NCBI GenBank assembly: GCA_046290225.1
Contig: JBKAGE010000082.1
Coordinates: 1 to 64,000 of the forward strand
Direction: 5' to 3'
DNA length: 64,000 nt
DNA from: Bradymonadia bacterium
Lineage (GTDB): Bacteria > Myxococcota_A > Bradymonadia > UBA7976 > UBA1532
The notes beneath the pieces are model-generated. The model made no database searches and was not told where the DNA came from. It was given only the letters and a program-made list of their open reading frames with translations. The translations under genes were made by a program, and so were the position numbers. Below are positions 1-64,000 of the stretch, one piece after another. Within the stretch, counting starts at the first letter, position 1; each line of letters begins with the position of its first letter.

Positions 1-2
1 CT

Positions 3-890
3 GAATGGGTCCTCGCCCTTTGGGTCTGCGTAGTCGTAGCTGAAGTAGTTCACCATCTCTTCGATGCGCACCGCGTCCTTCGGCGGCATCTGGCTGCGAT
101 CCAGGAACCGCCGCATGTTTGCATACGAGGCTGTGTCCACGTCGATGGAGAAAGTGCTCAGCGCATCTACGGAGGTCGCCTTGAACGGGTTGTCCGTGAT
201 TTTGTCGTAGGCCTCGCGGTTCATGTCACCACCAGCATCTGCAGTGATGAGGCCACTGCGGTTGCCCAGCGGGCGGCGCGGGGCTGGGCGAGACGGCCTG
301 CGGTAGGCGCGGGCGACCCCCTTGGCGGCCTTGCGCTTCACCTTGATGCCTCGACCATAGCCAGAACCAGAGCCGCCGCCCCCGACACCCATACCCCGAG
401 TGCCCAGACCGCCCAGGCCCACCCGGCCCCGGCGGGTGCGTCGGCGCGACTTGCCGTTGCCTCGAGCCTCCATCTCCTTGGGCGGCGGCGTAGAGGCAGC
501 CACAGGTGAAGGATCAGCAGAGGGCTTGGGTGCGTTGCTGCGCATCTTGAAGCTGACGGTGGTGACCTGCCCAGCGGAGACCTTCACGCCAGATCGCTTG
601 GTGGCTCTGTAGCCCTGCTTCACGGCCTTGACGGTGTACGTACCGGGTTTGACCTGCACGCTGTAGCGGCCATCAGCGCCGGTGGTGGCGCTGGTGTTGG
701 TGGGCCCGCTCACTTTGATGGAGACCCCGGCGAGGGCTTTGCCGTTGGCGGTGATCTGCCCACGGATGGCGCCGTCTTTGGTGCCTCCGTCAGCATACCC
801 CAGGCCAAAGGCCAGGCAGAGAACAGCGCCGACGACGGCGGTGATGCGGGTGACTCGCCCCATAAGTCTCGGGGCGTTTTGCTGGCGCAT
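3..890 (-). CDS. YfbK-like von Willebrand factor A domain protein with N-terminal carboxypeptidase-regulatory-like domain (partial, runs off the left edge)
   Basis: Not in the ORF track; translated by hand from ATG 890 after a GAGGAG RBS. It has a signal peptide, then GAIRGQITANGKALAGVSIKV...DGRYSVQVKPGTYTV, then YDKITDNPF...LSTFSIDVDTASYANMRRFL...AVRIEEMVNYFSYDY, which is typical of YfbK/vWA proteins. Confidence 0.88.
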   Translation of the reverse strand, partial: MRQQNAPRLMGRVTRITAVVGAVLCLAFGLGYADGGTKDGAIRGQITANGKALAGVSIKVSGPTNTSATTGADGRYSVQVKPGTYTVKAVKQGYRATKRSGVKVSAGQVTTVSFKMRSNAPKPSADPSPVAASTPPPKEMEARGNGKSRRRTRRGRVGLGGLGTRGMGVGGGGSGSGYGRGIKVKRKAAKGVARAYRRPSRPAPRRPLGNRSGLITADAGGDMNREAYDKITDNPFKATSVDALSTFSIDVDTASYANMRRFLDRSQMPPKDAVRIEEMVNYFSYDYADPKGEDPF

Positions 891-1053
891 GGGTCTCCTC
901 CTCAGAGTATCGCGGCTCAGTCACTGTACGTCAGTGAGACAGCGAAGATCTGATTTGGTGCCCGCAAATCGCATCTTCCCGGTCTCGGCTACACGATGTG
1001 AGCCGACTACGCACAATGAGCAGGCAGGTGTACGCGCCGCGGTGACGGATGCT

Positions 1054-1617
1054 TCAAGTGGTCATCGACATCAACAACGTCTGCAGCTCTTCATCGCTGA
1101 GACGCTCGCGGCCCTCGGCATAGTTGGCGGCCATCTGCTGGTAGAGCCGGGCGTTGAACAGGTTCCGCTTCGAGTGATCTCGCTCACCCACTTGTTTGGC
1201 GGGCACGCCAGCGATGATGGAGTTGTCAGGGAACACGGCGTTCTCGGTGACAATGGCGTGGCCAGCGACGACACTGTTCGAGCCGATGACCGCGCCGTCC
1301 ATGATGGTGGCGTTGATGCCCACGAGCACACGATCACCGATGGTGCACCCGTGCAGCGTGGCGTGATGGGCGATGGAGCAATCCTCACCGACGACGGTGG
1401 GCGTGAACGCCCCGACGTGCACCATCACGAAGTCCTGAATGTTGGTCCGGGCGCCGATTTTGATCTCGTGCATCTCGGCCCGCATGACGGCGTGGGGGAA
1501 CACGGAGACGCCATCGGCGAGGGTGACCCGGCCATAGAGCAACGCAGTGGGGTGGATGAACGCGACGTCGCCGAGCTCGATGTCGGGGCCGATGTGGGGC
1601 TGTGCTGTGTCACTCAT
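1054..1617 (-). CDS. Gamma carbonic anhydrase family protein (YrdA/PaaY-like, left-handed beta-helix)
   Basis: IKIGARTNIQD..MVH, IAHHATLHGCTIGD.VLVGINATIMDGAVIG and IAGVPAKQ motifs. Confidence 0.9.
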   Translation of the reverse strand: MSDTAQPHIGPDIELGDVAFIHPTALLYGRVTLADGVSVFPHAVMRAEMHEIKIGARTNIQDFVMVHVGAFTPTVVGEDCSIAHHATLHGCTIGDRVLVGINATIMDGAVIGSNSVVAGHAIVTENAVFPDNSIIAGVPAKQVGERDHSKRNLFNARLYQQMAANYAEGRERLSDEELQTLLMSMTT

Positions 1618-1650
1618 GTGAGTCTCCTACTGCAGCTCTGGGTCGTCCGC

Positions 1651-2379
1651 TCAACGCCGCATCAACTTCCAACGCACCCGGGCCACATCGCGCAGCATCT
1701 TCGCCGAGTCTTTGATGGGCGACACCCGGGAGTGTGGCGCGTTGTACCAGACCACGGGCACCTCTTTGACGATGAAGCGCTCTTTGGCGAGCAGCAGCAG
1801 CTCCACGTCGAAGGCAAAGCCGTCGATCTGCGCCGCGCCGAAGAGAGCAGAGGCCGCTTCGGCGGTGAAGCCCTTGAAGCCACACTGTGTGTCTTTGAAG
1901 CCCCCCATGACCGTGCTGCGCAGGATCAAGTTGAAGGTGCGGCCCATCATCTCCCGGGCGATGTGCTGCCGCTGCCTGATCTCGGACTCGGGCAGGCCGC
2001 GAGATCCCATGACCATGTCGGCGCCCCGCTGCAGGTGAAACAGCAGCTTCTCCACCTCTTCGATGGGGGTGGACCCGTCGGCGTCGGTGAAGACCACGTA
2101 ATCGCCACGGGCGGAGAGCATGCCCGTGCGCACGGCGTGCCCCTTGCCCCGGTTCGGGGTGTACCTGATCACCCGCAGGTGGGGCTTGCCCTGGAACATG
2201 CCCGCCACCACCTCTGCGGTCTCGTCGCTCGAACCATCATCGACGACGATGACCTCGTGACTGGGCACGTGGGCGTCGAGGTAATCGAGGGTGTTGCGCA
2301 ACGACACGCCGATGCGCGCGGCCTCGTTGTACGCGGGGATTACGATGGAGAGGGTCTGGTCGGGGGGCAGAATCGGCAT
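1651..2379 (-). CDS. GT2 glycosyltransferase, dolichyl-phosphate beta-glucosyltransferase-like
   Basis: SIVIPAYNE, VVDDGSSD, NRGKGHAVRTG, FTDAD, DTQCGFK and FAFDVELL motifs. Confidence 0.92.
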   Translation of the reverse strand: MPILPPDQTLSIVIPAYNEAARIGVSLRNTLDYLDAHVPSHEVIVVDDGSSDETAEVVAGMFQGKPHLRVIRYTPNRGKGHAVRTGMLSARGDYVVFTDADGSTPIEEVEKLLFHLQRGADMVMGSRGLPESEIRQRQHIAREMMGRTFNLILRSTVMGGFKDTQCGFKGFTAEAASALFGAAQIDGFAFDVELLLLAKERFIVKEVPVVWYNAPHSRVSPIKDSAKMLRDVARVRWKLMRR

Positions 2380-2421
2380 GCGGGGGTTTTAGGGATTACC
2401 CCCGCTGATGGCAAGGGGGCG

Positions 2422-2931
2422 CTACTTGAACTTGCGCCCCAGCGAGGTGATGCAGCTGGGCATCGCATCGTCGTCATTGGCCAACTCGGCGACGATGATG
2501 CGATAGCAGCTCGCGGTCTCGGCACGCACAGCGGTCTTCACGCTGTTGTAGGTCTTCTTTTTCTTGTTGAGCAGCTTGTTGATGGCCTTCTTGACCGACC
2601 GCTTGGCCATGTATTTGAGAGCGGCCTTGAGGACTGCAGGTGCACCACCGGTCATGCCCTTGGCGTAGAGCTTCGCGAGATCCTGAGGTTTGGGCACCCA
2701 ATCCATGGCGCTGTTCCCATGCTGGATGTGGCCCATGATGACCGCGGCGAAGCCGACCACGGCGTCATTGCAGCCGCGAATCTGGTTGTTGCCGGTCTTG
2801 TCGGGGTACAGCCAGACGAGGACCTTATGGGCGTTGAGGCAGGCTTTGTCCTGCTCACCGGCGCTGGCGGTACTCAAGGTGCCAAGTGTCATCAGCAAGG
2901 TGGTGATGGCGATGATGCTCAAGCGCTTCAT
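2422..2931 (-). CDS. Hypothetical secreted Lys-rich protein
   Basis: Start re-placed at MKRLSII (ATG 2931, GGAG upstream); signal peptide ending ASA; four Cys. Confidence 0.7.
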   Translation of the reverse strand: MKRLSIIAITTLLMTLGTLSTASAGEQDKACLNAHKVLVWLYPDKTGNNQIRGCNDAVVGFAAVIMGHIQHGNSAMDWVPKPQDLAKLYAKGMTGGAPAVLKAALKYMAKRSVKKAINKLLNKKKKTYNSVKTAVRAETASCYRIIVAELANDDDAMPSCITSLGRKFK

Positions 2932-3077
2932 GGGTGACTCCTCCCCTTCTCGTGTACGGGGCACGCGAGTGAAGAGGTGCCCCATGGTTGGGGCTCGGCA
3001 TGGATATGGGCTGGCTTGAGTGGTGGGCTGTGATGAAGGAGGCCTATGTATTCATGGCCCATTCGCTGGGGCCTCAC

Positions 3078-4703
3078 TCAGGACGCATACCAATAAGTCG
3101 CGAGTAAAGCCCTCATCTCAGTACTGATGTTCAGATTTTTCAGATCAATGCCTGAGAACCCCCCACAGCGGAGCGCTTGTCGGATGTGATCCATGAACAG
3201 GTGTCTCTCTTCGGCGAAGATGACCAATGGGTCGACTGAAGGGGTGTGCATCGAGAACCCGTAACCACCACCGCCGCTGACGTTCGCTTTGTGTGAGAGA
3301 TCGGGGGCAAACTCATAGATGAACGGCCCATGCAGGTCGAAGCCATCGTGTTCGACCGCGTCGCGCCAATTCTCCAGTGCATGTCTGAGGTACTCTGGTG
3401 TCATCTCGAAGACGAACGGATCAGCATAGACGAGGCTGCCATCATCATCGTACTCGGAGCGCATGGGCGGCCAATCGGGATGGCTTCCCATAAGGTTCAC
3501 ATTGCCCACGACTGAGCAGAACGCCTCCACGGACAAGGGCACATACAGCCCTTGCTCACGTGCGTACTCGAGCATCTCCTCGACCCACGGGCCCGGCAGC
3601 AGCCGGATACTTTCTAGATCTTGGAAGACGTAATCCTCTTTGACGAGCTGTTCGACGATGGCATCTATGCCTCGCCTCAACACCCACATCTCCTCTTTGA
3701 GCGTCTTGAGCATACTCTTACGCTGCTCTTGCGCTGTATCTCTGTGAGACCTTGCAGGGCGGTATGACCACCGCTTGCAACCGCCTTCCTCGATACGTTC
3801 CCACCCCAATGACCTGCCGCCGTGACACAGCGCCGCGACGATCTCCACCGAGTCCACCAGCCTCGGGCCTGGGCGATTGAAATATGCGTCGCCATCCACC
3901 GCCCACAACTGAGCCGACTGCACCGCAGGCCATGCATCCGTCTCTGCAGGACGATCCATCGTGTCCCAGTCACTGGCCGCGCGATTGGGCTTCAGGCCGC
4001 AGGGCAGCAACATCACCACCTCGGCCTCAGCACCCAGCGGCAACACCTCGTCCCAGCCCGTGGCCCGGGCAGGGCCGGGGGTCGATCCCAGCGAGACGCC
4101 GCCCCCACGACGGATGAGATCGGGAATCCAGTGGCCCGCGGGCATCGGTGGGTCTAGCCACTCCAGCGCCAGAACAGGCACCGGCGGTCGATCCGCCACG
4201 GCCTCGGCCACACGATCCAATCGTTGCTGTAAACTGGCCACCACCTTCCGGGCCTCGTCGACGCGCCCGCACGCCTCGCCGATGCGCACGATGTCGTCGA
4301 AGACGTCGCCGAGAGATTGCGGGTTCGTGTCCACCACCACTGTGCTCGTCGGGCAGCTGCGACGCACAGCCTCGGCGACTTGTACATAGGGCACCGCGCA
4401 CACCTCGCACTGAGATTGAGTGATCACCACGTCGGGCCGCAGCGCCCCGAGGACCTCTTCGTCCACAGTGTAAAGCGGCGCGCCTCGGGCCATCAGCTCG
4501 CCCACCTGGCGGTGGATCTCATCTTGGGGCAGCGACGGGTCGATCACCGTGCGGGTCAAGCGCTGGGGCGGGCCACCAGGGCGCTCTGGGTGGAACAGTG
4601 ACGTGGGGAAATTGCATTCGTGGCCCACCCCGACGAGGGCGTGCTCGAGACCCAGCACACACACCATCTCGGTGGCCGCAGGTAGAAGACTGACGATGCG
4701 CAT
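3078..4703 (-). CDS. Cobalamin/iron-siderophore ABC periplasmic binding protein (BtuF-like) fused in frame to a ~210-aa unrelated C-terminal domain
   Basis: MRIVSLLPAATEMV..LG...LVGVGHECNFP, ITQSQCEVCAV, LEWLDPPMPAGHWIP and YFNRPGPRLVDSVEI motifs. The ORF continues with no stop into a domain carrying APDLSHKANVSGGGGY. Confidence 0.8.
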   Translation of the reverse strand: MRIVSLLPAATEMVCVLGLEHALVGVGHECNFPTSLFHPERPGGPPQRLTRTVIDPSLPQDEIHRQVGELMARGAPLYTVDEEVLGALRPDVVITQSQCEVCAVPYVQVAEAVRRSCPTSTVVVDTNPQSLGDVFDDIVRIGEACGRVDEARKVVASLQQRLDRVAEAVADRPPVPVLALEWLDPPMPAGHWIPDLIRRGGGVSLGSTPGPARATGWDEVLPLGAEAEVVMLLPCGLKPNRAASDWDTMDRPAETDAWPAVQSAQLWAVDGDAYFNRPGPRLVDSVEIVAALCHGGRSLGWERIEEGGCKRWSYRPARSHRDTAQEQRKSMLKTLKEEMWVLRRGIDAIVEQLVKEDYVFQDLESIRLLPGPWVEEMLEYAREQGLYVPLSVEAFCSVVGNVNLMGSHPDWPPMRSEYDDDGSLVYADPFVFEMTPEYLRHALENWRDAVEHDGFDLHGPFIYEFAPDLSHKANVSGGGGYGFSMHTPSVDPLVIFAEERHLFMDHIRQALRCGGFSGIDLKNLNISTEMRALLATYWYAS

Positions 4704-4817
4704 TGACGCTGGCCCCCTCACCGCTCGACGAGTACAGCGGTGAACACGTTGGTTCAATTCGGGTTTTGCTCTAAACTGCGGCCTGTCTCACACGCTCTTG
4801 CGCCAGGAGGAGGACAC

Positions 4818-5321
4818 ATGAAGACCGTGGACGTCCCCCAAGCGAACAACCTGTCCACCGTTCGTCGGGTGGTGCAGGCCGTGGCCCGGGGGGCCGAAGA
4901 CGCCTTCGGCATCGCAGAGTACACCGGGTACTCCCTGCGCCACACCCGCTACCGTCTGCACGCCGCGAGGGTGCTGCAGCTGCTCTCTCTGAGCAAGGAA
5001 GACGTACTGGCGGTCACCGCCCTGGGCGACCGCCTGCTGCAGACCGATGCCGAGTCTTCTCGCGAGCGTGAGATCTTCGCGCTGTCGATCGAGTCGAGCC
5101 CCGCCATGCGCGACCTCGCGCCAGAGCTGCTGGCCCCGAAGGCCCCCTCTGTGGAAGCTCTGGCAGAGCACCTCTACCATCGCGCGCGCCTCGGCCGCTC
5201 CACCGCCCTACGTCGAGCCAGCGGTTTGCTCACATGGCGTCGGCGGGTGCTCAACGAGTCGATGCCCGTGGCGGCGCCGCCTCCACCCGTACGTGCGGGT
5301 GAGCAGCTCACGCTGTTCTGA
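4818..5321 (+). CDS. Putative winged-helix DNA-binding protein (resembles DUF7226-type domains associated with restriction systems)
   Basis: Strong AGGAGG RBS; VPQAN.L..V...V, YSLRHTRYRLHAARVLQL and STALRRASGLLTW pattern. Confidence 0.55.
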   Translation: MKTVDVPQANNLSTVRRVVQAVARGAEDAFGIAEYTGYSLRHTRYRLHAARVLQLLSLSKEDVLAVTALGDRLLQTDAESSREREIFALSIESSPAMRDLAPELLAPKAPSVEALAEHLYHRARLGRSTALRRASGLLTWRRRVLNESMPVAAPPPPVRAGEQLTLF

Positions 5322-5417
5322 CAGCACGACATATGCCTGCGGTCAGTGAATCTTTTGAGCGAAACCGACCAATGCGCCGAAGATAGAGACCGCCCCCTTG
5401 AACGACCGGGAGACGAC

Positions 5418-6530
5418 ATGGCCCACCGCCTGCCCCTCATCACCGCGCTGCTCCTCGCCTCTGCTGGCTGTGGTGACGAGTCCTCCCCTGCAGATGGGGC
5501 CAATGGGGGCGCCTGCCGGCTCTCGAACCCGCAGTGTGACTCAGGCCTGGTCTGTAGCTTTGGTACCTGCTCCCCCGGGACACCCGAAGACAACGGCCGC
5601 ACCGCACAAGATACGACGATCACCATGACGCTGAGCAAAACCACGCTCAACGCCGATGGGGCTGATCGCATCACGTTGCAGGTGCTCGCCCAGGATCGCA
5701 ACACCTTCGAGCCCCTCGAGGGCGAGGAGCTGGTCATCTCGGCGAACCCCAGCTCTGGCGCTGTGGTGGTCCCCGGCCGCGCCGTGCTCATCGATGGCCG
5801 CGCCACCTTCGAGCTGGTGGCATGTGATCCGACGTTGAACCGCTGCCCCGAGCAGTTCCTGATCCACGCGTCTTTTGCCGAGAAGCCCCTCGACGTGGTG
5901 GCGACGACTGATGCGATCACGTTGATCGACCCCAACGCCCCAGAGCCTGATCCCGAGCAGCCTGATCCAGCGGATGATTTCCTGCCGACATCGATCCCTG
6001 CAGACTCGGCGTGTCAGAACACGACCATCAACGACCCACTCTGGCTCAGCTTGGAGAGCGGCGCTGATCCGACCTTTGCCTCGGGCTTCGCCATCTCCGC
6101 GGCAGAGGCCCTGGCCCTGAGCGAGGCCCAGAACAGCGTCGACCTCCTGTTCGGCGGCACAGGGCCGAACAGCGAGAACTTCTCGGCGGTCCTCAGGCTT
6201 GTGGCGGCTGAGGGTTTGCTCAGCGACGTGGGCAACTATGTGCTCTTCGATCGCGACGAGGTGCTCGAGCCTCCGGCAGATGCTCCAGGGTATGGCTCAC
6301 TGGAGCTCGAGATCGCCGGCTCGACGGATGTGGCCTGTCTGACCTCTCGAGGCTTCGAAGGTCAGAGCGCGCTGTACCTGCTCTCGACGGAGCAACCCCC
6401 GGTGAATCGGGTCCGGCGAGCGCTGGTGGAGTTCGAGGGGGTCTGCGATGACGCCAATGGTATCCGCTACGTCTTCTCGGGCTGTCTGAACTACGACATC
6501 AACCAGGATCCACGCTTCACCGCCCCCTGA
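5418..6530 (+). CDS. Lipoprotein with Cys-rich segment and Ig-like (invasin/Big-1-like) domain
   Basis: Lipobox-like LASAGC; LSKTTLNADGADRITLQV resembles the start of a Big_1 domain. Confidence 0.7.
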   Translation: MAHRLPLITALLLASAGCGDESSPADGANGGACRLSNPQCDSGLVCSFGTCSPGTPEDNGRTAQDTTITMTLSKTTLNADGADRITLQVLAQDRNTFEPLEGEELVISANPSSGAVVVPGRAVLIDGRATFELVACDPTLNRCPEQFLIHASFAEKPLDVVATTDAITLIDPNAPEPDPEQPDPADDFLPTSIPADSACQNTTINDPLWLSLESGADPTFASGFAISAAEALALSEAQNSVDLLFGGTGPNSENFSAVLRLVAAEGLLSDVGNYVLFDRDEVLEPPADAPGYGSLELEIAGSTDVACLTSRGFEGQSALYLLSTEQPPVNRVRRALVEFEGVCDDANGIRYVFSGCLNYDINQDPRFTAP

Positions 6531-6581
6531 TCGAGCCACGCCCGTGTGGAGCCTAAAGGCCCACCGTTGTGTGAGGACCTC

Positions 6582-7298
6582 TTACTGCTCGACGATCTGG
6601 TAGACCTGCACAGCGTCGCCCTCGAAGGCCACGTCACCCACCATCACTGTGGGCTCACCGACACCACCATCGGCGCACCGGTGACCAGTTGCACTGGCCT
6701 GGAAGAACAGCTCGAGCTCGAGAGTACTGCCGTCAGCAGCAATACGGCCGCGGCCTTCCTGAGCAAAACCGACGTAGGTGATGTCGAAGTCGAAACACTC
6801 ACCATTGCCTTCGATGTTGCTGATGCTGTGGCCGGTGCTGTCGAACATGAGCATGTTGCTGACGGCGTCGCGATCACAGGTGCCCACCTGGCCCTGCTCA
6901 GGGGCATCGTTGAGGGTGCCGAGGTTGCTGCTCACCTGGAAGATGCCACCACCGAGCACCATCTGGGTGCGGTTGTAGCACTGGGTGGCCTGACCAGCGT
7001 TGAAATTCTCGTCGAAGCCATTGGGATGGCTGGGGATGTCGTCCCCTTCCATGACGAGGGCCTTACCCTCGATGAAGGCGTCGATGGCCGCCTGGCTGGT
7101 GAACATGTTGCCCATGGTCTCACCACCAGCGCCGGCTTCTCCACCGCCGGCTCCAGCCTCACCACCACCGGCCCCACCGGCCATGCCCCCGGCACCAGCA
7201 GCGCCGCTGTCATCATCGTCATCGCTGTCACAACCGCCAAAGGCCAGGGCGGCGCCCAAGAGGGCGCAGAGGGTGAGCGAGCGGGTCTGGAGCTTCAT
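6582..7298 (-). CDS. Hypothetical lipoprotein with Gly/Ala/Glu linker
   Basis: MKLQTR start with AAGGGAG RBS; LAFGGC lipobox; DDDDD and GGEAGA repeats. Confidence 0.75.
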   Translation of the reverse strand: MKLQTRSLTLCALLGAALAFGGCDSDDDDDSGAAGAGGMAGGAGGGEAGAGGGEAGAGGETMGNMFTSQAAIDAFIEGKALVMEGDDIPSHPNGFDENFNAGQATQCYNRTQMVLGGGIFQVSSNLGTLNDAPEQGQVGTCDRDAVSNMLMFDSTGHSISNIEGNGECFDFDITYVGFAQEGRGRIAADGSTLELELFFQASATGHRCADGGVGEPTVMVGDVAFEGDAVQVYQIVEQ

Positions 7299-7528
7299 CG
7301 AATTTCTCCCTTTTCGACGTCTGTACAACAACTCGACGCAGTGGTGCGCCACGTTCACAATGCTGCTACGCAACGTGCACATTGTTGAAAAGCTTTAGTT
7401 GGAGTCAATGTAGATGTGGTGCAAATGCACAATTTTCTACATGGGGCGCCTGACGGCTGAGAGGGTGAAGCACCAGAATCGTGCAGAGGCGCACACACGT
7501 GCGCTGTCGTCAGAGGGTCACACCGCGA

Positions 7529-9643
7529 TCAGAGGACCCGGCGACGCAGCAGGCCCAGCAACACCACCAGGCCGAACAGTGAGCCACCTGCACCGCTGTT
7601 GTTGCAGCCATCATCAGCGGTGCGAATCGTCGGACCATCAGCGCTCGGCGGATCATCTTCGTCGATCTCACCCGTGATGCCCCCCATGGGCGAGGGGCCC
7701 TCCATCTCGCCGCCAGCACCGCCCATCGGCGGGCTCACGTCACCGCCCGTACCACCCGCTCCGCCACTGCCGCCGACCATGACGCCGCCGGCGCCACCCT
7801 CACCACCAGCACCGCCCATCGGAGGCGGCGGCGGAGGCTCTGGGCGCTCGAAGTCGCTGCAGTCAGGCATCTCGCCGCCAGGGATGTTCGACGGATCTGC
7901 GTACCACTCGCCATCTGCTGACTGATAAAGGGTGAAGGGCTCGAAGGCCCCGTACAGCTCTTCGAGTTCGTCGTAGGTGGCGTCGGCCACCCGCAATTGG
8001 AAACCCTCGCGGGTCATGCGGGTGATGTGTTGCCAGAGGGTGCCCTCGGCCTCGTCCACAATGCCACCCGTGGACACTGCGAGCACCTCGCCCCACTCCA
8101 CCTCGTCGGTGAGACCCCCTGCATCGGTGGCCTTCACCACAGGCAGATAACAGCCCACCTCAAGATCACAGATCTCCACCTGCCAGAGGCTGTCGATGAT
8201 CTCTACCTCAGCGGCGTCGACCTCTACGCCCATCGTGGCCAACACCGCCATCGACGCCGTCGCGCCGTCCACATCATCTACGAGGGTACCTTCTGCGCGT
8301 ATGCACCCAGCAACGGCCTGAGCCTGGGTGATGCTCACAGTGGGCGCCTCGTTGTCCGCGGGGGCCGCGAGGTTGATCGGGGCACCGCGGCTCGCCGGAG
8401 ATCGATCACCATCGACGTCAATGGCCACTGCCACAGGGACATAGGTGGCGCCGGCGTCGAGACCGGTGAAGCTGGCGCTGAACGATCCAGCACCGTCGAC
8501 GGGGACCTGCTGAGCGGTCCCGCCTGGGCCCTCGAGAGTGATCTCCACCGTCACGATGCGCCCTGCGGGCGTGGCGCGGCCCTCGACGCGGATCCCCTCG
8601 GGAATGGCCCGGCCGCTGATCTGCGCCACTGAGGGCGCAGCTGGCGGAGGCGGCTCGAGGCCACCCCCGTCGACGCGGCGATTGTTCTCGCTGAAGAACT
8701 GCACGAGGTAGGCGGCATAGTCGACCCCACGGCCCTCGACGAAGCCTCCGAAACCGCCGTTGCCGTTCCCCGCAGGCCAGGCGTGGTTGGCCCCGGTCAT
8801 CTGCAACAGAGTGACCCTCGGGCCGCTGTTGTCCGACCAGATGGTCCCCTGGCCCGCGGCGCCCTCACCCGGCAATGCGCCCACGTCGAACTGACCTTGC
8901 TGCAGCGCACCACCGCCGTCAGCGTAGATGCTGGCGAAAGCCCCGGCGTTGATGGGGCCATAGCCTTGGGCCACCACGGCATCCTGGGTGCCGTAGGCGA
9001 TGCTCGCGAGTTGGGTGCGGAAGTCGTCGGCGAACTGACCAGCGAAGTTGCGACAGGTGCTGGCCACAGAGTCGGGCGTGCCCGAGGCCGCGGCGATCTG
9101 TGCGATGCCAGTGCCCGGTGCTGGACCAGCCACCGAGCTGACGCCGGCGATGACATCGGGGGCGAGGCAACCGAGGAGCATGGCTTGAGTGGCACCAGAA
9201 GACAGCCCACTCACGTACACCTGTCGCGGATCGATGCCCAGGCTGGCGTCGCCGAGCAGCGCATCGATCATCGAGAGCAGCGGGCCGGTGTGCTTACCCT
9301 GGCGGGTGTGAAAGCCGTCGTAGTAGTCCCAGCACTGGGCCACGACGCCGCCATTGGGCACGAAGGGGATGGCCATGACCACGCCATATTCTTCAGCGCT
9401 GTCCCAAGACCCTTGATCCCTCAGAGCGTCAGGGGATTGAGAACACCCGTGCAGCACGATGAGCAGCCCGCGGCCGCTGCCGAGCCGACCCTGAGCTGCG
9501 GGGGCATAGACGTTGGCCCGCACGCCGCCCCATGTGTCGGTGGACCAGCCCTGGGCCCCTGCTTCGGTGGTGAGCATCAAGCCCAACGCCATCAGCCCCA
9601 GCCACCCGCTCGTCAAACGCCTCGCTCCGGGCGTTCTGCTCAT
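7529..9643 (-). CDS. Extracellular poly(3-hydroxybutyrate) depolymerase-family esterase with Ig-like domains and C-terminal MYXO-CTERM-like anchor
   Basis: Oxyanion-region LHGCSQ, CWDYY, lipase box GLSSG, ...HAWPAG; tail DDGCNNSGAGGSLFGLVVLLGLLRRR. Confidence 0.82.
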   Translation of the reverse strand: MSRTPGARRLTSGWLGLMALGLMLTTEAGAQGWSTDTWGGVRANVYAPAAQGRLGSGRGLLIVLHGCSQSPDALRDQGSWDSAEEYGVVMAIPFVPNGGVVAQCWDYYDGFHTRQGKHTGPLLSMIDALLGDASLGIDPRQVYVSGLSSGATQAMLLGCLAPDVIAGVSSVAGPAPGTGIAQIAAASGTPDSVASTCRNFAGQFADDFRTQLASIAYGTQDAVVAQGYGPINAGAFASIYADGGGALQQGQFDVGALPGEGAAGQGTIWSDNSGPRVTLLQMTGANHAWPAGNGNGGFGGFVEGRGVDYAAYLVQFFSENNRRVDGGGLEPPPPAAPSVAQISGRAIPEGIRVEGRATPAGRIVTVEITLEGPGGTAQQVPVDGAGSFSASFTGLDAGATYVPVAVAIDVDGDRSPASRGAPINLAAPADNEAPTVSITQAQAVAGCIRAEGTLVDDVDGATASMAVLATMGVEVDAAEVEIIDSLWQVEICDLEVGCYLPVVKATDAGGLTDEVEWGEVLAVSTGGIVDEAEGTLWQHITRMTREGFQLRVADATYDELEELYGAFEPFTLYQSADGEWYADPSNIPGGEMPDCSDFERPEPPPPPPMGGAGGEGGAGGVMVGGSGGAGGTGGDVSPPMGGAGGEMEGPSPMGGITGEIDEDDPPSADGPTIRTADDGCNNSGAGGSLFGLVVLLGLLRRRVL

Positions 9644-9939
9644 GGACGCTCTCCTTGGTCTCGTGTGGTGTGTGCCCACGCCGTATCTGCTCGGCGTACC
9701 GCCATACAGTGTGTGCACAGCGTGCTCGCATTGACAGCATCAAGCTAGGGAAACCTCTGATTCAAAACAATTTAAGTTTTGTGTGCATTGCAACATCGGC
9801 AAATGAAACGCCGAGCATGAGGTCGTGAAGATTTACACCATAACGCCTGTCAATCACCGTCTGTGCCGTGCCCACGTGAGATCATTCGCGCACCTCGAGC
9901 GTACGCATGGGCGTACGACATCTCGATGGGGTGCCTCTC

Positions 9940-10929
9940 ATGCCCGGCTCTACTCTGCTCGCCCTTGGTCTGACCCTGTTCAGCCCACCACTCTTCTCCA
10001 CAGCCCCTGTGGATCACGACACTCTGCCCAAGGCCCTCGCCGCTCGAAACATCGAAGCGCCTCCAGGCTTCAAAGCCATGGTGATCGCTCTCCCCCCAGA
10101 AGGGCTCGATGCGCGCATCTATGACTACGAAGGCACTGGGGAGGATCGCCGAGGGTGGTGGCCCGCATCGACGGTGAAGCTCTATGCCGCCCTCGCCGCC
10201 TTGGAAGTGGCAGAGTCTCATGGCTTCTCCGCAAAGGCCCGCGTGGGCTTCGGAGGCAGCAACAAGGCGGTGAAGCTCTCCTGGCTGGTCCGCAAGACGC
10301 TGATCCACAGCCACAACCGCACCTTCGATCGTCTGGGGCAAATCGCCGGGCCCCGATACACCCACACCCAGCTGCTCAACACCGCCCGTGGCCTCGACAA
10401 AGTGCTCCTCGCCGAGGGCTACAGCTTCGACATCAGCGGCTTCGATCTGACCTGGGCCCCGAAGGTGACCTTCCTTGAGGGATCGAAGCGCAAGGCCCTG
10501 CCAGAGCGTCGATTCTCTCCGAGCCGCCGCTGTGGGCAACGCAACTGCACCTCGGTGGGTGATCTGGTCCGAGCCATGGCTCTGGTGATGTTGCACGACG
10601 ACCTGCCCGACGATCAGCGCCTGGCCCTGAGCGATGCGTCGATCGCCCTGCTCAAAGACGCGTTGGGTGATCCGGCACGCAAACGCGGGCTTGGGGTGGC
10701 GAAAGCGCTGAAGCGCGCGTTTCGCTCAAAAGGGCGCACGCTGAAGGTGTGGCACAAGCCGGGGTTTTATCCGAGCTGGCGCAGCGACGTGCTGTATGCA
10801 GAAGACACGCGCTCAGGTGAGCGCTGGCTGGTGGGGCTGGCGGGCCGTGGCGGGCGCGACGCGCTGAACGAGGTGGCCTATGGGGTGGGGCTGTTCATGC
10901 AGCAGCACGATCTCGAGGGCCAGCGCTGA
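9940..10929 (+). CDS. Serine hydrolase of the class A beta-lactamase/penicillin-binding protein fold
   Basis: SxxK (PASTVK), SxN (SHN) and K-x-G (HKPG) motifs in the expected order; signal peptide. Confidence 0.7.
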   Translation: MPGSTLLALGLTLFSPPLFSTAPVDHDTLPKALAARNIEAPPGFKAMVIALPPEGLDARIYDYEGTGEDRRGWWPASTVKLYAALAALEVAESHGFSAKARVGFGGSNKAVKLSWLVRKTLIHSHNRTFDRLGQIAGPRYTHTQLLNTARGLDKVLLAEGYSFDISGFDLTWAPKVTFLEGSKRKALPERRFSPSRRCGQRNCTSVGDLVRAMALVMLHDDLPDDQRLALSDASIALLKDALGDPARKRGLGVAKALKRAFRSKGRTLKVWHKPGFYPSWRSDVLYAEDTRSGERWLVGLAGRGGRDALNEVAYGVGLFMQQHDLEGQR

Positions 10930-11971
10930 CGGCAAAGGCCATCGACACCGCCGCGGTGAGCAGTAAGAAGGCCACCCCCTGATGTGAAGCAGCAGCCCAG
11001 ATGGGCATGCCCGCCACCACCGTGATCACCCCGAGCACGAACTGCGCGACGACCAGCCCGCCGAGGGCGAGGGCCACCTGCTTGTGCCGAGGGTGGGTCG
11101 CCCGACGCCACGCCACGGCGGCGATGGCCAGGCCTGCGAAGCCCACGAGCCACGCCGCGGTGCGATGCAGAAAATGGATCGCCACCGGGTTCTCGAAGGC
11201 GTTTACCCAGACCGGTGACTTGCTCAGCCAGCTCTCGGGGACCATCACGCCGTTCATGTCAGGCCAGGTCTGGAACAGCCAGCCCGCCCGGGTGCCCGCC
11301 ATGAAGGCTCCCCAGACGATTTGCACGACCAGGAGTGCCATGAAGCCCCAGATGAGGCCCTTGGAGAGCTTCAAGCGCGGCGTTGACGGCTGTTGCGGAT
11401 GCAGCGCACGTGTGAGCCACCACACATAGGCACCCACGAAGAAGGCCAGCGACAGGTGCGAGGCAAGGCGGTAGTGGCTCACCTCGGGGATGTGCACCAG
11501 GCCGCTCTTCACCATGTACCAGCCCAGCAAGGCCTGACCGCCGCCGAGCAGGAACGCCACAGCGGCCTTCGCCGCCCACTTGCCTCTCAGCTTCCGGCGC
11601 ACCACGAAGTAGAGCCACGGCACGAAGAACACCAGCCCGATGAGACGACCCCAGAGGCGGTGCAGGTACTCCCAGAAGAAGATCTGCTTGAAGTCGTCGA
11701 GCTTCATCCAGTGGTTGACTTCGGTGTACTGCGGGCTCTGCTTGTAGAGATCGAAGACTGTGTTCCACTCGGTCTCGTTCATGGGCGGCAAAGTGCCCAT
11801 GAGGGGGCGCCAGTCCACCATCGACAGGCCCGAGCCTGTGAGCCGTGTGATCCCCCCGATGACCACCATGGCGAGGATCATGAAATACACCGCGAGCAGC
11901 CAGCGGCGGACCCCAGGGGTCACGCCGGCAGGCAGCGCAGTCTTCGCTGCGGATCTGGAAGGCAGGTTCAT
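10895..11971 (-). CDS. ctaA: Heme A synthase, COX15/CtaA family
   Basis: GGITRLTGSGLSMVDW, FFWEYLHRLWGR, GWYMVKSGL, SHYRLASHL and HFLHR motifs. Confidence 0.93.
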   Translation of the reverse strand: MNLPSRSAAKTALPAGVTPGVRRWLLAVYFMILAMVVIGGITRLTGSGLSMVDWRPLMGTLPPMNETEWNTVFDLYKQSPQYTEVNHWMKLDDFKQIFFWEYLHRLWGRLIGLVFFVPWLYFVVRRKLRGKWAAKAAVAFLLGGGQALLGWYMVKSGLVHIPEVSHYRLASHLSLAFFVGAYVWWLTRALHPQQPSTPRLKLSKGLIWGFMALLVVQIVWGAFMAGTRAGWLFQTWPDMNGVMVPESWLSKSPVWVNAFENPVAIHFLHRTAAWLVGFAGLAIAAVAWRRATHPRHKQVALALGGLVVAQFVLGVITVVAGMPIWAAASHQGVAFLLLTAAVSMAFAVSAGPRDRAAA

Positions 11972-12510
11972 GGCTTTTGCTTCGCTCTCGGTCCACGTCG
12001 TGTCGCCCCCACGAGAGGCGACTTCGGTTGCTCTGGCGTGAACACCAGGGTGCTCAGGCGGCCGTTGATTTTGACGTTGAGTGTATTGAGCTGCAACGGC
12101 GCCTGCTCGAAGAAGATGCGATGAGCAAGGGTTACGCCGCTCACGCCTTGTGGAAGGGGCACCTCGAAGTACAACCACGCAGAGGTGATCTCTGCCTCGA
12201 GGCCCACCCACTTGATGGGCCGCGGGGTGCTGCCCTCGCTGATCACGAAGGTCTCGGCAAGGTACGCCGCCACCTGGGCGCTGGCCCCGGGAGCGTCGAT
12301 GGAGATCACCTTGCCGCTGCGCTGGCCGATGGCCTGCTCGAGATCGTGCACAGACACCTTGAGGGCCACCTCGAGGCTGTGACTCTCGGGGTTGAACTCC
12401 GCCTCACCGAGGGTGGCGTAGATGGGGTGAGCTGAGGCGCTCTGCAGGCCCCATAGACACAGCACAACTGTGCACAGCGCTCCATGGAGCAGAGCGCCGA
12501 AGGGCTTCAT
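11968..12510 (-). CDS. Secreted protein, DUF6702-like (His after signal peptide), translationally coupled to the M1 peptidase and ctaA
   Basis: ASA-HPIYATLGEAEFN...LEVALKV..HDLE; 4-bp overlaps with both neighbours. Confidence 0.65.
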   Translation of the reverse strand: MKPFGALLHGALCTVVLCLWGLQSASAHPIYATLGEAEFNPESHSLEVALKVSVHDLEQAIGQRSGKVISIDAPGASAQVAAYLAETFVISEGSTPRPIKWVGLEAEITSAWLYFEVPLPQGVSGVTLAHRIFFEQAPLQLNTLNVKINGRLSTLVFTPEQPKSPLVGATRRGPRAKQKP

Positions 12511-14948
12511 TTCTCGCTGCCCTTCTCAGAGCTCTTCTTGTCGTCGGCCTTTTTGTCAGCGTCCTTTTTGTTGGCGCCCTTTTTGTCGCCCTCGGCCTTC
12601 TCCTCAGCCTCTTTTTTGGCCTTCTCTTCAGCCTTCTTCTTGGCGTCAGCGGCCTTCTGCATCGCGTTCTTCTCGAACTTGCGCTTGAAGAGCTTGAAGC
12701 GGCTTTCTTTGGGCTTCACCGGCCAGCTGTTATTGCTGGTGTCGGTGTCTGCGGTCTCGAGGTGGGGGTCGAGCTGCACCCTGACGACAGGCTTCTTGGT
12801 CATGAAGAGCTTGGAGACCTTCTCGGCGTCTTTTTGCCAGATCTGCGCGGGGATCCGGATCTCCTGAGTCTCACCACCCTCGAACTCCAGCTCCACGATA
12901 ACCGGAGACACTAGGCCGCCGACGTTCTCGAAGTCGAGCACGTAGAAGTGACGCTTCGTGGCCAGCAGCTCTTTCTCGTGGGGCTCCAGGCCTTCGAGCA
13001 TCTTCTTGAAGCCCTCGCGATCTTCTTCGGTGACGTCGAGCGGATCGTAGCTGTTGTAGAAGTCCTTCAGCTTGGGGAACCGGTTCACCCGGAAGTCCTT
13101 GAACTCGCTGTTGAGGTGCTCGAAGCGGGTCGTGGGCGCCTCGTCTTTCTCTTTCTTCTTCCGGGGCTTCTCTACATCAGGGTCGCCGGTGTCGAGCATG
13201 TACTCCTGTACCCCGGCGAGGGCCACGTCCACATGATCGGTGGTGTAGAACCAGCCCCGCCAGAACCAGTCGAGGTCCACAGCAGAGGCGTCTTCCATGG
13301 TGCGGAAGAAATCTGCGGGCATGGGACGCTTGAAGCGCCAGCGGTTCGCGTACTTCTTGAAGGCGTAGTCGAAGAGCTCGCGGCCCATCACGGTGTCACG
13401 GAGCACGTTGAGGGCCGTGGCGGGCTTGGCGTAGGCGTTGTTGCCGAACTGCAGGATCGACTCGGAGTTGGTCATGATGGGCACCTGCTGGGTGCTCTTC
13501 ATGTAGCCGACGATGGCCTGGGGCTCACCACGCCACGAGGGGTAGTCGGGCTCCCACTCCTGCTCGGCGATGAACTGCAAGAAGGTGTTGAGCCCCTCGT
13601 CCATCCAGGTCCACTGGCGCTCGTCGGAGTTCACGATCATGGGGAACCAGTTGTGGCCCACCTCGTGGATGATGACCGAGATCAGACCGTACTTGGTGCG
13701 GCGCCAGTCGCGGCCCTTGGCGTACTTGTCGTAGTAAGTGCCGTCCTCGTCGGTCCGGGGGCCGTTGAAGGAGATCATCGGGTACTCCATGCCGCCAACG
13801 GGGCCGTTCATGGAGATCGCCGTGGGGTACGGGTAGTCGAAGGTCATGCGACCGTAGACCTCGATGGTGTGGGCGATGGCCTGGGTGCTGTAGGTGCTCC
13901 AGAGGGGCTCAGCCTCGTTGGGGTAGAACGACATGCACATCACGGTGTCGCGATCCTGCTTGTGGCCCCAGGCATCCCAGATGAACTTGCGGCTGCTGCC
14001 GAAGGCGAAGTCGCGGATGTTCTTGGCGGTGAAACGCCACGTCTTGTAGCCCGCGGCCTTGCCCTCTTGAGCCTTCTTGGCCTCGTCGGGGGTGACGATG
14101 AAGATGGGCTCTTTCGAAGTGCGGGCCTTCTTCAGGCGGTCTCGTTGCGTACGCGTGAGCACGGCCCCAGGGTTCTTGAGCACCCCCGTGGCCCCGACGA
14201 TGTGATCTTTGGGCACGGTGAGCCGCACGTCGTAATCGCCGAGCTCCAGGGTGAACTCACCGCGGCCGAGGAACTGCTTGTTCTGCCACCCGTCGACATC
14301 GTCGTACGCCGCCATGCGCGGGTACCACTGGGCGATGGTGTAGATGTAGTTGTCTTCTTTTTTGAAGTGCTCGTACCCGCCGCGCCCCCACATCACCTCG
14401 GCGTCGATGATGTTGTAGGACCACTCGACCACGAACCGGATCCGCTCTCCGGGCTTCACGGGCTTCGCCGGATCGAGCCGCATCATGGTGCCGCTCACCG
14501 TGTGGGGGATCGCCTTGCCGCTGGTGGTCTCCACCGACTTGATCTCGTAGCCTCCCTCGAAGGTCTCCAGCGCAAGCAGCCGCTGCAGGTTCCGGTAGGG
14601 GAACTCCTTGAAGCCTGGGGCGCTGCTGATGGCCAGGGTCTCGGAGTCCTTCTTGAAGCGGTTCTGGTCGAGCTGCATCCAGAGGTAGTCGAGCGTGTGG
14701 GGCGATCTGTTGGTGTAGGTGATCGTCTCGCGGCCGGTGATGCGCTGCTTCGAGTCGTCGAGGACGGCCTCGATGACGTAATCCACCTTCTGCTGCCAGT
14801 ACTTGGGCCCCGGCGCACCAGAGGCGAGGCGCACCTCGGTGGGGGTGGGCAGGATCTCTTCGAGCTGCTTGAACTTCTCGGCGCCTGATTGAGCGGCGAC
14901 GAGACTGGGCACCATCAACAGCGAAAACACCATCACACGGGCAAACAT
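12507..14948 (-). CDS. M1 family zinc aminopeptidase
   Basis: GGMEYPM, HEVGHNWFPM...WMDEGLNTF (HExxH-18-E) and NAYAKP motifs; Lys/Glu-rich tail. Confidence 0.95.
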   Translation of the reverse strand: MFARVMVFSLLMVPSLVAAQSGAEKFKQLEEILPTPTEVRLASGAPGPKYWQQKVDYVIEAVLDDSKQRITGRETITYTNRSPHTLDYLWMQLDQNRFKKDSETLAISSAPGFKEFPYRNLQRLLALETFEGGYEIKSVETTSGKAIPHTVSGTMMRLDPAKPVKPGERIRFVVEWSYNIIDAEVMWGRGGYEHFKKEDNYIYTIAQWYPRMAAYDDVDGWQNKQFLGRGEFTLELGDYDVRLTVPKDHIVGATGVLKNPGAVLTRTQRDRLKKARTSKEPIFIVTPDEAKKAQEGKAAGYKTWRFTAKNIRDFAFGSSRKFIWDAWGHKQDRDTVMCMSFYPNEAEPLWSTYSTQAIAHTIEVYGRMTFDYPYPTAISMNGPVGGMEYPMISFNGPRTDEDGTYYDKYAKGRDWRRTKYGLISVIIHEVGHNWFPMIVNSDERQWTWMDEGLNTFLQFIAEQEWEPDYPSWRGEPQAIVGYMKSTQQVPIMTNSESILQFGNNAYAKPATALNVLRDTVMGRELFDYAFKKYANRWRFKRPMPADFFRTMEDASAVDLDWFWRGWFYTTDHVDVALAGVQEYMLDTGDPDVEKPRKKKEKDEAPTTRFEHLNSEFKDFRVNRFPKLKDFYNSYDPLDVTEEDREGFKKMLEGLEPHEKELLATKRHFYVLDFENVGGLVSPVIVELEFEGGETQEIRIPAQIWQKDAEKVSKLFMTKKPVVRVQLDPHLETADTDTSNNSWPVKPKESRFKLFKRKFEKNAMQKAADAKKKAEEKAKKEAEEKAEGDKKGANKKDADKKADDKKSSEKGSEK

Positions 14949-15115
14949 CAGCACTCCACAACACATCGAGGGGGCACAACGAAGGCGGCATCCTGCGTCA
15001 TCACCCTGGTGAGGGCAAGGGGCGCAGCGGCTTCGCGGGCGGTTTTAAGAATGCACGCCTTGCGCCCGGGTTGCATGCGGCGATACGACTCGATGAGAAC
15101 ATCTAACAGGGGTGA

Positions 15116-16264
15116 GTGATGTGGCGATCACGGCTGGCGACGCTTCTCGTACTGACCTCTCTCACCGCGTGTGGGGGTGAAGACACCGAGGAAGGCCCCC
15201 TCGACATCACCCGCGATCAAGGCCCCACGCCGAACTGCGTCGAAGGGGTGACGCTGTGCAACGGCCAGACCTACAGCATCTGCCGCGGGGGCATCTACGA
15301 GCCCGTAGAGGTGTGCGAAAGCATGTGCGTGCCCGGGGTGGGCTGCGGCGCCTGTGATCCAGCCTCGCCTCAGGTCTGCGTCGGCGACGATCTCTACAGC
15401 TGCTCGAGCGAAGGCGCGCTGAGCGCCCAGCCGGTTCAAACCTGTGACTCGGGCTGCATGTTCGACGCCTGTGTGGGCGGCTGCGACGAGGGCAGCGAGC
15501 TCATCTATGTGGTGGACTCGGACAACACCCTGCTCAGCTTCGATCCTCGCACTTTGGCCTTCAACCGTTTGGGGGTGCTCAACTGCCCCGCGGCCCTGCC
15601 CTGGCCTGACTGGAGCCGGAATCAGGCCTCGCCCTTCTCGATGTCGGTGGATCGCTTCGGCCGGGCCTGGGTGCTCTACACCAGCGGCGAGATCTTCTGG
15701 GTGGACATCAACAACAACCTGGCCTGTGAGCGCAGCCCCTTCGTACCGGGCACTGAAGGCTTCGAACTCTTCGGTATGGGCTTCGTCACCGACACCCCAG
15801 GGGGCAACAACGAGTCGCTCTACATCGCCGGCGGCCCCGTGGGCAGCCTCGAGCGCGGCCAGCTGGCCCGTGTCGATCCCAACACGCTCACCGTCGAGCG
15901 CCTGGGCCCGCTGAACATCAGCGACTTCGGACCAGAGCTCACGGGGAACGGCGACGCCGAGCTCTGGGGCTACTTCCCCGGCGGCAGCCCCCAGGTGGCC
16001 CGCATCGACAAGGGCAGCGGCGCCGACGAAGAGCGCTGGCGCCTGCCGGGCTTCGTGGCCCAGCCCAGAGCCTGGGCCTTCGCCCACTGGGGCGGTCGCT
16101 ACCACGTGTTCATCACCGACACCGACGGCTTCGGGAATCTGACGTCGGAGGTCATCCGTTTCGATCCAGTGGCGGCCACCGCGGAGACGGTGGCAACGAA
16201 CCTGCCCTATGTGATCGTAGGCGCCGGGGTGAGCACGTGCGCGCCCACCGTGAGCAACTTCTGA
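15116..16264 (+). CDS. Cys-rich lipoprotein with probable beta-propeller domain
   Basis: LTAC lipobox; Cys-rich N-terminal region; PFSMSVDR, FGMGF, ELTGNGD and WAFAHWGG motifs of the kind seen in myxobacterial lipoproteins. Confidence 0.75.
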   Translation: MMWRSRLATLLVLTSLTACGGEDTEEGPLDITRDQGPTPNCVEGVTLCNGQTYSICRGGIYEPVEVCESMCVPGVGCGACDPASPQVCVGDDLYSCSSEGALSAQPVQTCDSGCMFDACVGGCDEGSELIYVVDSDNTLLSFDPRTLAFNRLGVLNCPAALPWPDWSRNQASPFSMSVDRFGRAWVLYTSGEIFWVDINNNLACERSPFVPGTEGFELFGMGFVTDTPGGNNESLYIAGGPVGSLERGQLARVDPNTLTVERLGPLNISDFGPELTGNGDAELWGYFPGGSPQVARIDKGSGADEERWRLPGFVAQPRAWAFAHWGGRYHVFITDTDGFGNLTSEVIRFDPVAATAETVATNLPYVIVGAGVSTCAPTVSNF

Positions 16265-16279
16265 AAAGCATCTGCCGAG

Positions 16280-17299
16280 GTGATCTTGAGCATGTATCCG
16301 AGGCTGGCGCTGTTGATCATGTTGGCCTTGGGTACACATGCCCACGCCCAAGGCGAAGTGGTCCACGGCGTCACCATCTCCTGCCAGACCTACGGCCCCG
16401 AGTGGGGCACCGACGCCTTCGCCGCAGAGCTCGACCGCCTCAAGGCCATGGGGGTGAACTGGGTGGCGATCCACCCTTACGCCCGCATCGACGGCGACGG
16501 CCGGGTGAGCACCCGCCTCGACTCGAGCAAGCCCCCGCGCTGGATCACCCGACCCATCGCCGAGGCGAAGGCCCGGGGCATGCACATCATGGTGAAGCCC
16601 CACCTGGCCTACTGGGGCAGCCCTTTCTCGTGGCGGGGTGAGATCGACTTCCCCCCAGGGCCCAAGCGCGATCGCTTCTTCGAGAGCTACCGCCGCTGGA
16701 TCGTGGACATGGCCCAGGTGACCGCCGAGGCCGACGCCTTCGCCGTAGGCACCGAGCTGGACAAGCTCATCGAGCACGACGCCCAGTGGCGACGCATCAT
16801 CGCTGAGATCCGCAAAGTGACTCCGGCGAAGCTGACCTACGCCGCCAACTGGACCGATTACACCCGAGTGCCCTTCTGGGATGCCCTCGACGCAGTGGGC
16901 GTGCAGGCCTACTTCCCGCTCATGAAAGAAGGTGATGGCGCGAAGGCTGATCGCGCGACGCTGCTCGCAGGCTGGCAGAAAGTGCTCGACGGGCTGCGCG
17001 AGGTGCACACACAGACAGGCAAGCCCATCATCTTCACCGAGCTGGGCTATTCGCTGACCCCTGTGGCAGCGACGAAGCCATGGGCCCACGAGTGGCCCAA
17101 GGGTTGGGGTGACAAAGCCGCAGCGGCTGCACTGCAGAAACTCTGCCTCGATGTGGCCCTCGAAGTGATGGAAAGAGAGAAGAGCTGGCTGCGGGGAGCC
17201 TTCTTGTGGAAATGGTTCGTCGGCGCAGCGCCTGGGGAAGATTTCATGATGGACGCGCCGCATCTATTGCCGGTGCTCACGGAGCACTGGCAGGGGTGA
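16280..17299 (+). CDS. Secreted glycoside hydrolase family 113-like TIM-barrel protein
   Basis: MVKPHL, WRGEI, VGTEL (acid/base), LTYAANW, GVQAYFPL and IIFTELGY (nucleophile) motifs. Confidence 0.82.
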   Translation: MILSMYPRLALLIMLALGTHAHAQGEVVHGVTISCQTYGPEWGTDAFAAELDRLKAMGVNWVAIHPYARIDGDGRVSTRLDSSKPPRWITRPIAEAKARGMHIMVKPHLAYWGSPFSWRGEIDFPPGPKRDRFFESYRRWIVDMAQVTAEADAFAVGTELDKLIEHDAQWRRIIAEIRKVTPAKLTYAANWTDYTRVPFWDALDAVGVQAYFPLMKEGDGAKADRATLLAGWQKVLDGLREVHTQTGKPIIFTELGYSLTPVAATKPWAHEWPKGWGDKAAAAALQKLCLDVALEVMEREKSWLRGAFLWKWFVGAAPGEDFMMDAPHLLPVLTEHWQG

Positions 17300-17302
17300 G
17301 GA

Positions 17303-17899
17303 CTACTCCTCGCCCTCGTCACCCTCGTTGCCTGTGAGGCTGCGGGTGCCGGTGATGCGCACGTCGGCGGAGCAATCGATGTCCACCAGGGAATCAGCCT
17401 CGTAGCGGCGGTTCGCCGTGGCCGTCATCTTGCCGCCGTCGTCCGTCTCGAGGCGGCCCTCGACGATCTCGGTGCGGCGGAGCAGCTGGCCGCCGATCTC
17501 GATCTCGAAGACCTGACCGTACTTGAAGGTCTTGTCGGCGTTGAACTGGCCCTCGAAGACGAAGCTGTCGCCCACGACGCCCTCGCCAAGATCCGCAGAG
17601 GGGCGATCGAGATCACCCTGCTTGTGCACCAGCTCGATGGACTCCTCGTCCTCATCGCCCTCTTCGGGCAGAGGCAGCACGCCGCCCACGTTCACCAGAT
17701 CGCAGTTGGTGGCGGTGACCTCGGTCTGCAGGGTCCAGATACCGGTGTGGATCACGCCCTGGCCGCTGCCCTCCTCGATGGCCTCGACGTCGGCCCGGGT
17801 GACGGCGGCGTTGCCCGAGGCGTCTTTGCCCTCGGTGTCACAGCCCGTGGTCAGGGTGGGGACCAGCAGCATCATCGGCAGCGCAAACAAACGGTTCAT
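17303..17899 (-). CDS. Hypothetical acidic lipoprotein
   Basis: AGGAGG RBS; LTTGC lipobox. Confidence 0.75.
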   Translation of the reverse strand: MNRLFALPMMLLVPTLTTGCDTEGKDASGNAAVTRADVEAIEEGSGQGVIHTGIWTLQTEVTATNCDLVNVGGVLPLPEEGDEDEESIELVHKQGDLDRPSADLGEGVVGDSFVFEGQFNADKTFKYGQVFEIEIGGQLLRRTEIVEGRLETDDGGKMTATANRRYEADSLVDIDCSADVRITGTRSLTGNEGDEGEE

Positions 17900-18075
17900 G
17901 AGCTCCTCCTCTCATCACAAGTCGGCGCCCTCTGACGAAGCAGCGCCCGTTTTGTTCTCCCTCGCCTTTCGCGGCCCGCATCTCCCGGGCCCGCTCGACC
18001 CCACGCATCACGCTTGCGTCTGGGTCATGGGGCGCGGACAATACCCGACCTTGTTTCACCGGGGAAGGCACACCC

Positions 18076-19971
18076 ATGTCCGCCCAGACCGAAAAAGCAC
18101 CCGTCGATCTCTACGCTCAGCTCATCGCCGACATCGCCGCCCCCCTCGAGGCGGCCCTCGTCGAGCGTGGGGTGGATCTCGCCCAGATGGGCGCCCCTCA
18201 GCTGGCGCCGCCCACCCGCGAGGGCGCAGGCGATCTCGCGCTGCCCTGCTTCCCGTATGCACGGGTGTTCCGCAAGGCGCCCAAGATGATCGCCGATGAT
18301 CTGGCCCCCATCGTCGAGGGCCACCCCCTCGTGGCCTCTGTAGAGTCGGTGGGGGGCTTCTTGAACCTGAAGTTCCATTGGCCCGAGGTGGCCAGGCGGG
18401 TGCTCCAGTGGGCCCAGACCGACGACGGCGCTTTGGGCAAGTCCACAGCCCTGGCCGGCAAGAAGGTGATGGTGGAGTACTGCTCCCCGAACACCAACAA
18501 GCCCCTGCACCTGGGCCACTGCCGGAACAACATCCTCGGCGAGACGGTGTCGACGCTCATGCGGGCCGCCGGCGCCGAGGTGGTTCGGGTGAACCTGATC
18601 AACGACCGCGGGATCCACATCTGCAAGTCGATGGTGGCCTACAAGCGCTTTGGTGAAGGGGCCACTCCAGACTCGATGGGCAAGAAGGGCGATCACTTCG
18701 TCGGCCACTACTATGTGCAGTTCGACAAGGCCTTCATGGCCGAGTACGCCGCCTACAAAGAGGGCCTCGCCGAAAGTGAGACTCCCCTTGAGAAAGACCC
18801 TTACTTCAACAGCGAGCACAGCGCCCTCGGTGCCGAGGCCCGCGACACCCTGAAGAAGTGGGAGGCCGGTGACGAAGAGGTCCTCGCCCAGTGGCGGCAG
18901 ATGAACGCCTGGTGCAAGGCAGGCTTCGAAGAGACCTTCGAGCGCATGGGCATCGGGTTCGATCGCGTCGATCTCGAGAGCGAAACCTACCTGCTCGGTC
19001 GCGACACCGTAGAAAAGGGCCTCGCCGACGGTGTGTTCCTCAAGCGCGACGACGGCAGCATCGCCTTCGACCTCGAGCGCATCGGCCTCGAGGGCCAGAA
19101 AGTCGTACTGCGGTCCGACGGCACCAGCCTCTACGTCACCCAGGACATCGGCACCGCCCTCAAGCGCTTCGACGAGGTGGCCTTCGATCACATGACCTAC
19201 GTGGTGGGCAACGAGCAGGATCGTCACTTCCAGGTGCTCTTCGGCATCTTGTCCGCCCTGCGGCCCGCCCTCGACGGTCGCATGAGCCACCTGAGCTACG
19301 GCATGGTCGAGTTGCCCGAAGGCAAGATGAAGAGCCGCGAAGGCAAGGTGGTCGACGCTGACGATCTCATGGACGAGTTGCAGGCCGCCGCACGTGCCGA
19401 TACCCTCCAGCGGTCCCCTGATCTGGATGACGACTCACTCGACCACCGGGCAGAAGCGTTGGGCCTCGCAGGCCTGAAGTTCTACCTCTTGAACTTCAGC
19501 CCCAAGACCACCTTCACGTTCCACCCGGAGAAGAGCATCCAGCCCATGGGGGAGACGGGGCCGAACTGCCAATATGCCTATGCGCGCTGTGACAGCATCT
19601 TGCGCAAGGTGCAGGCCAGAGTCGACGCCGGCGAGTTGACCCTCGCGGCGCCGGAGTACGGCACCCTCGCACTCGAAGTCGAGCTGGATCTCATGCGCGC
19701 CATGCTCGACTTCCCGAAGCAGATCCAACTGGCCGCCACCAAGCAGGATCCCAACTTCCTGACCAAGGCCACCTTCACCCTGAGCAGCCGCCTCCACAGC
19801 TTCTTCAACTACAAGGAGACGCTCGAAGACGGCACCAAGCTCGACACCAATGTCCTCCGGGCGACCTCGCCGGGCCTGCAGGCGGCCCGGGTAGAGCTCG
19901 TGAAGGGTGTTCAGCGCATGATCGGCGCGGGGCTGGGCCTCATGGGCATCACCCCACTCAACGAAATGTAA
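18076..19971 (+). CDS. argS: Arginine--tRNA ligase
   Basis: VEYCSPNTNKPLHLGH (HIGH-like), NDRGIHICKSM, LRSDGTSLYVTQDIG, GKMKSREG and QYAYAR motifs. Confidence 0.97.
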   Translation: MSAQTEKAPVDLYAQLIADIAAPLEAALVERGVDLAQMGAPQLAPPTREGAGDLALPCFPYARVFRKAPKMIADDLAPIVEGHPLVASVESVGGFLNLKFHWPEVARRVLQWAQTDDGALGKSTALAGKKVMVEYCSPNTNKPLHLGHCRNNILGETVSTLMRAAGAEVVRVNLINDRGIHICKSMVAYKRFGEGATPDSMGKKGDHFVGHYYVQFDKAFMAEYAAYKEGLAESETPLEKDPYFNSEHSALGAEARDTLKKWEAGDEEVLAQWRQMNAWCKAGFEETFERMGIGFDRVDLESETYLLGRDTVEKGLADGVFLKRDDGSIAFDLERIGLEGQKVVLRSDGTSLYVTQDIGTALKRFDEVAFDHMTYVVGNEQDRHFQVLFGILSALRPALDGRMSHLSYGMVELPEGKMKSREGKVVDADDLMDELQAAARADTLQRSPDLDDDSLDHRAEALGLAGLKFYLLNFSPKTTFTFHPEKSIQPMGETGPNCQYAYARCDSILRKVQARVDAGELTLAAPEYGTLALEVELDLMRAMLDFPKQIQLAATKQDPNFLTKATFTLSSRLHSFFNYKETLEDGTKLDTNVLRATSPGLQAARVELVKGVQRMIGAGLGLMGITPLNEM

Positions 19972-20061
19972 TTCCGCCCCACGGTCATCCCCTCTTCACA
20001 GAGCGTCACCGGTGGGGCAAAGAGCCCCGCACAGTGATGCGGGGTTCGAGGAGGCGACATC

Positions 20062-20913
20062 ATGATCACCGAGATCAACGCCGCAGGCACTCCGATCAGA
20101 GGCGTATCCGTGGGCGGGGTCTACACCTCGCTGCAGGTGCCATCGCTGAGCGCGGTCTTCGATGCCGGCATCGGCCTGAGATCGACCGGCGCTGCGAAAT
20201 ACCTCTTCATCAGTCACGCACACGTCGATCACATCGGGGCGCTGCCCTCGCTGTTGGGTCTGCGGGGTCTCACCGGGGTGCGCACCCCGATGAAGATTTT
20301 CCTGCCGGCGCAGATCGCAGAGCACATGCGCGACATGCTCGACGCCGTGGGGCGTATGCACCGCCACCCCCTCGAGGTGGAGTTGATCCCCATGGAGCCC
20401 GGTGATGAGGTCTCGTTGCGCTCGGACTTGACCGTGCGGGCGTTCAAGACCTGGCACCCCGTGCCGGCTCTGGGCTACTTGTTCTTCAACACCGTCTCGA
20501 AGTTGAAGGCCGAGTTCGCCCACCTGCCGGGCAAGGAGATAGGGCGCCTGCGCAAAGAAGGCGCGCCCATCTTCGACAAGCAGGTCAAGCTGGAGCTGGC
20601 ATACGCCACCGACACGCTGCCGAGGGTGCTCGAGACCACGCCGGAGCTGCTCGAGACGCGGGTACTCATCTTGGAGTGCACATTCCTCGACGAGCGCAAG
20701 AGCGTCGAGAATGCCCGAGCGGGGTGCCACATTCACCTCGACGAGTTGCTGAACTTCGCCGACGATCTGAAGAACGAGGCGTTGGTGCTGATGCACTTCA
20801 GCCAGCTCTACAAGCCCGCCGATGTGCCGCGCATTCTGAAAGCGCGGTGCCCGGAGGAGATGATGGCGCGCATCGTGCCGTTCGTGCCCGACAGCCCACA
20901 GTGGCCGGGCTGA
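20062..20913 (+). CDS. rnz: Ribonuclease Z, short-arm Thermotoga/plant (TM) type, metallo-beta-lactamase fold
   Basis: GVSVGG, SHAHVDH, short arm [34 protein letters not shown] and LMHFSQLY motifs. Confidence 0.8.
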
Positions 20914-21008
20914 GCGGACGACCCAGCTTCGCTGCGTCTGTAGCGGACGGCCGTGCCTTTGGCACCGCCGTCCGCTACAGGCGGCCCGAAGGGCGGCCGT
21001 CCGCTACA
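20911..21008. repeat. REP-like palindromic cluster built on (C)TGTAGCGGACGG
   Basis: CTGTAGCGGACGG at 20938-20950 pairs with CCGTCCGCTACAG at 20968-20980 around a GTGCC-TTT-GGCAC hairpin. Further copies: TGAGCGGACG at 20911 and CCGTCCGCTACA at 20997-21008. Confidence 0.8.
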
Positions 21009-21513
21009 CGCGACCCGAGCGCACCTTCTGACGCACCCCCCACACCAACAACAACAGCCACGCCGTCACTGCCACCGCGTCGGTGGCGTGCGTCTGGCAC
21101 CCACCATCGTCACCCCCATCGTCAGTGCTCGTATCCGGTGGGAAGCAGTACATACATTCGTTGAAGGCCGTCACCTCGTCATCCGTGCACTGAGGCTGTA
21201 CCTTGCAGACGCCGGGGCTTTCCCCGTCATCCCTTATGCAGGCGTCACCAGAAGCCATGGCATGACATGGGTCTTTACAGACGATGCATCTGTCAGCGCC
21301 GTTTTCATCAGGCTCCAGCATACACAAATAGTCTTGAATACATTCACCAAACAATCCCCCGAAGTATCGACAGCCATCTCCGTCGGACTTGCCTTCACAT
21401 GCCAGATACGCAGCAGGCACATTTCCGGCACTCGAACCTGGTGTGATCCACAACAAAGCAGCTGCAGTGACCCAGAGCCATTGAGCTCGCCAAGAATTCG
21501 TCATTTCGGGCAC
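21004..21513 (-). CDS. Small Cys-rich secreted protein with MYXO-CTERM-like tail
   Basis: Signal peptide, many Cys, tail GGDDGGCQ...AWLLLLVWGVRQKVR; visibly more AT-rich than its neighbours. Confidence 0.65.
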   Translation of the reverse strand: MPEMTNSWRAQWLWVTAAALLWITPGSSAGNVPAAYLACEGKSDGDGCRYFGGLFGECIQDYLCMLEPDENGADRCIVCKDPCHAMASGDACIRDDGESPGVCKVQPQCTDDEVTAFNECMYCFPPDTSTDDGGDDGGCQTHATDAVAVTAWLLLLVWGVRQKVRSGRV

Positions 21514-21658
21514 TTCCCCTGCGCTCGAGGGCTCTACAGCCTAGCTGAGTGCGTAAAACGCGTTTCTACCACCTAAAGTAGGTCACTCGCCTCACCGAAG
21601 GAATCAACGGGTGCCCGTCACCTTCGTACTCTTCATGGGAAGTGAGGATCCATCACCA

Positions 21659-22843
21659 ATGTTTGGTTTTAAGCAACGTAACAACACCGAGCTCTTCGAC
21701 GAAGGTCCGGCCCAGGGTGCTCAGGATGATGGCTTTCAGCGCATGCTGGACGCCGCATCGTTCGGCGCCATTCGCTTCAACGCCAGCAGCGGCAGCGTCG
21801 AGTACGCCAACTCCGCAGCCAGCCAGCTGACCGGGCAGAGCACCTACGGGTCCAGCTTTGCCAGCATCTTCAGCGACAGTGGGGCCAGCGCCGCCTTCAA
21901 GTCGGCCAGCCAGTTGCCCTACAGCGGCACCACCCAGTTCAATGGCAAGAGCTTCCAGTTCACCCTCGATGCTGTCCCTGGCCCGCAGGGACCGTACACA
22001 TGGTGTTTTGCCAGCTTCTACCCAGCGCAGGCGTCCACACAGACGGGCAGCAGCTCCGGCTCGAATGCCCAGGCCAAATCCCAAGCCCAGGACATCGCCA
22101 GCTCTGCCCAGGACCTGCAATCGGCCATCTCGTCGATCAGCACCCAGAGTCAGCAGACCGTCCAGGAGCTGCACGCCTCTGTGGAAGAGGTACGCCACGC
22201 CACGGAGAACGTGGAGATGGTGGCCGCAGCGTCGGACGAACTCTCCAGCTCCATCAGCGAGATCAGCCGGCAGGTGGCCGAGTCTTCCCGCATGGCCCAG
22301 GAGGCCGTGAGCGAGGCTCAGCGCACCAACAACATCGTCGAGAGCCTCGCTGAAGCCAGCGACAAGATCGGTGAGGTGGTGAACCTGATCCAGGACATCG
22401 CCGAGAAGACCAACCTGCTGGCGCTCAACGCCACCATCGAGGCAGCCCGTGCGGGTGACGCCGGCAAGGGCTTCGCTGTGGTGGCCGACGAGGTGAAGAA
22501 CCTCGCCAGTCAGACCGCCAAGGCCACCGAGGACATCGCCCGCCAGATCAACTCGATCCAGGGCTCCACCGGCCTCGCAGTTCAGGCCATCAGCAGCATC
22601 GGCGAGACCATCGAGCGTCTGTCTGAGATCTCCACGGGCATCGCCGCTGCAGTGGAAGAGCAGGGCGCAGCCACCCACGAGATCGCCCGCAACGTGCAAG
22701 AGGCCTCGCGCAACACCCAGGGTGTGGCTGACCGCCTGCAGGGGCTGGCCCATCGCGCCGGTGACAATGGCATCGACCGGTTCGAGTCCACCACTCAGGC
22801 ACTTCAGCAAAAGGCTGCGGCTCTGGGCAGCGCCTTCGCATGA
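21659..22843 (+). CDS. Soluble methyl-accepting chemotaxis protein with PAS-like N-terminus
   Basis: [37 protein letters not shown] signalling hairpin; [11 protein letters not shown]-like start; no transmembrane helix. Confidence 0.92.
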
Positions 22844-22999
22844 TGTCCTATCGCTGAGGATCCCAAGCCTCGGCGGCATCAGGCCCCTTCTACTCGACCC
22901 TCACCTACTTGTTCTTACCTTGCCTCTCACATCATGAGGGGTATGCATCGTCACACATGTGCGCTACTCTCCTCTCATTCTATGTGACTGGAGACACCC

Positions 23000-25900
23000 A
23001 TGCCGACGATGCGTCGACGCTTGCTCGCCTCTCTGGGCTTTGCCTCTCTCGCTTCCGCATTCTGGATCAGCGAAGCCTCTGCCGGCCACGGCTACCACCA
23101 CTGTGCCATTCTCGACACAGGCGATGTGAAGTGCTGGGGCTACAACAACTACGGCAACCTCGGCCTCGGTGACACCAACCTGCGCGGTGACAGCGTCGCG
23201 GAGATGGGCGACAACCTGCCCACCGTCGATCTATCCGGTCGCGACATCGTTCAGCTCATTGGTGGTGGTCACAGCGTCTGTGCTCTGTCGACTGCTGGTG
23301 AGGTGCTGTGTTGGGGCTACAACGCCCACGGCAACCTCGGTGAAGGCAACACCAGTCATCGCGGCAACTCGGCCAACGAGATGGGCAACAACATCTCCCC
23401 TGTGGACTTTGGGAGTGCTGGTGCTGCTGTAGAGATCGGCGGCGGTCTGTATCACACCTGTGCGCGATTCTCGAACAACCGCATCAAGTGCTGGGGTCGC
23501 AACAGCCATGGGCAGCTCGGACTCGGCGATACCAACAATCGCGGTGATGCTGCCAACGAGATGGGCAACAACCTCCCCTATGTCGATCTCGGCACTGACG
23601 ACAACGGAGATCCGCTGCAGGTGGCTGAAGTCACTGGCGGCTACTATCACACCTGTGCACGCTTCGATAACGGACGGGTAAAGTGTTGGGGCCTCAACAA
23701 CAATGGCCAGCTCGGGCTTGGCAACACAGCATACCGAGGTGATGGCCCCAACGAGATGGGCAATAACCTTCCCTATGTCGATCTCGGCACTGACGGCAAC
23801 GGAGATCCACTCCGAGTGACAGATCTCGACGCAGGGCACTATTCCACCTGCGCCACCTTCGAGAACAACCAAGTCAAGTGCTGGGGCTACGGTGCCAACG
23901 GCGCCCTGGGTTATGGCAACACCAACAGCCGTGGCGATAACGGCGGTGAAATGGGCAACAGCCTGCCCTTCGTCGATCTCGGCACCGGGCGCTCGGTAAA
24001 AGCCATCGCAGTGCAGATCTATTCGGTGTGTGCGATTCTGGACAACGATCGGGTGAAGTGCTGGGGCTACAATGGCCACGGCAACCTGGGCCAGGGCAAC
24101 ACCACCACCCGCGGTGACAACGGCGGTGAGATGGGTGACAACCTCGCCTACACCGAGCTCGGTGATGGTGTGACCCCCGTGGACATCAGCTCTGCCTATT
24201 ACTCCACCTGCATCCTGACCGACGACGCTCGGGTGAAGTGCTGGGGCCACAACAGTGGCAGTCGCCTCGGCTATACACAATACGGCACCCATGTGGGTGA
24301 CGGCGCCAACGAGATGGGCAACAACCTCGCCTATGTTCCCTTGGGCAACGTCACCATCACCGAGCTCTCGAACAACGCTCTCTCAGGCTGTGGGGACGAT
24401 GACGGTGACGGCATCTGTGATGTCGACGACAACTGCCCCTTCGCGGCAAATGCCGGGCAGGCAGACACTGATGGCGACGGTGCAGGCGATGCCTGTGATG
24501 CCTGCGCGAACGACGCGACGAACGATGCAGACGGCGATGGCATCTGCCAGGACGTCGATAACTGCATCACGGTGGCCAATGCGGACCAGACCGACAACAA
24601 CGGTGACGGCTTCGGTGACGCTTGTGTGAGCGTGAACGCCGACATCGACCCCACCGCTACCCTCGGCAACGACCTCGTCATCGGCGAGAACGCTGTGATT
24701 GGTGCCTTCGCCCGCGTGGACGACGGCGCAACTGTCATGGGCACCCTCGGCAGCAGCGTCGGTATCGGCGCCGGCTCAGTCGTGGGTGCAGGGGCCAACC
24801 TCGCGAACGGTGTCAGCGTCGGCGAGAACGTCGGCATTGGCGCCAACACCACGATTGGTGTCATCGCTCGCATCGGTGATGGGGCCAGCATCGGCGCCAA
24901 CGTCACCATCGGTACCCAGGGCGACATTGGTGCTGGTGCGGTCATCCCTGACGGTGTGCAAATCGGCGAGATCTCCGGGGTGGGTGCCAACACTCAGCTC
25001 GGCGCTGGCTGTGTCCTCGGGAACAACGCCCGGTTCGGCGCCAATGGTGCCACGGGCACGGACTGCACCCTCGAGTCGAACACCCGTGTCGGTGACGACT
25101 TTGTATTCGGTGACACTGTCTATGTGGAATCCAATGCCACCATCGAGCCTGAGGCCGACTTCGGCAACGGCGTCCGCATCGGCGATTACGCTGTCGTGGG
25201 TCGCAATGCCCACCTCGGTGCTGGTACTACGCTGGCTTCTGGCGCCGAGCTCGGTGAGAACGCCGCCGTGGGCACGGATTCCGAGATTCGCGGTGCCCTG
25301 GGCAACGGCGTGACCTTGGGCGCTGACTGTTTCGTCGGTAACCAGAGCAGCCTCGCCGATAACTGCACCTTCGGAGATCGCGTCACCACCGGCATCTTCG
25401 TCACCCTTGGTGCCCGCTGCGATGTGGGTGATGACTCTGCCATCTACGACGGGGTCACCCTCGGCGTCGATGGTGCCATTGGCGCCCGCAGCACGGTGCT
25501 CTTCCGGGCCACCATCGGTGACGACGCCACCATTGGCACCGACACCATCATCGACGAGCAGGTCGAGACCGGCCATCGGTTCACACTGGGCAACAACAGC
25601 CGCCTGTGGCCCCGCTCCGGCTTCGGCAACGACGTCAGCATCGGCGCCAACGTACTCATTCGTGACACTGCTGACGTAGGCGATGATGTGACCATCGAAG
25701 ATGACGTCACCATCTACCCCGAGACCACCATTGGCAGGGAAACCATCATCCGCCAGGGCGTAGAGCTCGGCGTAGCCATTTGCGCCACTCAGCGTTGTGG
25801 CCAGGTCACCGTCGGTGAGTGTGCCGACGTTAATGCTGACATGAGCCCTCTGAGCGACATGCCTGGCAGCTGTGCCGATGGTACCGAGCCTGGCCGCGCG

Positions 25901-26545
25901 GGGCTGAGCTGCGCTGACCTGCTCGCTGAAGGCGTGACCGTCGATGGCGCTTACTGGATCGACCCTGACGGCGATGGCCCTGTGGAGGCGGTGCAAACGT
26001 GGTGTGATCAAACCACGGATGGTGGTGGCTGGACACTCGTGAGCAAGTACAGTGGCAGCACCAACGGCAACGTCTACTCAGACAATGCTGAATTCAACAT
26101 CGCAGCACTGACGCAAACCGCCGCAAATGCCAATGCCAAGGTGACCAACGACTTCATCTATGCCCTCGTGGATGATCGAGCCGGGGCCACCTTCCGCGGT
26201 GTATCGTCACTCTATGACACGGTCATCCAGCGCACTGACGGGGTGAATGTGTTTGATGTGACGGGCGCTGCTGGCGCAACTTATCAGTGTAAGCAGACCA
26301 CAGCAGCAAACTGGGTTCAGTACACGATGATCAATGGCTGCAACAACGGCGCTCACTACCCCGTCGTTCGGGTGAGCACCTGGACTCAGGGTTGCGACTA
26401 CGTCGGCTACAATCAGGCTCAGAAGCCCTGTGGTGACGGCTTGCACTTCTCCTCGGGCTCCTCCGCCAACCACAGCCAGCGCTCCGGTATCGACGCGGGC
26501 TATACCTCAAGTGCAGCCCGTCCCGGTGTCTGGTACGTCCGCTGA
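23000..26545 (+). CDS. Giant secreted protein: RCC1 repeats + thrombospondin type-3 repeats + long hexapeptide (LbH) repeat + divergent fibrinogen-like C-terminal domain (paralog 1)
   Basis: Repeated (V/I)KCWGxNxxGxLG; DxDGDGxxDxxDNC; ~400 aa of (I/V/L)GxxxX hexads; YWIDPDG...[14 protein letters not shown]...VWYVR. Confidence 0.9.
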
Positions 26546-26590
26546 GGCTTCAGCGCGGCTTTCCCCAATGCCGCCCTCACCTCACACGAT

Positions 26591-27592
26591 TCAACGTGCC
26601 CGCCCCGCCTCGAGCAACCAACGCCCCAGTTGAGCGCTGAACACCTCCGCCCCATGTGGGGTGACGTGGCCATAGTCATAGAAGTCGGTGGGCATCAGGC
26701 CGAAAGCGCTGGCCCGAGGCTCGAGGTGGCCGTCGATGCTCAGTGATGCCAGGGCCTCGCGATACTCGCCCCAGGCCTGCGGCCGATGCTGCTCTACCCA
26801 GTCCACATAGCGATCTCGCAAGGGCGCCTCGAAGATCAGCAACTGAACACCATCTTCTTCAGTCATGCGCTTGAGGGTCTGCACATGCTCGATGGCGAGG
26901 GTGTTGAGCTGCCAGTGCTTGAGGTAACGGCGACCCGAGGCCGCCACATCGAAGGTCTCGGGCCCCTTGGGGCCTTTGCTCTTGCGGACGATGCGCCCAT
27001 CAGAGGCCAGCTTCACATCGTGGTTCTGGGTCTGATGCAGTGAAGAGAGCATTCGACGGAGCGGGCGCCGGATGTCATAGGTCTTCCACACCCACCCAGC
27101 GATCAGTTTGGGCTGATGAATCATGGCGTGGCCCTGGAGGCGCTCGCTCAAACCATATGCCCGCATCGCCCTGTCCAGCGGTGGGTAGCCAGCGTTGAGC
27201 TGCCAGTCATCCAGGCCCAGGAGCAGCACCTCGGCGCCAGACAGGCGCCCTCGATGGCGGGTGTACATGGCCAGGGCGTCTCGGGGCGTGCCCTGAGCGA
27301 GGGCGACGTTCATCACCGCGCCTGCTGGCAGCCCCATGGCCTGAGCGACGACGTCGGGCGCCACGGCGTCACGGGGCCTGCTCGACCCCATCACCAGCAC
27401 TTTGGGGGTCGGGCGCTGAGCGATCACCTGCCGCTCCACGGCCTCCATCACCCCGACATATGTCTTGTTGTTCCAGGACCACACCCACCCGGGCCGGGCC
27501 ACGGCCAGCTCGACGACGAGCAAGATGGCCGCCGCAAGGCAGAACCCCTTGGGAAGCGGGAAGCTGCCTTGAAGGGTGCGCTGTCTGCTCAT
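26591..27592 (-). CDS. SGNH-like acyltransferase partner (DltD/AlgJ-like), paralog B
   Basis: One N-terminal TM helix; LVMGSSR and FYDYGH motifs; directly downstream of paralog A and the MBOAT gene. Confidence 0.75.
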   Translation of the reverse strand: MSRQRTLQGSFPLPKGFCLAAAILLVVELAVARPGWVWSWNNKTYVGVMEAVERQVIAQRPTPKVLVMGSSRPRDAVAPDVVAQAMGLPAGAVMNVALAQGTPRDALAMYTRHRGRLSGAEVLLLGLDDWQLNAGYPPLDRAMRAYGLSERLQGHAMIHQPKLIAGWVWKTYDIRRPLRRMLSSLHQTQNHDVKLASDGRIVRKSKGPKGPETFDVAASGRRYLKHWQLNTLAIEHVQTLKRMTEEDGVQLLIFEAPLRDRYVDWVEQHRPQAWGEYREALASLSIDGHLEPRASAFGLMPTDFYDYGHVTPHGAEVFSAQLGRWLLEAGRAR

Positions 27593-27624
27593 GGTTCCCC
27601 TGCCCACCGTAGATCGCTCAGGCG

Positions 27625-28641
27625 TCAGCGGACGCCCTGTGCCTTGAGCCACTCTCCCAGGCGCCGCGTGATGATCGTCGCCCCGGCAGGCGTGCAGTGC
27701 CCATAGTCGTAGAACAGCTCCTCTTCGAGGCCGAAGTCGCTGCCCCGCTCGCCGAACAACATCTCGATGCCCAGATCTTTGATGGCATCGCGATACTGAT
27801 TGATGCGCTTGGCATGCTCTGCCTCGACATAGTCGATGTATGCATTGCGCAAGGGCGGCTGGAACAGCATCAGGCGGGATCCATCGGCCTTGACCATCTC
27901 TTCGAGGTCTTTGATCGCCTCGAGTTCGAGGGTCTTGAACTTCCAGTGACCCATGTAGCGATCGGCCACTCGGGCGACGTTGATCTTGGAAGGCCCTCGG
28001 TCGCCGGTCTCTTCACGCCACACGACACGACCATCGTCAGAGACCTTGATGTCGCGCTGGCGCCCTCGCGTCACGTATTGCGCGAGCCGCTTCACCGAGC
28101 GCCTGGCGTCATAGGTCCGCCAGGCCCATCCGGCGATGAGGCTCGGATAATGATCCGAGGTGAAGCCTTCGAGGCGCTCGCTGAGCGTGTAGTTGCGCCG
28201 TTGGCGATCGGTGGGCGGGTAGCCGGCGTTGACGTACCAGTCCTCGAGACCCAGGACCACCACCGAAGCCTTGGCGAACTTCTCGCGATGGCGGGTGTAG
28301 AGCAACAGCGCATCCTTGGGCGTACCCTGAGACAAGGCGACGTTGAGGACGTCTCCCTGTTGCAGGCCCAACGTGGACTCGAGATCGCGAGGGGCGACCC
28401 CGTCGCGGATCCGACTCGATCCCATCACCAGCACCTTTGGCGGTTGGGCGGGTGTGATCACCTGTCGATCCATGGCGGCGACGATCCCTGCTGGTGTGTG
28501 ACCACTCCAATCCCAGAGCCAGTCCTGTCGCGCAGCGCCGAACTCCACGATCAGCAGAATCACAGCGGCGAGCAACGCACCCTTGGGCACGGGAAACGCG
28601 CCGGAGAGTGTACCTTTCGATGTTTTCTCGTCAGCCATCAC
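27625..28641 (-). CDS. SGNH-like acyltransferase partner (DltD/AlgJ-like), paralog A
   Basis: One N-terminal TM helix; LVMGSSR, NVALSQGTP and FYDYGH motifs. Confidence 0.78.
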   Translation of the reverse strand: MMADEKTSKGTLSGAFPVPKGALLAAVILLIVEFGAARQDWLWDWSGHTPAGIVAAMDRQVITPAQPPKVLVMGSSRIRDGVAPRDLESTLGLQQGDVLNVALSQGTPKDALLLYTRHREKFAKASVVVLGLEDWYVNAGYPPTDRQRRNYTLSERLEGFTSDHYPSLIAGWAWRTYDARRSVKRLAQYVTRGRQRDIKVSDDGRVVWREETGDRGPSKINVARVADRYMGHWKFKTLELEAIKDLEEMVKADGSRLMLFQPPLRNAYIDYVEAEHAKRINQYRDAIKDLGIEMLFGERGSDFGLEEELFYDYGHCTPAGATIITRRLGEWLKAQGVR

Positions 28642-28648
28642 TCACCTT

Positions 28649-30073
28649 CTAGAACTGGAAGTAGATGAAGGGCACTTCCTGCTCACTGTGGAAGGCGACC
28701 ATGTAAAGAATCATGCCGGTGTAGACGATGCCACGGATCGCCCAGTGCCATTTCAACATGGCATTCTGATCCCCCGTGCGATGCTGGGGGATGTCGATGA
28801 ACAAGACACATGCGATGAGATAGAGCGGCTGCTTGAAGAAGCTCAATGACAGATCGCTCAAATCGAAAGCCGCGATGCCCGAAAGCACTGCTGCTGACTG
28901 CTCGAAGGTCTGCGCTCGGAAAAACACCCAGGCAAAACCCACCACCAGCATGGTGACCAGCCAGCCCATCACGGCCTTGCTGGCGTCGCCCACCGTGGCA
29001 AAGCTCGCCTTTGCAGGGGGCTTCTCCCCTCTCAACCAGAGCTTGTGAAGCGCCAGGGCCAGGCCGTGGATCCCGCCCCACACCACGAAGTTCCACGAGG
29101 CCCCGTGCCAGAGGCCGCCGAGCAGCATGGTGAGCATCAAGTTGCGGTACACGAACCATTGAGGCCCGCGGTTGCCACCGAGAGAGATGTACAGATAGTC
29201 CCGAAGCCATGATGACAGCGAGATGTGCCATCGGCGCCAGAAGACAGTGATGTTCGTCGAGAAGTAAGGGTGCCTGAAGTTCTCCATCAACTCGACACCG
29301 AGCATGCGGGACAAGCCGCGGGCGATGGAGGAGTAGCCCGAGAAGTCACCATAGATCTGCAGGGCGAACATGAGCACGCCCAGGAGCAGGGGGATGGTGG
29401 TCATGTCGGCGGCGTTGGCGAAGGCTTGGTTGGCTCGATCGGCGGCGATGTCGGCGATCATGATCTTGCGGAACAGGCCGATGAGCACCAGCTGAGCACC
29501 GGAATAGAGCTGCTCGGCGGTCACCGTGCGGGGCTGGGAGATCTGGGGCATCAAGTTTTGAGCCCGCTCGATGGGCCCTGCCACCAGCTGAGGGAAGAAA
29601 GCCACGTAGATGGCGAAGTCGAGGGGATCCCGGACAGCCTTCATCCGGCCCCGATAGACATCGATGCTGTAGGCGAGGGTCTGGAACGTATAAAAGCTGA
29701 TGCCTACAGGGAGCACGATCTCCAAGGTGACCGCGTCGACTTCGACCCCGAAAGCCGCCATGGCCCCTACGAGGCTGTCGGCAAAGAAATTGAAATATTT
29801 GAAGAACCCCAGGATGCCCAGGTTGGTGCCGAGGCTGATCCAGAGCAGACGTTTTCGCCGGGTTTGCTCATCGGTGGCCTCGATGGCCTTGCCCACGGCG
29901 AAGTCCACCGCCGTCGATACCCAGAGCAAGCCCAGGAACCGCCAGTCCCAAGCGCCGTAGAACACATACGATCCGATGAGGATCAGCCAGTTCTGCCCGC
30001 GGTGGGGCAGACGGTAGTACAGCCCGTAGACGATGATGCAGAAGGCCAGGAATGTCCACGAATTGAATGTCAC
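28649..30073 (-). CDS. MBOAT family O-acyltransferase (AlgI/PatA/DltB-like)
   Basis: LPVGISFYTFQ, FFPQLVAGPIER, FWRRWHISLSSWLRDYLYI, GLWHGA and C-terminal PFIYFQF. Confidence 0.95.
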   Translation of the reverse strand: MTFNSWTFLAFCIIVYGLYYRLPHRGQNWLILIGSYVFYGAWDWRFLGLLWVSTAVDFAVGKAIEATDEQTRRKRLLWISLGTNLGILGFFKYFNFFADSLVGAMAAFGVEVDAVTLEIVLPVGISFYTFQTLAYSIDVYRGRMKAVRDPLDFAIYVAFFPQLVAGPIERAQNLMPQISQPRTVTAEQLYSGAQLVLIGLFRKIMIADIAADRANQAFANAADMTTIPLLLGVLMFALQIYGDFSGYSSIARGLSRMLGVELMENFRHPYFSTNITVFWRRWHISLSSWLRDYLYISLGGNRGPQWFVYRNLMLTMLLGGLWHGASWNFVVWGGIHGLALALHKLWLRGEKPPAKASFATVGDASKAVMGWLVTMLVVGFAWVFFRAQTFEQSAAVLSGIAAFDLSDLSLSFFKQPLYLIACVLFIDIPQHRTGDQNAMLKWHWAIRGIVYTGMILYMVAFHSEQEVPFIYFQF

Positions 30074-30357
30074 CGTTTTCCCTCAAATGTCGCGTGGCTA
30101 CACGCTCCCCCAGCAGCCTGCGAAAGGCAATAAAACGCCCTTCATCGGGTCAGGCCCACCTGCGTCTCCAGCGACGGGCATGGTACTTGACGCTTTCAAG
30201 GCGCTCGACTGGCTACTGCTCTTGCCACCCGCATCTTACAGCTTCCACCCGATCTGGCAGATCGATCAGCCATCCATGCCTTTTTCAGGCAGGACTGCTC
30301 GACATTGTTCTAAGCGTTTTTGAACACTTAGCCAGAGACCGACACAAAAATGACACT

Positions 30358-30375
30358 TTGGCATGCGAATCGCTT
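30358..30375 (+). promoter_or_regulatory. Putative sigma54 (-24/-12) promoter of lipoprotein copy 1
   Basis: TTGGCATGCGAATCGCTT has GG-N10-GC spacing, lies ~60 bp before the ATG, and is identical in front of copy 2. Confidence 0.65.
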
Positions 30376-30434
30376 AATACATGGGCATTCCCAATTGGCA
30401 CCCAACATCTACTCCAAATGAGGGGAGTGGCAGC

Positions 30435-33089
30435 ATGAAGATTCGGACTTTCGGTCGCGTTATCAGCCTGGGCCTCGGCCTGACGAGCCTCGCAGCATGC
30501 GGTGGCACCGAGACCACTGACACCAACACCGGCGCCGAGGGTGGGGAGACCCCTGTCGCCGAGAGTGGCCGGACCGATGCCTGCCCCACTGGCAAGTGCG
30601 ACAGCCCCAACGCTTCGGAGACCTTCGAGCACAAGTGGGCCGTCGACATGAAGAAGGTCAACGAGCACTACGGCCGCACCACCAAGTACTTCTTTGGTAT
30701 GACCCCTCAGGAGTCTGGGATTGACCCCAATCTGATCATCCCCGGCCTCACCCAGGCGATCGCCGCACAGATGGTCGCCGCTGGCATGCCCGAAGATGCC
30801 GCCGCCCAGGCTGCCGCTCAGCAGGCCACCGCCATGGCCAACCAGCCCATCTGGGACCAGATGGCTTCCCGCAACTCCGACCACAGCCTCCACGTGGATG
30901 CTGATGGTGAGAACGGTGTCGACAAGAACGTGCAGGTCATCCTCGAGGACGGCACGCAGATCGACCCCCCCGGGTACGTGAACATCATCCCGATGTACCG
31001 GGACACCGACCCCACCAAGCAGAACCAGATCCGCAAGTACATGAAGAACGGCGACGTCATTGTGTACTTCCACCCCGAGTTCACCGAGACCAAGGATCAC
31101 ATGGAGCGTCGCGCGAGCCACATCGCGATGCACTACGACATCACTGATCCTGTGACTGGTCAGGAGATGGTGCACCACATCGACAACCCGAATGGGTATG
31201 GCCCGATGTACAACCACCGTCCCACCAAGCACATGCCCTTCCACATCTACCGCTTCCAGCCCCGCGCCGATAAGGTCTTCGGTGTGGCCCCTGCTGGTCA
31301 GAACATCGCCGCGGAGATCGAGGGTGTCGGCTTTACCCGTGGCCAGGAGGACGCTGTCCTCGGTCTGGTGAACCCCGAGGTGAACCTCGATGACACCAAG
31401 GAGCGCCTCAAGTTCCAGATCAAGCTCGACGTCGAGCTCTCCCTGGACTACCGCGCCGCCGAGAACATCATCACCTACCTGCGCAACACCGGTCGCATCG
31501 ACAGCCTCAAGACCCTCGGCGGCATCCCCTACGTGGACGGCGAGGCCCTCACCCTGCTCCGCGACGGTGTGGATGCCGAGGAAGAGAACGGCTTCACGAT
31601 CGACGCGACGATGGCGGACATGTACAGCCAGCACGCTGCTGACTGGGCCTTCATCACGAACGATCTCAGCCCCTTCGCTGACTTCTTCACGCTGACTCTC
31701 CAGAACAAGACGCAGATCGACGACTTCGCGGTGCCCGCCATCAACGGTGAGGACATGCCCCGCCTGTACTGCTCGGGTCTGGCCTACGCCAACCTCAACC
31801 TGGCCCTCAACCGCCCGCTCAACAGCATCGGCCTCGGCGAGGAGCTCTGGGAGACCTTCAAGAGCTCCAACTACTACCTCAGCGACATCAACAAGGAGTT
31901 CGCTGCTGAGTGGGTTGCTGATCAGAACAACCTGCCGGGCATCGACCGCATGGTCTTTGAGAGCTACGCCGCCACCGACATCGTCAACAACTGGATCAAC
32001 ACCAACCTCGGCCACCTGCCCGTGCCGATTCGTCAGGCCCTCCTGGCGACGCCCGAGCTTCAGCAGCAGATGGTCCGCGGCTTCTCCCAGCTCGAGTGGT
32101 CCGACTCCCACGCCGAGGAGAAGTCCCAGACTCGCCAGTTCGACCCCGCCTCCGAGGCCAACGTCGCTCGCTGGGCCAAGGCCTACGGCCTCGGCGCTGA
32201 CGCCACCCAGGCCTACCTCGAGTCCGACGAGGAGCTGTTCAACGCTTTCCGCGGCCTGGACATCCCCCTCGCTGGCCTGACCCCCATGGATGTGCTCCAG
32301 GCTGTGGAGCGCGCCACGGTGTCGAACCGGTTCGTGCCGCCCCGCATCTGGATGGACGTCGCCGACCGCGCCGACAGCAACATGGTGTACGTGGGTACTG
32401 TTCTCAACTGTGAGCTGCTCAGCGCTGCTGACGGCTCCGACATCGACGCCTGCGCCGGTGGCGGTGGCGGTGTCGAGGAGTTCGCTGAGGGCGCCGCTGA
32501 CACCAGCACCTACGCCCACTACGCCATCACCAACGGTGGCCAGCGTACCCACCGTCGCTTCGACGGCACCCCTGGCCCCAAGAACATGGGCTACAACACC
32601 ACCTTCACCGTGGGCTTCACCGCTGCTGACGTGGAAGACATCGTCTTCATGGTGCACACCCCCGAGATGTGGGCCGACAACGACACTGTTGGCATGTCCA
32701 TGTACGAGTACGACACCTACTGCACCGAGAAGAACCCCGAGGGCAGCTGCGCGCCCAACACCGGCATCTTCCTCGATCCCATGGCTCTCCTCGAGTTCGG
32801 CGCCGGCGCCATCGAGGACCAGCGCCTGACCTTCGAGCTCTTCGGCGACAACGGTGTCTGCCAGCCTGCTGGTGAGGACATCATGGATTGCCCCACCGTC
32901 ACCGTGAAGGAAGACGGCAGCCTCGAGTACGGCGACACCATCCTCACCCGCAACGCGCACGGCCTCTTCGCCGTCACCATGCTCGACGTCAAGGCCCGGG
33001 ACGAGGGCGTGGAGTTCGAGCTGTGCACCGAGTGCGCCAACGGCGGCGCTCACTTCGACGGCTGGCGCCTCAAGATCCGCAACGACTGA
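30435..33089 (+). CDS. Large lipoprotein with putative permuted papain-like (NlpC/P60, YiiX/YaeF-type) domain and inserted helix-hairpin-helix module (copy 1)
   Basis: LAAC lipobox; GKCD motif; KNGDVIVYFH..SHIAMHY precedes LYCSGLAY; LDVELSLDYRAAENII...IPYVDGEAL HhH-like segment. Confidence 0.75.
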   Translation: MKIRTFGRVISLGLGLTSLAACGGTETTDTNTGAEGGETPVAESGRTDACPTGKCDSPNASETFEHKWAVDMKKVNEHYGRTTKYFFGMTPQESGIDPNLIIPGLTQAIAAQMVAAGMPEDAAAQAAAQQATAMANQPIWDQMASRNSDHSLHVDADGENGVDKNVQVILEDGTQIDPPGYVNIIPMYRDTDPTKQNQIRKYMKNGDVIVYFHPEFTETKDHMERRASHIAMHYDITDPVTGQEMVHHIDNPNGYGPMYNHRPTKHMPFHIYRFQPRADKVFGVAPAGQNIAAEIEGVGFTRGQEDAVLGLVNPEVNLDDTKERLKFQIKLDVELSLDYRAAENIITYLRNTGRIDSLKTLGGIPYVDGEALTLLRDGVDAEEENGFTIDATMADMYSQHAADWAFITNDLSPFADFFTLTLQNKTQIDDFAVPAINGEDMPRLYCSGLAYANLNLALNRPLNSIGLGEELWETFKSSNYYLSDINKEFAAEWVADQNNLPGIDRMVFESYAATDIVNNWINTNLGHLPVPIRQALLATPELQQQMVRGFSQLEWSDSHAEEKSQTRQFDPASEANVARWAKAYGLGADATQAYLESDEELFNAFRGLDIPLAGLTPMDVLQAVERATVSNRFVPPRIWMDVADRADSNMVYVGTVLNCELLSAADGSDIDACAGGGGGVEEFAEGAADTSTYAHYAITNGGQRTHRRFDGTPGPKNMGYNTTFTVGFTAADVEDIVFMVHTPEMWADNDTVGMSMYEYDTYCTEKNPEGSCAPNTGIFLDPMALLEFGAGAIEDQRLTFELFGDNGVCQPAGEDIMDCPTVTVKEDGSLEYGDTILTRNAHGLFAVTMLDVKARDEGVEFELCTECANGGAHFDGWRLKIRND

Positions 33090-33262
33090 GGCTCCGCTGC
33101 TCCGGCGGCGTCAGCCGCCGTGAGCGCGGCGATCTTGCGCACAGCTACGACCTTTCCTTCCTCGACGCAGCTCTGCTGCGCCTGCGGGTGAAAGCCCGCA
33201 TCTGCACACAAGCTCCCCACCCTCACGACGACTGCCGCCACCTCCGCATCTCCGCGGGGCTC
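33090..33262 (+). other. Structured 3' element downstream of lipoprotein copy 1
   Basis: Hairpins CGGCGGC-GTCA-GCCGCCG, CGCAGC-TCT-GCTGCG (33166-33180) and TGCGGGT-GAAA-GCCCGCA (33183-33200). Confidence 0.55.
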
Positions 33263-33477
33263 GTGCGCGACGCTTCTATGGCTTCGTCTCTAGGGTTGTA
33301 TGAGAGAGACAGGCTCTGAGTTTTCGATCGGATACTCTACTTGCCACTTGGGGTGGGGTAGCTTGCTCGATCTGGCAGTTCGATCAGCCACCCATAGAGG
33401 GCTACGGATGTGGGCGACATCTGATAACGCCATAATTTCCGTCCACTTACTGTCAGTCTTCTGTGCTGGGGTTCCCA

Positions 33478-33495
33478 TTGGCATGCGAATCGCTT
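33478..33495 (+). promoter_or_regulatory. Putative sigma54 (-24/-12) promoter of lipoprotein copy 2
   Basis: Identical TTGGCATGCGAATCGCTT; the sequence upstream of it is unrelated to that of copy 1. Confidence 0.65.
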
Positions 33496-33554
33496 AATAG
33501 GTAAGCATTCCAAATTGGCACCCAACATCTACTCCAAATGAGGGGAGTGGCAGC

Positions 33555-36200
33555 ATGAAGATTCGGACTTTCGGTCGCGTTATCAGCCTGGGCCTCGGCC
33601 TGACGAGCCTCGCAGCATGCGGTGGCACCGAGACCACTGACACCAACACCGGCGCTGAGGGTGGCGAGACTCCTGTTGCCGAGAGTGGCCGGACCGACGC
33701 CTGCCCCACTGGCAAGTGCGACAGCCCCAACGCTTCGGAGACCTTCGAGCACAAGTGGGCCGTTGACATGAAGAAGGTCAACGAGCACTACGGCGCCACG
33801 ACCAAGTACTTCTTCGGTATGACCCCTCAGGAGTCTGGTGTTGATCCCAACCTGATCATCCCCGGCCTCACCCAGGCGATCGCTGCTCAGATGATGGCCG
33901 CCGGCATGCCTCAGGACGCCGCTGTCCAGGCCGCCACCCAGCAGGCCACCGCCATGGCCAACCAGCCCGTCTGGGACCAGATGGCTCTGCGCAACTCCGA
34001 CCACAGCCTCCATGTGGATGCTGACGGCGAGAACGGCGTGGCCGAGAACGTTCAGCTGATCCTCGAGGACGGCACGCGGATCGACCCCCCCGGGTACGTG
34101 AACATCATCCCGATGTACCGGGACACCGACCCCACCAAGCAGAACCAGATCCGCAAGTACATGAAGAACGGCGACGTCATCGTGTACTTCCACCCCGAGT
34201 TCACCTCCATCAAGGATCACATGGAGCGTCGCGCGAGCCACATCGCGATGCACTACGACATCACTGATCCTGTGACTGGTCAGGAGATGGTGCACCACAT
34301 CGACAACCCGAATGGGTATGGCCCGATGTACAACCACCGTCCCACCAAGCACATGCCCTTCCACATCTACCGCTTCCAGCCCCGCGCCGATAAGACCTTC
34401 GGCCTGGCCCCTGCGAGCGATGCTGTGGCCGCCGAGGCCGAGGGCGTGCAGTTCACCCGCGCTCAGGAGGACGGTGTCCTCAAGCTCGTGAACCCCGAGC
34501 TCGCCGACGACGCCGCCGTGCAGGCCTTCCACACCTTCCTGGATGTGGAGCTGGCCCTCGACGTGCGCGCCGCCAACAACATCGTCACCTACCTCGCCAA
34601 CTCCGGCCGCATCGATTCCCTCGCGGACCTCGCCCGGATCCCTTACGTGGGCCCCTCGGCGCTGACCCGCATGCGTGACGCTGTCGACGGTGAGGAGAAC
34701 GGCTTCACCATCGATCCTTCGATGGCGAGCCTGTACAGCCAGCACGCTGCTGACTGGGCCTTCATCACGAACGATCTCAGCCCCTTTGCTGACTTCTTCA
34801 CGCTGACTCTCCAGAACAAGAGCCAGCTTGATGACTTCGCGGTGCCGGCCATCAACGGCGAGAACATGCCCCGCCTGTACTGCTCGGGTCTGGCCTACGC
34901 CAACCTCAACCTGGCCCTCAACCGCCCGCTCAACAGCATCGGCCTCGGCGCCGAGCAGTGGGAGACCTTCAAGAGCTCCAACTACTACCTGAGCGACATC
35001 AACAAGCGCTTCGACGCCGAGTGGGTCTCCGACAAGAACAACCTGCCTGGCATCGACCGCCTGGTGTTCGAGAGCTACGCCGCCACCGACATCGTCAACA
35101 ACTGGCTCGAGACCAACCTCGGTCACCTGCCCGTGCCTGTGCGCCAGGGTCTCCTGCAGACCCCCCAGCTGCAGCAGCAGATGGTCCGCGGCTTCTCACA
35201 GCTTGAGTGGTCTGATTCCCACGCCACCGAGAAGTCCCAGACCCGTCAGTTCGACCCCGCTTCCGAGAACAACGTGAAGCGCTGGGCTGCAGCTTACGGC
35301 CGTGGCGCCAACGAGACGCAGGCGTTCCTCGAGGCTGACGAAGAGCTGTTCAACGCTTTCCGCGCCCTGAACATCCCCATGGACGGCCTGACCCCCATGG
35401 ACGTGCTCCAGGCTGTGGAGCGCGAGACCGTCTCCAACCGGTTCGTGCCGCCCCGCATCTGGATGGACGTCGCCGACCGCGCCGACGGCAACATGGTGTA
35501 CGTGGGTACCGTTCTCAACTGTGAGCTGCTCAGCGCTGCTGACGGTTCCACCATCGACGCCTGCGCCGGTGGCGGTGGCGGTGTCGAGGAGTTCGCTGAG
35601 GGCGCCGCTGACACCAGCACCTACGCCCACTACGCCATCACCGATGGCGGCCAGCGTACCCACCGTCGCTTCGACGGCACCCCTGGCCCCAAGAACATGG
35701 GCAACAACACGGCCTTCACCGTGGGCTTCACCGCCTCGAACGCTCAGGACGTGGCCTTCATCGTGCACACCCCCGAGACCTGGGCGGGCAACGACACTGT
35801 CGACATGTCCATGTACGAGTACGACACCTACTGCACCGAGAAGAACCCCGAGGGCACCTGCGCCCCCAGCACCGGCATCTACCTCGACCCCATGGCCCTC
35901 CTCGACGCCGACACCAAGGCCATCGAGGACCAGCGCCTGACCTTCGAGCTCTTCGGTGACAACGGCGTCTGTCAGCCCGTCGGCGAGGACACCATGGAGT
36001 GCCCCACCGCCACCATGAACGAGGACGGCTCCCTCGAGTTCGACACCGCCATCATCAGCCGCAACGCCCATGGCCTCTTCGCCCTCACCATGGTCGACAT
36101 GAAGAACTCCGCCGAGCCCGCCAACTTCGAGCTGTGCACCGAGTGCGCCAACGGCGGTGCTCACTTCGACGGCTGGCGCCTCAAGATCCGCAACGACTGA
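33555..36200 (+). CDS. Large lipoprotein with putative permuted papain-like domain and HhH insertion (copy 2)
   Basis: Paralog of 30435..33089 with the same motifs; HhH segment LDVELALDVRAANNIV...IPYVGPSAL. Confidence 0.75.
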   Translation: MKIRTFGRVISLGLGLTSLAACGGTETTDTNTGAEGGETPVAESGRTDACPTGKCDSPNASETFEHKWAVDMKKVNEHYGATTKYFFGMTPQESGVDPNLIIPGLTQAIAAQMMAAGMPQDAAVQAATQQATAMANQPVWDQMALRNSDHSLHVDADGENGVAENVQLILEDGTRIDPPGYVNIIPMYRDTDPTKQNQIRKYMKNGDVIVYFHPEFTSIKDHMERRASHIAMHYDITDPVTGQEMVHHIDNPNGYGPMYNHRPTKHMPFHIYRFQPRADKTFGLAPASDAVAAEAEGVQFTRAQEDGVLKLVNPELADDAAVQAFHTFLDVELALDVRAANNIVTYLANSGRIDSLADLARIPYVGPSALTRMRDAVDGEENGFTIDPSMASLYSQHAADWAFITNDLSPFADFFTLTLQNKSQLDDFAVPAINGENMPRLYCSGLAYANLNLALNRPLNSIGLGAEQWETFKSSNYYLSDINKRFDAEWVSDKNNLPGIDRLVFESYAATDIVNNWLETNLGHLPVPVRQGLLQTPQLQQQMVRGFSQLEWSDSHATEKSQTRQFDPASENNVKRWAAAYGRGANETQAFLEADEELFNAFRALNIPMDGLTPMDVLQAVERETVSNRFVPPRIWMDVADRADGNMVYVGTVLNCELLSAADGSTIDACAGGGGGVEEFAEGAADTSTYAHYAITDGGQRTHRRFDGTPGPKNMGNNTAFTVGFTASNAQDVAFIVHTPETWAGNDTVDMSMYEYDTYCTEKNPEGTCAPSTGIYLDPMALLDADTKAIEDQRLTFELFGDNGVCQPVGEDTMECPTATMNEDGSLEFDTAIISRNAHGLFALTMVDMKNSAEPANFELCTECANGGAHFDGWRLKIRND

Positions 36201-36375
36201 GGCTCCGCTGCTCCGGCTCTGTGGCCCGCCACCTGAGTGGCGATTTGGCGCACGGAGCCGGCGCTTCCCTCCTCGACGATGCTTCCAGCATCGCCTGCGG
36301 GTGAATCACCACCCCCGCACACCAACTCCCCCCTCAGTTGACGACCCCCAGAGCCTCCGCACCTCCGCGGGGCAC
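36201..36375 (+). other. Structured 3' element downstream of lipoprotein copy 2
   Basis: CCGGCTCTGTG/CACGGAGCCGG stem, CGATGCT-TCC-AGCATCG (36277-36293) and TGCGGG...CCCGCA (36296-36319). Confidence 0.55.
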
Positions 36376-36625
36376 GGGTCTGCACTTGTTCTGATTTGAG
36401 GTTGTCTCACTCGCACTGATGGCATGGCTCCTCAGGTGTCTGTAACCGGGCAGCAGAGCCTGGCTGCAGACCACCCATGAGGCCGTCGACCCAAACACCT
36501 TCATTCCATTCCTCGCCAAAATATGTAGTCATAGGTGGTCTGTGAACACAGTCCACCGGTTTGGGTAGGCTTCAAGCCCACCCCCACACGATGTCTTTTG
36601 TCCAGACACGTGCAGTGAGGAAGCC

Positions 36626-39600
36626 ATGAACGTGAAGAAGATGATGCTCTCTGGCGCTTTGGGGGCAGGCGCCTTGCTCTGTGCTGCGGGTGCCTACGCC
36701 ACCAGCAACCACCACATGTGTGCCATCAGCGATGCTGGCGCTGTCGTATGTTGGGGCAACAACAGCAACGGGCAGCTCGGTCAGGGCCACACCAACCACA
36801 TAGGTGACGTCGCTGGCGAGACCAGCCTGCTCCAGCCGATCGATCTCGGCACTGGGCGCACTGCGCTGCAAGTTGTTCAGGCCAGCGCCCACACCTGCGC
36901 GTTGCTCGACGATGGCTCCGTGAAATGCTGGGGCAGCAACAGCGGTGGGCGCCTGGGCATTGGCACCTCGGTGGGCCCTGTCGGGGATGCTGCGGGCGAA
37001 ATGGGTGACAATCTGCCCACCGTGAACCTCGGCACCGGCCGCACGGCCACCTTCCTCACCGTGGGGAGCGCCCACACCTGCGCGGTCCTCGACAATGGGC
37101 GCGTGAAGTGTTGGGGCTCGAGCAGCCGCGGGCAGCTCGGATACGAGATCACCTCGGGTCGCGGCAGCGTGCCTGAGCACATGGGCGACAACCTGCCCTA
37201 TGTCGACCTTGGCACCAACGCACAGGGACAGCCACACACCGCCACCCGCCTCGGCAGCGGTGATGAGCACACCTGCGCAGTCCTCGAAGATGGTCAGGTG
37301 AAGTGTTGGGGCTACAACAGCACCGGCCAACTCGGCCACGGCGACACCACTCAGCGTGGAGATCACGCCAACGAGATGGGCGACAACCTGCCATACACCG
37401 ATCTCGGTAATGGCGTGGTGGCGGTCGCACTCACCGCAGGGCAGCGCCACAGCTGCGCATTGCTCGACGACGGCGGGGTGAAGTGCTGGGGCTACAACAG
37501 CAATGGTGAGCTCGGGCAGGAAGACAACGTTCAACGCGGTGATGGCCCCAACGAGATGGGGGACAACTTGTCACCCATCGACCTCGGCACAGGGGTCACC
37601 GCTGTTCGGGTGGTCAGCGGTGATCATCACAACTGCGCCCTGACGAACACGGGCGGCACCAAGTGTTGGGGTTGGGGCCACTATGGCCAGACCGGCACTG
37701 GCACCTGGGGCACAGGCGACGGCGTCAACGAGATGGGAGACAACCTGTCCTACATCTCTCTGGGTGGTGGCAGCCTCCAGAGCATCGGCTCTGGCCTGCA
37801 CACCACCTGTGTGATCTTCACCGGTGGCGGCCTCAAGTGCTGGGGTTACAGCACATCGGGTGTGCTGGGCATCGGCGCGGCCAACGGTGATCATCGCGGT
37901 GACGGGATCAACGAGCTGGGTGCCAACCTGCCCTTCGTGTCGCTGCAGAACTTCACCCCCATGGTCATGGGCAACGACAACTTCGGGGTGGAGCTGTGTC
38001 CTGACGACGACGGTGACGGCATCTGCAACGACGCCGACAACTGCATCGCCGGCGCTGATGGTGATCTCGACAACGTATGTGACAACGTGGACAACTGCCC
38101 CACGGTGTCGAACCCGAACCAGACCGACGACAATGGTGATGGCTATGGCGACGCCTGTGTCAGCCCCCTCGCCGCTGCCTGCATCGACCCTACGGCTGTA
38201 CTCGGCGCCAACATCATCATCGGACCCAACGCCTGCATCGGCAGCTACGCCCGCATCGGCGACGATGCCACCATCATGGGCACAGTGGGCAACAGCGCCA
38301 ACATCGGCTCTGGGGTCACCATTGGCGAGGGTGCCACGGTGGGCAACGCCGTCGTGCTTGGTGACAACGTCGGCGTCGGCGCCGACGCCACTGTCGAGGT
38401 GCTCGCTCAGCTGGGCGCCAGCGTCAGCGTAGGCGAGCGTGGCTTCGTGGGCACTCAAGCCGTTGTGGGTGACAACAGCCAGCTCGCTGCGGACACCAGC
38501 GTGGGCCTGCTGGCGCGCCTCGGTGCAGGCAGCAATCTCGCCGCGGGCACCAGCGTCGGCAACAACTCCATCGTGGGCGCCAACGCCTCGCTGACCTCGG
38601 GCAGCAGCGTCGGCCCCAACGCCAGTATCGGTGATGATCTGCAGCTGGGCACCAACGCCATCATCGAAGACAACACGGTCATCGGTGACAACGCCGCCAT
38701 CGCCGAGAGCGGCATCGTGCGGAGCTACGTCACCATCGGCCACAACCTCGTCATGGGTACAGGCACCGAGCTGGCCTCCGGCGCCGCAGTCGGTGACAGC
38801 GCAGTGCTCGGCGCCAGCGTCGAGGTTCGGGGCAGCGTCGGTGCCCGCGCGCAGCTCGACGACAACGCCTTCGTGGGCAACCAGAGCGACGTGGGTGACG
38901 ACTGTCACCTGCACACCAACGTGACCTTGGGCCTCTTCGTCTCTCTCGGTGCCAACTGCGAGATCGGCGACGACAGCGCCATCTATGATGGGGTGCAAAT
39001 CGCCAGCGACGCCACCATCGGCGCCCGAGCCACGATCTTGTTCCGCACTGTTTTGGGGCAGCGCGCCACCATCGGCGACGACACCATCGTCGACGAGGCC
39101 ATCACCGCGGGCGATGACTTCACCGTGGGCACCAACAGCCGTCTGTGGCCCCGCTCGACGTACGGCAACAGCGTCAACATCGGCAACAACGTGCTGATTC
39201 GCGACACCGCGGACATCGGCGATGACGTCACCATCGAAGATGATGTGTTGATGTATCCCGAGACCACCATCGGGAGCGAGACCACCATCCGTCAGGGTGT
39301 GGAGCTCGGCGTAGAGGACTGCGCCAACCGCGTGTGCGGCCAGGTCACCATCGGCGGTTGCCAGGACGTCAACGCCGACATGGGCGCTGAAGCTCTGCTC
39401 GACGGCAGCTGCATCAACGGCCTCACCCCCGAGGGTGCAGCGCTCAACTGTCTGGAGGCGCTCAACTCTGGCGCAGATCAGGACGGCACCTACTGGCTCG
39501 ACCCCGACGGTGCAGGTGGCCTCGACGCGTTCCAGGCTTACTGCGACATGAGCACTGACGGTGGCGGCTGGACTCTGCTGGCGCTGAACAACCAGCCGAC

Positions 39601-40060
39601 GACGTTCACGAACTTCAACAAGACGTGGGCACAGTTCCGTGATGGCTTCGGCGACTACGCCACAGGTGGCCTCGGCTGGATCGGGAACGCACGGATTCAC
39701 GCGCTGACGAGTCAGGGGGTGACGACGCTGGAGGTGCGCAACGGAGGAAGTGTGCACGAGTACACGGACTTCAACGTGGGCGACGAGGCCTCAGAGTACC
39801 TCATGACCATCGGCAACAGCCCCAACAGCAACGATGGTGGCCGTCTGCTCAGTTACCACTCTGGCATGCGCTTCAGCACCTTCGACAACGACAATGATCT
39901 CTGGAGCAACAACTGCGCCTCTTACTACAGCAGCGGCTGGTGGTTCCGCAGCTGCTACTACATGAGCTTCGCTGGCTCCAACAACAGCCGCACCTACTGG
40001 CGCGTCGGCAACTCAAGCCTCGAGTACGTCAACGACAGCCTCGCCATGTGGATCCGCTGA
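36626..40060 (+). CDS. Giant secreted RCC1 + TSP3 + LbH + canonical fibrinogen-related (FReD) C-terminal domain protein (paralog 2)
   Basis: Same architecture as paralog 1. The tip YCDMSTDGGGWT..FNKTWAQFRDGFGD..WIGNARIHALT..YHSGMRFSTFDNDND..NCA..SGWWFRSCY is a textbook fibrinogen C-terminal domain. Confidence 0.92.
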   Translation: MNVKKMMLSGALGAGALLCAAGAYATSNHHMCAISDAGAVVCWGNNSNGQLGQGHTNHIGDVAGETSLLQPIDLGTGRTALQVVQASAHTCALLDDGSVKCWGSNSGGRLGIGTSVGPVGDAAGEMGDNLPTVNLGTGRTATFLTVGSAHTCAVLDNGRVKCWGSSSRGQLGYEITSGRGSVPEHMGDNLPYVDLGTNAQGQPHTATRLGSGDEHTCAVLEDGQVKCWGYNSTGQLGHGDTTQRGDHANEMGDNLPYTDLGNGVVAVALTAGQRHSCALLDDGGVKCWGYNSNGELGQEDNVQRGDGPNEMGDNLSPIDLGTGVTAVRVVSGDHHNCALTNTGGTKCWGWGHYGQTGTGTWGTGDGVNEMGDNLSYISLGGGSLQSIGSGLHTTCVIFTGGGLKCWGYSTSGVLGIGAANGDHRGDGINELGANLPFVSLQNFTPMVMGNDNFGVELCPDDDGDGICNDADNCIAGADGDLDNVCDNVDNCPTVSNPNQTDDNGDGYGDACVSPLAAACIDPTAVLGANIIIGPNACIGSYARIGDDATIMGTVGNSANIGSGVTIGEGATVGNAVVLGDNVGVGADATVEVLAQLGASVSVGERGFVGTQAVVGDNSQLAADTSVGLLARLGAGSNLAAGTSVGNNSIVGANASLTSGSSVGPNASIGDDLQLGTNAIIEDNTVIGDNAAIAESGIVRSYVTIGHNLVMGTGTELASGAAVGDSAVLGASVEVRGSVGARAQLDDNAFVGNQSDVGDDCHLHTNVTLGLFVSLGANCEIGDDSAIYDGVQIASDATIGARATILFRTVLGQRATIGDDTIVDEAITAGDDFTVGTNSRLWPRSTYGNSVNIGNNVLIRDTADIGDDVTIEDDVLMYPETTIGSETTIRQGVELGVEDCANRVCGQVTIGGCQDVNADMGAEALLDGSCINGLTPEGAALNCLEALNSGADQDGTYWLDPDGAGGLDAFQAYCDMSTDGGGWTLLALNNQPTTFTNFNKTWAQFRDGFGDYATGGLGWIGNARIHALTSQGVTTLEVRNGGSVHEYTDFNVGDEASEYLMTIGNSPNSNDGGRLLSYHSGMRFSTFDNDNDLWSNNCASYYSSGWWFRSCYYMSFAGSNNSRTYWRVGNSSLEYVNDSLAMWIR

Positions 40061-40243
40061 GCGCAAGTGCCGTCGTGACCTCATAACACTGCTGCACACC
40101 CGATCTGCCCAGCAGGCAGATCACCACTGCCTCCACCGCTTAATTCAACAACCGACCCGTCTCCATCTGAATTTTGTGTGGTTCACAGTGTGGGCAAGGG
40201 CGTACAATGTTGCGCATTGCACACACTGTCTGCCGATGGAGGC

Positions 40244-43200
40244 ATGATGACTCGACGCAACCTCATCCGACATTCGCTCTATCAGCTACTCGGCGCCAGT
40301 GCCCTCACCCTCGCTGGCACGTCTCTGGCCAACGCCAACCACGACTACCTCAGCTGTGCGCTCTTCGACGATGGCCAGGTGAAATGTTGGGGCTACAACA
40401 GCCACGGCAACCTTGGTCTGGGCGACAACAACCACCGTGGCGACTCTGGCGGAGAGATGGGCGCCAGCTTGCCTTATGTCTCTCTCGGTGAGCCTGCTGT
40501 GGAAGTGCACACTGGCTACATCAGCACCTGCGCCATCATGCAGAGTGGCCAAGTGAAATGCTGGGGCTACAATGCCCACGGCGAGCTCGGTCTGGGCGAC
40601 AACAACCACCGCGGCGACTCTGCCGGTGAGATGGGTGCCAGCCTCCCCTATGTAAACTTCGGTACTGGTGTAACAGTGCAACAGCTCGACATGGGCGTGC
40701 ACCATCAGTGCGCTGTCATGGACAACGGTGGGGTGAAGTGCTGGGGCTACAACAGCTACGGCAACCTCGGATATGGCGACACGCAACACCGGGGCGACAA
40801 CGCCAACGAGATGGGCGACAGCCTCCCCTATGTCAACCTCGGTACCAACGTCCAGGGGCAACCTCATACAGCCCAGATGGTGGCGGCGGGCTATCTCAAC
40901 TCGTGTGCAGTGCTCGAAGACGAGCGGGTGAAGTGTTGGGGCTACAACAACTACGGCCAACTCGGTCATGGCAACAACACCCAACGCGGTGATAACGCTG
41001 GCGAGATGGGTAACAACCTCGCGTATACCGATCTCGGCACCAACGCTCAGGGCCAACCGCACACGATCAAGGACATCGACGGAGGCATCTACCACTGGTG
41101 TGCACTGCTCGATAATGATCGGGTGAAATGCTGGGGCTACGGCAGCCAAGGCAACCTCGGGTACGGCAACAGCCATCACCGAGGCGACAACGCGAATGAG
41201 ATGGGTGACAACCTGCCCTATGTCGACCTCGGCACCGACGGTCAGGGCAACCCGTTGCTGGTCGACAAGCTCTATGTGGGCGCCTACCACACCTGTGCAT
41301 TGATGCAGGACACCTCGACGAAGTGTTGGGGGTACGAGCAGCTGGGATCCACTGGCACTGGGCAAAACCGAACCTACATCGGCGACGCTGCCAACGAGAT
41401 GGGCAACAACCTCATCCCTGTAGACTTCGGGCCAGGCCTCCACGCTGTGGAGATGGATCTGGGCCACTACTATGGGTGTGCCCTGCTCAACAACAGTGAG
41501 GTGAAGTGCTGGGGCTACGACATCTACGGCCAGCTCGGCCTGGGCACGAACGGCCAGCATCGTGGTGACAGCGCGGGTGAAATGGGGGCCAACCTGCCTT
41601 TTGTCGACCTCGGCAACGGCACCATCACGGCGCTCTCTGCGCCTGAGCCTTTCTCCATTGTCGATGACGATGGCGACAACATCGACGATGCCATCGACAA
41701 TTGCCCCCTTGTGGCCAACGCCGCTCAAACCGACACCGACGGAGACGGTTTGGGCGACGCCTGTGATGTATGTGCAAACGATGCGACGAACGACGCTGAT
41801 GGCGATGGCATCTGCCAGGACGTGGACAACTGCATCACCGTGGCCAACGCAGACCAGACGGACAACAACGGTGACGGCTATGGCGATGCTTGCGTGAGCG
41901 TGAACGCCGACATCGACCCCACCGCTACCCTCGGCAACGACCTCGTCATCGGCGAGAACGCTGTCATCGGCTCATTCGCCAATGTGGGCGACGGCGCCAC
42001 AGTGATGGGTGACCTTGGCAGCAGCGCCAGCGTAGGCGCAGGCTCTGTCGTGGCCGCGGGTGCCAGCCTCGCCAACGGCGTTCGTGTGGGTGACAACGTG
42101 GGCATCGGGGCTGGTACCAGCATTGGTGTCATCGCTCGCATCGGTGACGGGGCCAGCATCGGCGCCAACGTCACCATCGGTACTCAGGGTGAAATCGGCG
42201 CTGGTGCTGTCATCCCTGACGGCGTCCAGATTGGTGAGATTTCGGGTGTGGGTGACAACACTCAGCTCGGTGCTGGCTGTGTCCTCGGCAACAACGCCAA
42301 GATGGGCGCCAACGGCTCCACGGGGACCGACTGCACCCTCGAGTCGAACACTCGCGTGGGCGATGACTTCGTCTTTGGGAGCACGGTGCACATCGAGTCG
42401 AACTCCACCATCGAGCCCGAGGCCGACTTCGGCAACGGTGTCCGCATTGGTGACTACGCTGTCGTGGGCCGCAACGCTCACCTCGCAGCCGGCACCACCC
42501 TCGCATCTGGTGCGGAGTTGGGCGAAAACGCTTCAGTGGGTGCCGGCTCCGAGATTCGCGGTGCCCTGGGCAATGGCGTGACCCTGGGTGCGGACTGCTT
42601 CGTGGGCAACCAGAGCAGCCTCGCTGACAACTGCACCTTTGGCGACCGTGTCACCACGGGCATCTTCGTCTCCCTCGGCGCACGCTGTGACGTGGGTGAG
42701 GATTCAGCGATTTACGACGGTGTGACCCTCGGTGTGGACGGCAACATCGGTGCTCGCAGCACGGTGCTCTTCCGGGCGACGATTGGCGACAACGCCACCA
42801 TCGGGACCGACACCATCATCGACGAGCAGAACGACATCGGGAACGACTTCACCCTCGGCAACAACAGCCGCCTCTGGCCTCGCTCCGACTTCGAGAACGA
42901 GGTCACCATCGGCGCCAACGTCCTCATCCGCGACAGCAGCTACCTGCACGAGGGCGTCACCATCGAGGACGACGTCACCATCTTCCCCGAGACCACCATC
43001 GGGGCTGATGCCACCATCCGCCAGGGTGTAGAGCTCGGCGTGGCCATCTGTGAGACCCAAGTCTGTGGTCAGGTCACCATCGGTGAGTGCTCCGACGTCA
43101 ACGCCGACATGGACGCTGGCAGCAACATGCCCGGTGATTGTGTCATCGACATCGTGGTGAACGGTGCCAGCCGCAACTGGGAAGACGGCACCTACGCCAC

Positions 43201-43798
43201 CGCCTGCCACGACTACATCAACCCCGCCAATGGTTACGCATACAGCGGCGCCACCGGTGATGGCCGCTACACCATCGATCCTGATGGCGACGGCGGCAAC
43301 GCGCCCTTCGACGTGTACTGCGACATGACCACCAACGGCGGTGGCTGGACCCTCGTGGACAACGACGCCACCAATGGTGCGATCTTCCAGAGCCGGACCC
43401 TTGGCGCCAACCCCGACATCAACGTCACCCGCGGTGCCTTGTTCCCAGTCTATGACTGGTCCGACAGCCCCCAGTTGCTGTGCAAGTCCAGCACTTACAC
43501 CGGCACGCTCCCCTGGCGTACGTTCCACGTGTACGGCAATGGCTTGAACTACCCCTACCAGACCTCCATCGGTGGATTCGGCGCCGGCGGGTACTTCGGC
43601 TACGCTGTTGACAACGGCAACGGCCAGGCCGGCACCGGCAGCTGGCTCCACAACACTCAAAGCCGTTTCGGCTCTGTCTGGATCGGCTCTGGCGGCAACT
43701 CGAGCTGCTCGTGCAACTACTACGCGCCCAGCCCCTCCTCTGGTCTGGGCACCTACGCGGCCTCCAGCAGCAACACCTGCAGCACCTGGATCCGCTGA
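40244..43798 (+). CDS. Giant secreted RCC1 + TSP3 + LbH + divergent fibrinogen-like C-terminal domain protein (paralog 3)
   Basis: GGAGG RBS then MMTRRNLI; stalk near-identical to paralog 1; [14 protein letters not shown]...TWIR tip. Confidence 0.9.
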
Positions 43799-43862
43799 AC
43801 AGCGCGCGCTGACACGACAGCCGCAACACACTGGCCCCGGCGTGGCCTGACAACGCCCCTAC

Positions 43863-45080
43863 ATGTCTGATCTGACAGTTGAGCACCTCACCGTCATGGC
43901 CCAGAGCGAGGATCCCATCCACCGCTGTGAGGCCGCACTTCACCCCAACACACCTGGCACATTGCTGCTTCAACTGGCCCGCGAGTGGCCTGCTGAGGTC
44001 CTCGAGAACCCTGCGTGGCCGCTGTTCACGTTGGGCTCACCGCAATGGGGCGACCACCTGGACGGTGCCCTGGCGCAAACGCTTGCGCGGCAGCCGCGCT
44101 GCCCACTCGAGGTGCTGCGATGGGCCATCGCCCGAGAGCACACCAACACGCTGATCAGCTACGCCGAGCAGCGCGCTCATGATCTGGGCCACCGCCTCAA
44201 GGCCGCCATGGGCGTTCGGCCACGACCCATGGCCTTCGACTGGCCGCGCTGGCAGGCGGCTCTCTCGGATCAAACGGAGCTGGTGTCACAGCTCACCCGC
44301 GCGGGCATGCCCTGGCGGGTGCTCGATGCCCCTCCACCAGAAGACTGCCCACCCCTCGACCCGGAGGAGGTCGACCAGCTGCTGGCCTGTGGCCTGTTGG
44401 GGGCCCACCTCGTCTTGATGTCGTCGTGTGCCCTGACCCCAGAGCAGCTAACGCCGCTCACCGCCCACCCCTGGCCCGAAACCCGAGTACTGGTCGCTCA
44501 GTCTGAGCACCTGGATGACTCGACCTTCGAAGCATTGGCTGCGGACTATGAGACCGAGGTACGCGGTGAGATCGCAGTGCACCCTCGTTGCCCGACGTGG
44601 CTGCTGTTGAGGCTCAGCCATGATACGGCTGTGCCGGTGGTGGCCGCAGCAGCACACCACCCACAGCTGGCCCCAGCCCGGCTGAATGCTCTCTCCACCT
44701 CTTCTGAAGAGCGAGTCCGCGCAGCGGTGGCGGGCAACCCGTCCTCACCCCTGAGCGCCCTCGAGCACCTCGCCGCTGATCCGACCCCGTCAGTGTTGCT
44801 GGAGCTGGCCCTCAACCCATCAACGCCAGAGCACATCAGAGCAAAGGCTGGGGCCCTCTCGGCGCAGATCGTCTGGGCTCAGGCGAACCTGCCCTGCCCT
44901 CCGGACGACCCCCAAGCGCCAGCGGCGCTCCGTAGCCTGCCAAAGCCGTATCGCTACCTTGTCGCCATGGAAGGTGGGGTGCTCCCGGTGGTGCAACACA
45001 CGTTCGCCGATGATCCGGACGCGCAGGTGAGAGAGGCCCTGAGTAAATGCCCGTTCCTCGTGGGTAGCCTCAGGGCGTGA
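43863..45080 (+). CDS. Leucine-rich-repeat-variant (LRV)/HEAT-like repeat protein
   Basis: Repeats such as VRAAVAGNPSSPLSALEHLAAD, EVRGEIAVHPRCP and ALHPNTPGTLL. Confidence 0.75.
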   Translation: MSDLTVEHLTVMAQSEDPIHRCEAALHPNTPGTLLLQLAREWPAEVLENPAWPLFTLGSPQWGDHLDGALAQTLARQPRCPLEVLRWAIAREHTNTLISYAEQRAHDLGHRLKAAMGVRPRPMAFDWPRWQAALSDQTELVSQLTRAGMPWRVLDAPPPEDCPPLDPEEVDQLLACGLLGAHLVLMSSCALTPEQLTPLTAHPWPETRVLVAQSEHLDDSTFEALAADYETEVRGEIAVHPRCPTWLLLRLSHDTAVPVVAAAAHHPQLAPARLNALSTSSEERVRAAVAGNPSSPLSALEHLAADPTPSVLLELALNPSTPEHIRAKAGALSAQIVWAQANLPCPPDDPQAPAALRSLPKPYRYLVAMEGGVLPVVQHTFADDPDAQVREALSKCPFLVGSLRA

Positions 45081-45921
45081 GCACCATGTTGTCGATGAGG
45101 CGGGTCTGACCGATCTTCACGGCGAGGGCCAGTACACACGGTTGGGTGATGGCGCCCTCGAAGGTCTGCAGGGTGTCTGCCCGACGCACGCTCACATATT
45201 CGATGTCGGTGCCTGGCGCCGCAGCGATGATCTCATGGGCAGCGGCCTCGAGGGCCTTGGGCTCACGGTTGCCTGCGGCGAACAGCCCCCGTGCTGCGGC
45301 GAGGGACCGACTCAAGGATCGGGCGCTCTGACGCTCGCTGGCGCTCAAATAGATGTTCCTGCTGCTCATGGCGAGGCCGTCGGGCTCTCTCACGATGGGG
45401 TGGCCCACGACCTCGACCGGCACGTCGAGATCAGCCACCATCCGCCGAATCACCGCGAGCTGCTGGAAGTCTTTTTCGCCAAAGATGGCCGCATCACACC
45501 GCGTGATGTTGAAGAGCTTGAGCACTACGGTGCATACGCCATCGAAGTGCCCGGGGCGGTGGGCACCACAGAGGCCCTCGGAGACGCCGGCGGTGTGGAT
45601 CGTGGTCTGATGTCCGCTGGGGTACATCATGTCGCGGGTGGGCATGAAGACCGCGTGTACTCCTGCCTCAGCGGCTTTGGCCAGATCACCTTCGGCGTCT
45701 CGAGGGTACTGTTCGAAATCTTCACCAGCACCAAACTGGGTGGGGTTCACGAAGATGCTCGCCAGCACCGCGTCGCCGTGATCGGCGGCTGCCCGCATGA
45801 GGGCCTGATGCCCGGCGTGCAGCGCCCCCATGGTGGGCACGAGCACCACCCGCCGCCCCTCGCGCTGATGCGCAGCGCTCCAGGCACCCACAGCCTCGAT
45901 GCGGGTGAGGGTCTCAATCAT
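45070..45921 (-). CDS. panC: Pantoate--beta-alanine ligase
   Basis: VPTMGALHAGH, SIFVNPTQF, RPGHFDGV, FGEKDFQQ, DGLAMSSRN and TRLIDN motifs. Confidence 0.97.
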   Translation of the reverse strand: MIETLTRIEAVGAWSAAHQREGRRVVLVPTMGALHAGHQALMRAAADHGDAVLASIFVNPTQFGAGEDFEQYPRDAEGDLAKAAEAGVHAVFMPTRDMMYPSGHQTTIHTAGVSEGLCGAHRPGHFDGVCTVVLKLFNITRCDAAIFGEKDFQQLAVIRRMVADLDVPVEVVGHPIVREPDGLAMSSRNIYLSASERQSARSLSRSLAAARGLFAAGNREPKALEAAAHEIIAAAPGTDIEYVSVRRADTLQTFEGAITQPCVLALAVKIGQTRLIDNMVLTP

Positions 45922-46714
45922 GGCTGTGGGCCGCGGAGGGGAACTCTCCGGCCTGTACCTCGCGGGCATAGCTCGACAACGCCCCTACGACCCGGCTCTG
46001 CAGATCGTCGTACTTCTTGAGGAACTTGGGGCTGAACCGATCGTCGAGGCCGAGCAGATCGTAGAGCACCAGCACCTGACCGTCGCAGCCTGGGCCGGCG
46101 CCGATGCCGATGGTGGGGATGCTGAGGGCGGCGGTGATCTGAGTGGCCAGCGCCTGAGGGATGCCCTCGAGCACGAGGGCATAGGCCCCAGCATCCTGCA
46201 GGGTCAAGGCGTCGCTGATCATGCGCTCGGCGGCGTCGTCGTCACGGCCCTGGATCTTGTAGCCCCCGAACTGGTGCACCGACTGAGGCGTCAGGCCCAG
46301 GTGACCCATGACCGGGATGCCTGCCTGAGTGATTTTGCGGACGGCGTCGGCATGCACCGCGCCGCCTTCGAGCTTCACCGCCTGTACCCCACCCTCTTTC
46401 ATAATGCGGGCGGCGCTGGCGAGGGCCTGCTCGGGGGAGACCTGGTAGCTGCCGAAGGGCATGTCGCCCACGAGATGTGGGCGGCTGCTGCCTCGGGCCA
46501 CGGCGCGGCAATGGTAGATGATCTCGTCGAGGGTGACCGGCAGGGTGTGATCGTGACCCTGGATCACCATGCCCAGTGAGTCGCCGATGAGGATCGCGTC
46601 GATCTCGGCGGCCTCCACGAGGCGGGCAAAGGTGGCGTCGTAACACGTCACCATACTGATTTTGCGGTCCTCTCGGGCCTTGCGGGCGAGCTGAGTCGTG
46701 CTGATGCGCGGCAT
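45914..46714 (-). CDS. panB: 3-methyl-2-oxobutanoate hydroxymethyltransferase
   Basis: LIGDSLGM, DMPFGSY, VKLEGG, GHLGLTPQS and IGIGAGPGCDGQVLV motifs. Confidence 0.97.
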   Translation of the reverse strand: MPRISTTQLARKAREDRKISMVTCYDATFARLVEAAEIDAILIGDSLGMVIQGHDHTLPVTLDEIIYHCRAVARGSSRPHLVGDMPFGSYQVSPEQALASAARIMKEGGVQAVKLEGGAVHADAVRKITQAGIPVMGHLGLTPQSVHQFGGYKIQGRDDDAAERMISDALTLQDAGAYALVLEGIPQALATQITAALSIPTIGIGAGPGCDGQVLVLYDLLGLDDRFSPKFLKKYDDLQSRVVGALSSYAREVQAGEFPSAAHSHD

Positions 46715-46723
46715 GTCTGATCC

Positions 46724-46762
46724 CTTTGTCCCGGGCCTGTCTTCATCAGGCTCCAGGCGAAG
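46724..46762 (-). promoter_or_regulatory. pan RNA motif-like hairpin in the panB leader
   Basis: Minus strand reads CTTCG-CCTGG-A-GCCTG-atgaaga-CAGGC-CCGGG-A-CAAAG: a stem with two opposed bulged A's, abutting the SD (AAAGGGA) of panB. Confidence 0.7.
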
Positions 46763-47047
46763 TCCGTGTGTGCCTGCGATGAGGGCAGGCGGGTGTGGGC
46801 AAAAGCTCTAGAGACCATGCTGTAGAGCGTCCGCTGTGGACTTCGAGCCCGGCCTGAGGCTCACGGGTATGTGAGCGCCGGTGCCCTTGTCTGGTCAGCG
46901 CGCAGGTCGATGGCCTGCAGACTGATGATAACAAGTTCGAGGAGAGGATTCGTCCGGAAAGGTCGATCGGACAGGTTGGTCGGGCAGAGGCAGGTGGTGG
47001 GGCGGGTCTGTTGGAGGGCCTGGCGCAAGGCGCTCAGCGGCACATTC

Positions 47048-48124
47048 TCAGCGGCGGGGGCGCTCTTCCTCTTCGCAGCGCTCGGCGACGCACTCGTTCA
47101 CAGCCATGCGAGCCCGGGAGGCGCAAGCGGCCTCGTCGCCACCGGCGGCCACACACCGCTCGTACAGCTCGATGCCGGCGTCGGCGCAGCGCTCCTCACA
47201 GGTGGGGGGCTCGGGGGCCTCGCAGCGCTCGGCGATGCACTGGTTCACAGCGGCGCGCACGCGCTGGGCGCAGCGATCTTCGTCGCCACCGGCGCGGACA
47301 CACTCACCGTAGAGCTGGCGACCATGGGCGGCGCAGCGATCTTCGCAGGTCATGGCCTCGGGCTCTTCCTCAGGGCGCTCGGGACGCTCGCCCTCTTCGC
47401 CCTCAGGACGCTCAGGCCGCTCACCCTCACCACCCTCGGGGGCCTCAGGACGCTCGGGACGCTCACCTTCGGGGGCTTCAGGGCGCTCAGGCTGCTCGCC
47501 CTCTTCACCCTCGGGGCGCTCAGGGCGCTCGGGGCGACCCTCGTCATCATCGCCGCGATCTCGACGGGGGGCGTCGGGGCAGGCCTCGTGGCATGCCTGG
47601 GCCGCCTCGCGGCCCTCGGCGAAGCAGGCCTCGCGCTCGCCGTCGTCCTCCATACAGGCAGCGACGGCCTCTCGGGCCTCGGGACGACACTCGGCGTGGC
47701 ATGCGCGGATCCGATGGCGAATGCGACGGGCGACGTGACGGCGACAGTTGCGCATGAAGCGATCGGAGAGGTCTTCGCATGCCGGGGCGTCCTCGGGCAG
47801 GGCGTCGCCGGCCTCGGCCTGACGGGCCTCGCACCGGTCGATGGCGCGCTCCACCCAACCCTCGCAGAAGGCCTGAGCGTCGCCGCCGGCCTCGGGCATC
47901 TCACCCTCGGCGGGGGGCTCGACACCCTCGGGCATGGGCTCGTCTTCACCTTCGGCCTCGTCGGCATCCATGCCCTGGCCCCGCAACGCGGCGGCTTCGT
48001 TGTCCAGCTCGAGTTGGGACAGCTCTTCGTCGAAGTTGCCTTCGGTGGCTGTGTCGGTGGACTCGCCACAGGCGGCGAAGAGCATGGAGCAGAGGGCGGT
48101 GGTGCAGAGCAGGCGAATACGCAT
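47048..48124 (-). CDS. Lipoprotein with Cys-rich helical repeats and ERPE/GEE low-complexity linker
   Basis: AGGAG RBS; LFAAC lipobox; two copies of CExRCA..G..LY..CV.AGGDE..CA.R.R.AVN.C.AERCE. Confidence 0.78.
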   Translation of the reverse strand: MRIRLLCTTALCSMLFAACGESTDTATEGNFDEELSQLELDNEAAALRGQGMDADEAEGEDEPMPEGVEPPAEGEMPEAGGDAQAFCEGWVERAIDRCEARQAEAGDALPEDAPACEDLSDRFMRNCRRHVARRIRHRIRACHAECRPEAREAVAACMEDDGEREACFAEGREAAQACHEACPDAPRRDRGDDDEGRPERPERPEGEEGEQPERPEAPEGERPERPEAPEGGEGERPERPEGEEGERPERPEEEPEAMTCEDRCAAHGRQLYGECVRAGGDEDRCAQRVRAAVNQCIAERCEAPEPPTCEERCADAGIELYERCVAAGGDEAACASRARMAVNECVAERCEEEERPRR

Positions 48125-48177
48125 GGGGTGTCTCCTGTTGTGAGCAATCGAAGCTGCGTTGACTGCCCAGAGACAAT

Positions 48178-48194
48178 CGCAATGGCTGTGCCAG
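48178..48194 (-). promoter_or_regulatory. Putative sigma54 promoter of the 47048..48124 lipoprotein
   Basis: Minus strand CTGGCACAGCCATTGCG matches TGGCAC-N5-TTGC, ~55 bp upstream of the ATG. Confidence 0.75.
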
Positions 48195-48336
48195 GGGTTT
48201 TGGCGCCCGGATGAGACAAGAGGAGGCGTCAACTCAGGGCGACACCATGAGCCGACACCAATCATTTCAATCGCTTGCATTCATTTTGGCAGGTGTAAAG
48301 CGCGCTTGGCACCTGTCGGGTCGGCTTGACGGCGGG

Positions 48337-48470
48337 TGAGCGGACGGCCGTGCTTGCGCACCGCCTGTAGCGGACGGTCATCGCCTGGCGGCGACAGCCT
48401 GTAGCGGACGCCTGCACCAGCTACGCTGGCGCAAAGCTGTAGCGGACGGCGCTGACGCGCCTGTAGCTGG
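48337..48470 (+). repeat. Direct-repeat array of CTGTAGCGGACG(G) units separated by distinct small hairpins
   Basis: Units at 48337 (TGAGCGGACGG), 48365, 48399, 48437 and a degenerate one at 48461; same motif as at 20911-21008. Confidence 0.8.
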
Positions 48471-48830
48471 AGTTTCTTCTGAAGGTCTCAGCTGAAGCGC
48501 AGGTGGTCTCGACTACCGCGAGCTTCCTTGCTCTTGATGTAAACGCAGGGCGCAAGCCCCAACGACGTCGAAATCAGCACACAGTCACACCAGAACTGAC
48601 TTTTTACGCAGGGGAGCGAGCAAATAGGGCGCAGCCCTGAGCGACCCTGCCTACCCGGAGGCCTGCTCGCTTCAGCGAGTATGCCGACGTGTACGCGCCG
48701 GACGAGGCGGTCCGAAGGACTGCCGAAGGCCAGGCGCCTACGCAGGTGGAGCGAAGCGACGACTGCCTACCAGGGCCCAACCCCAACGGTCAGCAATGCC
48801 CAAGTGCATGCTCACAGATTTTGAACATGC

Positions 48831-51800
48831 TCACTCAGGAGCCGCCTCTTTAACGGGCTCTTCGACAACAGGCTGCTCAGTCGCCGACTCTGCAGCTGAG
48901 CTGTCCTCAGCCGCCTTCTCAGCGCCCTTGTCGGCAGAAGGAGCCTCCTCAGCAGGCTTCTCCTCCACAGCTTCCGCTTCAGCAGGCTGCGGCGTTGCGG
49001 CGCTTTCTGGGCTTTGCTCCGCAGGCTTTTCCTCTACCGGCTTCTCCCCGGCAGGCTTCTGCTCAGCGTCCTCTTTCTCAGCATCCGTTTTCGGTGCCTC
49101 GCGCTTGGGCTCAACCTGCTTCGGCACCTGCTTCTCTACAGGCTTGCTCTCCACCGGCTTGTCTTCAGCGGGCTGCTTCGCATCGGGCGCCACCACCGTC
49201 TGACAGCCGGGGGGCAGATCGCGCTCGAGGATCACGAACTGCACGCGGCGGTTTCGGGCGCGGCCCTCACGGGTGTCGTTCGTGTCGATGGGGCGGCTCT
49301 CGCCGAAGCCCTGAGCCACCAGTCGATCGGGGCTGATGCCCCCTTGCTCCGTCAGGTAGCGCAGGACCGACTCCGCTCGACGCTGGGAGAGCTTCTGGTT
49401 CGCCGTATCGCTGCCTCGGGCGTCCGTGTGGCCTTCCACACGGATGCGCCGGATGCTCGGGATCTGCTTGAGCACTGCCGCCACCTCATCGAGCAGCGGG
49501 AACGACACCCGCTTGATCTTGGCAGAGTTGGTGGCGAAGTAGACCCGCTCCTCGATCCGCAGCTCGGTGCAGGTCACCCGGACCAGCTTGCTGTCAGGGC
49601 AGCCGTCGTCGTCGTCCACGCCGTTCTGGGTCTCGGGCTCCAAGGGGCACTGGTCCGAGACATCCGGGATCCCGTCACTGTCGTTGTCGGGATCCGGGCA
49701 ACCGTTCTCGTCCTGGAACCCGTCGTTGTCCTCGGGGTCCAGCGGGCATTGATCCGTCGTGTCGGGGATCGTGTCCTCGTCGTTGTCAGGGTCCGGGCAG
49801 CCGTTTTCGTCCTGGAACTCGTCTTTGTCCTCCGGGTCGAGCGGGCACTGATCAGCCGTGTCGGGCACGCCGTCTTCGTCGTTGTCGGGATCCGGGCAGC
49901 CTTCTTCGTCTTGGAACCCGTCCTTGTCCTCGGGGTCGAGCGGGCACGCGTCGTCGGGATCGTAGATGCCGTCACCATCGGTGTCCTTGGGCAGCACCAC
50001 CGTGATCCGCTTGAGCGGCGAGGTGCCCAGGGCCAGGCCCAGGAATGCCCGCCAGTCGGGGTTGCCCACCCCCTGTAGCAGCCCCATGCTGGCGCCGGCG
50101 TCGAGGCGCACGCCCTTGGCGATGTGGAAGCGCGCCGTACCCAACGCCTCGGCGGGGATCTCGTCGGACTCGATCTCTTCCGCGAGCACCGTCACGGCGC
50201 CGAAGAGCTCGGGCACCAGCTCCACTGACTCGGACACGGGCACGATGACACCGAGAGACCAGAACACCTCGTCGTCCACTTGATGCCCGGCGAGCTCGGT
50301 GCCCTCACGGATGCGGTAGCCGAGGTTCGCCGACCAGACGGTGGCGTCCTCGGTTTGATGGCTCAGGGCAAAGCGGCCTTCGTAGCGCGTGGGCTCGCCC
50401 TGATAGTCATCGCGAGATCCTGTGGGCAGCGCCACCTCACCGATGAAAGCCAAGATGTTGCCCGGCGTCTGGATGCCAGGGGCGTCACCGGTGAGGCGGA
50501 GGCGGAAACCCACCCGGATGTCCCCGATGCCGAAGCCAGCATCAGTGGCTTGAACACCGGGGGCGAGGGCGGCCTCGTCGCCGTCTTGCAGGAGCACCAC
50601 CGGAGCGGCCAGAGAGAGATCGAAGTTGTCGAAGAGGCCGAGGCTGAAGGCGGCGTCGGCGACGAGCTGCTGGCTCACGATGGAGCGCAGACGATCACCG
50701 TCGGCGTTCTCGAGCACCAGCAGATCATCAGAGAAGTGGAGCAGCAGGCCCCCGCTCACGCCGAAAGAGCCCCGCGTGCGGCCCGTGGCCGTAGCGGTCA
50801 TATCTCCCCAGCGATCGAGAGCGGGCTTGAGGCCCTGCGCATCGAAACGATCTGCGGCAGCATCCACAGCCAGCAGGCTCGTCAGCGACACCGCTACGAC
50901 CGCAGCGCGCCGGTGGGTTAGAAGCCACCTCCTACGGCGCATCATCAGCCCGCCGAGGATCACCAGCCACAACAGCACGCCCGACGTGGGCCCGCCGGTC
51001 TGCTCACAGCCGAGCAGCTGACCACCTGCCAGTTGAGGATCATCGTCGGCCGGATCAAGGGGATCAGCACCACGAACGACCTCAGTGCCGTCCAGGACCC
51101 CGCCACCATCCGTGTCGGAGATGCGGGGATCTGTCTCACCGGGATCCCTGACCCCATCTGCGTCGGCGTCCTCGTCGCCATCGAGCAGACCGTCGTTGTC
51201 GCTGTCGGGGTTGAGCGGATCGAGGCCCGCGATGCCCGCTTCGAGGCCGTCGGGCAGGCCGTCGTCGTCAGAGTCGTCGTCGAGAGGGTTCGTGCCCAGA
51301 CGAACCTCTTCGTCGTAGGTGAGCCCATCCCCGTCGCTGTCGCTGTCATCGAGGGTGTCGTCTGCCGGATCAGTGGGATCAGAGCCGCGCTCCACCTCGT
51401 CGCCGTCGTTGACGCCGCCATCATCTGTGTCGGGGTCGAGGGGATCCGTCGCAGGATCACCCATGACCTCTTCACCATCGGTGAGGCCATCGTCGTCAGA
51501 GTCCGGATCATTCGGATCGGTGCCCCGCATGATCTCGTCGGCATCCACCAGGCCATCGCCGTCGGAGTCCACAGGCGGGTTGTCATCAGTGGGGTTGAGC
51601 GGATCCCGACCGTCGGCGACCTCTTCACCATCGCTTACCCCGCCATTGTCGGTGTCCGGATCGTTCGGATCAGTCTCCGAGGGATCCCGAACGCCATCCG
51701 CGTTGGCGTCCTCTTCACCATCTTCGAGCGCGTCGTCGTCGGTATCAGCGTCGAGCGGATCAGTGGGGTTGTCGCCGAGCACCTCAATGCCATCCTCAAG

Positions 51801-54800
51801 GCCATCGTCGTCCGTGTCGGGGTTCGTCGGATCTGTCTCGCCTTCACCGACGGCGCCGTCACTGTCGGCGTCTTCACCGGCCTCGCATACGCCCTCTACC
51901 TCGATGGCGCCGTCACACAGCCCATCACCATCGGTGTCGGGATCCGTGGGATCAGTCCCTGCGGTGTTCACCTCAAGGCCGTCGTTCAGACCGTCATCGT
52001 CCGAGTCGGGATCGTTGGGATCGCTGCCGAGCATCATCTCGCGCTCGTCGGGCAGGCCGTCGCCATCCGTGTCCACGAGATCGTCGTCGGGATCGAGGGG
52101 GTTTGTGCCATCGACCACCTGCTCCTGGCCGTCGGTTACCCCGCCGTCGTCTGTGTCGGGATCATTCGGATCAGTCTCTCCCGGATCGACCTGACCGTTG
52201 GCGTCGGTATCTTCCTGGCCATCGAGCAAGCCGTCGTCATCGGAGTCGGGATCATTCGGATCCGTGGCGTTGTCACCGCGAACCTCGATGCCATCGTTCA
52301 AGCCGTCATCGTCGGAGTCAGGATCGTTCGGATCTGTGCCCAGACCGATCTCGTCTGGATCCACCAAACCGTCGCCGTCGGAGTCGCGGCGGTCGTCGGC
52401 GCCATCGAGGGGGTTTGTGCCATCGACCAACAACTCCTGGCCGTCGTCGACGCCACCATCATCCGTGTCGGGATCACCCGGATCGGTCTCGCCCTCGTCC
52501 ACCACACCGTCAGCGTCGGCGTCTTCCCCTTCGACACAGACATCACCCACAGCCACCGGGCCGTCGCAGAGACCATCGCCGTCGGAGTCGGGGTTGATGG
52601 GTGAGGTGTTACTCGTGGGCCGGGACTCAAGGCCGTCGTCGATGCCGTCAGCGTCGGTGTCGGGGTTGCGGGGATCCGTCTCCCCCTCGTCCACTACACC
52701 GTTGTTGTTGAGATCTTCACCGGAGATGCACTCGCCCTGCACCGCCGCGGCGCCGTCACAGAGGAAGTCGTCGTCGGTGTCGGGGTCAAGGGCCGCCGAG
52801 GCGTCGTCGCCCACCACCTCGAGGTTGTCGGGCAAGCCGTCTCGATCGGTGTCGGGGTTGTTTGGATCAGTCCCCAAAGCGCGCTCGATCGGATCGAAGA
52901 TGCCGTCGCCGTCGCTGTCGATGCGATCGTCTGCAGGGTCGAGGGGGTTCGTGCCGTCGGCATTGCGCTCCTGGCCATCGTTCACCCCACCGCCGTCGGT
53001 GTCGAAGCGTCGGGGGTTCGTCTCGCCCGGATCGACCTGGGTGTTGCGGTTGGCATCTTCCACGCCGTCGCCGAGGCCGTCGCCGTCCGTATCGGGGAGC
53101 AGTGGATCTGTGCCCGTGTCACCGAGCACTTCCTGGCCGTCGGTGAGGTTGTCGTCGTCGGTGTCGGGGTTGTTCGGATCGGTCTCGTCATCGTCCACCA
53201 CACCGTCAGCGTCGAGATCTTCACCAGGCACACACACACCCGGCGCGGTGCCAGGGCCGTCGCACAGACCGTCATCGTCAGTGTCGGGATCATTCGGGGT
53301 GGCGTCGATGCCCGTGGGCAGCCCGTCGCCATCGACATCATCTGGTGAGGCGATGGTCACCACCGTGGCATCTGCCGGGGCGGCGGTGTCGGGATCGTCG
53401 GAGCGCACCTCGAGGGGCAGCCCGTCGTCGGTCTCGCCCTGTGCCGTGGCCTGGTTGCTGATCTCGAAGCCATCAGGCAGGAAAGGCAACGTGTCCACCT
53501 CGAAGGTGACGATGACCTCTCCACCTGGAGGAAGCGCCTCTACGGTGGCCTCAAGCACGCCGCCCTCGTAGGTCACCACACCAGCGGTGGTGTTCAACGT
53601 GCCGTCCACGAGGGTGAGCAGCTGGGCATCGAAGGCGTCGGTGATCACCACCTGCTCTGCAGGGCCCGCCCCGATGTTGCGCACGGTGAGGGTGTACCGC
53701 AGGCGATCGCCAGGGTTCGGCTCGCCGAGGTTCAGATCCGTGACCTGCTTGCTGAACGTCAGGAAAGGGGTGTCGATGCCCAGGGAGACCGCCAGGACGT
53801 CGTCCTCGTCTTCTCCGTCATCGCCGTTGCCGTTGTTGTCGACGTAGTCCCCAAAGGGCTCGACCTCGAGGGTATTGGGGCTGAGCAGCTGCCCACCAGC
53901 GCCGGGGAGCGTGCGGTAGTCGCTCATCTGCACCCTGAGTACGTCGGAGACATCTGCGGGGTTGATCTGCACCACGCCCCTGAACACCCAGCGGGTGACG
54001 GACATCGGCGCGGCACAGGGTGAGATGGTGAGCGTCATCGAGCGGCCGACAACGGCAAAGTCCTCACCAACGTCGTCGATGCCCCCGTCGCCGTCGTTGT
54101 CGAGGCCGTCAGCGGCAGGGTCGATGAGCTCGAGGGCCGTGGGCAGCTCCACCTGCAGCTCGCCCTCGCAGTACAGGCCGTCGCCCTGGTTCTCGACGGT
54201 GATCTCGAAGGTGACCACGTCGCCGAGAGTGGGGCGCTCGGGCATCGAGCTGATGCCCATGACCGGCCGGGGCACCAGCGGATCGTCCTCGTCTTCGTAG
54301 ATCGCCGAGGGGCGCCCGTCGATGCTGGTCTCGCTGCGGGTGGTGTATCGATCAGCCTCGCCGAGGAACCTGACCGCCCGCTGGATGCCCTGCACCCTGA
54401 GCGTGAAGACATCGTTGCTGGGATCGTTGTCACCGGGGTTGTTGACGTCACCGACTGTGATCAGAGCCCCGCCGGGGGTGCCTGGGGGGAAGAAGGACAA
54501 CGGGATGTCGAAGCTGCCCGCGAAGCCATCACCGAGGCGCTCCACGGCGAGCAGCTCCATGCCCCGGCCGGGGATCTCGTTCACCCGGGTGATGAAGCTG
54601 CGCCCCTCGGGCACCCGCACGTCGATGTCCCAGGTGATTGTCTGGCCGATGCTGTGACCCGGCTCCAGGCCCGTGATGGGGCTGCTGGAGACAAAGCGTC
54701 GGTCGACGACGACGGGTCCTGGCGTGTTGACGGAGACCGAGCCACTGACACCATCTACAGGGCCACCTGTCCAACGCGCCGTGGCCACTGCAGGGATGGA

Positions 54801-55169
54801 TCCCAACGCGTCGACGGTGTTGGCGAGGGTGACCTGCCGGGTGATGGTGCAGTTGGCCCCAGGCGCCAACGCCGCCGGCAGCTCACCAGCCCCGTTGGCA
54901 GAGCAGGTACCGCCGACACCGGGCGCAAAAGCCAGCCGCCCGTCATCGGCGGGGAACGTCACCACCACCGTGTCGGCGTCGGCGTCACCGACGTTGGACA
55001 GCGTCCAGGTCAGGGTCAAGGTGTCGGCGGCGTCTCCGATCACCGTGTCGTCGCTCACCGTCAACTGCTGGGCCAGAGCCTGCAGCGGGCAGAGCGCGGC
55101 GAAGCAGAGCGCCAGAAAGCCCAGCCTGCCAGAGTGAATGGTTCGGGCCCACGCGCTGTGAGTGTTCAT
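48831..55169 (-). CDS. Giant surface protein: DUF11/Ig-like domains + Ca-binding Asp-rich repeats + internal MYXO-CTERM-like segment + beta-barrel + TSP3 repeats + OmpA C-terminal domain (TraB-like)
   Basis: [19 protein letters not shown] (DUF11); many DPxDPDTDxDGLxDGxE repeats; DxCPLDPEDxDGFQDxxGCPD repeats; [28 protein letters not shown] (OmpA). Confidence 0.9.
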
Positions 55170-55330
55170 CGGCATCTCGTATCGGTGCGAGTTGAAGGGT
55201 GCGTGCACCCCGTTCACCGATCTTCAATACCATCAGTGGCGCGCTCTTTATATGTTCACTGACAGGTAGGTGTTTGTATTCGGAACAGGATCAGCCCTCG
55301 ACGCAACCTGCGGAGGGCCGATCTTGAGGC

Positions 55331-56125
55331 TCACTTGCCGGGCTGGGAGCCTGCAGCAGGAGCCTTGGCGGGGGCGGGCTTTGCACCCATACCGGCGGGC
55401 TTGGTGCCCATGCCGGGCTTCGCCATGCCGGGCTTCGCGCCTATGCCAGCAGGCTGAACGCCGGGCTTGGCACCCATGCCAGCGGGCGTGGTGCCCATAC
55501 CAGGCTTTGCCATCCCAGGCTTGGCGCCCATGCCGGGCTGCGCCATTCCAGGCTTCGCCATACCAGGTTGAGCCATTCCAGGCTTGCCCATCTGGCCCGC
55601 ACCCATACCGGGCTTCGCCATACCAGGCTTCGCCATACCAGGCTTCGCCATACCAGGTTTTGCCATCCCAGGCTGACCCATACCGGGCTTGCCCATCCCA
55701 GGCTTGCCCATACCGGGCTTACCCATCTGGCCTGCGCCCATACCGGGCTTACCTACGGTGCCACCCTTCACGGGGGCGCCCTGGTGCAGCTTGCCCGTGC
55801 CGCCTGCGGCGGTGCCCGGGCGGTTGTTCAAGGTGGGATCGAGAGAGCCCACGTAGGTGTCGATGCGGCTGTTCAGACGCGCGAGTTCCACCTTCTTGTC
55901 GGCGGCGCCGGACATGATCTGCTGGTACTCAGCGTCGAAGCCCTGGAGCTTCGCCGCCACCGCGGGGCGCATGTGGGGGTGCTTGGCCAGCAGGGCCTCG
56001 ACCTTGTCCATGTTGCGCTTGTAGCGGTTCTGCTGCTTCTCGACGGTGGTGCCACAGGCCGTGAGCCAGAGCAGGATCATCAGAGGGGCCATCCATCGGG
56101 CCCCACGGTTCAGGATGCGGTTCAT
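55331..56125 (-). CDS. Lipoprotein with helical N-terminal domain and (A/G)KPGM pentapeptide-repeat tail
   Basis: GGAGGAG RBS; WLTAC lipobox; about 20 xPGM-type repeats. Confidence 0.82.
   Translation of the reverse strand: MNRILNRGARWMAPLMILLWLTACGTTVEKQQNRYKRNMDKVEALLAKHPHMRPAVAAKLQGFDAEYQQIMSGAADKKVELARLNSRIDTYVGSLDPTLNNRPGTAAGGTGKLHQGAPVKGGTVGKPGMGAGQMGKPGMGKPGMGKPGMGQPGMAKPGMAKPGMAKPGMAKPGMGAGQMGKPGMAQPGMAKPGMAQPGMGAKPGMAKPGMGTTPAGMGAKPGVQPAGIGAKPGMAKPGMGTKPAGMGAKPAPAKAPAAGSQPGK
55380..55755. repeat. Coding 15-bp tandem repeat (e.g. CGCCATACCAGGCTT)
   Basis: Near-identical 15-mers around 55555-55750 encode AKPGM/GKPGM. Confidence 0.85.
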
Positions 56126-56192
56126 CTTCTCCTCCAATCAGACCGCGAAAGTCGAAGGTCGGGGTGCGTCGCGCCCAGCCGGGCGCTGCGTC

Positions 56193-56594
56193 TCAGCTCT
56201 GGTCGTAGTGGCCGTGGACCTGCTTCTCCAGGTCGTCGGCGAACTTGCCCACGTAGAAGATGGCCCGGGCCACCTCTTCGTGATCAGCCGTCTCAAGGAG
56301 CTGAGTCTCCATCAAGATCACGTGGGGATCGCTCAACGCGATGGCGCCGTAGGGCAGATCGGCGTTGAGCCGCAGCAGGTAGTAGGGGTCCTGTACATAC
56401 TGCGTCGTGGTGATCACGCTCCAGATGAAGGCCATGGGGCGGCCGTCGGGGTCCTGCCCGCCGGTGAGCTCCACGATCTGGGTGCGGCCGTACTCGGTGG
56501 GCAGCTCCAGGCGGTAGCCTCCATCGGGGCGATGGGCCATGGGCCAGCCGTTTTGCATGCTCAGCTGCTGAATCATCTGGTCGAAATGCATCAT
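56193..56594 (-). CDS. YbjN/CesT-like (type III secretion chaperone fold) protein
   Basis: GRTQIV, YLLRLNADLPYGAIAL and VGKFADDLEKQVHG motifs. Confidence 0.7.
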   Translation of the reverse strand: MMHFDQMIQQLSMQNGWPMAHRPDGGYRLELPTEYGRTQIVELTGGQDPDGRPMAFIWSVITTTQYVQDPYYLLRLNADLPYGAIALSDPHVILMETQLLETADHEEVARAIFYVGKFADDLEKQVHGHYDQS

Positions 56595-56818
56595 GGGGAT
56601 CTTCTCCTCGGCGTCGCGCCCATTCCACGTTCACACAAGGGTTACAGTGTGATGTGCCGTTTCTTTCGAGCCGTCTTTCGAGTTTGTGCCCGCACACTCT
56701 GTACGGGCATCGCTCGACAGCCTTGATCCGTACGTGTCGGGGGGGGACCCTACCACGCCTTGACGCCCTTCGAAGGGGTCTTGCATACAACCGCTGAAGA
56801 TCTGCGAAGGCTCTGCCC

Positions 56819-58576
56819 GTGTTCGACGCACAAATCGCCGCACTCGCCCTGGCCGCAGATCAGCGCCGCGCCCTGCACGAGGCCCTCGCGCAACACAATG
56901 CTTCAGGTTGGATAGAGGCCCTCGCCGAGGGTCTCTGGACCGTGGACGGGCCTCTCCGCGGGGCGGTGCTCCTGGCCCTGGCCCCCTATGACCAGATCGC
57001 GCTGCTGCAGGCGTGGCTGAAACGCAGCGGCACCTTGTCGTTGAGCGCCATGGCCCTCGAGGCCCTGCCACCTGCCCTCTTCGATTTGTCGGTGAGCCCT
57101 AAGGTGAGCGCTCTCGATCTCAGCAAGAACCACCTCACCGAGCTGCCACCAGCCTTTGCTGACTTACAACAGCTCACCGAGCTCGATCTCAGCCACAACC
57201 CCCTCGGCACGCTTCCTCGGACGCTCGGTCAACTCACGGGGCTGCGCTCGCTCAAGCTCAACGGCACGGGCCTCAGTCATCTCGGTGATGCTCTTGGTCT
57301 CCTCAAATGGCTCAATCGTCTTGAGCTGGCCCACAACACACTCGAAGCCCTGCCTGATCTCTTCGACGGCCTCGAAGGGCTCACGCTGCTGCGCCTCGAT
57401 CACAACCCCCTCAGCGATCTGCCGCCCTCTCTCGGCGCCTGCAGTCAGCTACAGAAGATCGCCCTCGGTCATTGCGCCTTCACCGCAATCCCCCAAGCGC
57501 TGTTCCACTGCCCGCAGCTGACCCTGATCCATGGCCTGCCCGGATATCAAACCCCAGATCAGCAAGAGGCCCTCGCTCGAGCCATCAGGCTCGCCGGTGA
57601 GCGCGGCCTCGACATACAGGCCTTGTCCATGGCGCTGTTCGAGTCCCCCGAAAATCTCGATCCCCAGTGGTCTCCGGCGGTGCTGGCGGCGCACTTGGGG
57701 CAGCTGGCGCGAGGCACTCCCCAGCAGCCACCAGAGCAGTTGCTGCTCAGCGACGATCCCGGCGATGTGACGCTGGGCCTCGCCCGGGTGGGCACTGCCG
57801 ATCTGCCCGAAGCTTCGCCGAGCCTGCTCGCGGGGCTCTTCGTCGTGGCCAAGTACGCCGGAGATCCCGGGCTGCGCGATCAGGCCCGGGCGCTGCTCGA
57901 TCGACACCCCACCCCTTCGGTGAAGGCCGCCGTGGCCGATCGGAGCAAGATCCCCTCCAAGGCTCAGAAGGGTGAGAAGAAGACCGCCGCCCACCTCAAG
58001 ACCTTCGCCGACAAGTGCCCCGACATCGACTGGGCCGAGGTGGGCCTCTGGCTGTACCGCAAGATGGGCACCGGTCTGCGCTATGTGATGGATCATGCCC
58101 CAGCCCACAGCGCGGTGAAGGTGAAGGCGCTTCAGGCCCTCCTCAGCGAGGGGCGGCTGGATTACTACGCTGGCTACGCCACCTACATGCCCGATTACCG
58201 CAACAGCTTCAGCCGATACCCGTGCGGGCATTTCCCCGCAGAGGTGGTGCAGATGCCCGAGGTGACGGCCCTCGACCTGCGAGGCTGCCGGCTGTGCAGT
58301 CTGCCACCAGACATCGCCCAGATGACGCAGCTGGTGGAATTGAACCTCAGCGGCAATCAGCTCGACGATTTGCCCGACACCCTCGGCGCCCTGACCTCGC
58401 TCGAGCGTTTGCACCTCGACGACAACGCCTTCAATACGCTGCCCCTCGTGCTCTGGCAGCTGGGCAACCTCACGCACCTGACGATCACCGACAACCGCCA
58501 TGGCGCACAGTCGGCCCCCCTCTCCATCCCCGATGATCTGAGGGTGGCTCTGCCCCGCTGCATCATCGAGATCTAA
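56819..58576 (+). CDS. Leucine-rich repeat protein with two LRR blocks
   Basis: LxxLDLSxNxLxxLP repeats in the N- and C-terminal parts, separated by a helical region. Confidence 0.88.
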   Translation: MFDAQIAALALAADQRRALHEALAQHNASGWIEALAEGLWTVDGPLRGAVLLALAPYDQIALLQAWLKRSGTLSLSAMALEALPPALFDLSVSPKVSALDLSKNHLTELPPAFADLQQLTELDLSHNPLGTLPRTLGQLTGLRSLKLNGTGLSHLGDALGLLKWLNRLELAHNTLEALPDLFDGLEGLTLLRLDHNPLSDLPPSLGACSQLQKIALGHCAFTAIPQALFHCPQLTLIHGLPGYQTPDQQEALARAIRLAGERGLDIQALSMALFESPENLDPQWSPAVLAAHLGQLARGTPQQPPEQLLLSDDPGDVTLGLARVGTADLPEASPSLLAGLFVVAKYAGDPGLRDQARALLDRHPTPSVKAAVADRSKIPSKAQKGEKKTAAHLKTFADKCPDIDWAEVGLWLYRKMGTGLRYVMDHAPAHSAVKVKALQALLSEGRLDYYAGYATYMPDYRNSFSRYPCGHFPAEVVQMPEVTALDLRGCRLCSLPPDIAQMTQLVELNLSGNQLDDLPDTLGALTSLERLHLDDNAFNTLPLVLWQLGNLTHLTITDNRHGAQSAPLSIPDDLRVALPRCIIEI

Positions 58577-58585
58577 AAGGTCACC

Positions 58586-59881
58586 ATGCGCATGCTCTCC
58601 CCCGCTCTGTTCCCCGCGCTGGCCTGCGCGATGGTCTGTGCAGGCTGTGGTGCCGCACCTGCGCCTGAGGCGCCCTCCAAGGTGGTGCGATTCGCCACCT
58701 TCAACGCAGCCCTCAACCGCAACAGCGCCGGTGAGCTGGGGCGAGATCTGGCCACGGGCGATCACCCCCAGGCACAGGCAGTGGCGGAGATCGTGCAGCG
58801 GGCCCGACCCGACGTATTGTTGTTGCAGGAGTTCGATCGAGATCCCGAGGCCCTCAGCCAGTTCATCGAGGACTATTTGAAGGTGTCTCAAGGCGGGGCT
58901 GAGGCCATCGACTACCCCCATGTGTATCAGCCCGAAGTGAACACCGGGGTGCCCAGCGGCTTTGATCTCGACGGCAACGGCAAAGCGGGTGATCCCGGAG
59001 ACAGCAAGGGCTTCGGCAAATTCCCCGGCCAGTACGGCTTCGCGATTTTGTCCCGATGGCCCATCGCCACCGACAGGATCCGCAGCTACCAGAACCTGCC
59101 CTGGTCCACGCTGCCCGACGCCCTCCGCCCGTCAAAAGCCGACGGTACAGGCAGCTGGTACACCGACGAGGCCTGGGCTGCCCTGCCCTTGTCGTCGAAG
59201 AACCACGTCGATGTGCCTGTGCGAACACCCCAAGGCGTGATCCACGTGATCGCCGCTCACCCCACACCGCCGGTCTTCGACGGTCCTGAGGACCGCAACG
59301 GCCGTCGAAACTTCGACGAGCTGCGCCTCGTGGCGGCCATGCTCGCCCCTGCAGCGCCTGCCTGGCTCGTGGACGATACAGGTGGACGACGGGGTCTCCC
59401 CTCGATGTCGGCCTTCGTCATCATGGGAGACATGAACGCTGATCCTCGAGACGGCGACTCGGTGAAAGGCGCCATCGCCCAGGTGCTCGAGCACCCTCGG
59501 GTGAACCCGGCTGCGGCCTCTGGCGTACATACACCCCAGAGCGCTGGCGGCACGGCCAACGCCGAAAAGCGCCCTGCAGATCGCCCGCCGCTGAAGGGGG
59601 ATCCGGCACACCACACCGCGGGTTGGGGATTGCGGGTGGACTACGCCCTGCCTTCGGCGAATCTGGAGGTGAAGGCCTCGGGCGTGTTCTGGCCCACAGC
59701 CGCCGAGCCCCATGGTGATTTGGTCCAGCCAAAAATGGTCGACGGTAAGCGCCGGGATCCGAGCTCAGATCACCGGCTGGTGTGGGTCGACGTGTCGTCT
59801 CCGGAGCTCCACCTCGATGTACGCGAGGATCTCAGGCGCGCACGGCCATTGGAATCCCGCCGGGATGACAGGCACCCGTAG
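58586..59881 (+). CDS. Secreted endonuclease/exonuclease/phosphatase family lipoprotein
   Basis: RFATFNA, LLLQEFD, HPTPPVFDGPEDRNGRRN, MGDMNAD, LRVDYALPS and SSDHRLVWVD motifs. Confidence 0.92.
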   Translation: MRMLSPALFPALACAMVCAGCGAAPAPEAPSKVVRFATFNAALNRNSAGELGRDLATGDHPQAQAVAEIVQRARPDVLLLQEFDRDPEALSQFIEDYLKVSQGGAEAIDYPHVYQPEVNTGVPSGFDLDGNGKAGDPGDSKGFGKFPGQYGFAILSRWPIATDRIRSYQNLPWSTLPDALRPSKADGTGSWYTDEAWAALPLSSKNHVDVPVRTPQGVIHVIAAHPTPPVFDGPEDRNGRRNFDELRLVAAMLAPAAPAWLVDDTGGRRGLPSMSAFVIMGDMNADPRDGDSVKGAIAQVLEHPRVNPAAASGVHTPQSAGGTANAEKRPADRPPLKGDPAHHTAGWGLRVDYALPSANLEVKASGVFWPTAAEPHGDLVQPKMVDGKRRDPSSDHRLVWVDVSSPELHLDVREDLRRARPLESRRDDRHP

Positions 59882-60004
59882 CGGCAACATCCTCAACGAA
59901 TCATTACAATGACTTAAGCGCGTTTAAGAGTCGCTTATGTGGTCGTAATAAGAGGCTCGAGCCTACCTTGGGTGCACCGACGCACCACGAGACGGGAGCA
60001 CACG

Positions 60005-62167
60005 ATGAAACCCTCCAACCTTCGACTCTGGACCCTCTGCACAGCCCTCGCCGCCACTGGCTGTGTAGATCGCAGCGATGACGCCGCATCGGACGAGATG
60101 ACACCTATGGCCGGTGCAGGTGGCGGCGGTCCCATGGAGGGTCCCGGCGAGCGCCCTGGTGAAGGCCCGGGCGAAGGCCCTGGTGAGACGCCCATCGAAG
60201 AGCCTGCCCCCTTCTGTGGTGCCCAGGACGACACACTGCAGAGCATGGCGCTGCGCCCCGTGAGCGGCCAGGTGATCGTACGCCGCGACACGAGCAGCGG
60301 GGTGGAGCCCTGGGCTGCTGGCGTCGAGCTCGTGCTCACTCATCGGTTGACGGGCTTCACCACCCGCTTCGAGCTTGACGAAGAGGGTCGCTTCGAGGGT
60401 GAGGCGCACCCTGCTCAGTACACGGTGACGCTCGAAAACGTCGAGCGCGTCACCGGGGCTCTGCCCTCGAAACCGTTGAGCACCACCTGGACGGTGGCGG
60501 AAGACGACGCCGAGCCTTTGAGCTGGCACCTGGGCCTCGAGCCCATCGATACCTACCTGACTTTTGCCGGCGAGCCGCTGGGCCGGCAGTCTCGCTGCGG
60601 CATCGAGGTGGGTACGCTCACCTTCACGCATACACTCAAGGCACGGGCGTGGACGATCCCGGTCACGGACTTCTCTGAAGGAGAGGTACACGTGTGGCTG
60701 CCCGCCGGCGAGTACGCAGCCACGTGGAGCGGCCTGCCGAGTCGGGGGCTACCCGAAGGCACCCAGGACCTCGGCATCCACTCTCTGGGTGAGCGCCGAC
60801 CTCTGACACTCAGCCTGGGTGACACCTTCGTCAACACCACAGGTCTATTGATGCTCGACAACCAGGCGTTGCCAGAGTGGGAGATAGACAACCTCGATCT
60901 GCCCCGGGGTCATCTGGTCTTCCGCAGCCTCGACCATGACGGCTACACCCACGAAGTGCCGCTCACGAGCAGCGGCGAGGGTGACTTCTCCACCCTGCTG
61001 CTCCCAGGCCACTATGAGATCCTAGCCACCTCTTTGTTCCACCATGCGCCCTCGAGCGACGTGGTGGAGGACTACCGATACGAGACCTGGAGCCTGTGCC
61101 CCGCGGAGGGCTGTGATCTCAGCGCCGACGGATTCTTGTCCTTCGATCTGGCGAACGCCGTCCGCTTCGAGCCCGAGCCTGAGCCTGAGTGGCAATACCC
61201 CAACGCCGGCGCGTACTACCGATTCGGCGGCCAGCTCAACCTGATGGGTGACTGGCCCCCTGCAGGCATCGAGCTGCCCCCTGCTGTCGGTTACATCCGC
61301 TTCACCCATCACGACGACACGCTGCGCAGCGAAGATCGCCATCATGAGTTCCCCGTGGCCTCCAACGGCAGCTTCGGCGGCACGATGCCGGCGGGGCACT
61401 ACACCGTCGAACTGCGAGACTGCAGATACAACGATTGCACTGATGCATCCCCTCGGGGAGAGCTTGTGCTGAGCGAAGACTTCGAGTTCGGGGCCAACAC
61501 GGCACCCACCTTCGACGCCACCATCGTGGATCTCGAGATCAGCGTGACGGTGAACGGCGAGGAGATGGCCGATGACACGCTGCTCGGTGACGGTGACGCA
61601 GAACAGCGAATGGAGTCCCGCGGCCAGCTGAGCGTGGCCGGGTTCATGGTGGACTTTGGCGAAGAAGGCCCCGTCAGAGCCCGGCAGCGCGTCTTTGCGG
61701 GCACCTATGCACCCACCGTGAGCACCGTCGACACCCTCTGGAGTCGCAGCGACATCATGCAGCTGAGTCGGCAAGACGCCCTGCCCCACGCCTGGTACAC
61801 GCTGCCAGAGGTCGAGGTGGTGCACGGCGAGCCCCTGGAGATCGACCTGCAAGTGCACGAGATCACCGTGAGCGAAGCCCTCATCGACGCCGAGAGCATC
61901 TGGGGCGACCCGGATCTGGGCCAGCTGTTCGTGTTCCTCCGAGGCACCGCCGACGATCAGTATGTCTGGAGCGCGGGCCAGCTCACCGACGACGGCTTCA
62001 CCTTCAAGGCCTTCCCCGGCAGCTACTGGGTGGAGCTGGTCAACGTGGGCCCCACCAACGACCGCGGCTACCACACCCACGCCCTGCCCCGCTTCGACCA
62101 CAACTGGTGGAGCTGGAACGGCAACAGCGTCTTCCTCAACCCCATCTGCATCGGAGAGGCCCAGTGA
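60005..62167 (+). CDS. Hypothetical lipoprotein with repeated beta-sandwich (carboxypeptidase-regulatory-like) modules, paralog 1
   Basis: LAATGC lipobox; recurring GxF...LPxGxY pattern; GEGP repeats. Confidence 0.78.
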   Translation: MKPSNLRLWTLCTALAATGCVDRSDDAASDEMTPMAGAGGGGPMEGPGERPGEGPGEGPGETPIEEPAPFCGAQDDTLQSMALRPVSGQVIVRRDTSSGVEPWAAGVELVLTHRLTGFTTRFELDEEGRFEGEAHPAQYTVTLENVERVTGALPSKPLSTTWTVAEDDAEPLSWHLGLEPIDTYLTFAGEPLGRQSRCGIEVGTLTFTHTLKARAWTIPVTDFSEGEVHVWLPAGEYAATWSGLPSRGLPEGTQDLGIHSLGERRPLTLSLGDTFVNTTGLLMLDNQALPEWEIDNLDLPRGHLVFRSLDHDGYTHEVPLTSSGEGDFSTLLLPGHYEILATSLFHHAPSSDVVEDYRYETWSLCPAEGCDLSADGFLSFDLANAVRFEPEPEPEWQYPNAGAYYRFGGQLNLMGDWPPAGIELPPAVGYIRFTHHDDTLRSEDRHHEFPVASNGSFGGTMPAGHYTVELRDCRYNDCTDASPRGELVLSEDFEFGANTAPTFDATIVDLEISVTVNGEEMADDTLLGDGDAEQRMESRGQLSVAGFMVDFGEEGPVRARQRVFAGTYAPTVSTVDTLWSRSDIMQLSRQDALPHAWYTLPEVEVVHGEPLEIDLQVHEITVSEALIDAESIWGDPDLGQLFVFLRGTADDQYVWSAGQLTDDGFTFKAFPGSYWVELVNVGPTNDRGYHTHALPRFDHNWWSWNGNSVFLNPICIGEAQ

Positions 62168-64000
62168 AGACCTGCACCTACGCACCGCCGAGCCCCGCCC
62201 TGCCCCTGATGCTGCTCTTCGCGCTGTCGAGTGGTGTATCGGGCTGCATCGAAGATGCACAGACCGCAGCAGATGATGAGATGTCTGCCGAGCAGCAAGC
62301 CGACGCAGGTGTGTCCGACGCCCCTGACGAGATGGGGGACGACACCCCGGACATGATGGACGACACCCCGGACGATGCCCCGGACATGATGGACGAGCCG
62401 GCGCCTCTGCCTCCGGTGGTGTGCAGTGACGAGGGCCTCAACGCCGCCTTCGTAGAGATCACCGGTGAGGTCAGGTGGGAAGCAGCAGAATACCCCCAGA
62501 GCCCCTGGCCGAGGGGGAGCCGTGTCACGCTCACCGAGGTGTTCTCCGACTGGAAGGTCGAGGTGCCCCTCGAAGCCGACGGCACCTTCGCCGCGGAGAT
62601 GTACAGCGGGCTCTACCGCGTCACCGTGGATCGCTGCACCGAAGATCTCACCTGCAGTCAGTGGTACTACCCGCTCTCTGACGGCATCTTCGTCGATGCC
62701 GAGTCTGCTGCAGCACCTGTGCGGCTGTCTGCCGACTTACAGCGTTACGAGGGCCAGGTGTCCTTCGATGGCGCCCCCCTGCGACTGGGTGAGACTTCGG
62801 GTGCGGCAAAACTCATCTTCTTCGAGCACGACACCAACCGCCCGTGGGAGGTCGACCTCGATCCCGCCGCGCAAGGTATCTTCGTCGCGTGGCTGCCCCG
62901 GGACACCACCTTCGACGTGCGATGGTCTGCGAACGTGGTCCTCAACGCCGACGCCCCGTTCTTTCTGCCCTCAGGCGACATGCGCCTCGGGGAGGCGAGC
63001 CCGGACGAAGAGGGCCCCTTGAGCTTCAGCCTCGGCCAGCAGGTGGTCCGTGTCAGCGGTGCCCTGAACCTCGATGGCGAGGATCTGCCTGATCGACGGG
63101 GTCGCTCGTCCATGCAGCCTCGGGGGCAACTGCGCCTCTCCGGCATGGACGAACAAGACAATTTCCTGAACATCGAGATCGAGCCCAGTGGCCCTGTCCG
63201 ATATGACCTGGTGCTGCCTCCAGGGCGCTACGACGTGAACTTCTACAGCTACGGCTACCTCGAAGAGTTCGTCGACCCCAGCCTCTCGGGGCACCGCGCC
63301 TTTTCGCTCTGCCCTGTAGAAGGCTGCCTGATCGAGGCCGATGGCACCCTGGACTTCGACGTGCGCAACGCGATGCCCTATGTCGCTGAACCGAGCCCGG
63401 AGCCCACGTATGCACACCACACGCTCTCGGGCACCGTGGTGCTCACCGGAGATTGGGATCCGAGCACCGGGTTGAGCCCCGGTGGGTTGCTGCTCCAAGC
63501 CAACGGCGCCCCCACAGGCCTGAGCTACGAGGACACGTACAAGACACTCCCCATCAGCCCTGATGGTCGCTTCGAGGGCAATGTCGTCGCCGGGGTGAGC
63601 TACACCGTCTACATCGTCGGGTGTGAGTCCGACTGTCAGGCAGTACAACCCCTCGGCCGCCGTCTGCTCATGGAAGACTTTGTACTTGAGGGTGACACCG
63701 ACCAGGACTTCGAGGTGGACATCGCCGAGGTCTCCATTCACCTCACGGTCAACGGTGAGGAGATGGCCGACGACACCCTCCTCCGAGACGGCTCGGTGGA
63801 GCTTGATCGCTTCTCGAGCGTCTACGAACCACGGGCAGTGATCCGACTCTCTGAGGGTGCCTTGTGGCACTACGCCTCAGGCGTCGAATTCTCCATTGGT
63901 GAGACTGGCCCCGCTCGCATACAGGTGAAGGTCTTCTCCGACGACTATCACATCGCTCTGGTGAACGCCGAGCTCGTGGGCCGCAACACCGCGTGGCAGC
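62164..64000 (+). CDS. Hypothetical lipoprotein, paralog 2 of 60005..62167 (partial, runs off the right edge)
   Basis: Not in the ORF track. GTG at 62164 overlaps the upstream TGA and the frame is open to the window end. VSGC lipobox; shares SLCPxEGC and TVNGEEMADDTLL with paralog 1. Confidence 0.82.
   Translation, partial: MKTCTYAPPSPALPLMLLFALSSGVSGCIEDAQTAADDEMSAEQQADAGVSDAPDEMGDDTPDMMDDTPDDAPDMMDEPAPLPPVVCSDEGLNAAFVEITGEVRWEAAEYPQSPWPRGSRVTLTEVFSDWKVEVPLEADGTFAAEMYSGLYRVTVDRCTEDLTCSQWYYPLSDGIFVDAESAAAPVRLSADLQRYEGQVSFDGAPLRLGETSGAAKLIFFEHDTNRPWEVDLDPAAQGIFVAWLPRDTTFDVRWSANVVLNADAPFFLPSGDMRLGEASPDEEGPLSFSLGQQVVRVSGALNLDGEDLPDRRGRSSMQPRGQLRLSGMDEQDNFLNIEIEPSGPVRYDLVLPPGRYDVNFYSYGYLEEFVDPSLSGHRAFSLCPVEGCLIEADGTLDFDVRNAMPYVAEPSPEPTYAHHTLSGTVVLTGDWDPSTGLSPGGLLLQANGAPTGLSYEDTYKTLPISPDGRFEGNVVAGVSYTVYIVGCESDCQAVQPLGRRLLMEDFVLEGDTDQDFEVDIAEVSIHLTVNGEEMADDTLLRDGSVELDRFSSVYEPRAVIRLSEGALWHYASGVEFSIGETGPARIQVKVFSDDYHIALVNAELVGRNTAWQ

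Follow-up and report, generated by a model that had tools for sequence, protein, structure and literature searches.

Mosaic adhesive trimer (MAT) fibres of Bdellovibrio form, as presented in PMC10769870, a 21-member family of ~1000-aa proteins with signal peptides. They combine a conserved part with swapped, independently folding C-terminal tips, several of which have known adhesive folds (PMC10769870). The same account describes an invariant N-terminal domain of ~130 aa, phage-like intertwined trimeric fibres of up to ~550 Å and, often, an S74 chaperone (PMC10769870). The animal protein FIBCD1 is given in PMC3908420 as a tetramer with an S1 acetyl pocket of Tyr405, His415, Tyr431, and Trp443.

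We analyzed a 64,000-nt window of a Bradymonadia bacterium (positions 1 to 64,000 of contig JBKAGE010000082.1, assembly GCA_046290225.1), which holds three paralogous genes open on the forward strand (Table 1). The initial annotation had read them as secreted paralogs with RCC1 repeats, TSP3 repeats, hexapeptide repeats, and a C-terminal GGGW domain in this order, and profile searches agreed with it. WD40_RLD (RCC1-like) scored 176, 172, and 199 bits in paralogs 1, 2, and 3 (Pfam cut-off, 150), Hexapep (PF00132) gave E values of 7e-48, 3e-40, and 7e-44, all far past the Pfam cut-off, and NF040941 (GGGWT_bact) gave 63, 64, and 61 bits in the tips (NCBIfam cut-off, 30). In the Pfam scan, the TSP_3 cut-off was passed by paralogs 1 and 3, and paralog 2 had no TSP_3 match; its shorter linker was placed by alignment. 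The signal peptides of the three paralogs were assigned by eye. All three proteins terminate in W-x-x-R or W-x-R. As in ficolins and FIBCD1, a fibrinogen fold is placed C-terminally on a stalk (in paralog 2 by sequence and in paralog 3 by model). Unlike ficolins, the three proteins show no collagen Gly-X-Y repeat in their sequences or Pfam scans. Neither S74 (Pfam) nor a tail-fibre PHROG was matched in the three window proteins.

Table 1. Positions of the family genes and their parts in the window
Feature	Coordinates	Strand	Remarks
Paralog 1 gene, 1181 aa	23000..26545	+	Open reading frame; RCC1 propeller, TSP3 linker, rod, GGGW tip
Paralog 1 RCC1-like head, seven repeats	23090..24364, ends approximate	+	WD40_RLD 176 bits; 7 CWG repeats
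Paralog 1 TSP3 linker	24392..24628, start approximate	+	TSP_3 E 1.6e-7
Paralog 1 rod, 415 aa of hexapeptide repeats, four-Cys cap at end	24629..25873	+	
Paralog 1 tip, 223 aa: NF040941 motif, then orphan body	25874..26542	+	
Paralog 2 gene, 1144 aa	36626..40060	+	RCC1 head, short TSP3-like linker, rod, canonical fibrinogen tip
Paralog 2 rod, 417 aa	38162..39412	+	2-residue insertion, the sole one in 34 aligned rods
Paralog 2 tip, fibrinogen domain	39413..40057	+	Ca ligands and Cys pair kept; acetyl-pocket His replaced by Tyr
Paralog 3 gene, 1184 aa counted from ATG	40244..43798	+	ORF finder start is GTG at 40178
Paralog 3 RCC1-like seven-bladed propeller	40340..41638, ends approximate	+	Model pLDDT about 90-97; Foldseek UVR8/RCC1 E 7e-22
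Paralog 3 rod, 415 aa, about 21 coils	41897..43141	+	
Paralog 3 exchange tract, 669 nt	41849..42517	+	98.8% identical to paralog at G000:C35:182220
Paralog 3 tip, 218 aa: predicted divergent fibrinogen-superfamily fold	43142..43795	+	Module mobile, present on unrelated proteins too
Bipartite promoter-like motif GTGTRG-N19-22-TACA(A/C)T upstream of paralog 3	40176..40208	+	Common to family genes

The three window genes are part of a much larger, genome-wide family. The rod was matched by 48 ORFs in the genome and is complete in 34, measuring 415 aa in 33 and 417 aa in one; a pattern scan of the genome contigs with the rod alignment gave 14 pattern matches, of which zero were confirmed. Only the TSP3 linker, the rod, and the Cys cap are constant. 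N-terminal ends of the 34 complete members are RCC1 (22), GGGW (7), other (4), or none (1), and the kinds of module comprise one or many RCC1 propellers, fibrinogen-like domains, a legume lectin (E 6e-53, one member), and PKD/Ig. C-terminal tips of 21 classes are present in 28 of the 34, including LamG/ConA (E 1e-7) and an F5/8 match below cut-off, and six are tipless. RCC1 had been regarded as the base of these proteins, a designation that does not survive the finding that 12 of 34 complete members lack it and 6 end at the rod: both ends are variable. The assembly comprises 83 contigs, and because several family members sit at the end of one, some of the head-tip pairings may stem from joins made in assembly.

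Like the MATs, this is a multi-gene family with swapped C-terminal tips (28 tips, 21 classes, one rod). Unlike the MATs as described in PMC10769870, its invariant part is a central hexapeptide rod of ~10 nm between two variable ends, and, given the N-termini listed above, the conserved ~130-aa beta-rich N-terminal domain is absent. The tips are also different, being mostly fibrinogen-type here, and the word "fibrinogen" is absent from the main text of PMC10769870. The comparison is best read as a family that would function in the manner of the Bdellovibrio MAT fibres, though built on another scaffold. Literature searches returned no prior description of a rod with swappable ends, in keeping with the initial annotation, which knew of no described system with this architecture.

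We next considered the rod. It aligned without indels at 415 aa in 33 of 34 complete members, had the same length in all 10 of the outside homologs measured, and held this length strictly down to 38% identity. In the model of paralog 3, it is, as the initial annotation had proposed, a long continuous beta-helix, with a six-residue strand period (pLDDT mostly 80-92 over residues ~580-900). The stalk is modelled there as a single-chain hexapeptide helix. Among the solved-structure matches listed for the rod profile, 60 of 60 were hexapeptide proteins (LpxD, LpxA, GlmU, gamma-carbonic anhydrase, and eIF2B epsilon), the best spanning at most ~230 of the 415 profile positions, and these family matches suggest that the helix is left-handed. 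With the beta-helix rise of 4.8 Å per coil, about 21 coils would amount to about 10 nm. This length disagrees with the long fibre first proposed, the MAT Bd3182 measuring ~55 nm in PMC10769870.

The non-Gly conserved residues of the rod repeat at 18-residue intervals, always occupying one hexapeptide slot, and form a stripe along one corner (N133, N151, N169, Y187, NQS238-240, F257, YD273-274, FR292-293, DE309-310, WP327-328, RD345-346, and P364), with exposed aromatic and charged residues. The 18-residue period of hexapeptide repeats is shared with LpxA, LpxD, GlmU, gamma-carbonic anhydrase, and eIF2B epsilon. Unlike the hexapeptide enzymes, the rod is about twice as long, predicted to be secreted, Cys-capped, and without conserved His, and would be a scaffold. 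Hexapeptide acyltransferases and gamma-carbonic anhydrases have a conserved catalytic or metal-binding His, whereas no His column reaches 30% among the 43 rods. We therefore rejected an enzymatic rod, in which an acyltransferase or carbonic anhydrase-like activity outside the cell would be directed to its site by the end modules. The listed structural relatives of the rod are mostly enzymes and the interval between paralogs 1 and 2 contains an MBOAT gene, but this neighbourhood is not repeated at other members, no transferase equivalog cut-off was reached by any of the three window proteins, and acyl-CoA is not expected outside the cell, which makes an enzymatic rod extremely improbable.

LpxA, LpxD, and GlmU are trimers, as are most solved relatives of the rod, and the conserved corner ladder would most simply be the three-fold axis of a trimer. 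Non-enzymatic left-handed helices that are not homotrimeric also exist (eIF2B epsilon, dynactin p25/p27, and insect antifreeze protein). A three-copy prediction of paralog 3 rod residues 634-966 gave a score of 0.00, that is, no answer, neither for nor against a trimer. Alternatively, the rods might assemble, by packing sideways or stacking at their ends, into a lattice or matrix fibre outside the cell that carries mixed modules and in which uniform length sets the register. The strictly kept length, the strong purifying selection (about 45% of four-fold sites differ, yet amino-acid identity is 85-91%), and the common upstream motif, which suggests co-expression, are consistent with such a lattice. 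However, bulky modules at both ends would obstruct end-to-end stacking, and the strongly acidic rod (51-55 D+E versus 14-18 K+R) disfavours sheet packing unless cation-bridged, and we consider this arrangement quite unlikely.

The tips were then compared with one another and with known folds. It had been stated that only tip 2 is a canonical fibrinogen domain and that the three tips are unalignable between their anchors, and both statements were borne out. Fibrinogen_C was matched over profile positions 4-187 of 221 in paralog 2 (E 2e-35) and only over positions 4-55 in paralog 1 and 10-48 in paralog 3, and pairwise BLASTP of the tips past the GGGW motif gave nothing significant (best E 5.0, 4.1, and 0.055). 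NF040941 spans 46 residues, the anchor motif of all three tips. A model of tip 3 matched the fibrinogen fold among known structures (Z 9.5, rmsd 3.7, 165 aligned); the top seven rows were all fibrinogen or intelectin, and the next had a Z of 3.4. In the full-length paralog 3 model, the tip was left unfolded because the alignment mixes tip classes. These results indicate a predicted fibrinogen-type fold for tip 3, though its sequence cannot be aligned to tip 2, and the model indicates that the whole domain of ~200 residues, through the final W-x-R strand, follows this fold beyond the 46 residues of NF040941. For tip 1, the link to fibrinogen consists of the 46-aa NF040941 motif and an Atlas lead of low recognition score. 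A search for homologs of tip 1 among longer proteins, itself weak evidence, returned only tip 1, and phmmer against 63 tip segments gave a best E of 0.007.

The paralog 2 tip keeps the FIBCD1 Ca ligands Asp393 and Asp395, the Cys401-Cys414 pair, and Tyr405. At the position of His415, all four complete canonical tips have Tyr or Trp, which lends no support to ficolin-type acetyl binding; the aligned stretch ends before Tyr431 and Trp443. Unlike ficolins and FIBCD1, most tips here keep the fold only. The canonical tips come nearest to FIBCD1, tenascin, and ficolin of animals (E 1e-31 between the paralog 2 tip and FIBCD1), the heads model as RCC1/UVR8 propellers, and an RGD tripeptide recurs in the RCC1 blades. 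These features might suggest released effectors or decoys against eukaryotes (grazers or hosts) that mimic RCC1 and fibrinogen-type immune proteins. We judge this role very unlikely, since the Cys-paired blades and TSP3 suit an extracellular and not a cytosolic site, the members scanned contain no toxic domain, and GGGW modules are widespread, being present in 29 of 40 genomes of relatives and also in mostly-phage Atlas clusters.

Furthermore, we examined how the modules are combined. Between paralogs 1 and 3, the rods are 86% identical, the heads 51% identical, and the tips unrelated; conversely, the members at C35:174358 and C81:69934 carry tips of 60% identity on rods that are 38% identical. 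A quick tree of the rods groups them by source (2 label changes versus 9.3 when shuffled), whereas pairs of like tips cross source boundaries. A single module serves as C-terminal tip in P0024 and as N-terminal head in this genome (G000), at 66-67% identity. This disagreement between tip and rod similarity upheld the earlier view that the tips are exchangeable on a conserved rod. Outside homologs have the tip class in common in 8 of 10 cases, with tips 59-79% identical versus 42-56% for the rods. Judged by these identities, the tips are conserved modules and not hypervariable, and "polymorphic" in the sense of fast-evolving does not describe them. The 669-nt tract in paralog 3 shows a recent recombination or gene conversion within the rod, as judged from its nucleotide identity. 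Relatives also carry GGGW modules on a different scaffold with phage tail-fibre matches; in G006, the N-terminal part of this scaffold had no Pfam, NCBIfam, or PDB match, and the scaffold may resemble the MATs. A diversity-generating retroelement was rejected as the source of variation: the 28 tips matched outside family genes only over 37-41 nt of the GGGW motif, and both reverse transcriptase matches are on contig C79, which has no family member.

The genome encodes a type II secretin above cut-off. The promoter-like motif has 13 matches in the genome, 12 of which precede family genes, the pattern itself having been derived from those genes; a sigma-70 promoter scan of 22500-42000 gave 4 sites versus 3.3 expected. 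The genome has 20 MYXO-CTERM matches, none at a family member, TIGR03901 was absent from the families listed for the three window proteins, and no recurring neighbour was found among 104 flanking ORFs (3 BLAST pairs). Against a reading of the family as exported adhesins or lectins stand the lack of a visible anchor (neither a MYXO-CTERM tail nor a recurring neighbour gene), the acetyl-pocket His that the canonical tips do not keep, and a tip 1 for which the search gave no relatives.

That no other anchor was found in the flanking ORFs or the MYXO-CTERM scan would also fit a rod that is a monomeric docking or sorting module, its stripe binding one common partner (a surface protein, pilus, secretion channel, or polysaccharide), its length acting as a ruler, and the end modules recognising targets. 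We regard this as possible, though less than probable. The six members that stop at the Cys cap, including ORFs of 3537 and 5203 aa with many propellers each, point in this direction, as do the aromatic and charged residues exposed by the stripe and the many distant, secreted-looking proteins with a C-terminal hexapeptide domain behind unrelated passengers, an arrangement typical of sorting or anchoring domains. By contrast, a C-terminal sorting signal seldom tolerates the 160-465 residues that tips add beyond the rod in 28 of 34 members, no partner gene recurs next to members, and the trimeric state of most solved relatives speaks against a monomer.

We favour, at a probability of about 55%, a genome-wide repertoire of exported adhesin or lectin recognition proteins, shuffled and double-ended, on a rod of fixed length. 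Each protein would begin with a signal peptide, followed by an N-terminal module where there is one, a TSP3 hinge that binds Ca, the rod, and, if present, a C-terminal module that mostly has the fibrinogen fold. The rod would be a non-enzymatic, left-handed beta-helix of ~10 nm with a disulfide cap, used as a common assembly part. After export via Sec and then type II secretion, a trimer would display both end modules in threes, leading to avidity, and these modules may bind glycans or surfaces, and perhaps the prey or kin first proposed as targets. Given the close similarity of the rods within the genome, crossovers in them would re-pair old, conserved heads and tips. The family is probably a toolkit for sticking to varied surfaces. 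Equal length and the corner ladder might, more doubtfully, let different paralogs form mixed trimers, like fibrinogen or collagen chains. If so, about 40 co-regulated genes would yield double-ended combinations in their thousands and give a bacterium a ficolin-like, combinatorial repertoire for recognition that rod recombination renews.

The weight of these findings is limited by their narrow range (one genome and about a dozen metagenomic proteins) and by a function that is predicted only. A fold known mainly from cytoplasmic enzymes would serve here as a scaffold that is secreted and strictly uniform in length. It would independently answer, for a second time, the problem met by the MATs, how to put many binding specificities on one carrier. 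The family would also supply about 20 bacterial variants of the fibrinogen fold, at least one of them invisible to sequence search beyond 46 residues, which can be screened directly as ~200-aa domains and may bear on the origin of animal fibrinogen and intelectin lectins.

The three ORFs described by the initial annotation were present as claimed, with signal peptides called by eye. In Pfam searches, the proposed domain order was borne out for the RCC1-like and hexapeptide repeats, found in all three proteins, and a TSP3 match was obtained in paralogs 1 and 3. Fibrinogen_C was matched over most of its length in paralog 2 alone, the one previously called canonical, and the C-terminal modules (tips) were indeed unalignable past the anchor motif (best pairwise E-values of 5.0, 4.1, and 0.055). 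This motif is already catalogued, because all three paralogs passed the cut-off of NCBIfam NF040941 (GGGW), a curated 46-residue "fibrinogen-like YCDxxxxGGGW" model.

Features of the window, with strand and remarks
Feature	Position	Strand	Remarks
Paralog 1	23000-26545	+	
MBOAT gene, then two paralogous ORFs	26591-30073	-	ORFs without family match, AlgJ/SGNH-like by eye
Two tandem ~890-aa lipoprotein-like paralogs	30381-33089, 33555-36200	+	85% identical; without Pfam or NCBIfam match
Paralog 2	36626-40060	+	
Motif GTGTRG-N19-22-TACA(A/C)T, paralog 3 copy	40176-40208		Shared by 11 other family genes
Paralog 3	40244-43798	+	
2128-aa TSP3/DUF11/OmpA protein	48834-55217	-	Resembles TraB and CglD, below their cut-offs

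In the genome holding the window (G000; 8.58 Mb, 83 contigs), 48 ORFs matched the C-terminal half of the rod, a 415-aa hexapeptide-repeat beta-helix, at E 1e-8 or better. The rod was complete in 34 of them; of the remaining 14, 3 were fragments at contig ends, 10 had a divergent rod, and one ORF of 358 aa was unrelated in appearance. A single array at C35:168000-200300 housed nine members. The 34 rods gave a 417-column alignment whose sole indel was a two-residue insertion in paralog 2, and length was kept even where identity to paralog 1 fell to 38%. N-terminal parts (heads) consisted of one RCC1 propeller (20 members), many propellers (2), a GGGW domain (7), or other modules (4, including two legume-lectin domains, also PKD/Ig domains), and one member had no head; RCC1, first proposed as the "base," is one of several optional heads. 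Six members lacked a C-terminal part. The other 28 tips, grouped at E 1e-20, formed 21 classes; 24 were GGGW/fibrinogen-type (22 by script and 2 with fibrinogen/COLFI matches) and 4 were other. Since both N- and C-terminal parts vary among the 34 members, the constant unit is the TSP3 linker, rod, and Cys cap. Three giant members (L012:968-11578 on C77, L020 on C44, and L022 on C36; 3537-5203 aa) carried 40-75 RCC1-type repeats, about 6-11 propellers, with the rod at the end.

In the AlphaFold2 model of paralog 3, the head was a seven-bladed propeller (pLDDT about 90-97; top Foldseek matches UVR8 and RCC1), followed by short strands at six-residue spacing without a break from about residue 557 to 930. 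Such a helix rises 4.8 A per coil, so the approximately 21 coils would give a rod of about 10 nm. All 60 solved relatives among the matches listed were hexapeptide proteins, from which left-handedness is inferred. Across 43 rods, no conserved His was present, four cap cysteines were nearly invariant, and conserved polar or aromatic residues, growing larger toward the rod C-terminus, recurred at 18-position intervals, always occupying one slot of the hexapeptide and so lining a single corner. Because trimeric enzymes of this fold turn one edge toward the three-fold axis, the simplest reading by analogy is that the rod would be a trimer; the conserved corner is explained equally well as a surface strip to which a partner common to the family would bind. 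Overall, we consider a trimeric-adhesin mechanism slightly favored (probability roughly 0.55).

The paralog 2 tip was closest to FIBCD1 (E 1e-31) and retained Asp393, Asp395, Cys401, Tyr405, and Cys414, with Tyr at His415 (numbering from PMC3908420). The other three complete canonical tips had Tyr, Trp, and Trp there; with His415 replaced in all four, ficolin-type acetyl binding is not implied. A homolog search with tip 3 returned 20 proteins, of which 16 lay outside the rod family and varied in architecture. Folded from an 18-row alignment (five models, the top one with pLDDT 81 and pTM 0.83 and the other four with pLDDT 71-44), tip 3 aligned to fibrinogen-related domains over 165-179 residues, through the last strand. 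Each of its seven best structural matches belonged to the fibrinogen family or was an intelectin (Z 9.5-7.3, rmsd 3.7-4.7; next Z 3.4), and Foldseek agreed weakly (best E 2e-4). Because of these matches, the model suggests that tips without alignable sequence can share one fold with different bodies. Among longer proteins, a homolog search with tip 1 found no relative of this tip, which lay near fibrinogen/COLFI clusters in Atlas with a low recognition score.

The homolog search for the family yielded 38 proteins, 12 from outside sources (counting proteins, not organisms). Ten outside homologs had a complete rod, of 415 aa in every case, as expected of a constant stalk; the tips, predicted to be variable, were conserved classes, eight of the ten falling in a G000 tip class at 59-79% with paired rods 42-56% identical. 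A ninth tip matched N-terminal heads of G000 (66-67%), no G000 match was found for that of P0033, and the outside protein P0040 had RCC1 and rod without a tip. A quick rod tree clustered by source (2 changes versus 9.3 shuffled). Paralog 1 and its eight closest G000 rods were 85-91% identical in protein despite changes at about 45% of four-fold sites, indicating purifying selection. Paralog 3 and the C35:182220 gene shared a 669-nt tract at 98.8%, beside which the head had about 50-80% DNA identity and the tip was unrelated. Recombination in the rod thus appears to re-pair old, conserved modules; these pairings are read from the assembly, in which false joins across near-identical tracts may occur. 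No retroelement template for the tips was found. In tips that are unrelated elsewhere, the GGGW-motif DNA (window 43307-43370 and equivalent sites) was 86-100% identical along stretches of 32-70 nt and may be a second site of crossover.

The C-terminal half of the rod had no match in 40 relatives, 25 of which were at least 90% complete. A search of 112 further genomes of the class with the rod profile, in which up to 16 candidates per genome were scored, produced a single partial match. GGGW modules were present in 29 of the 40 relatives. G006 had 53 GGGW matches; those read were carried by a scaffold that itself matched phage tail fibres, and one internal module was common to a G000 head (58-63%). 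Arrays of GGGW-tipped proteins on a non-rod scaffold, a conserved N-terminal domain plus tail-fibre-like repeats, were seen in G006 (L074, L075, L077), G008 (L078), and G023 (L079), and may be the true family of the group resembling the mosaic adhesive trimer (MAT) fibres of Bdellovibrio. The G006 N-terminal domain also occurred in eight G000 ORFs (C53:38319, C77:126590, C39:78577, and five more), followed in at least three by collagen-like Gly-Pro-X repeats. MopE-type repeats preceding a GGGW tip in L034 (4572 aa) and L035 (2072 aa) form a third scaffold. A wider profile search also turned up numerous proteins of secreted appearance whose hexapeptide domain is shorter and lies C-terminally or ahead of a GGGW tip, so a broad class that has no name may include the rod family as one of its branches. 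Many unrelated proteins that look secreted (P0045, P0047, P0058, P0073, P0077, P0104, P0113, and others) had at their C-terminus a hexapeptide domain with much the same Pro-Asp-rich tail, which may be a domain for assembly or sorting that has yet to be named.

No recurring neighbour gene was found beside family members. The bipartite motif lay upstream of 12 members and at only one other G000 site (shuffled expectation 2.7), with the pattern derived from the family genes themselves, and may simply be inherited. The MBOAT stretch between paralogs 1 and 2 is a possible O-acylation cluster. G000 encodes a type II secretin and has 20 matches to MYXO-CTERM, in keeping with a myxobacterium-like organism.

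Targeted literature searches, covering few subscription papers, found no description of such an architecture. Its only likeness to ficolins is the tip fold. The rod family works like MAT (PMC10769870) but is without the defining MAT N-terminal domain and the MAT fibre type. We rate the family as a probable repertoire of modular adhesins or lectins that are double-ended and built on a beta-helix of fixed length.
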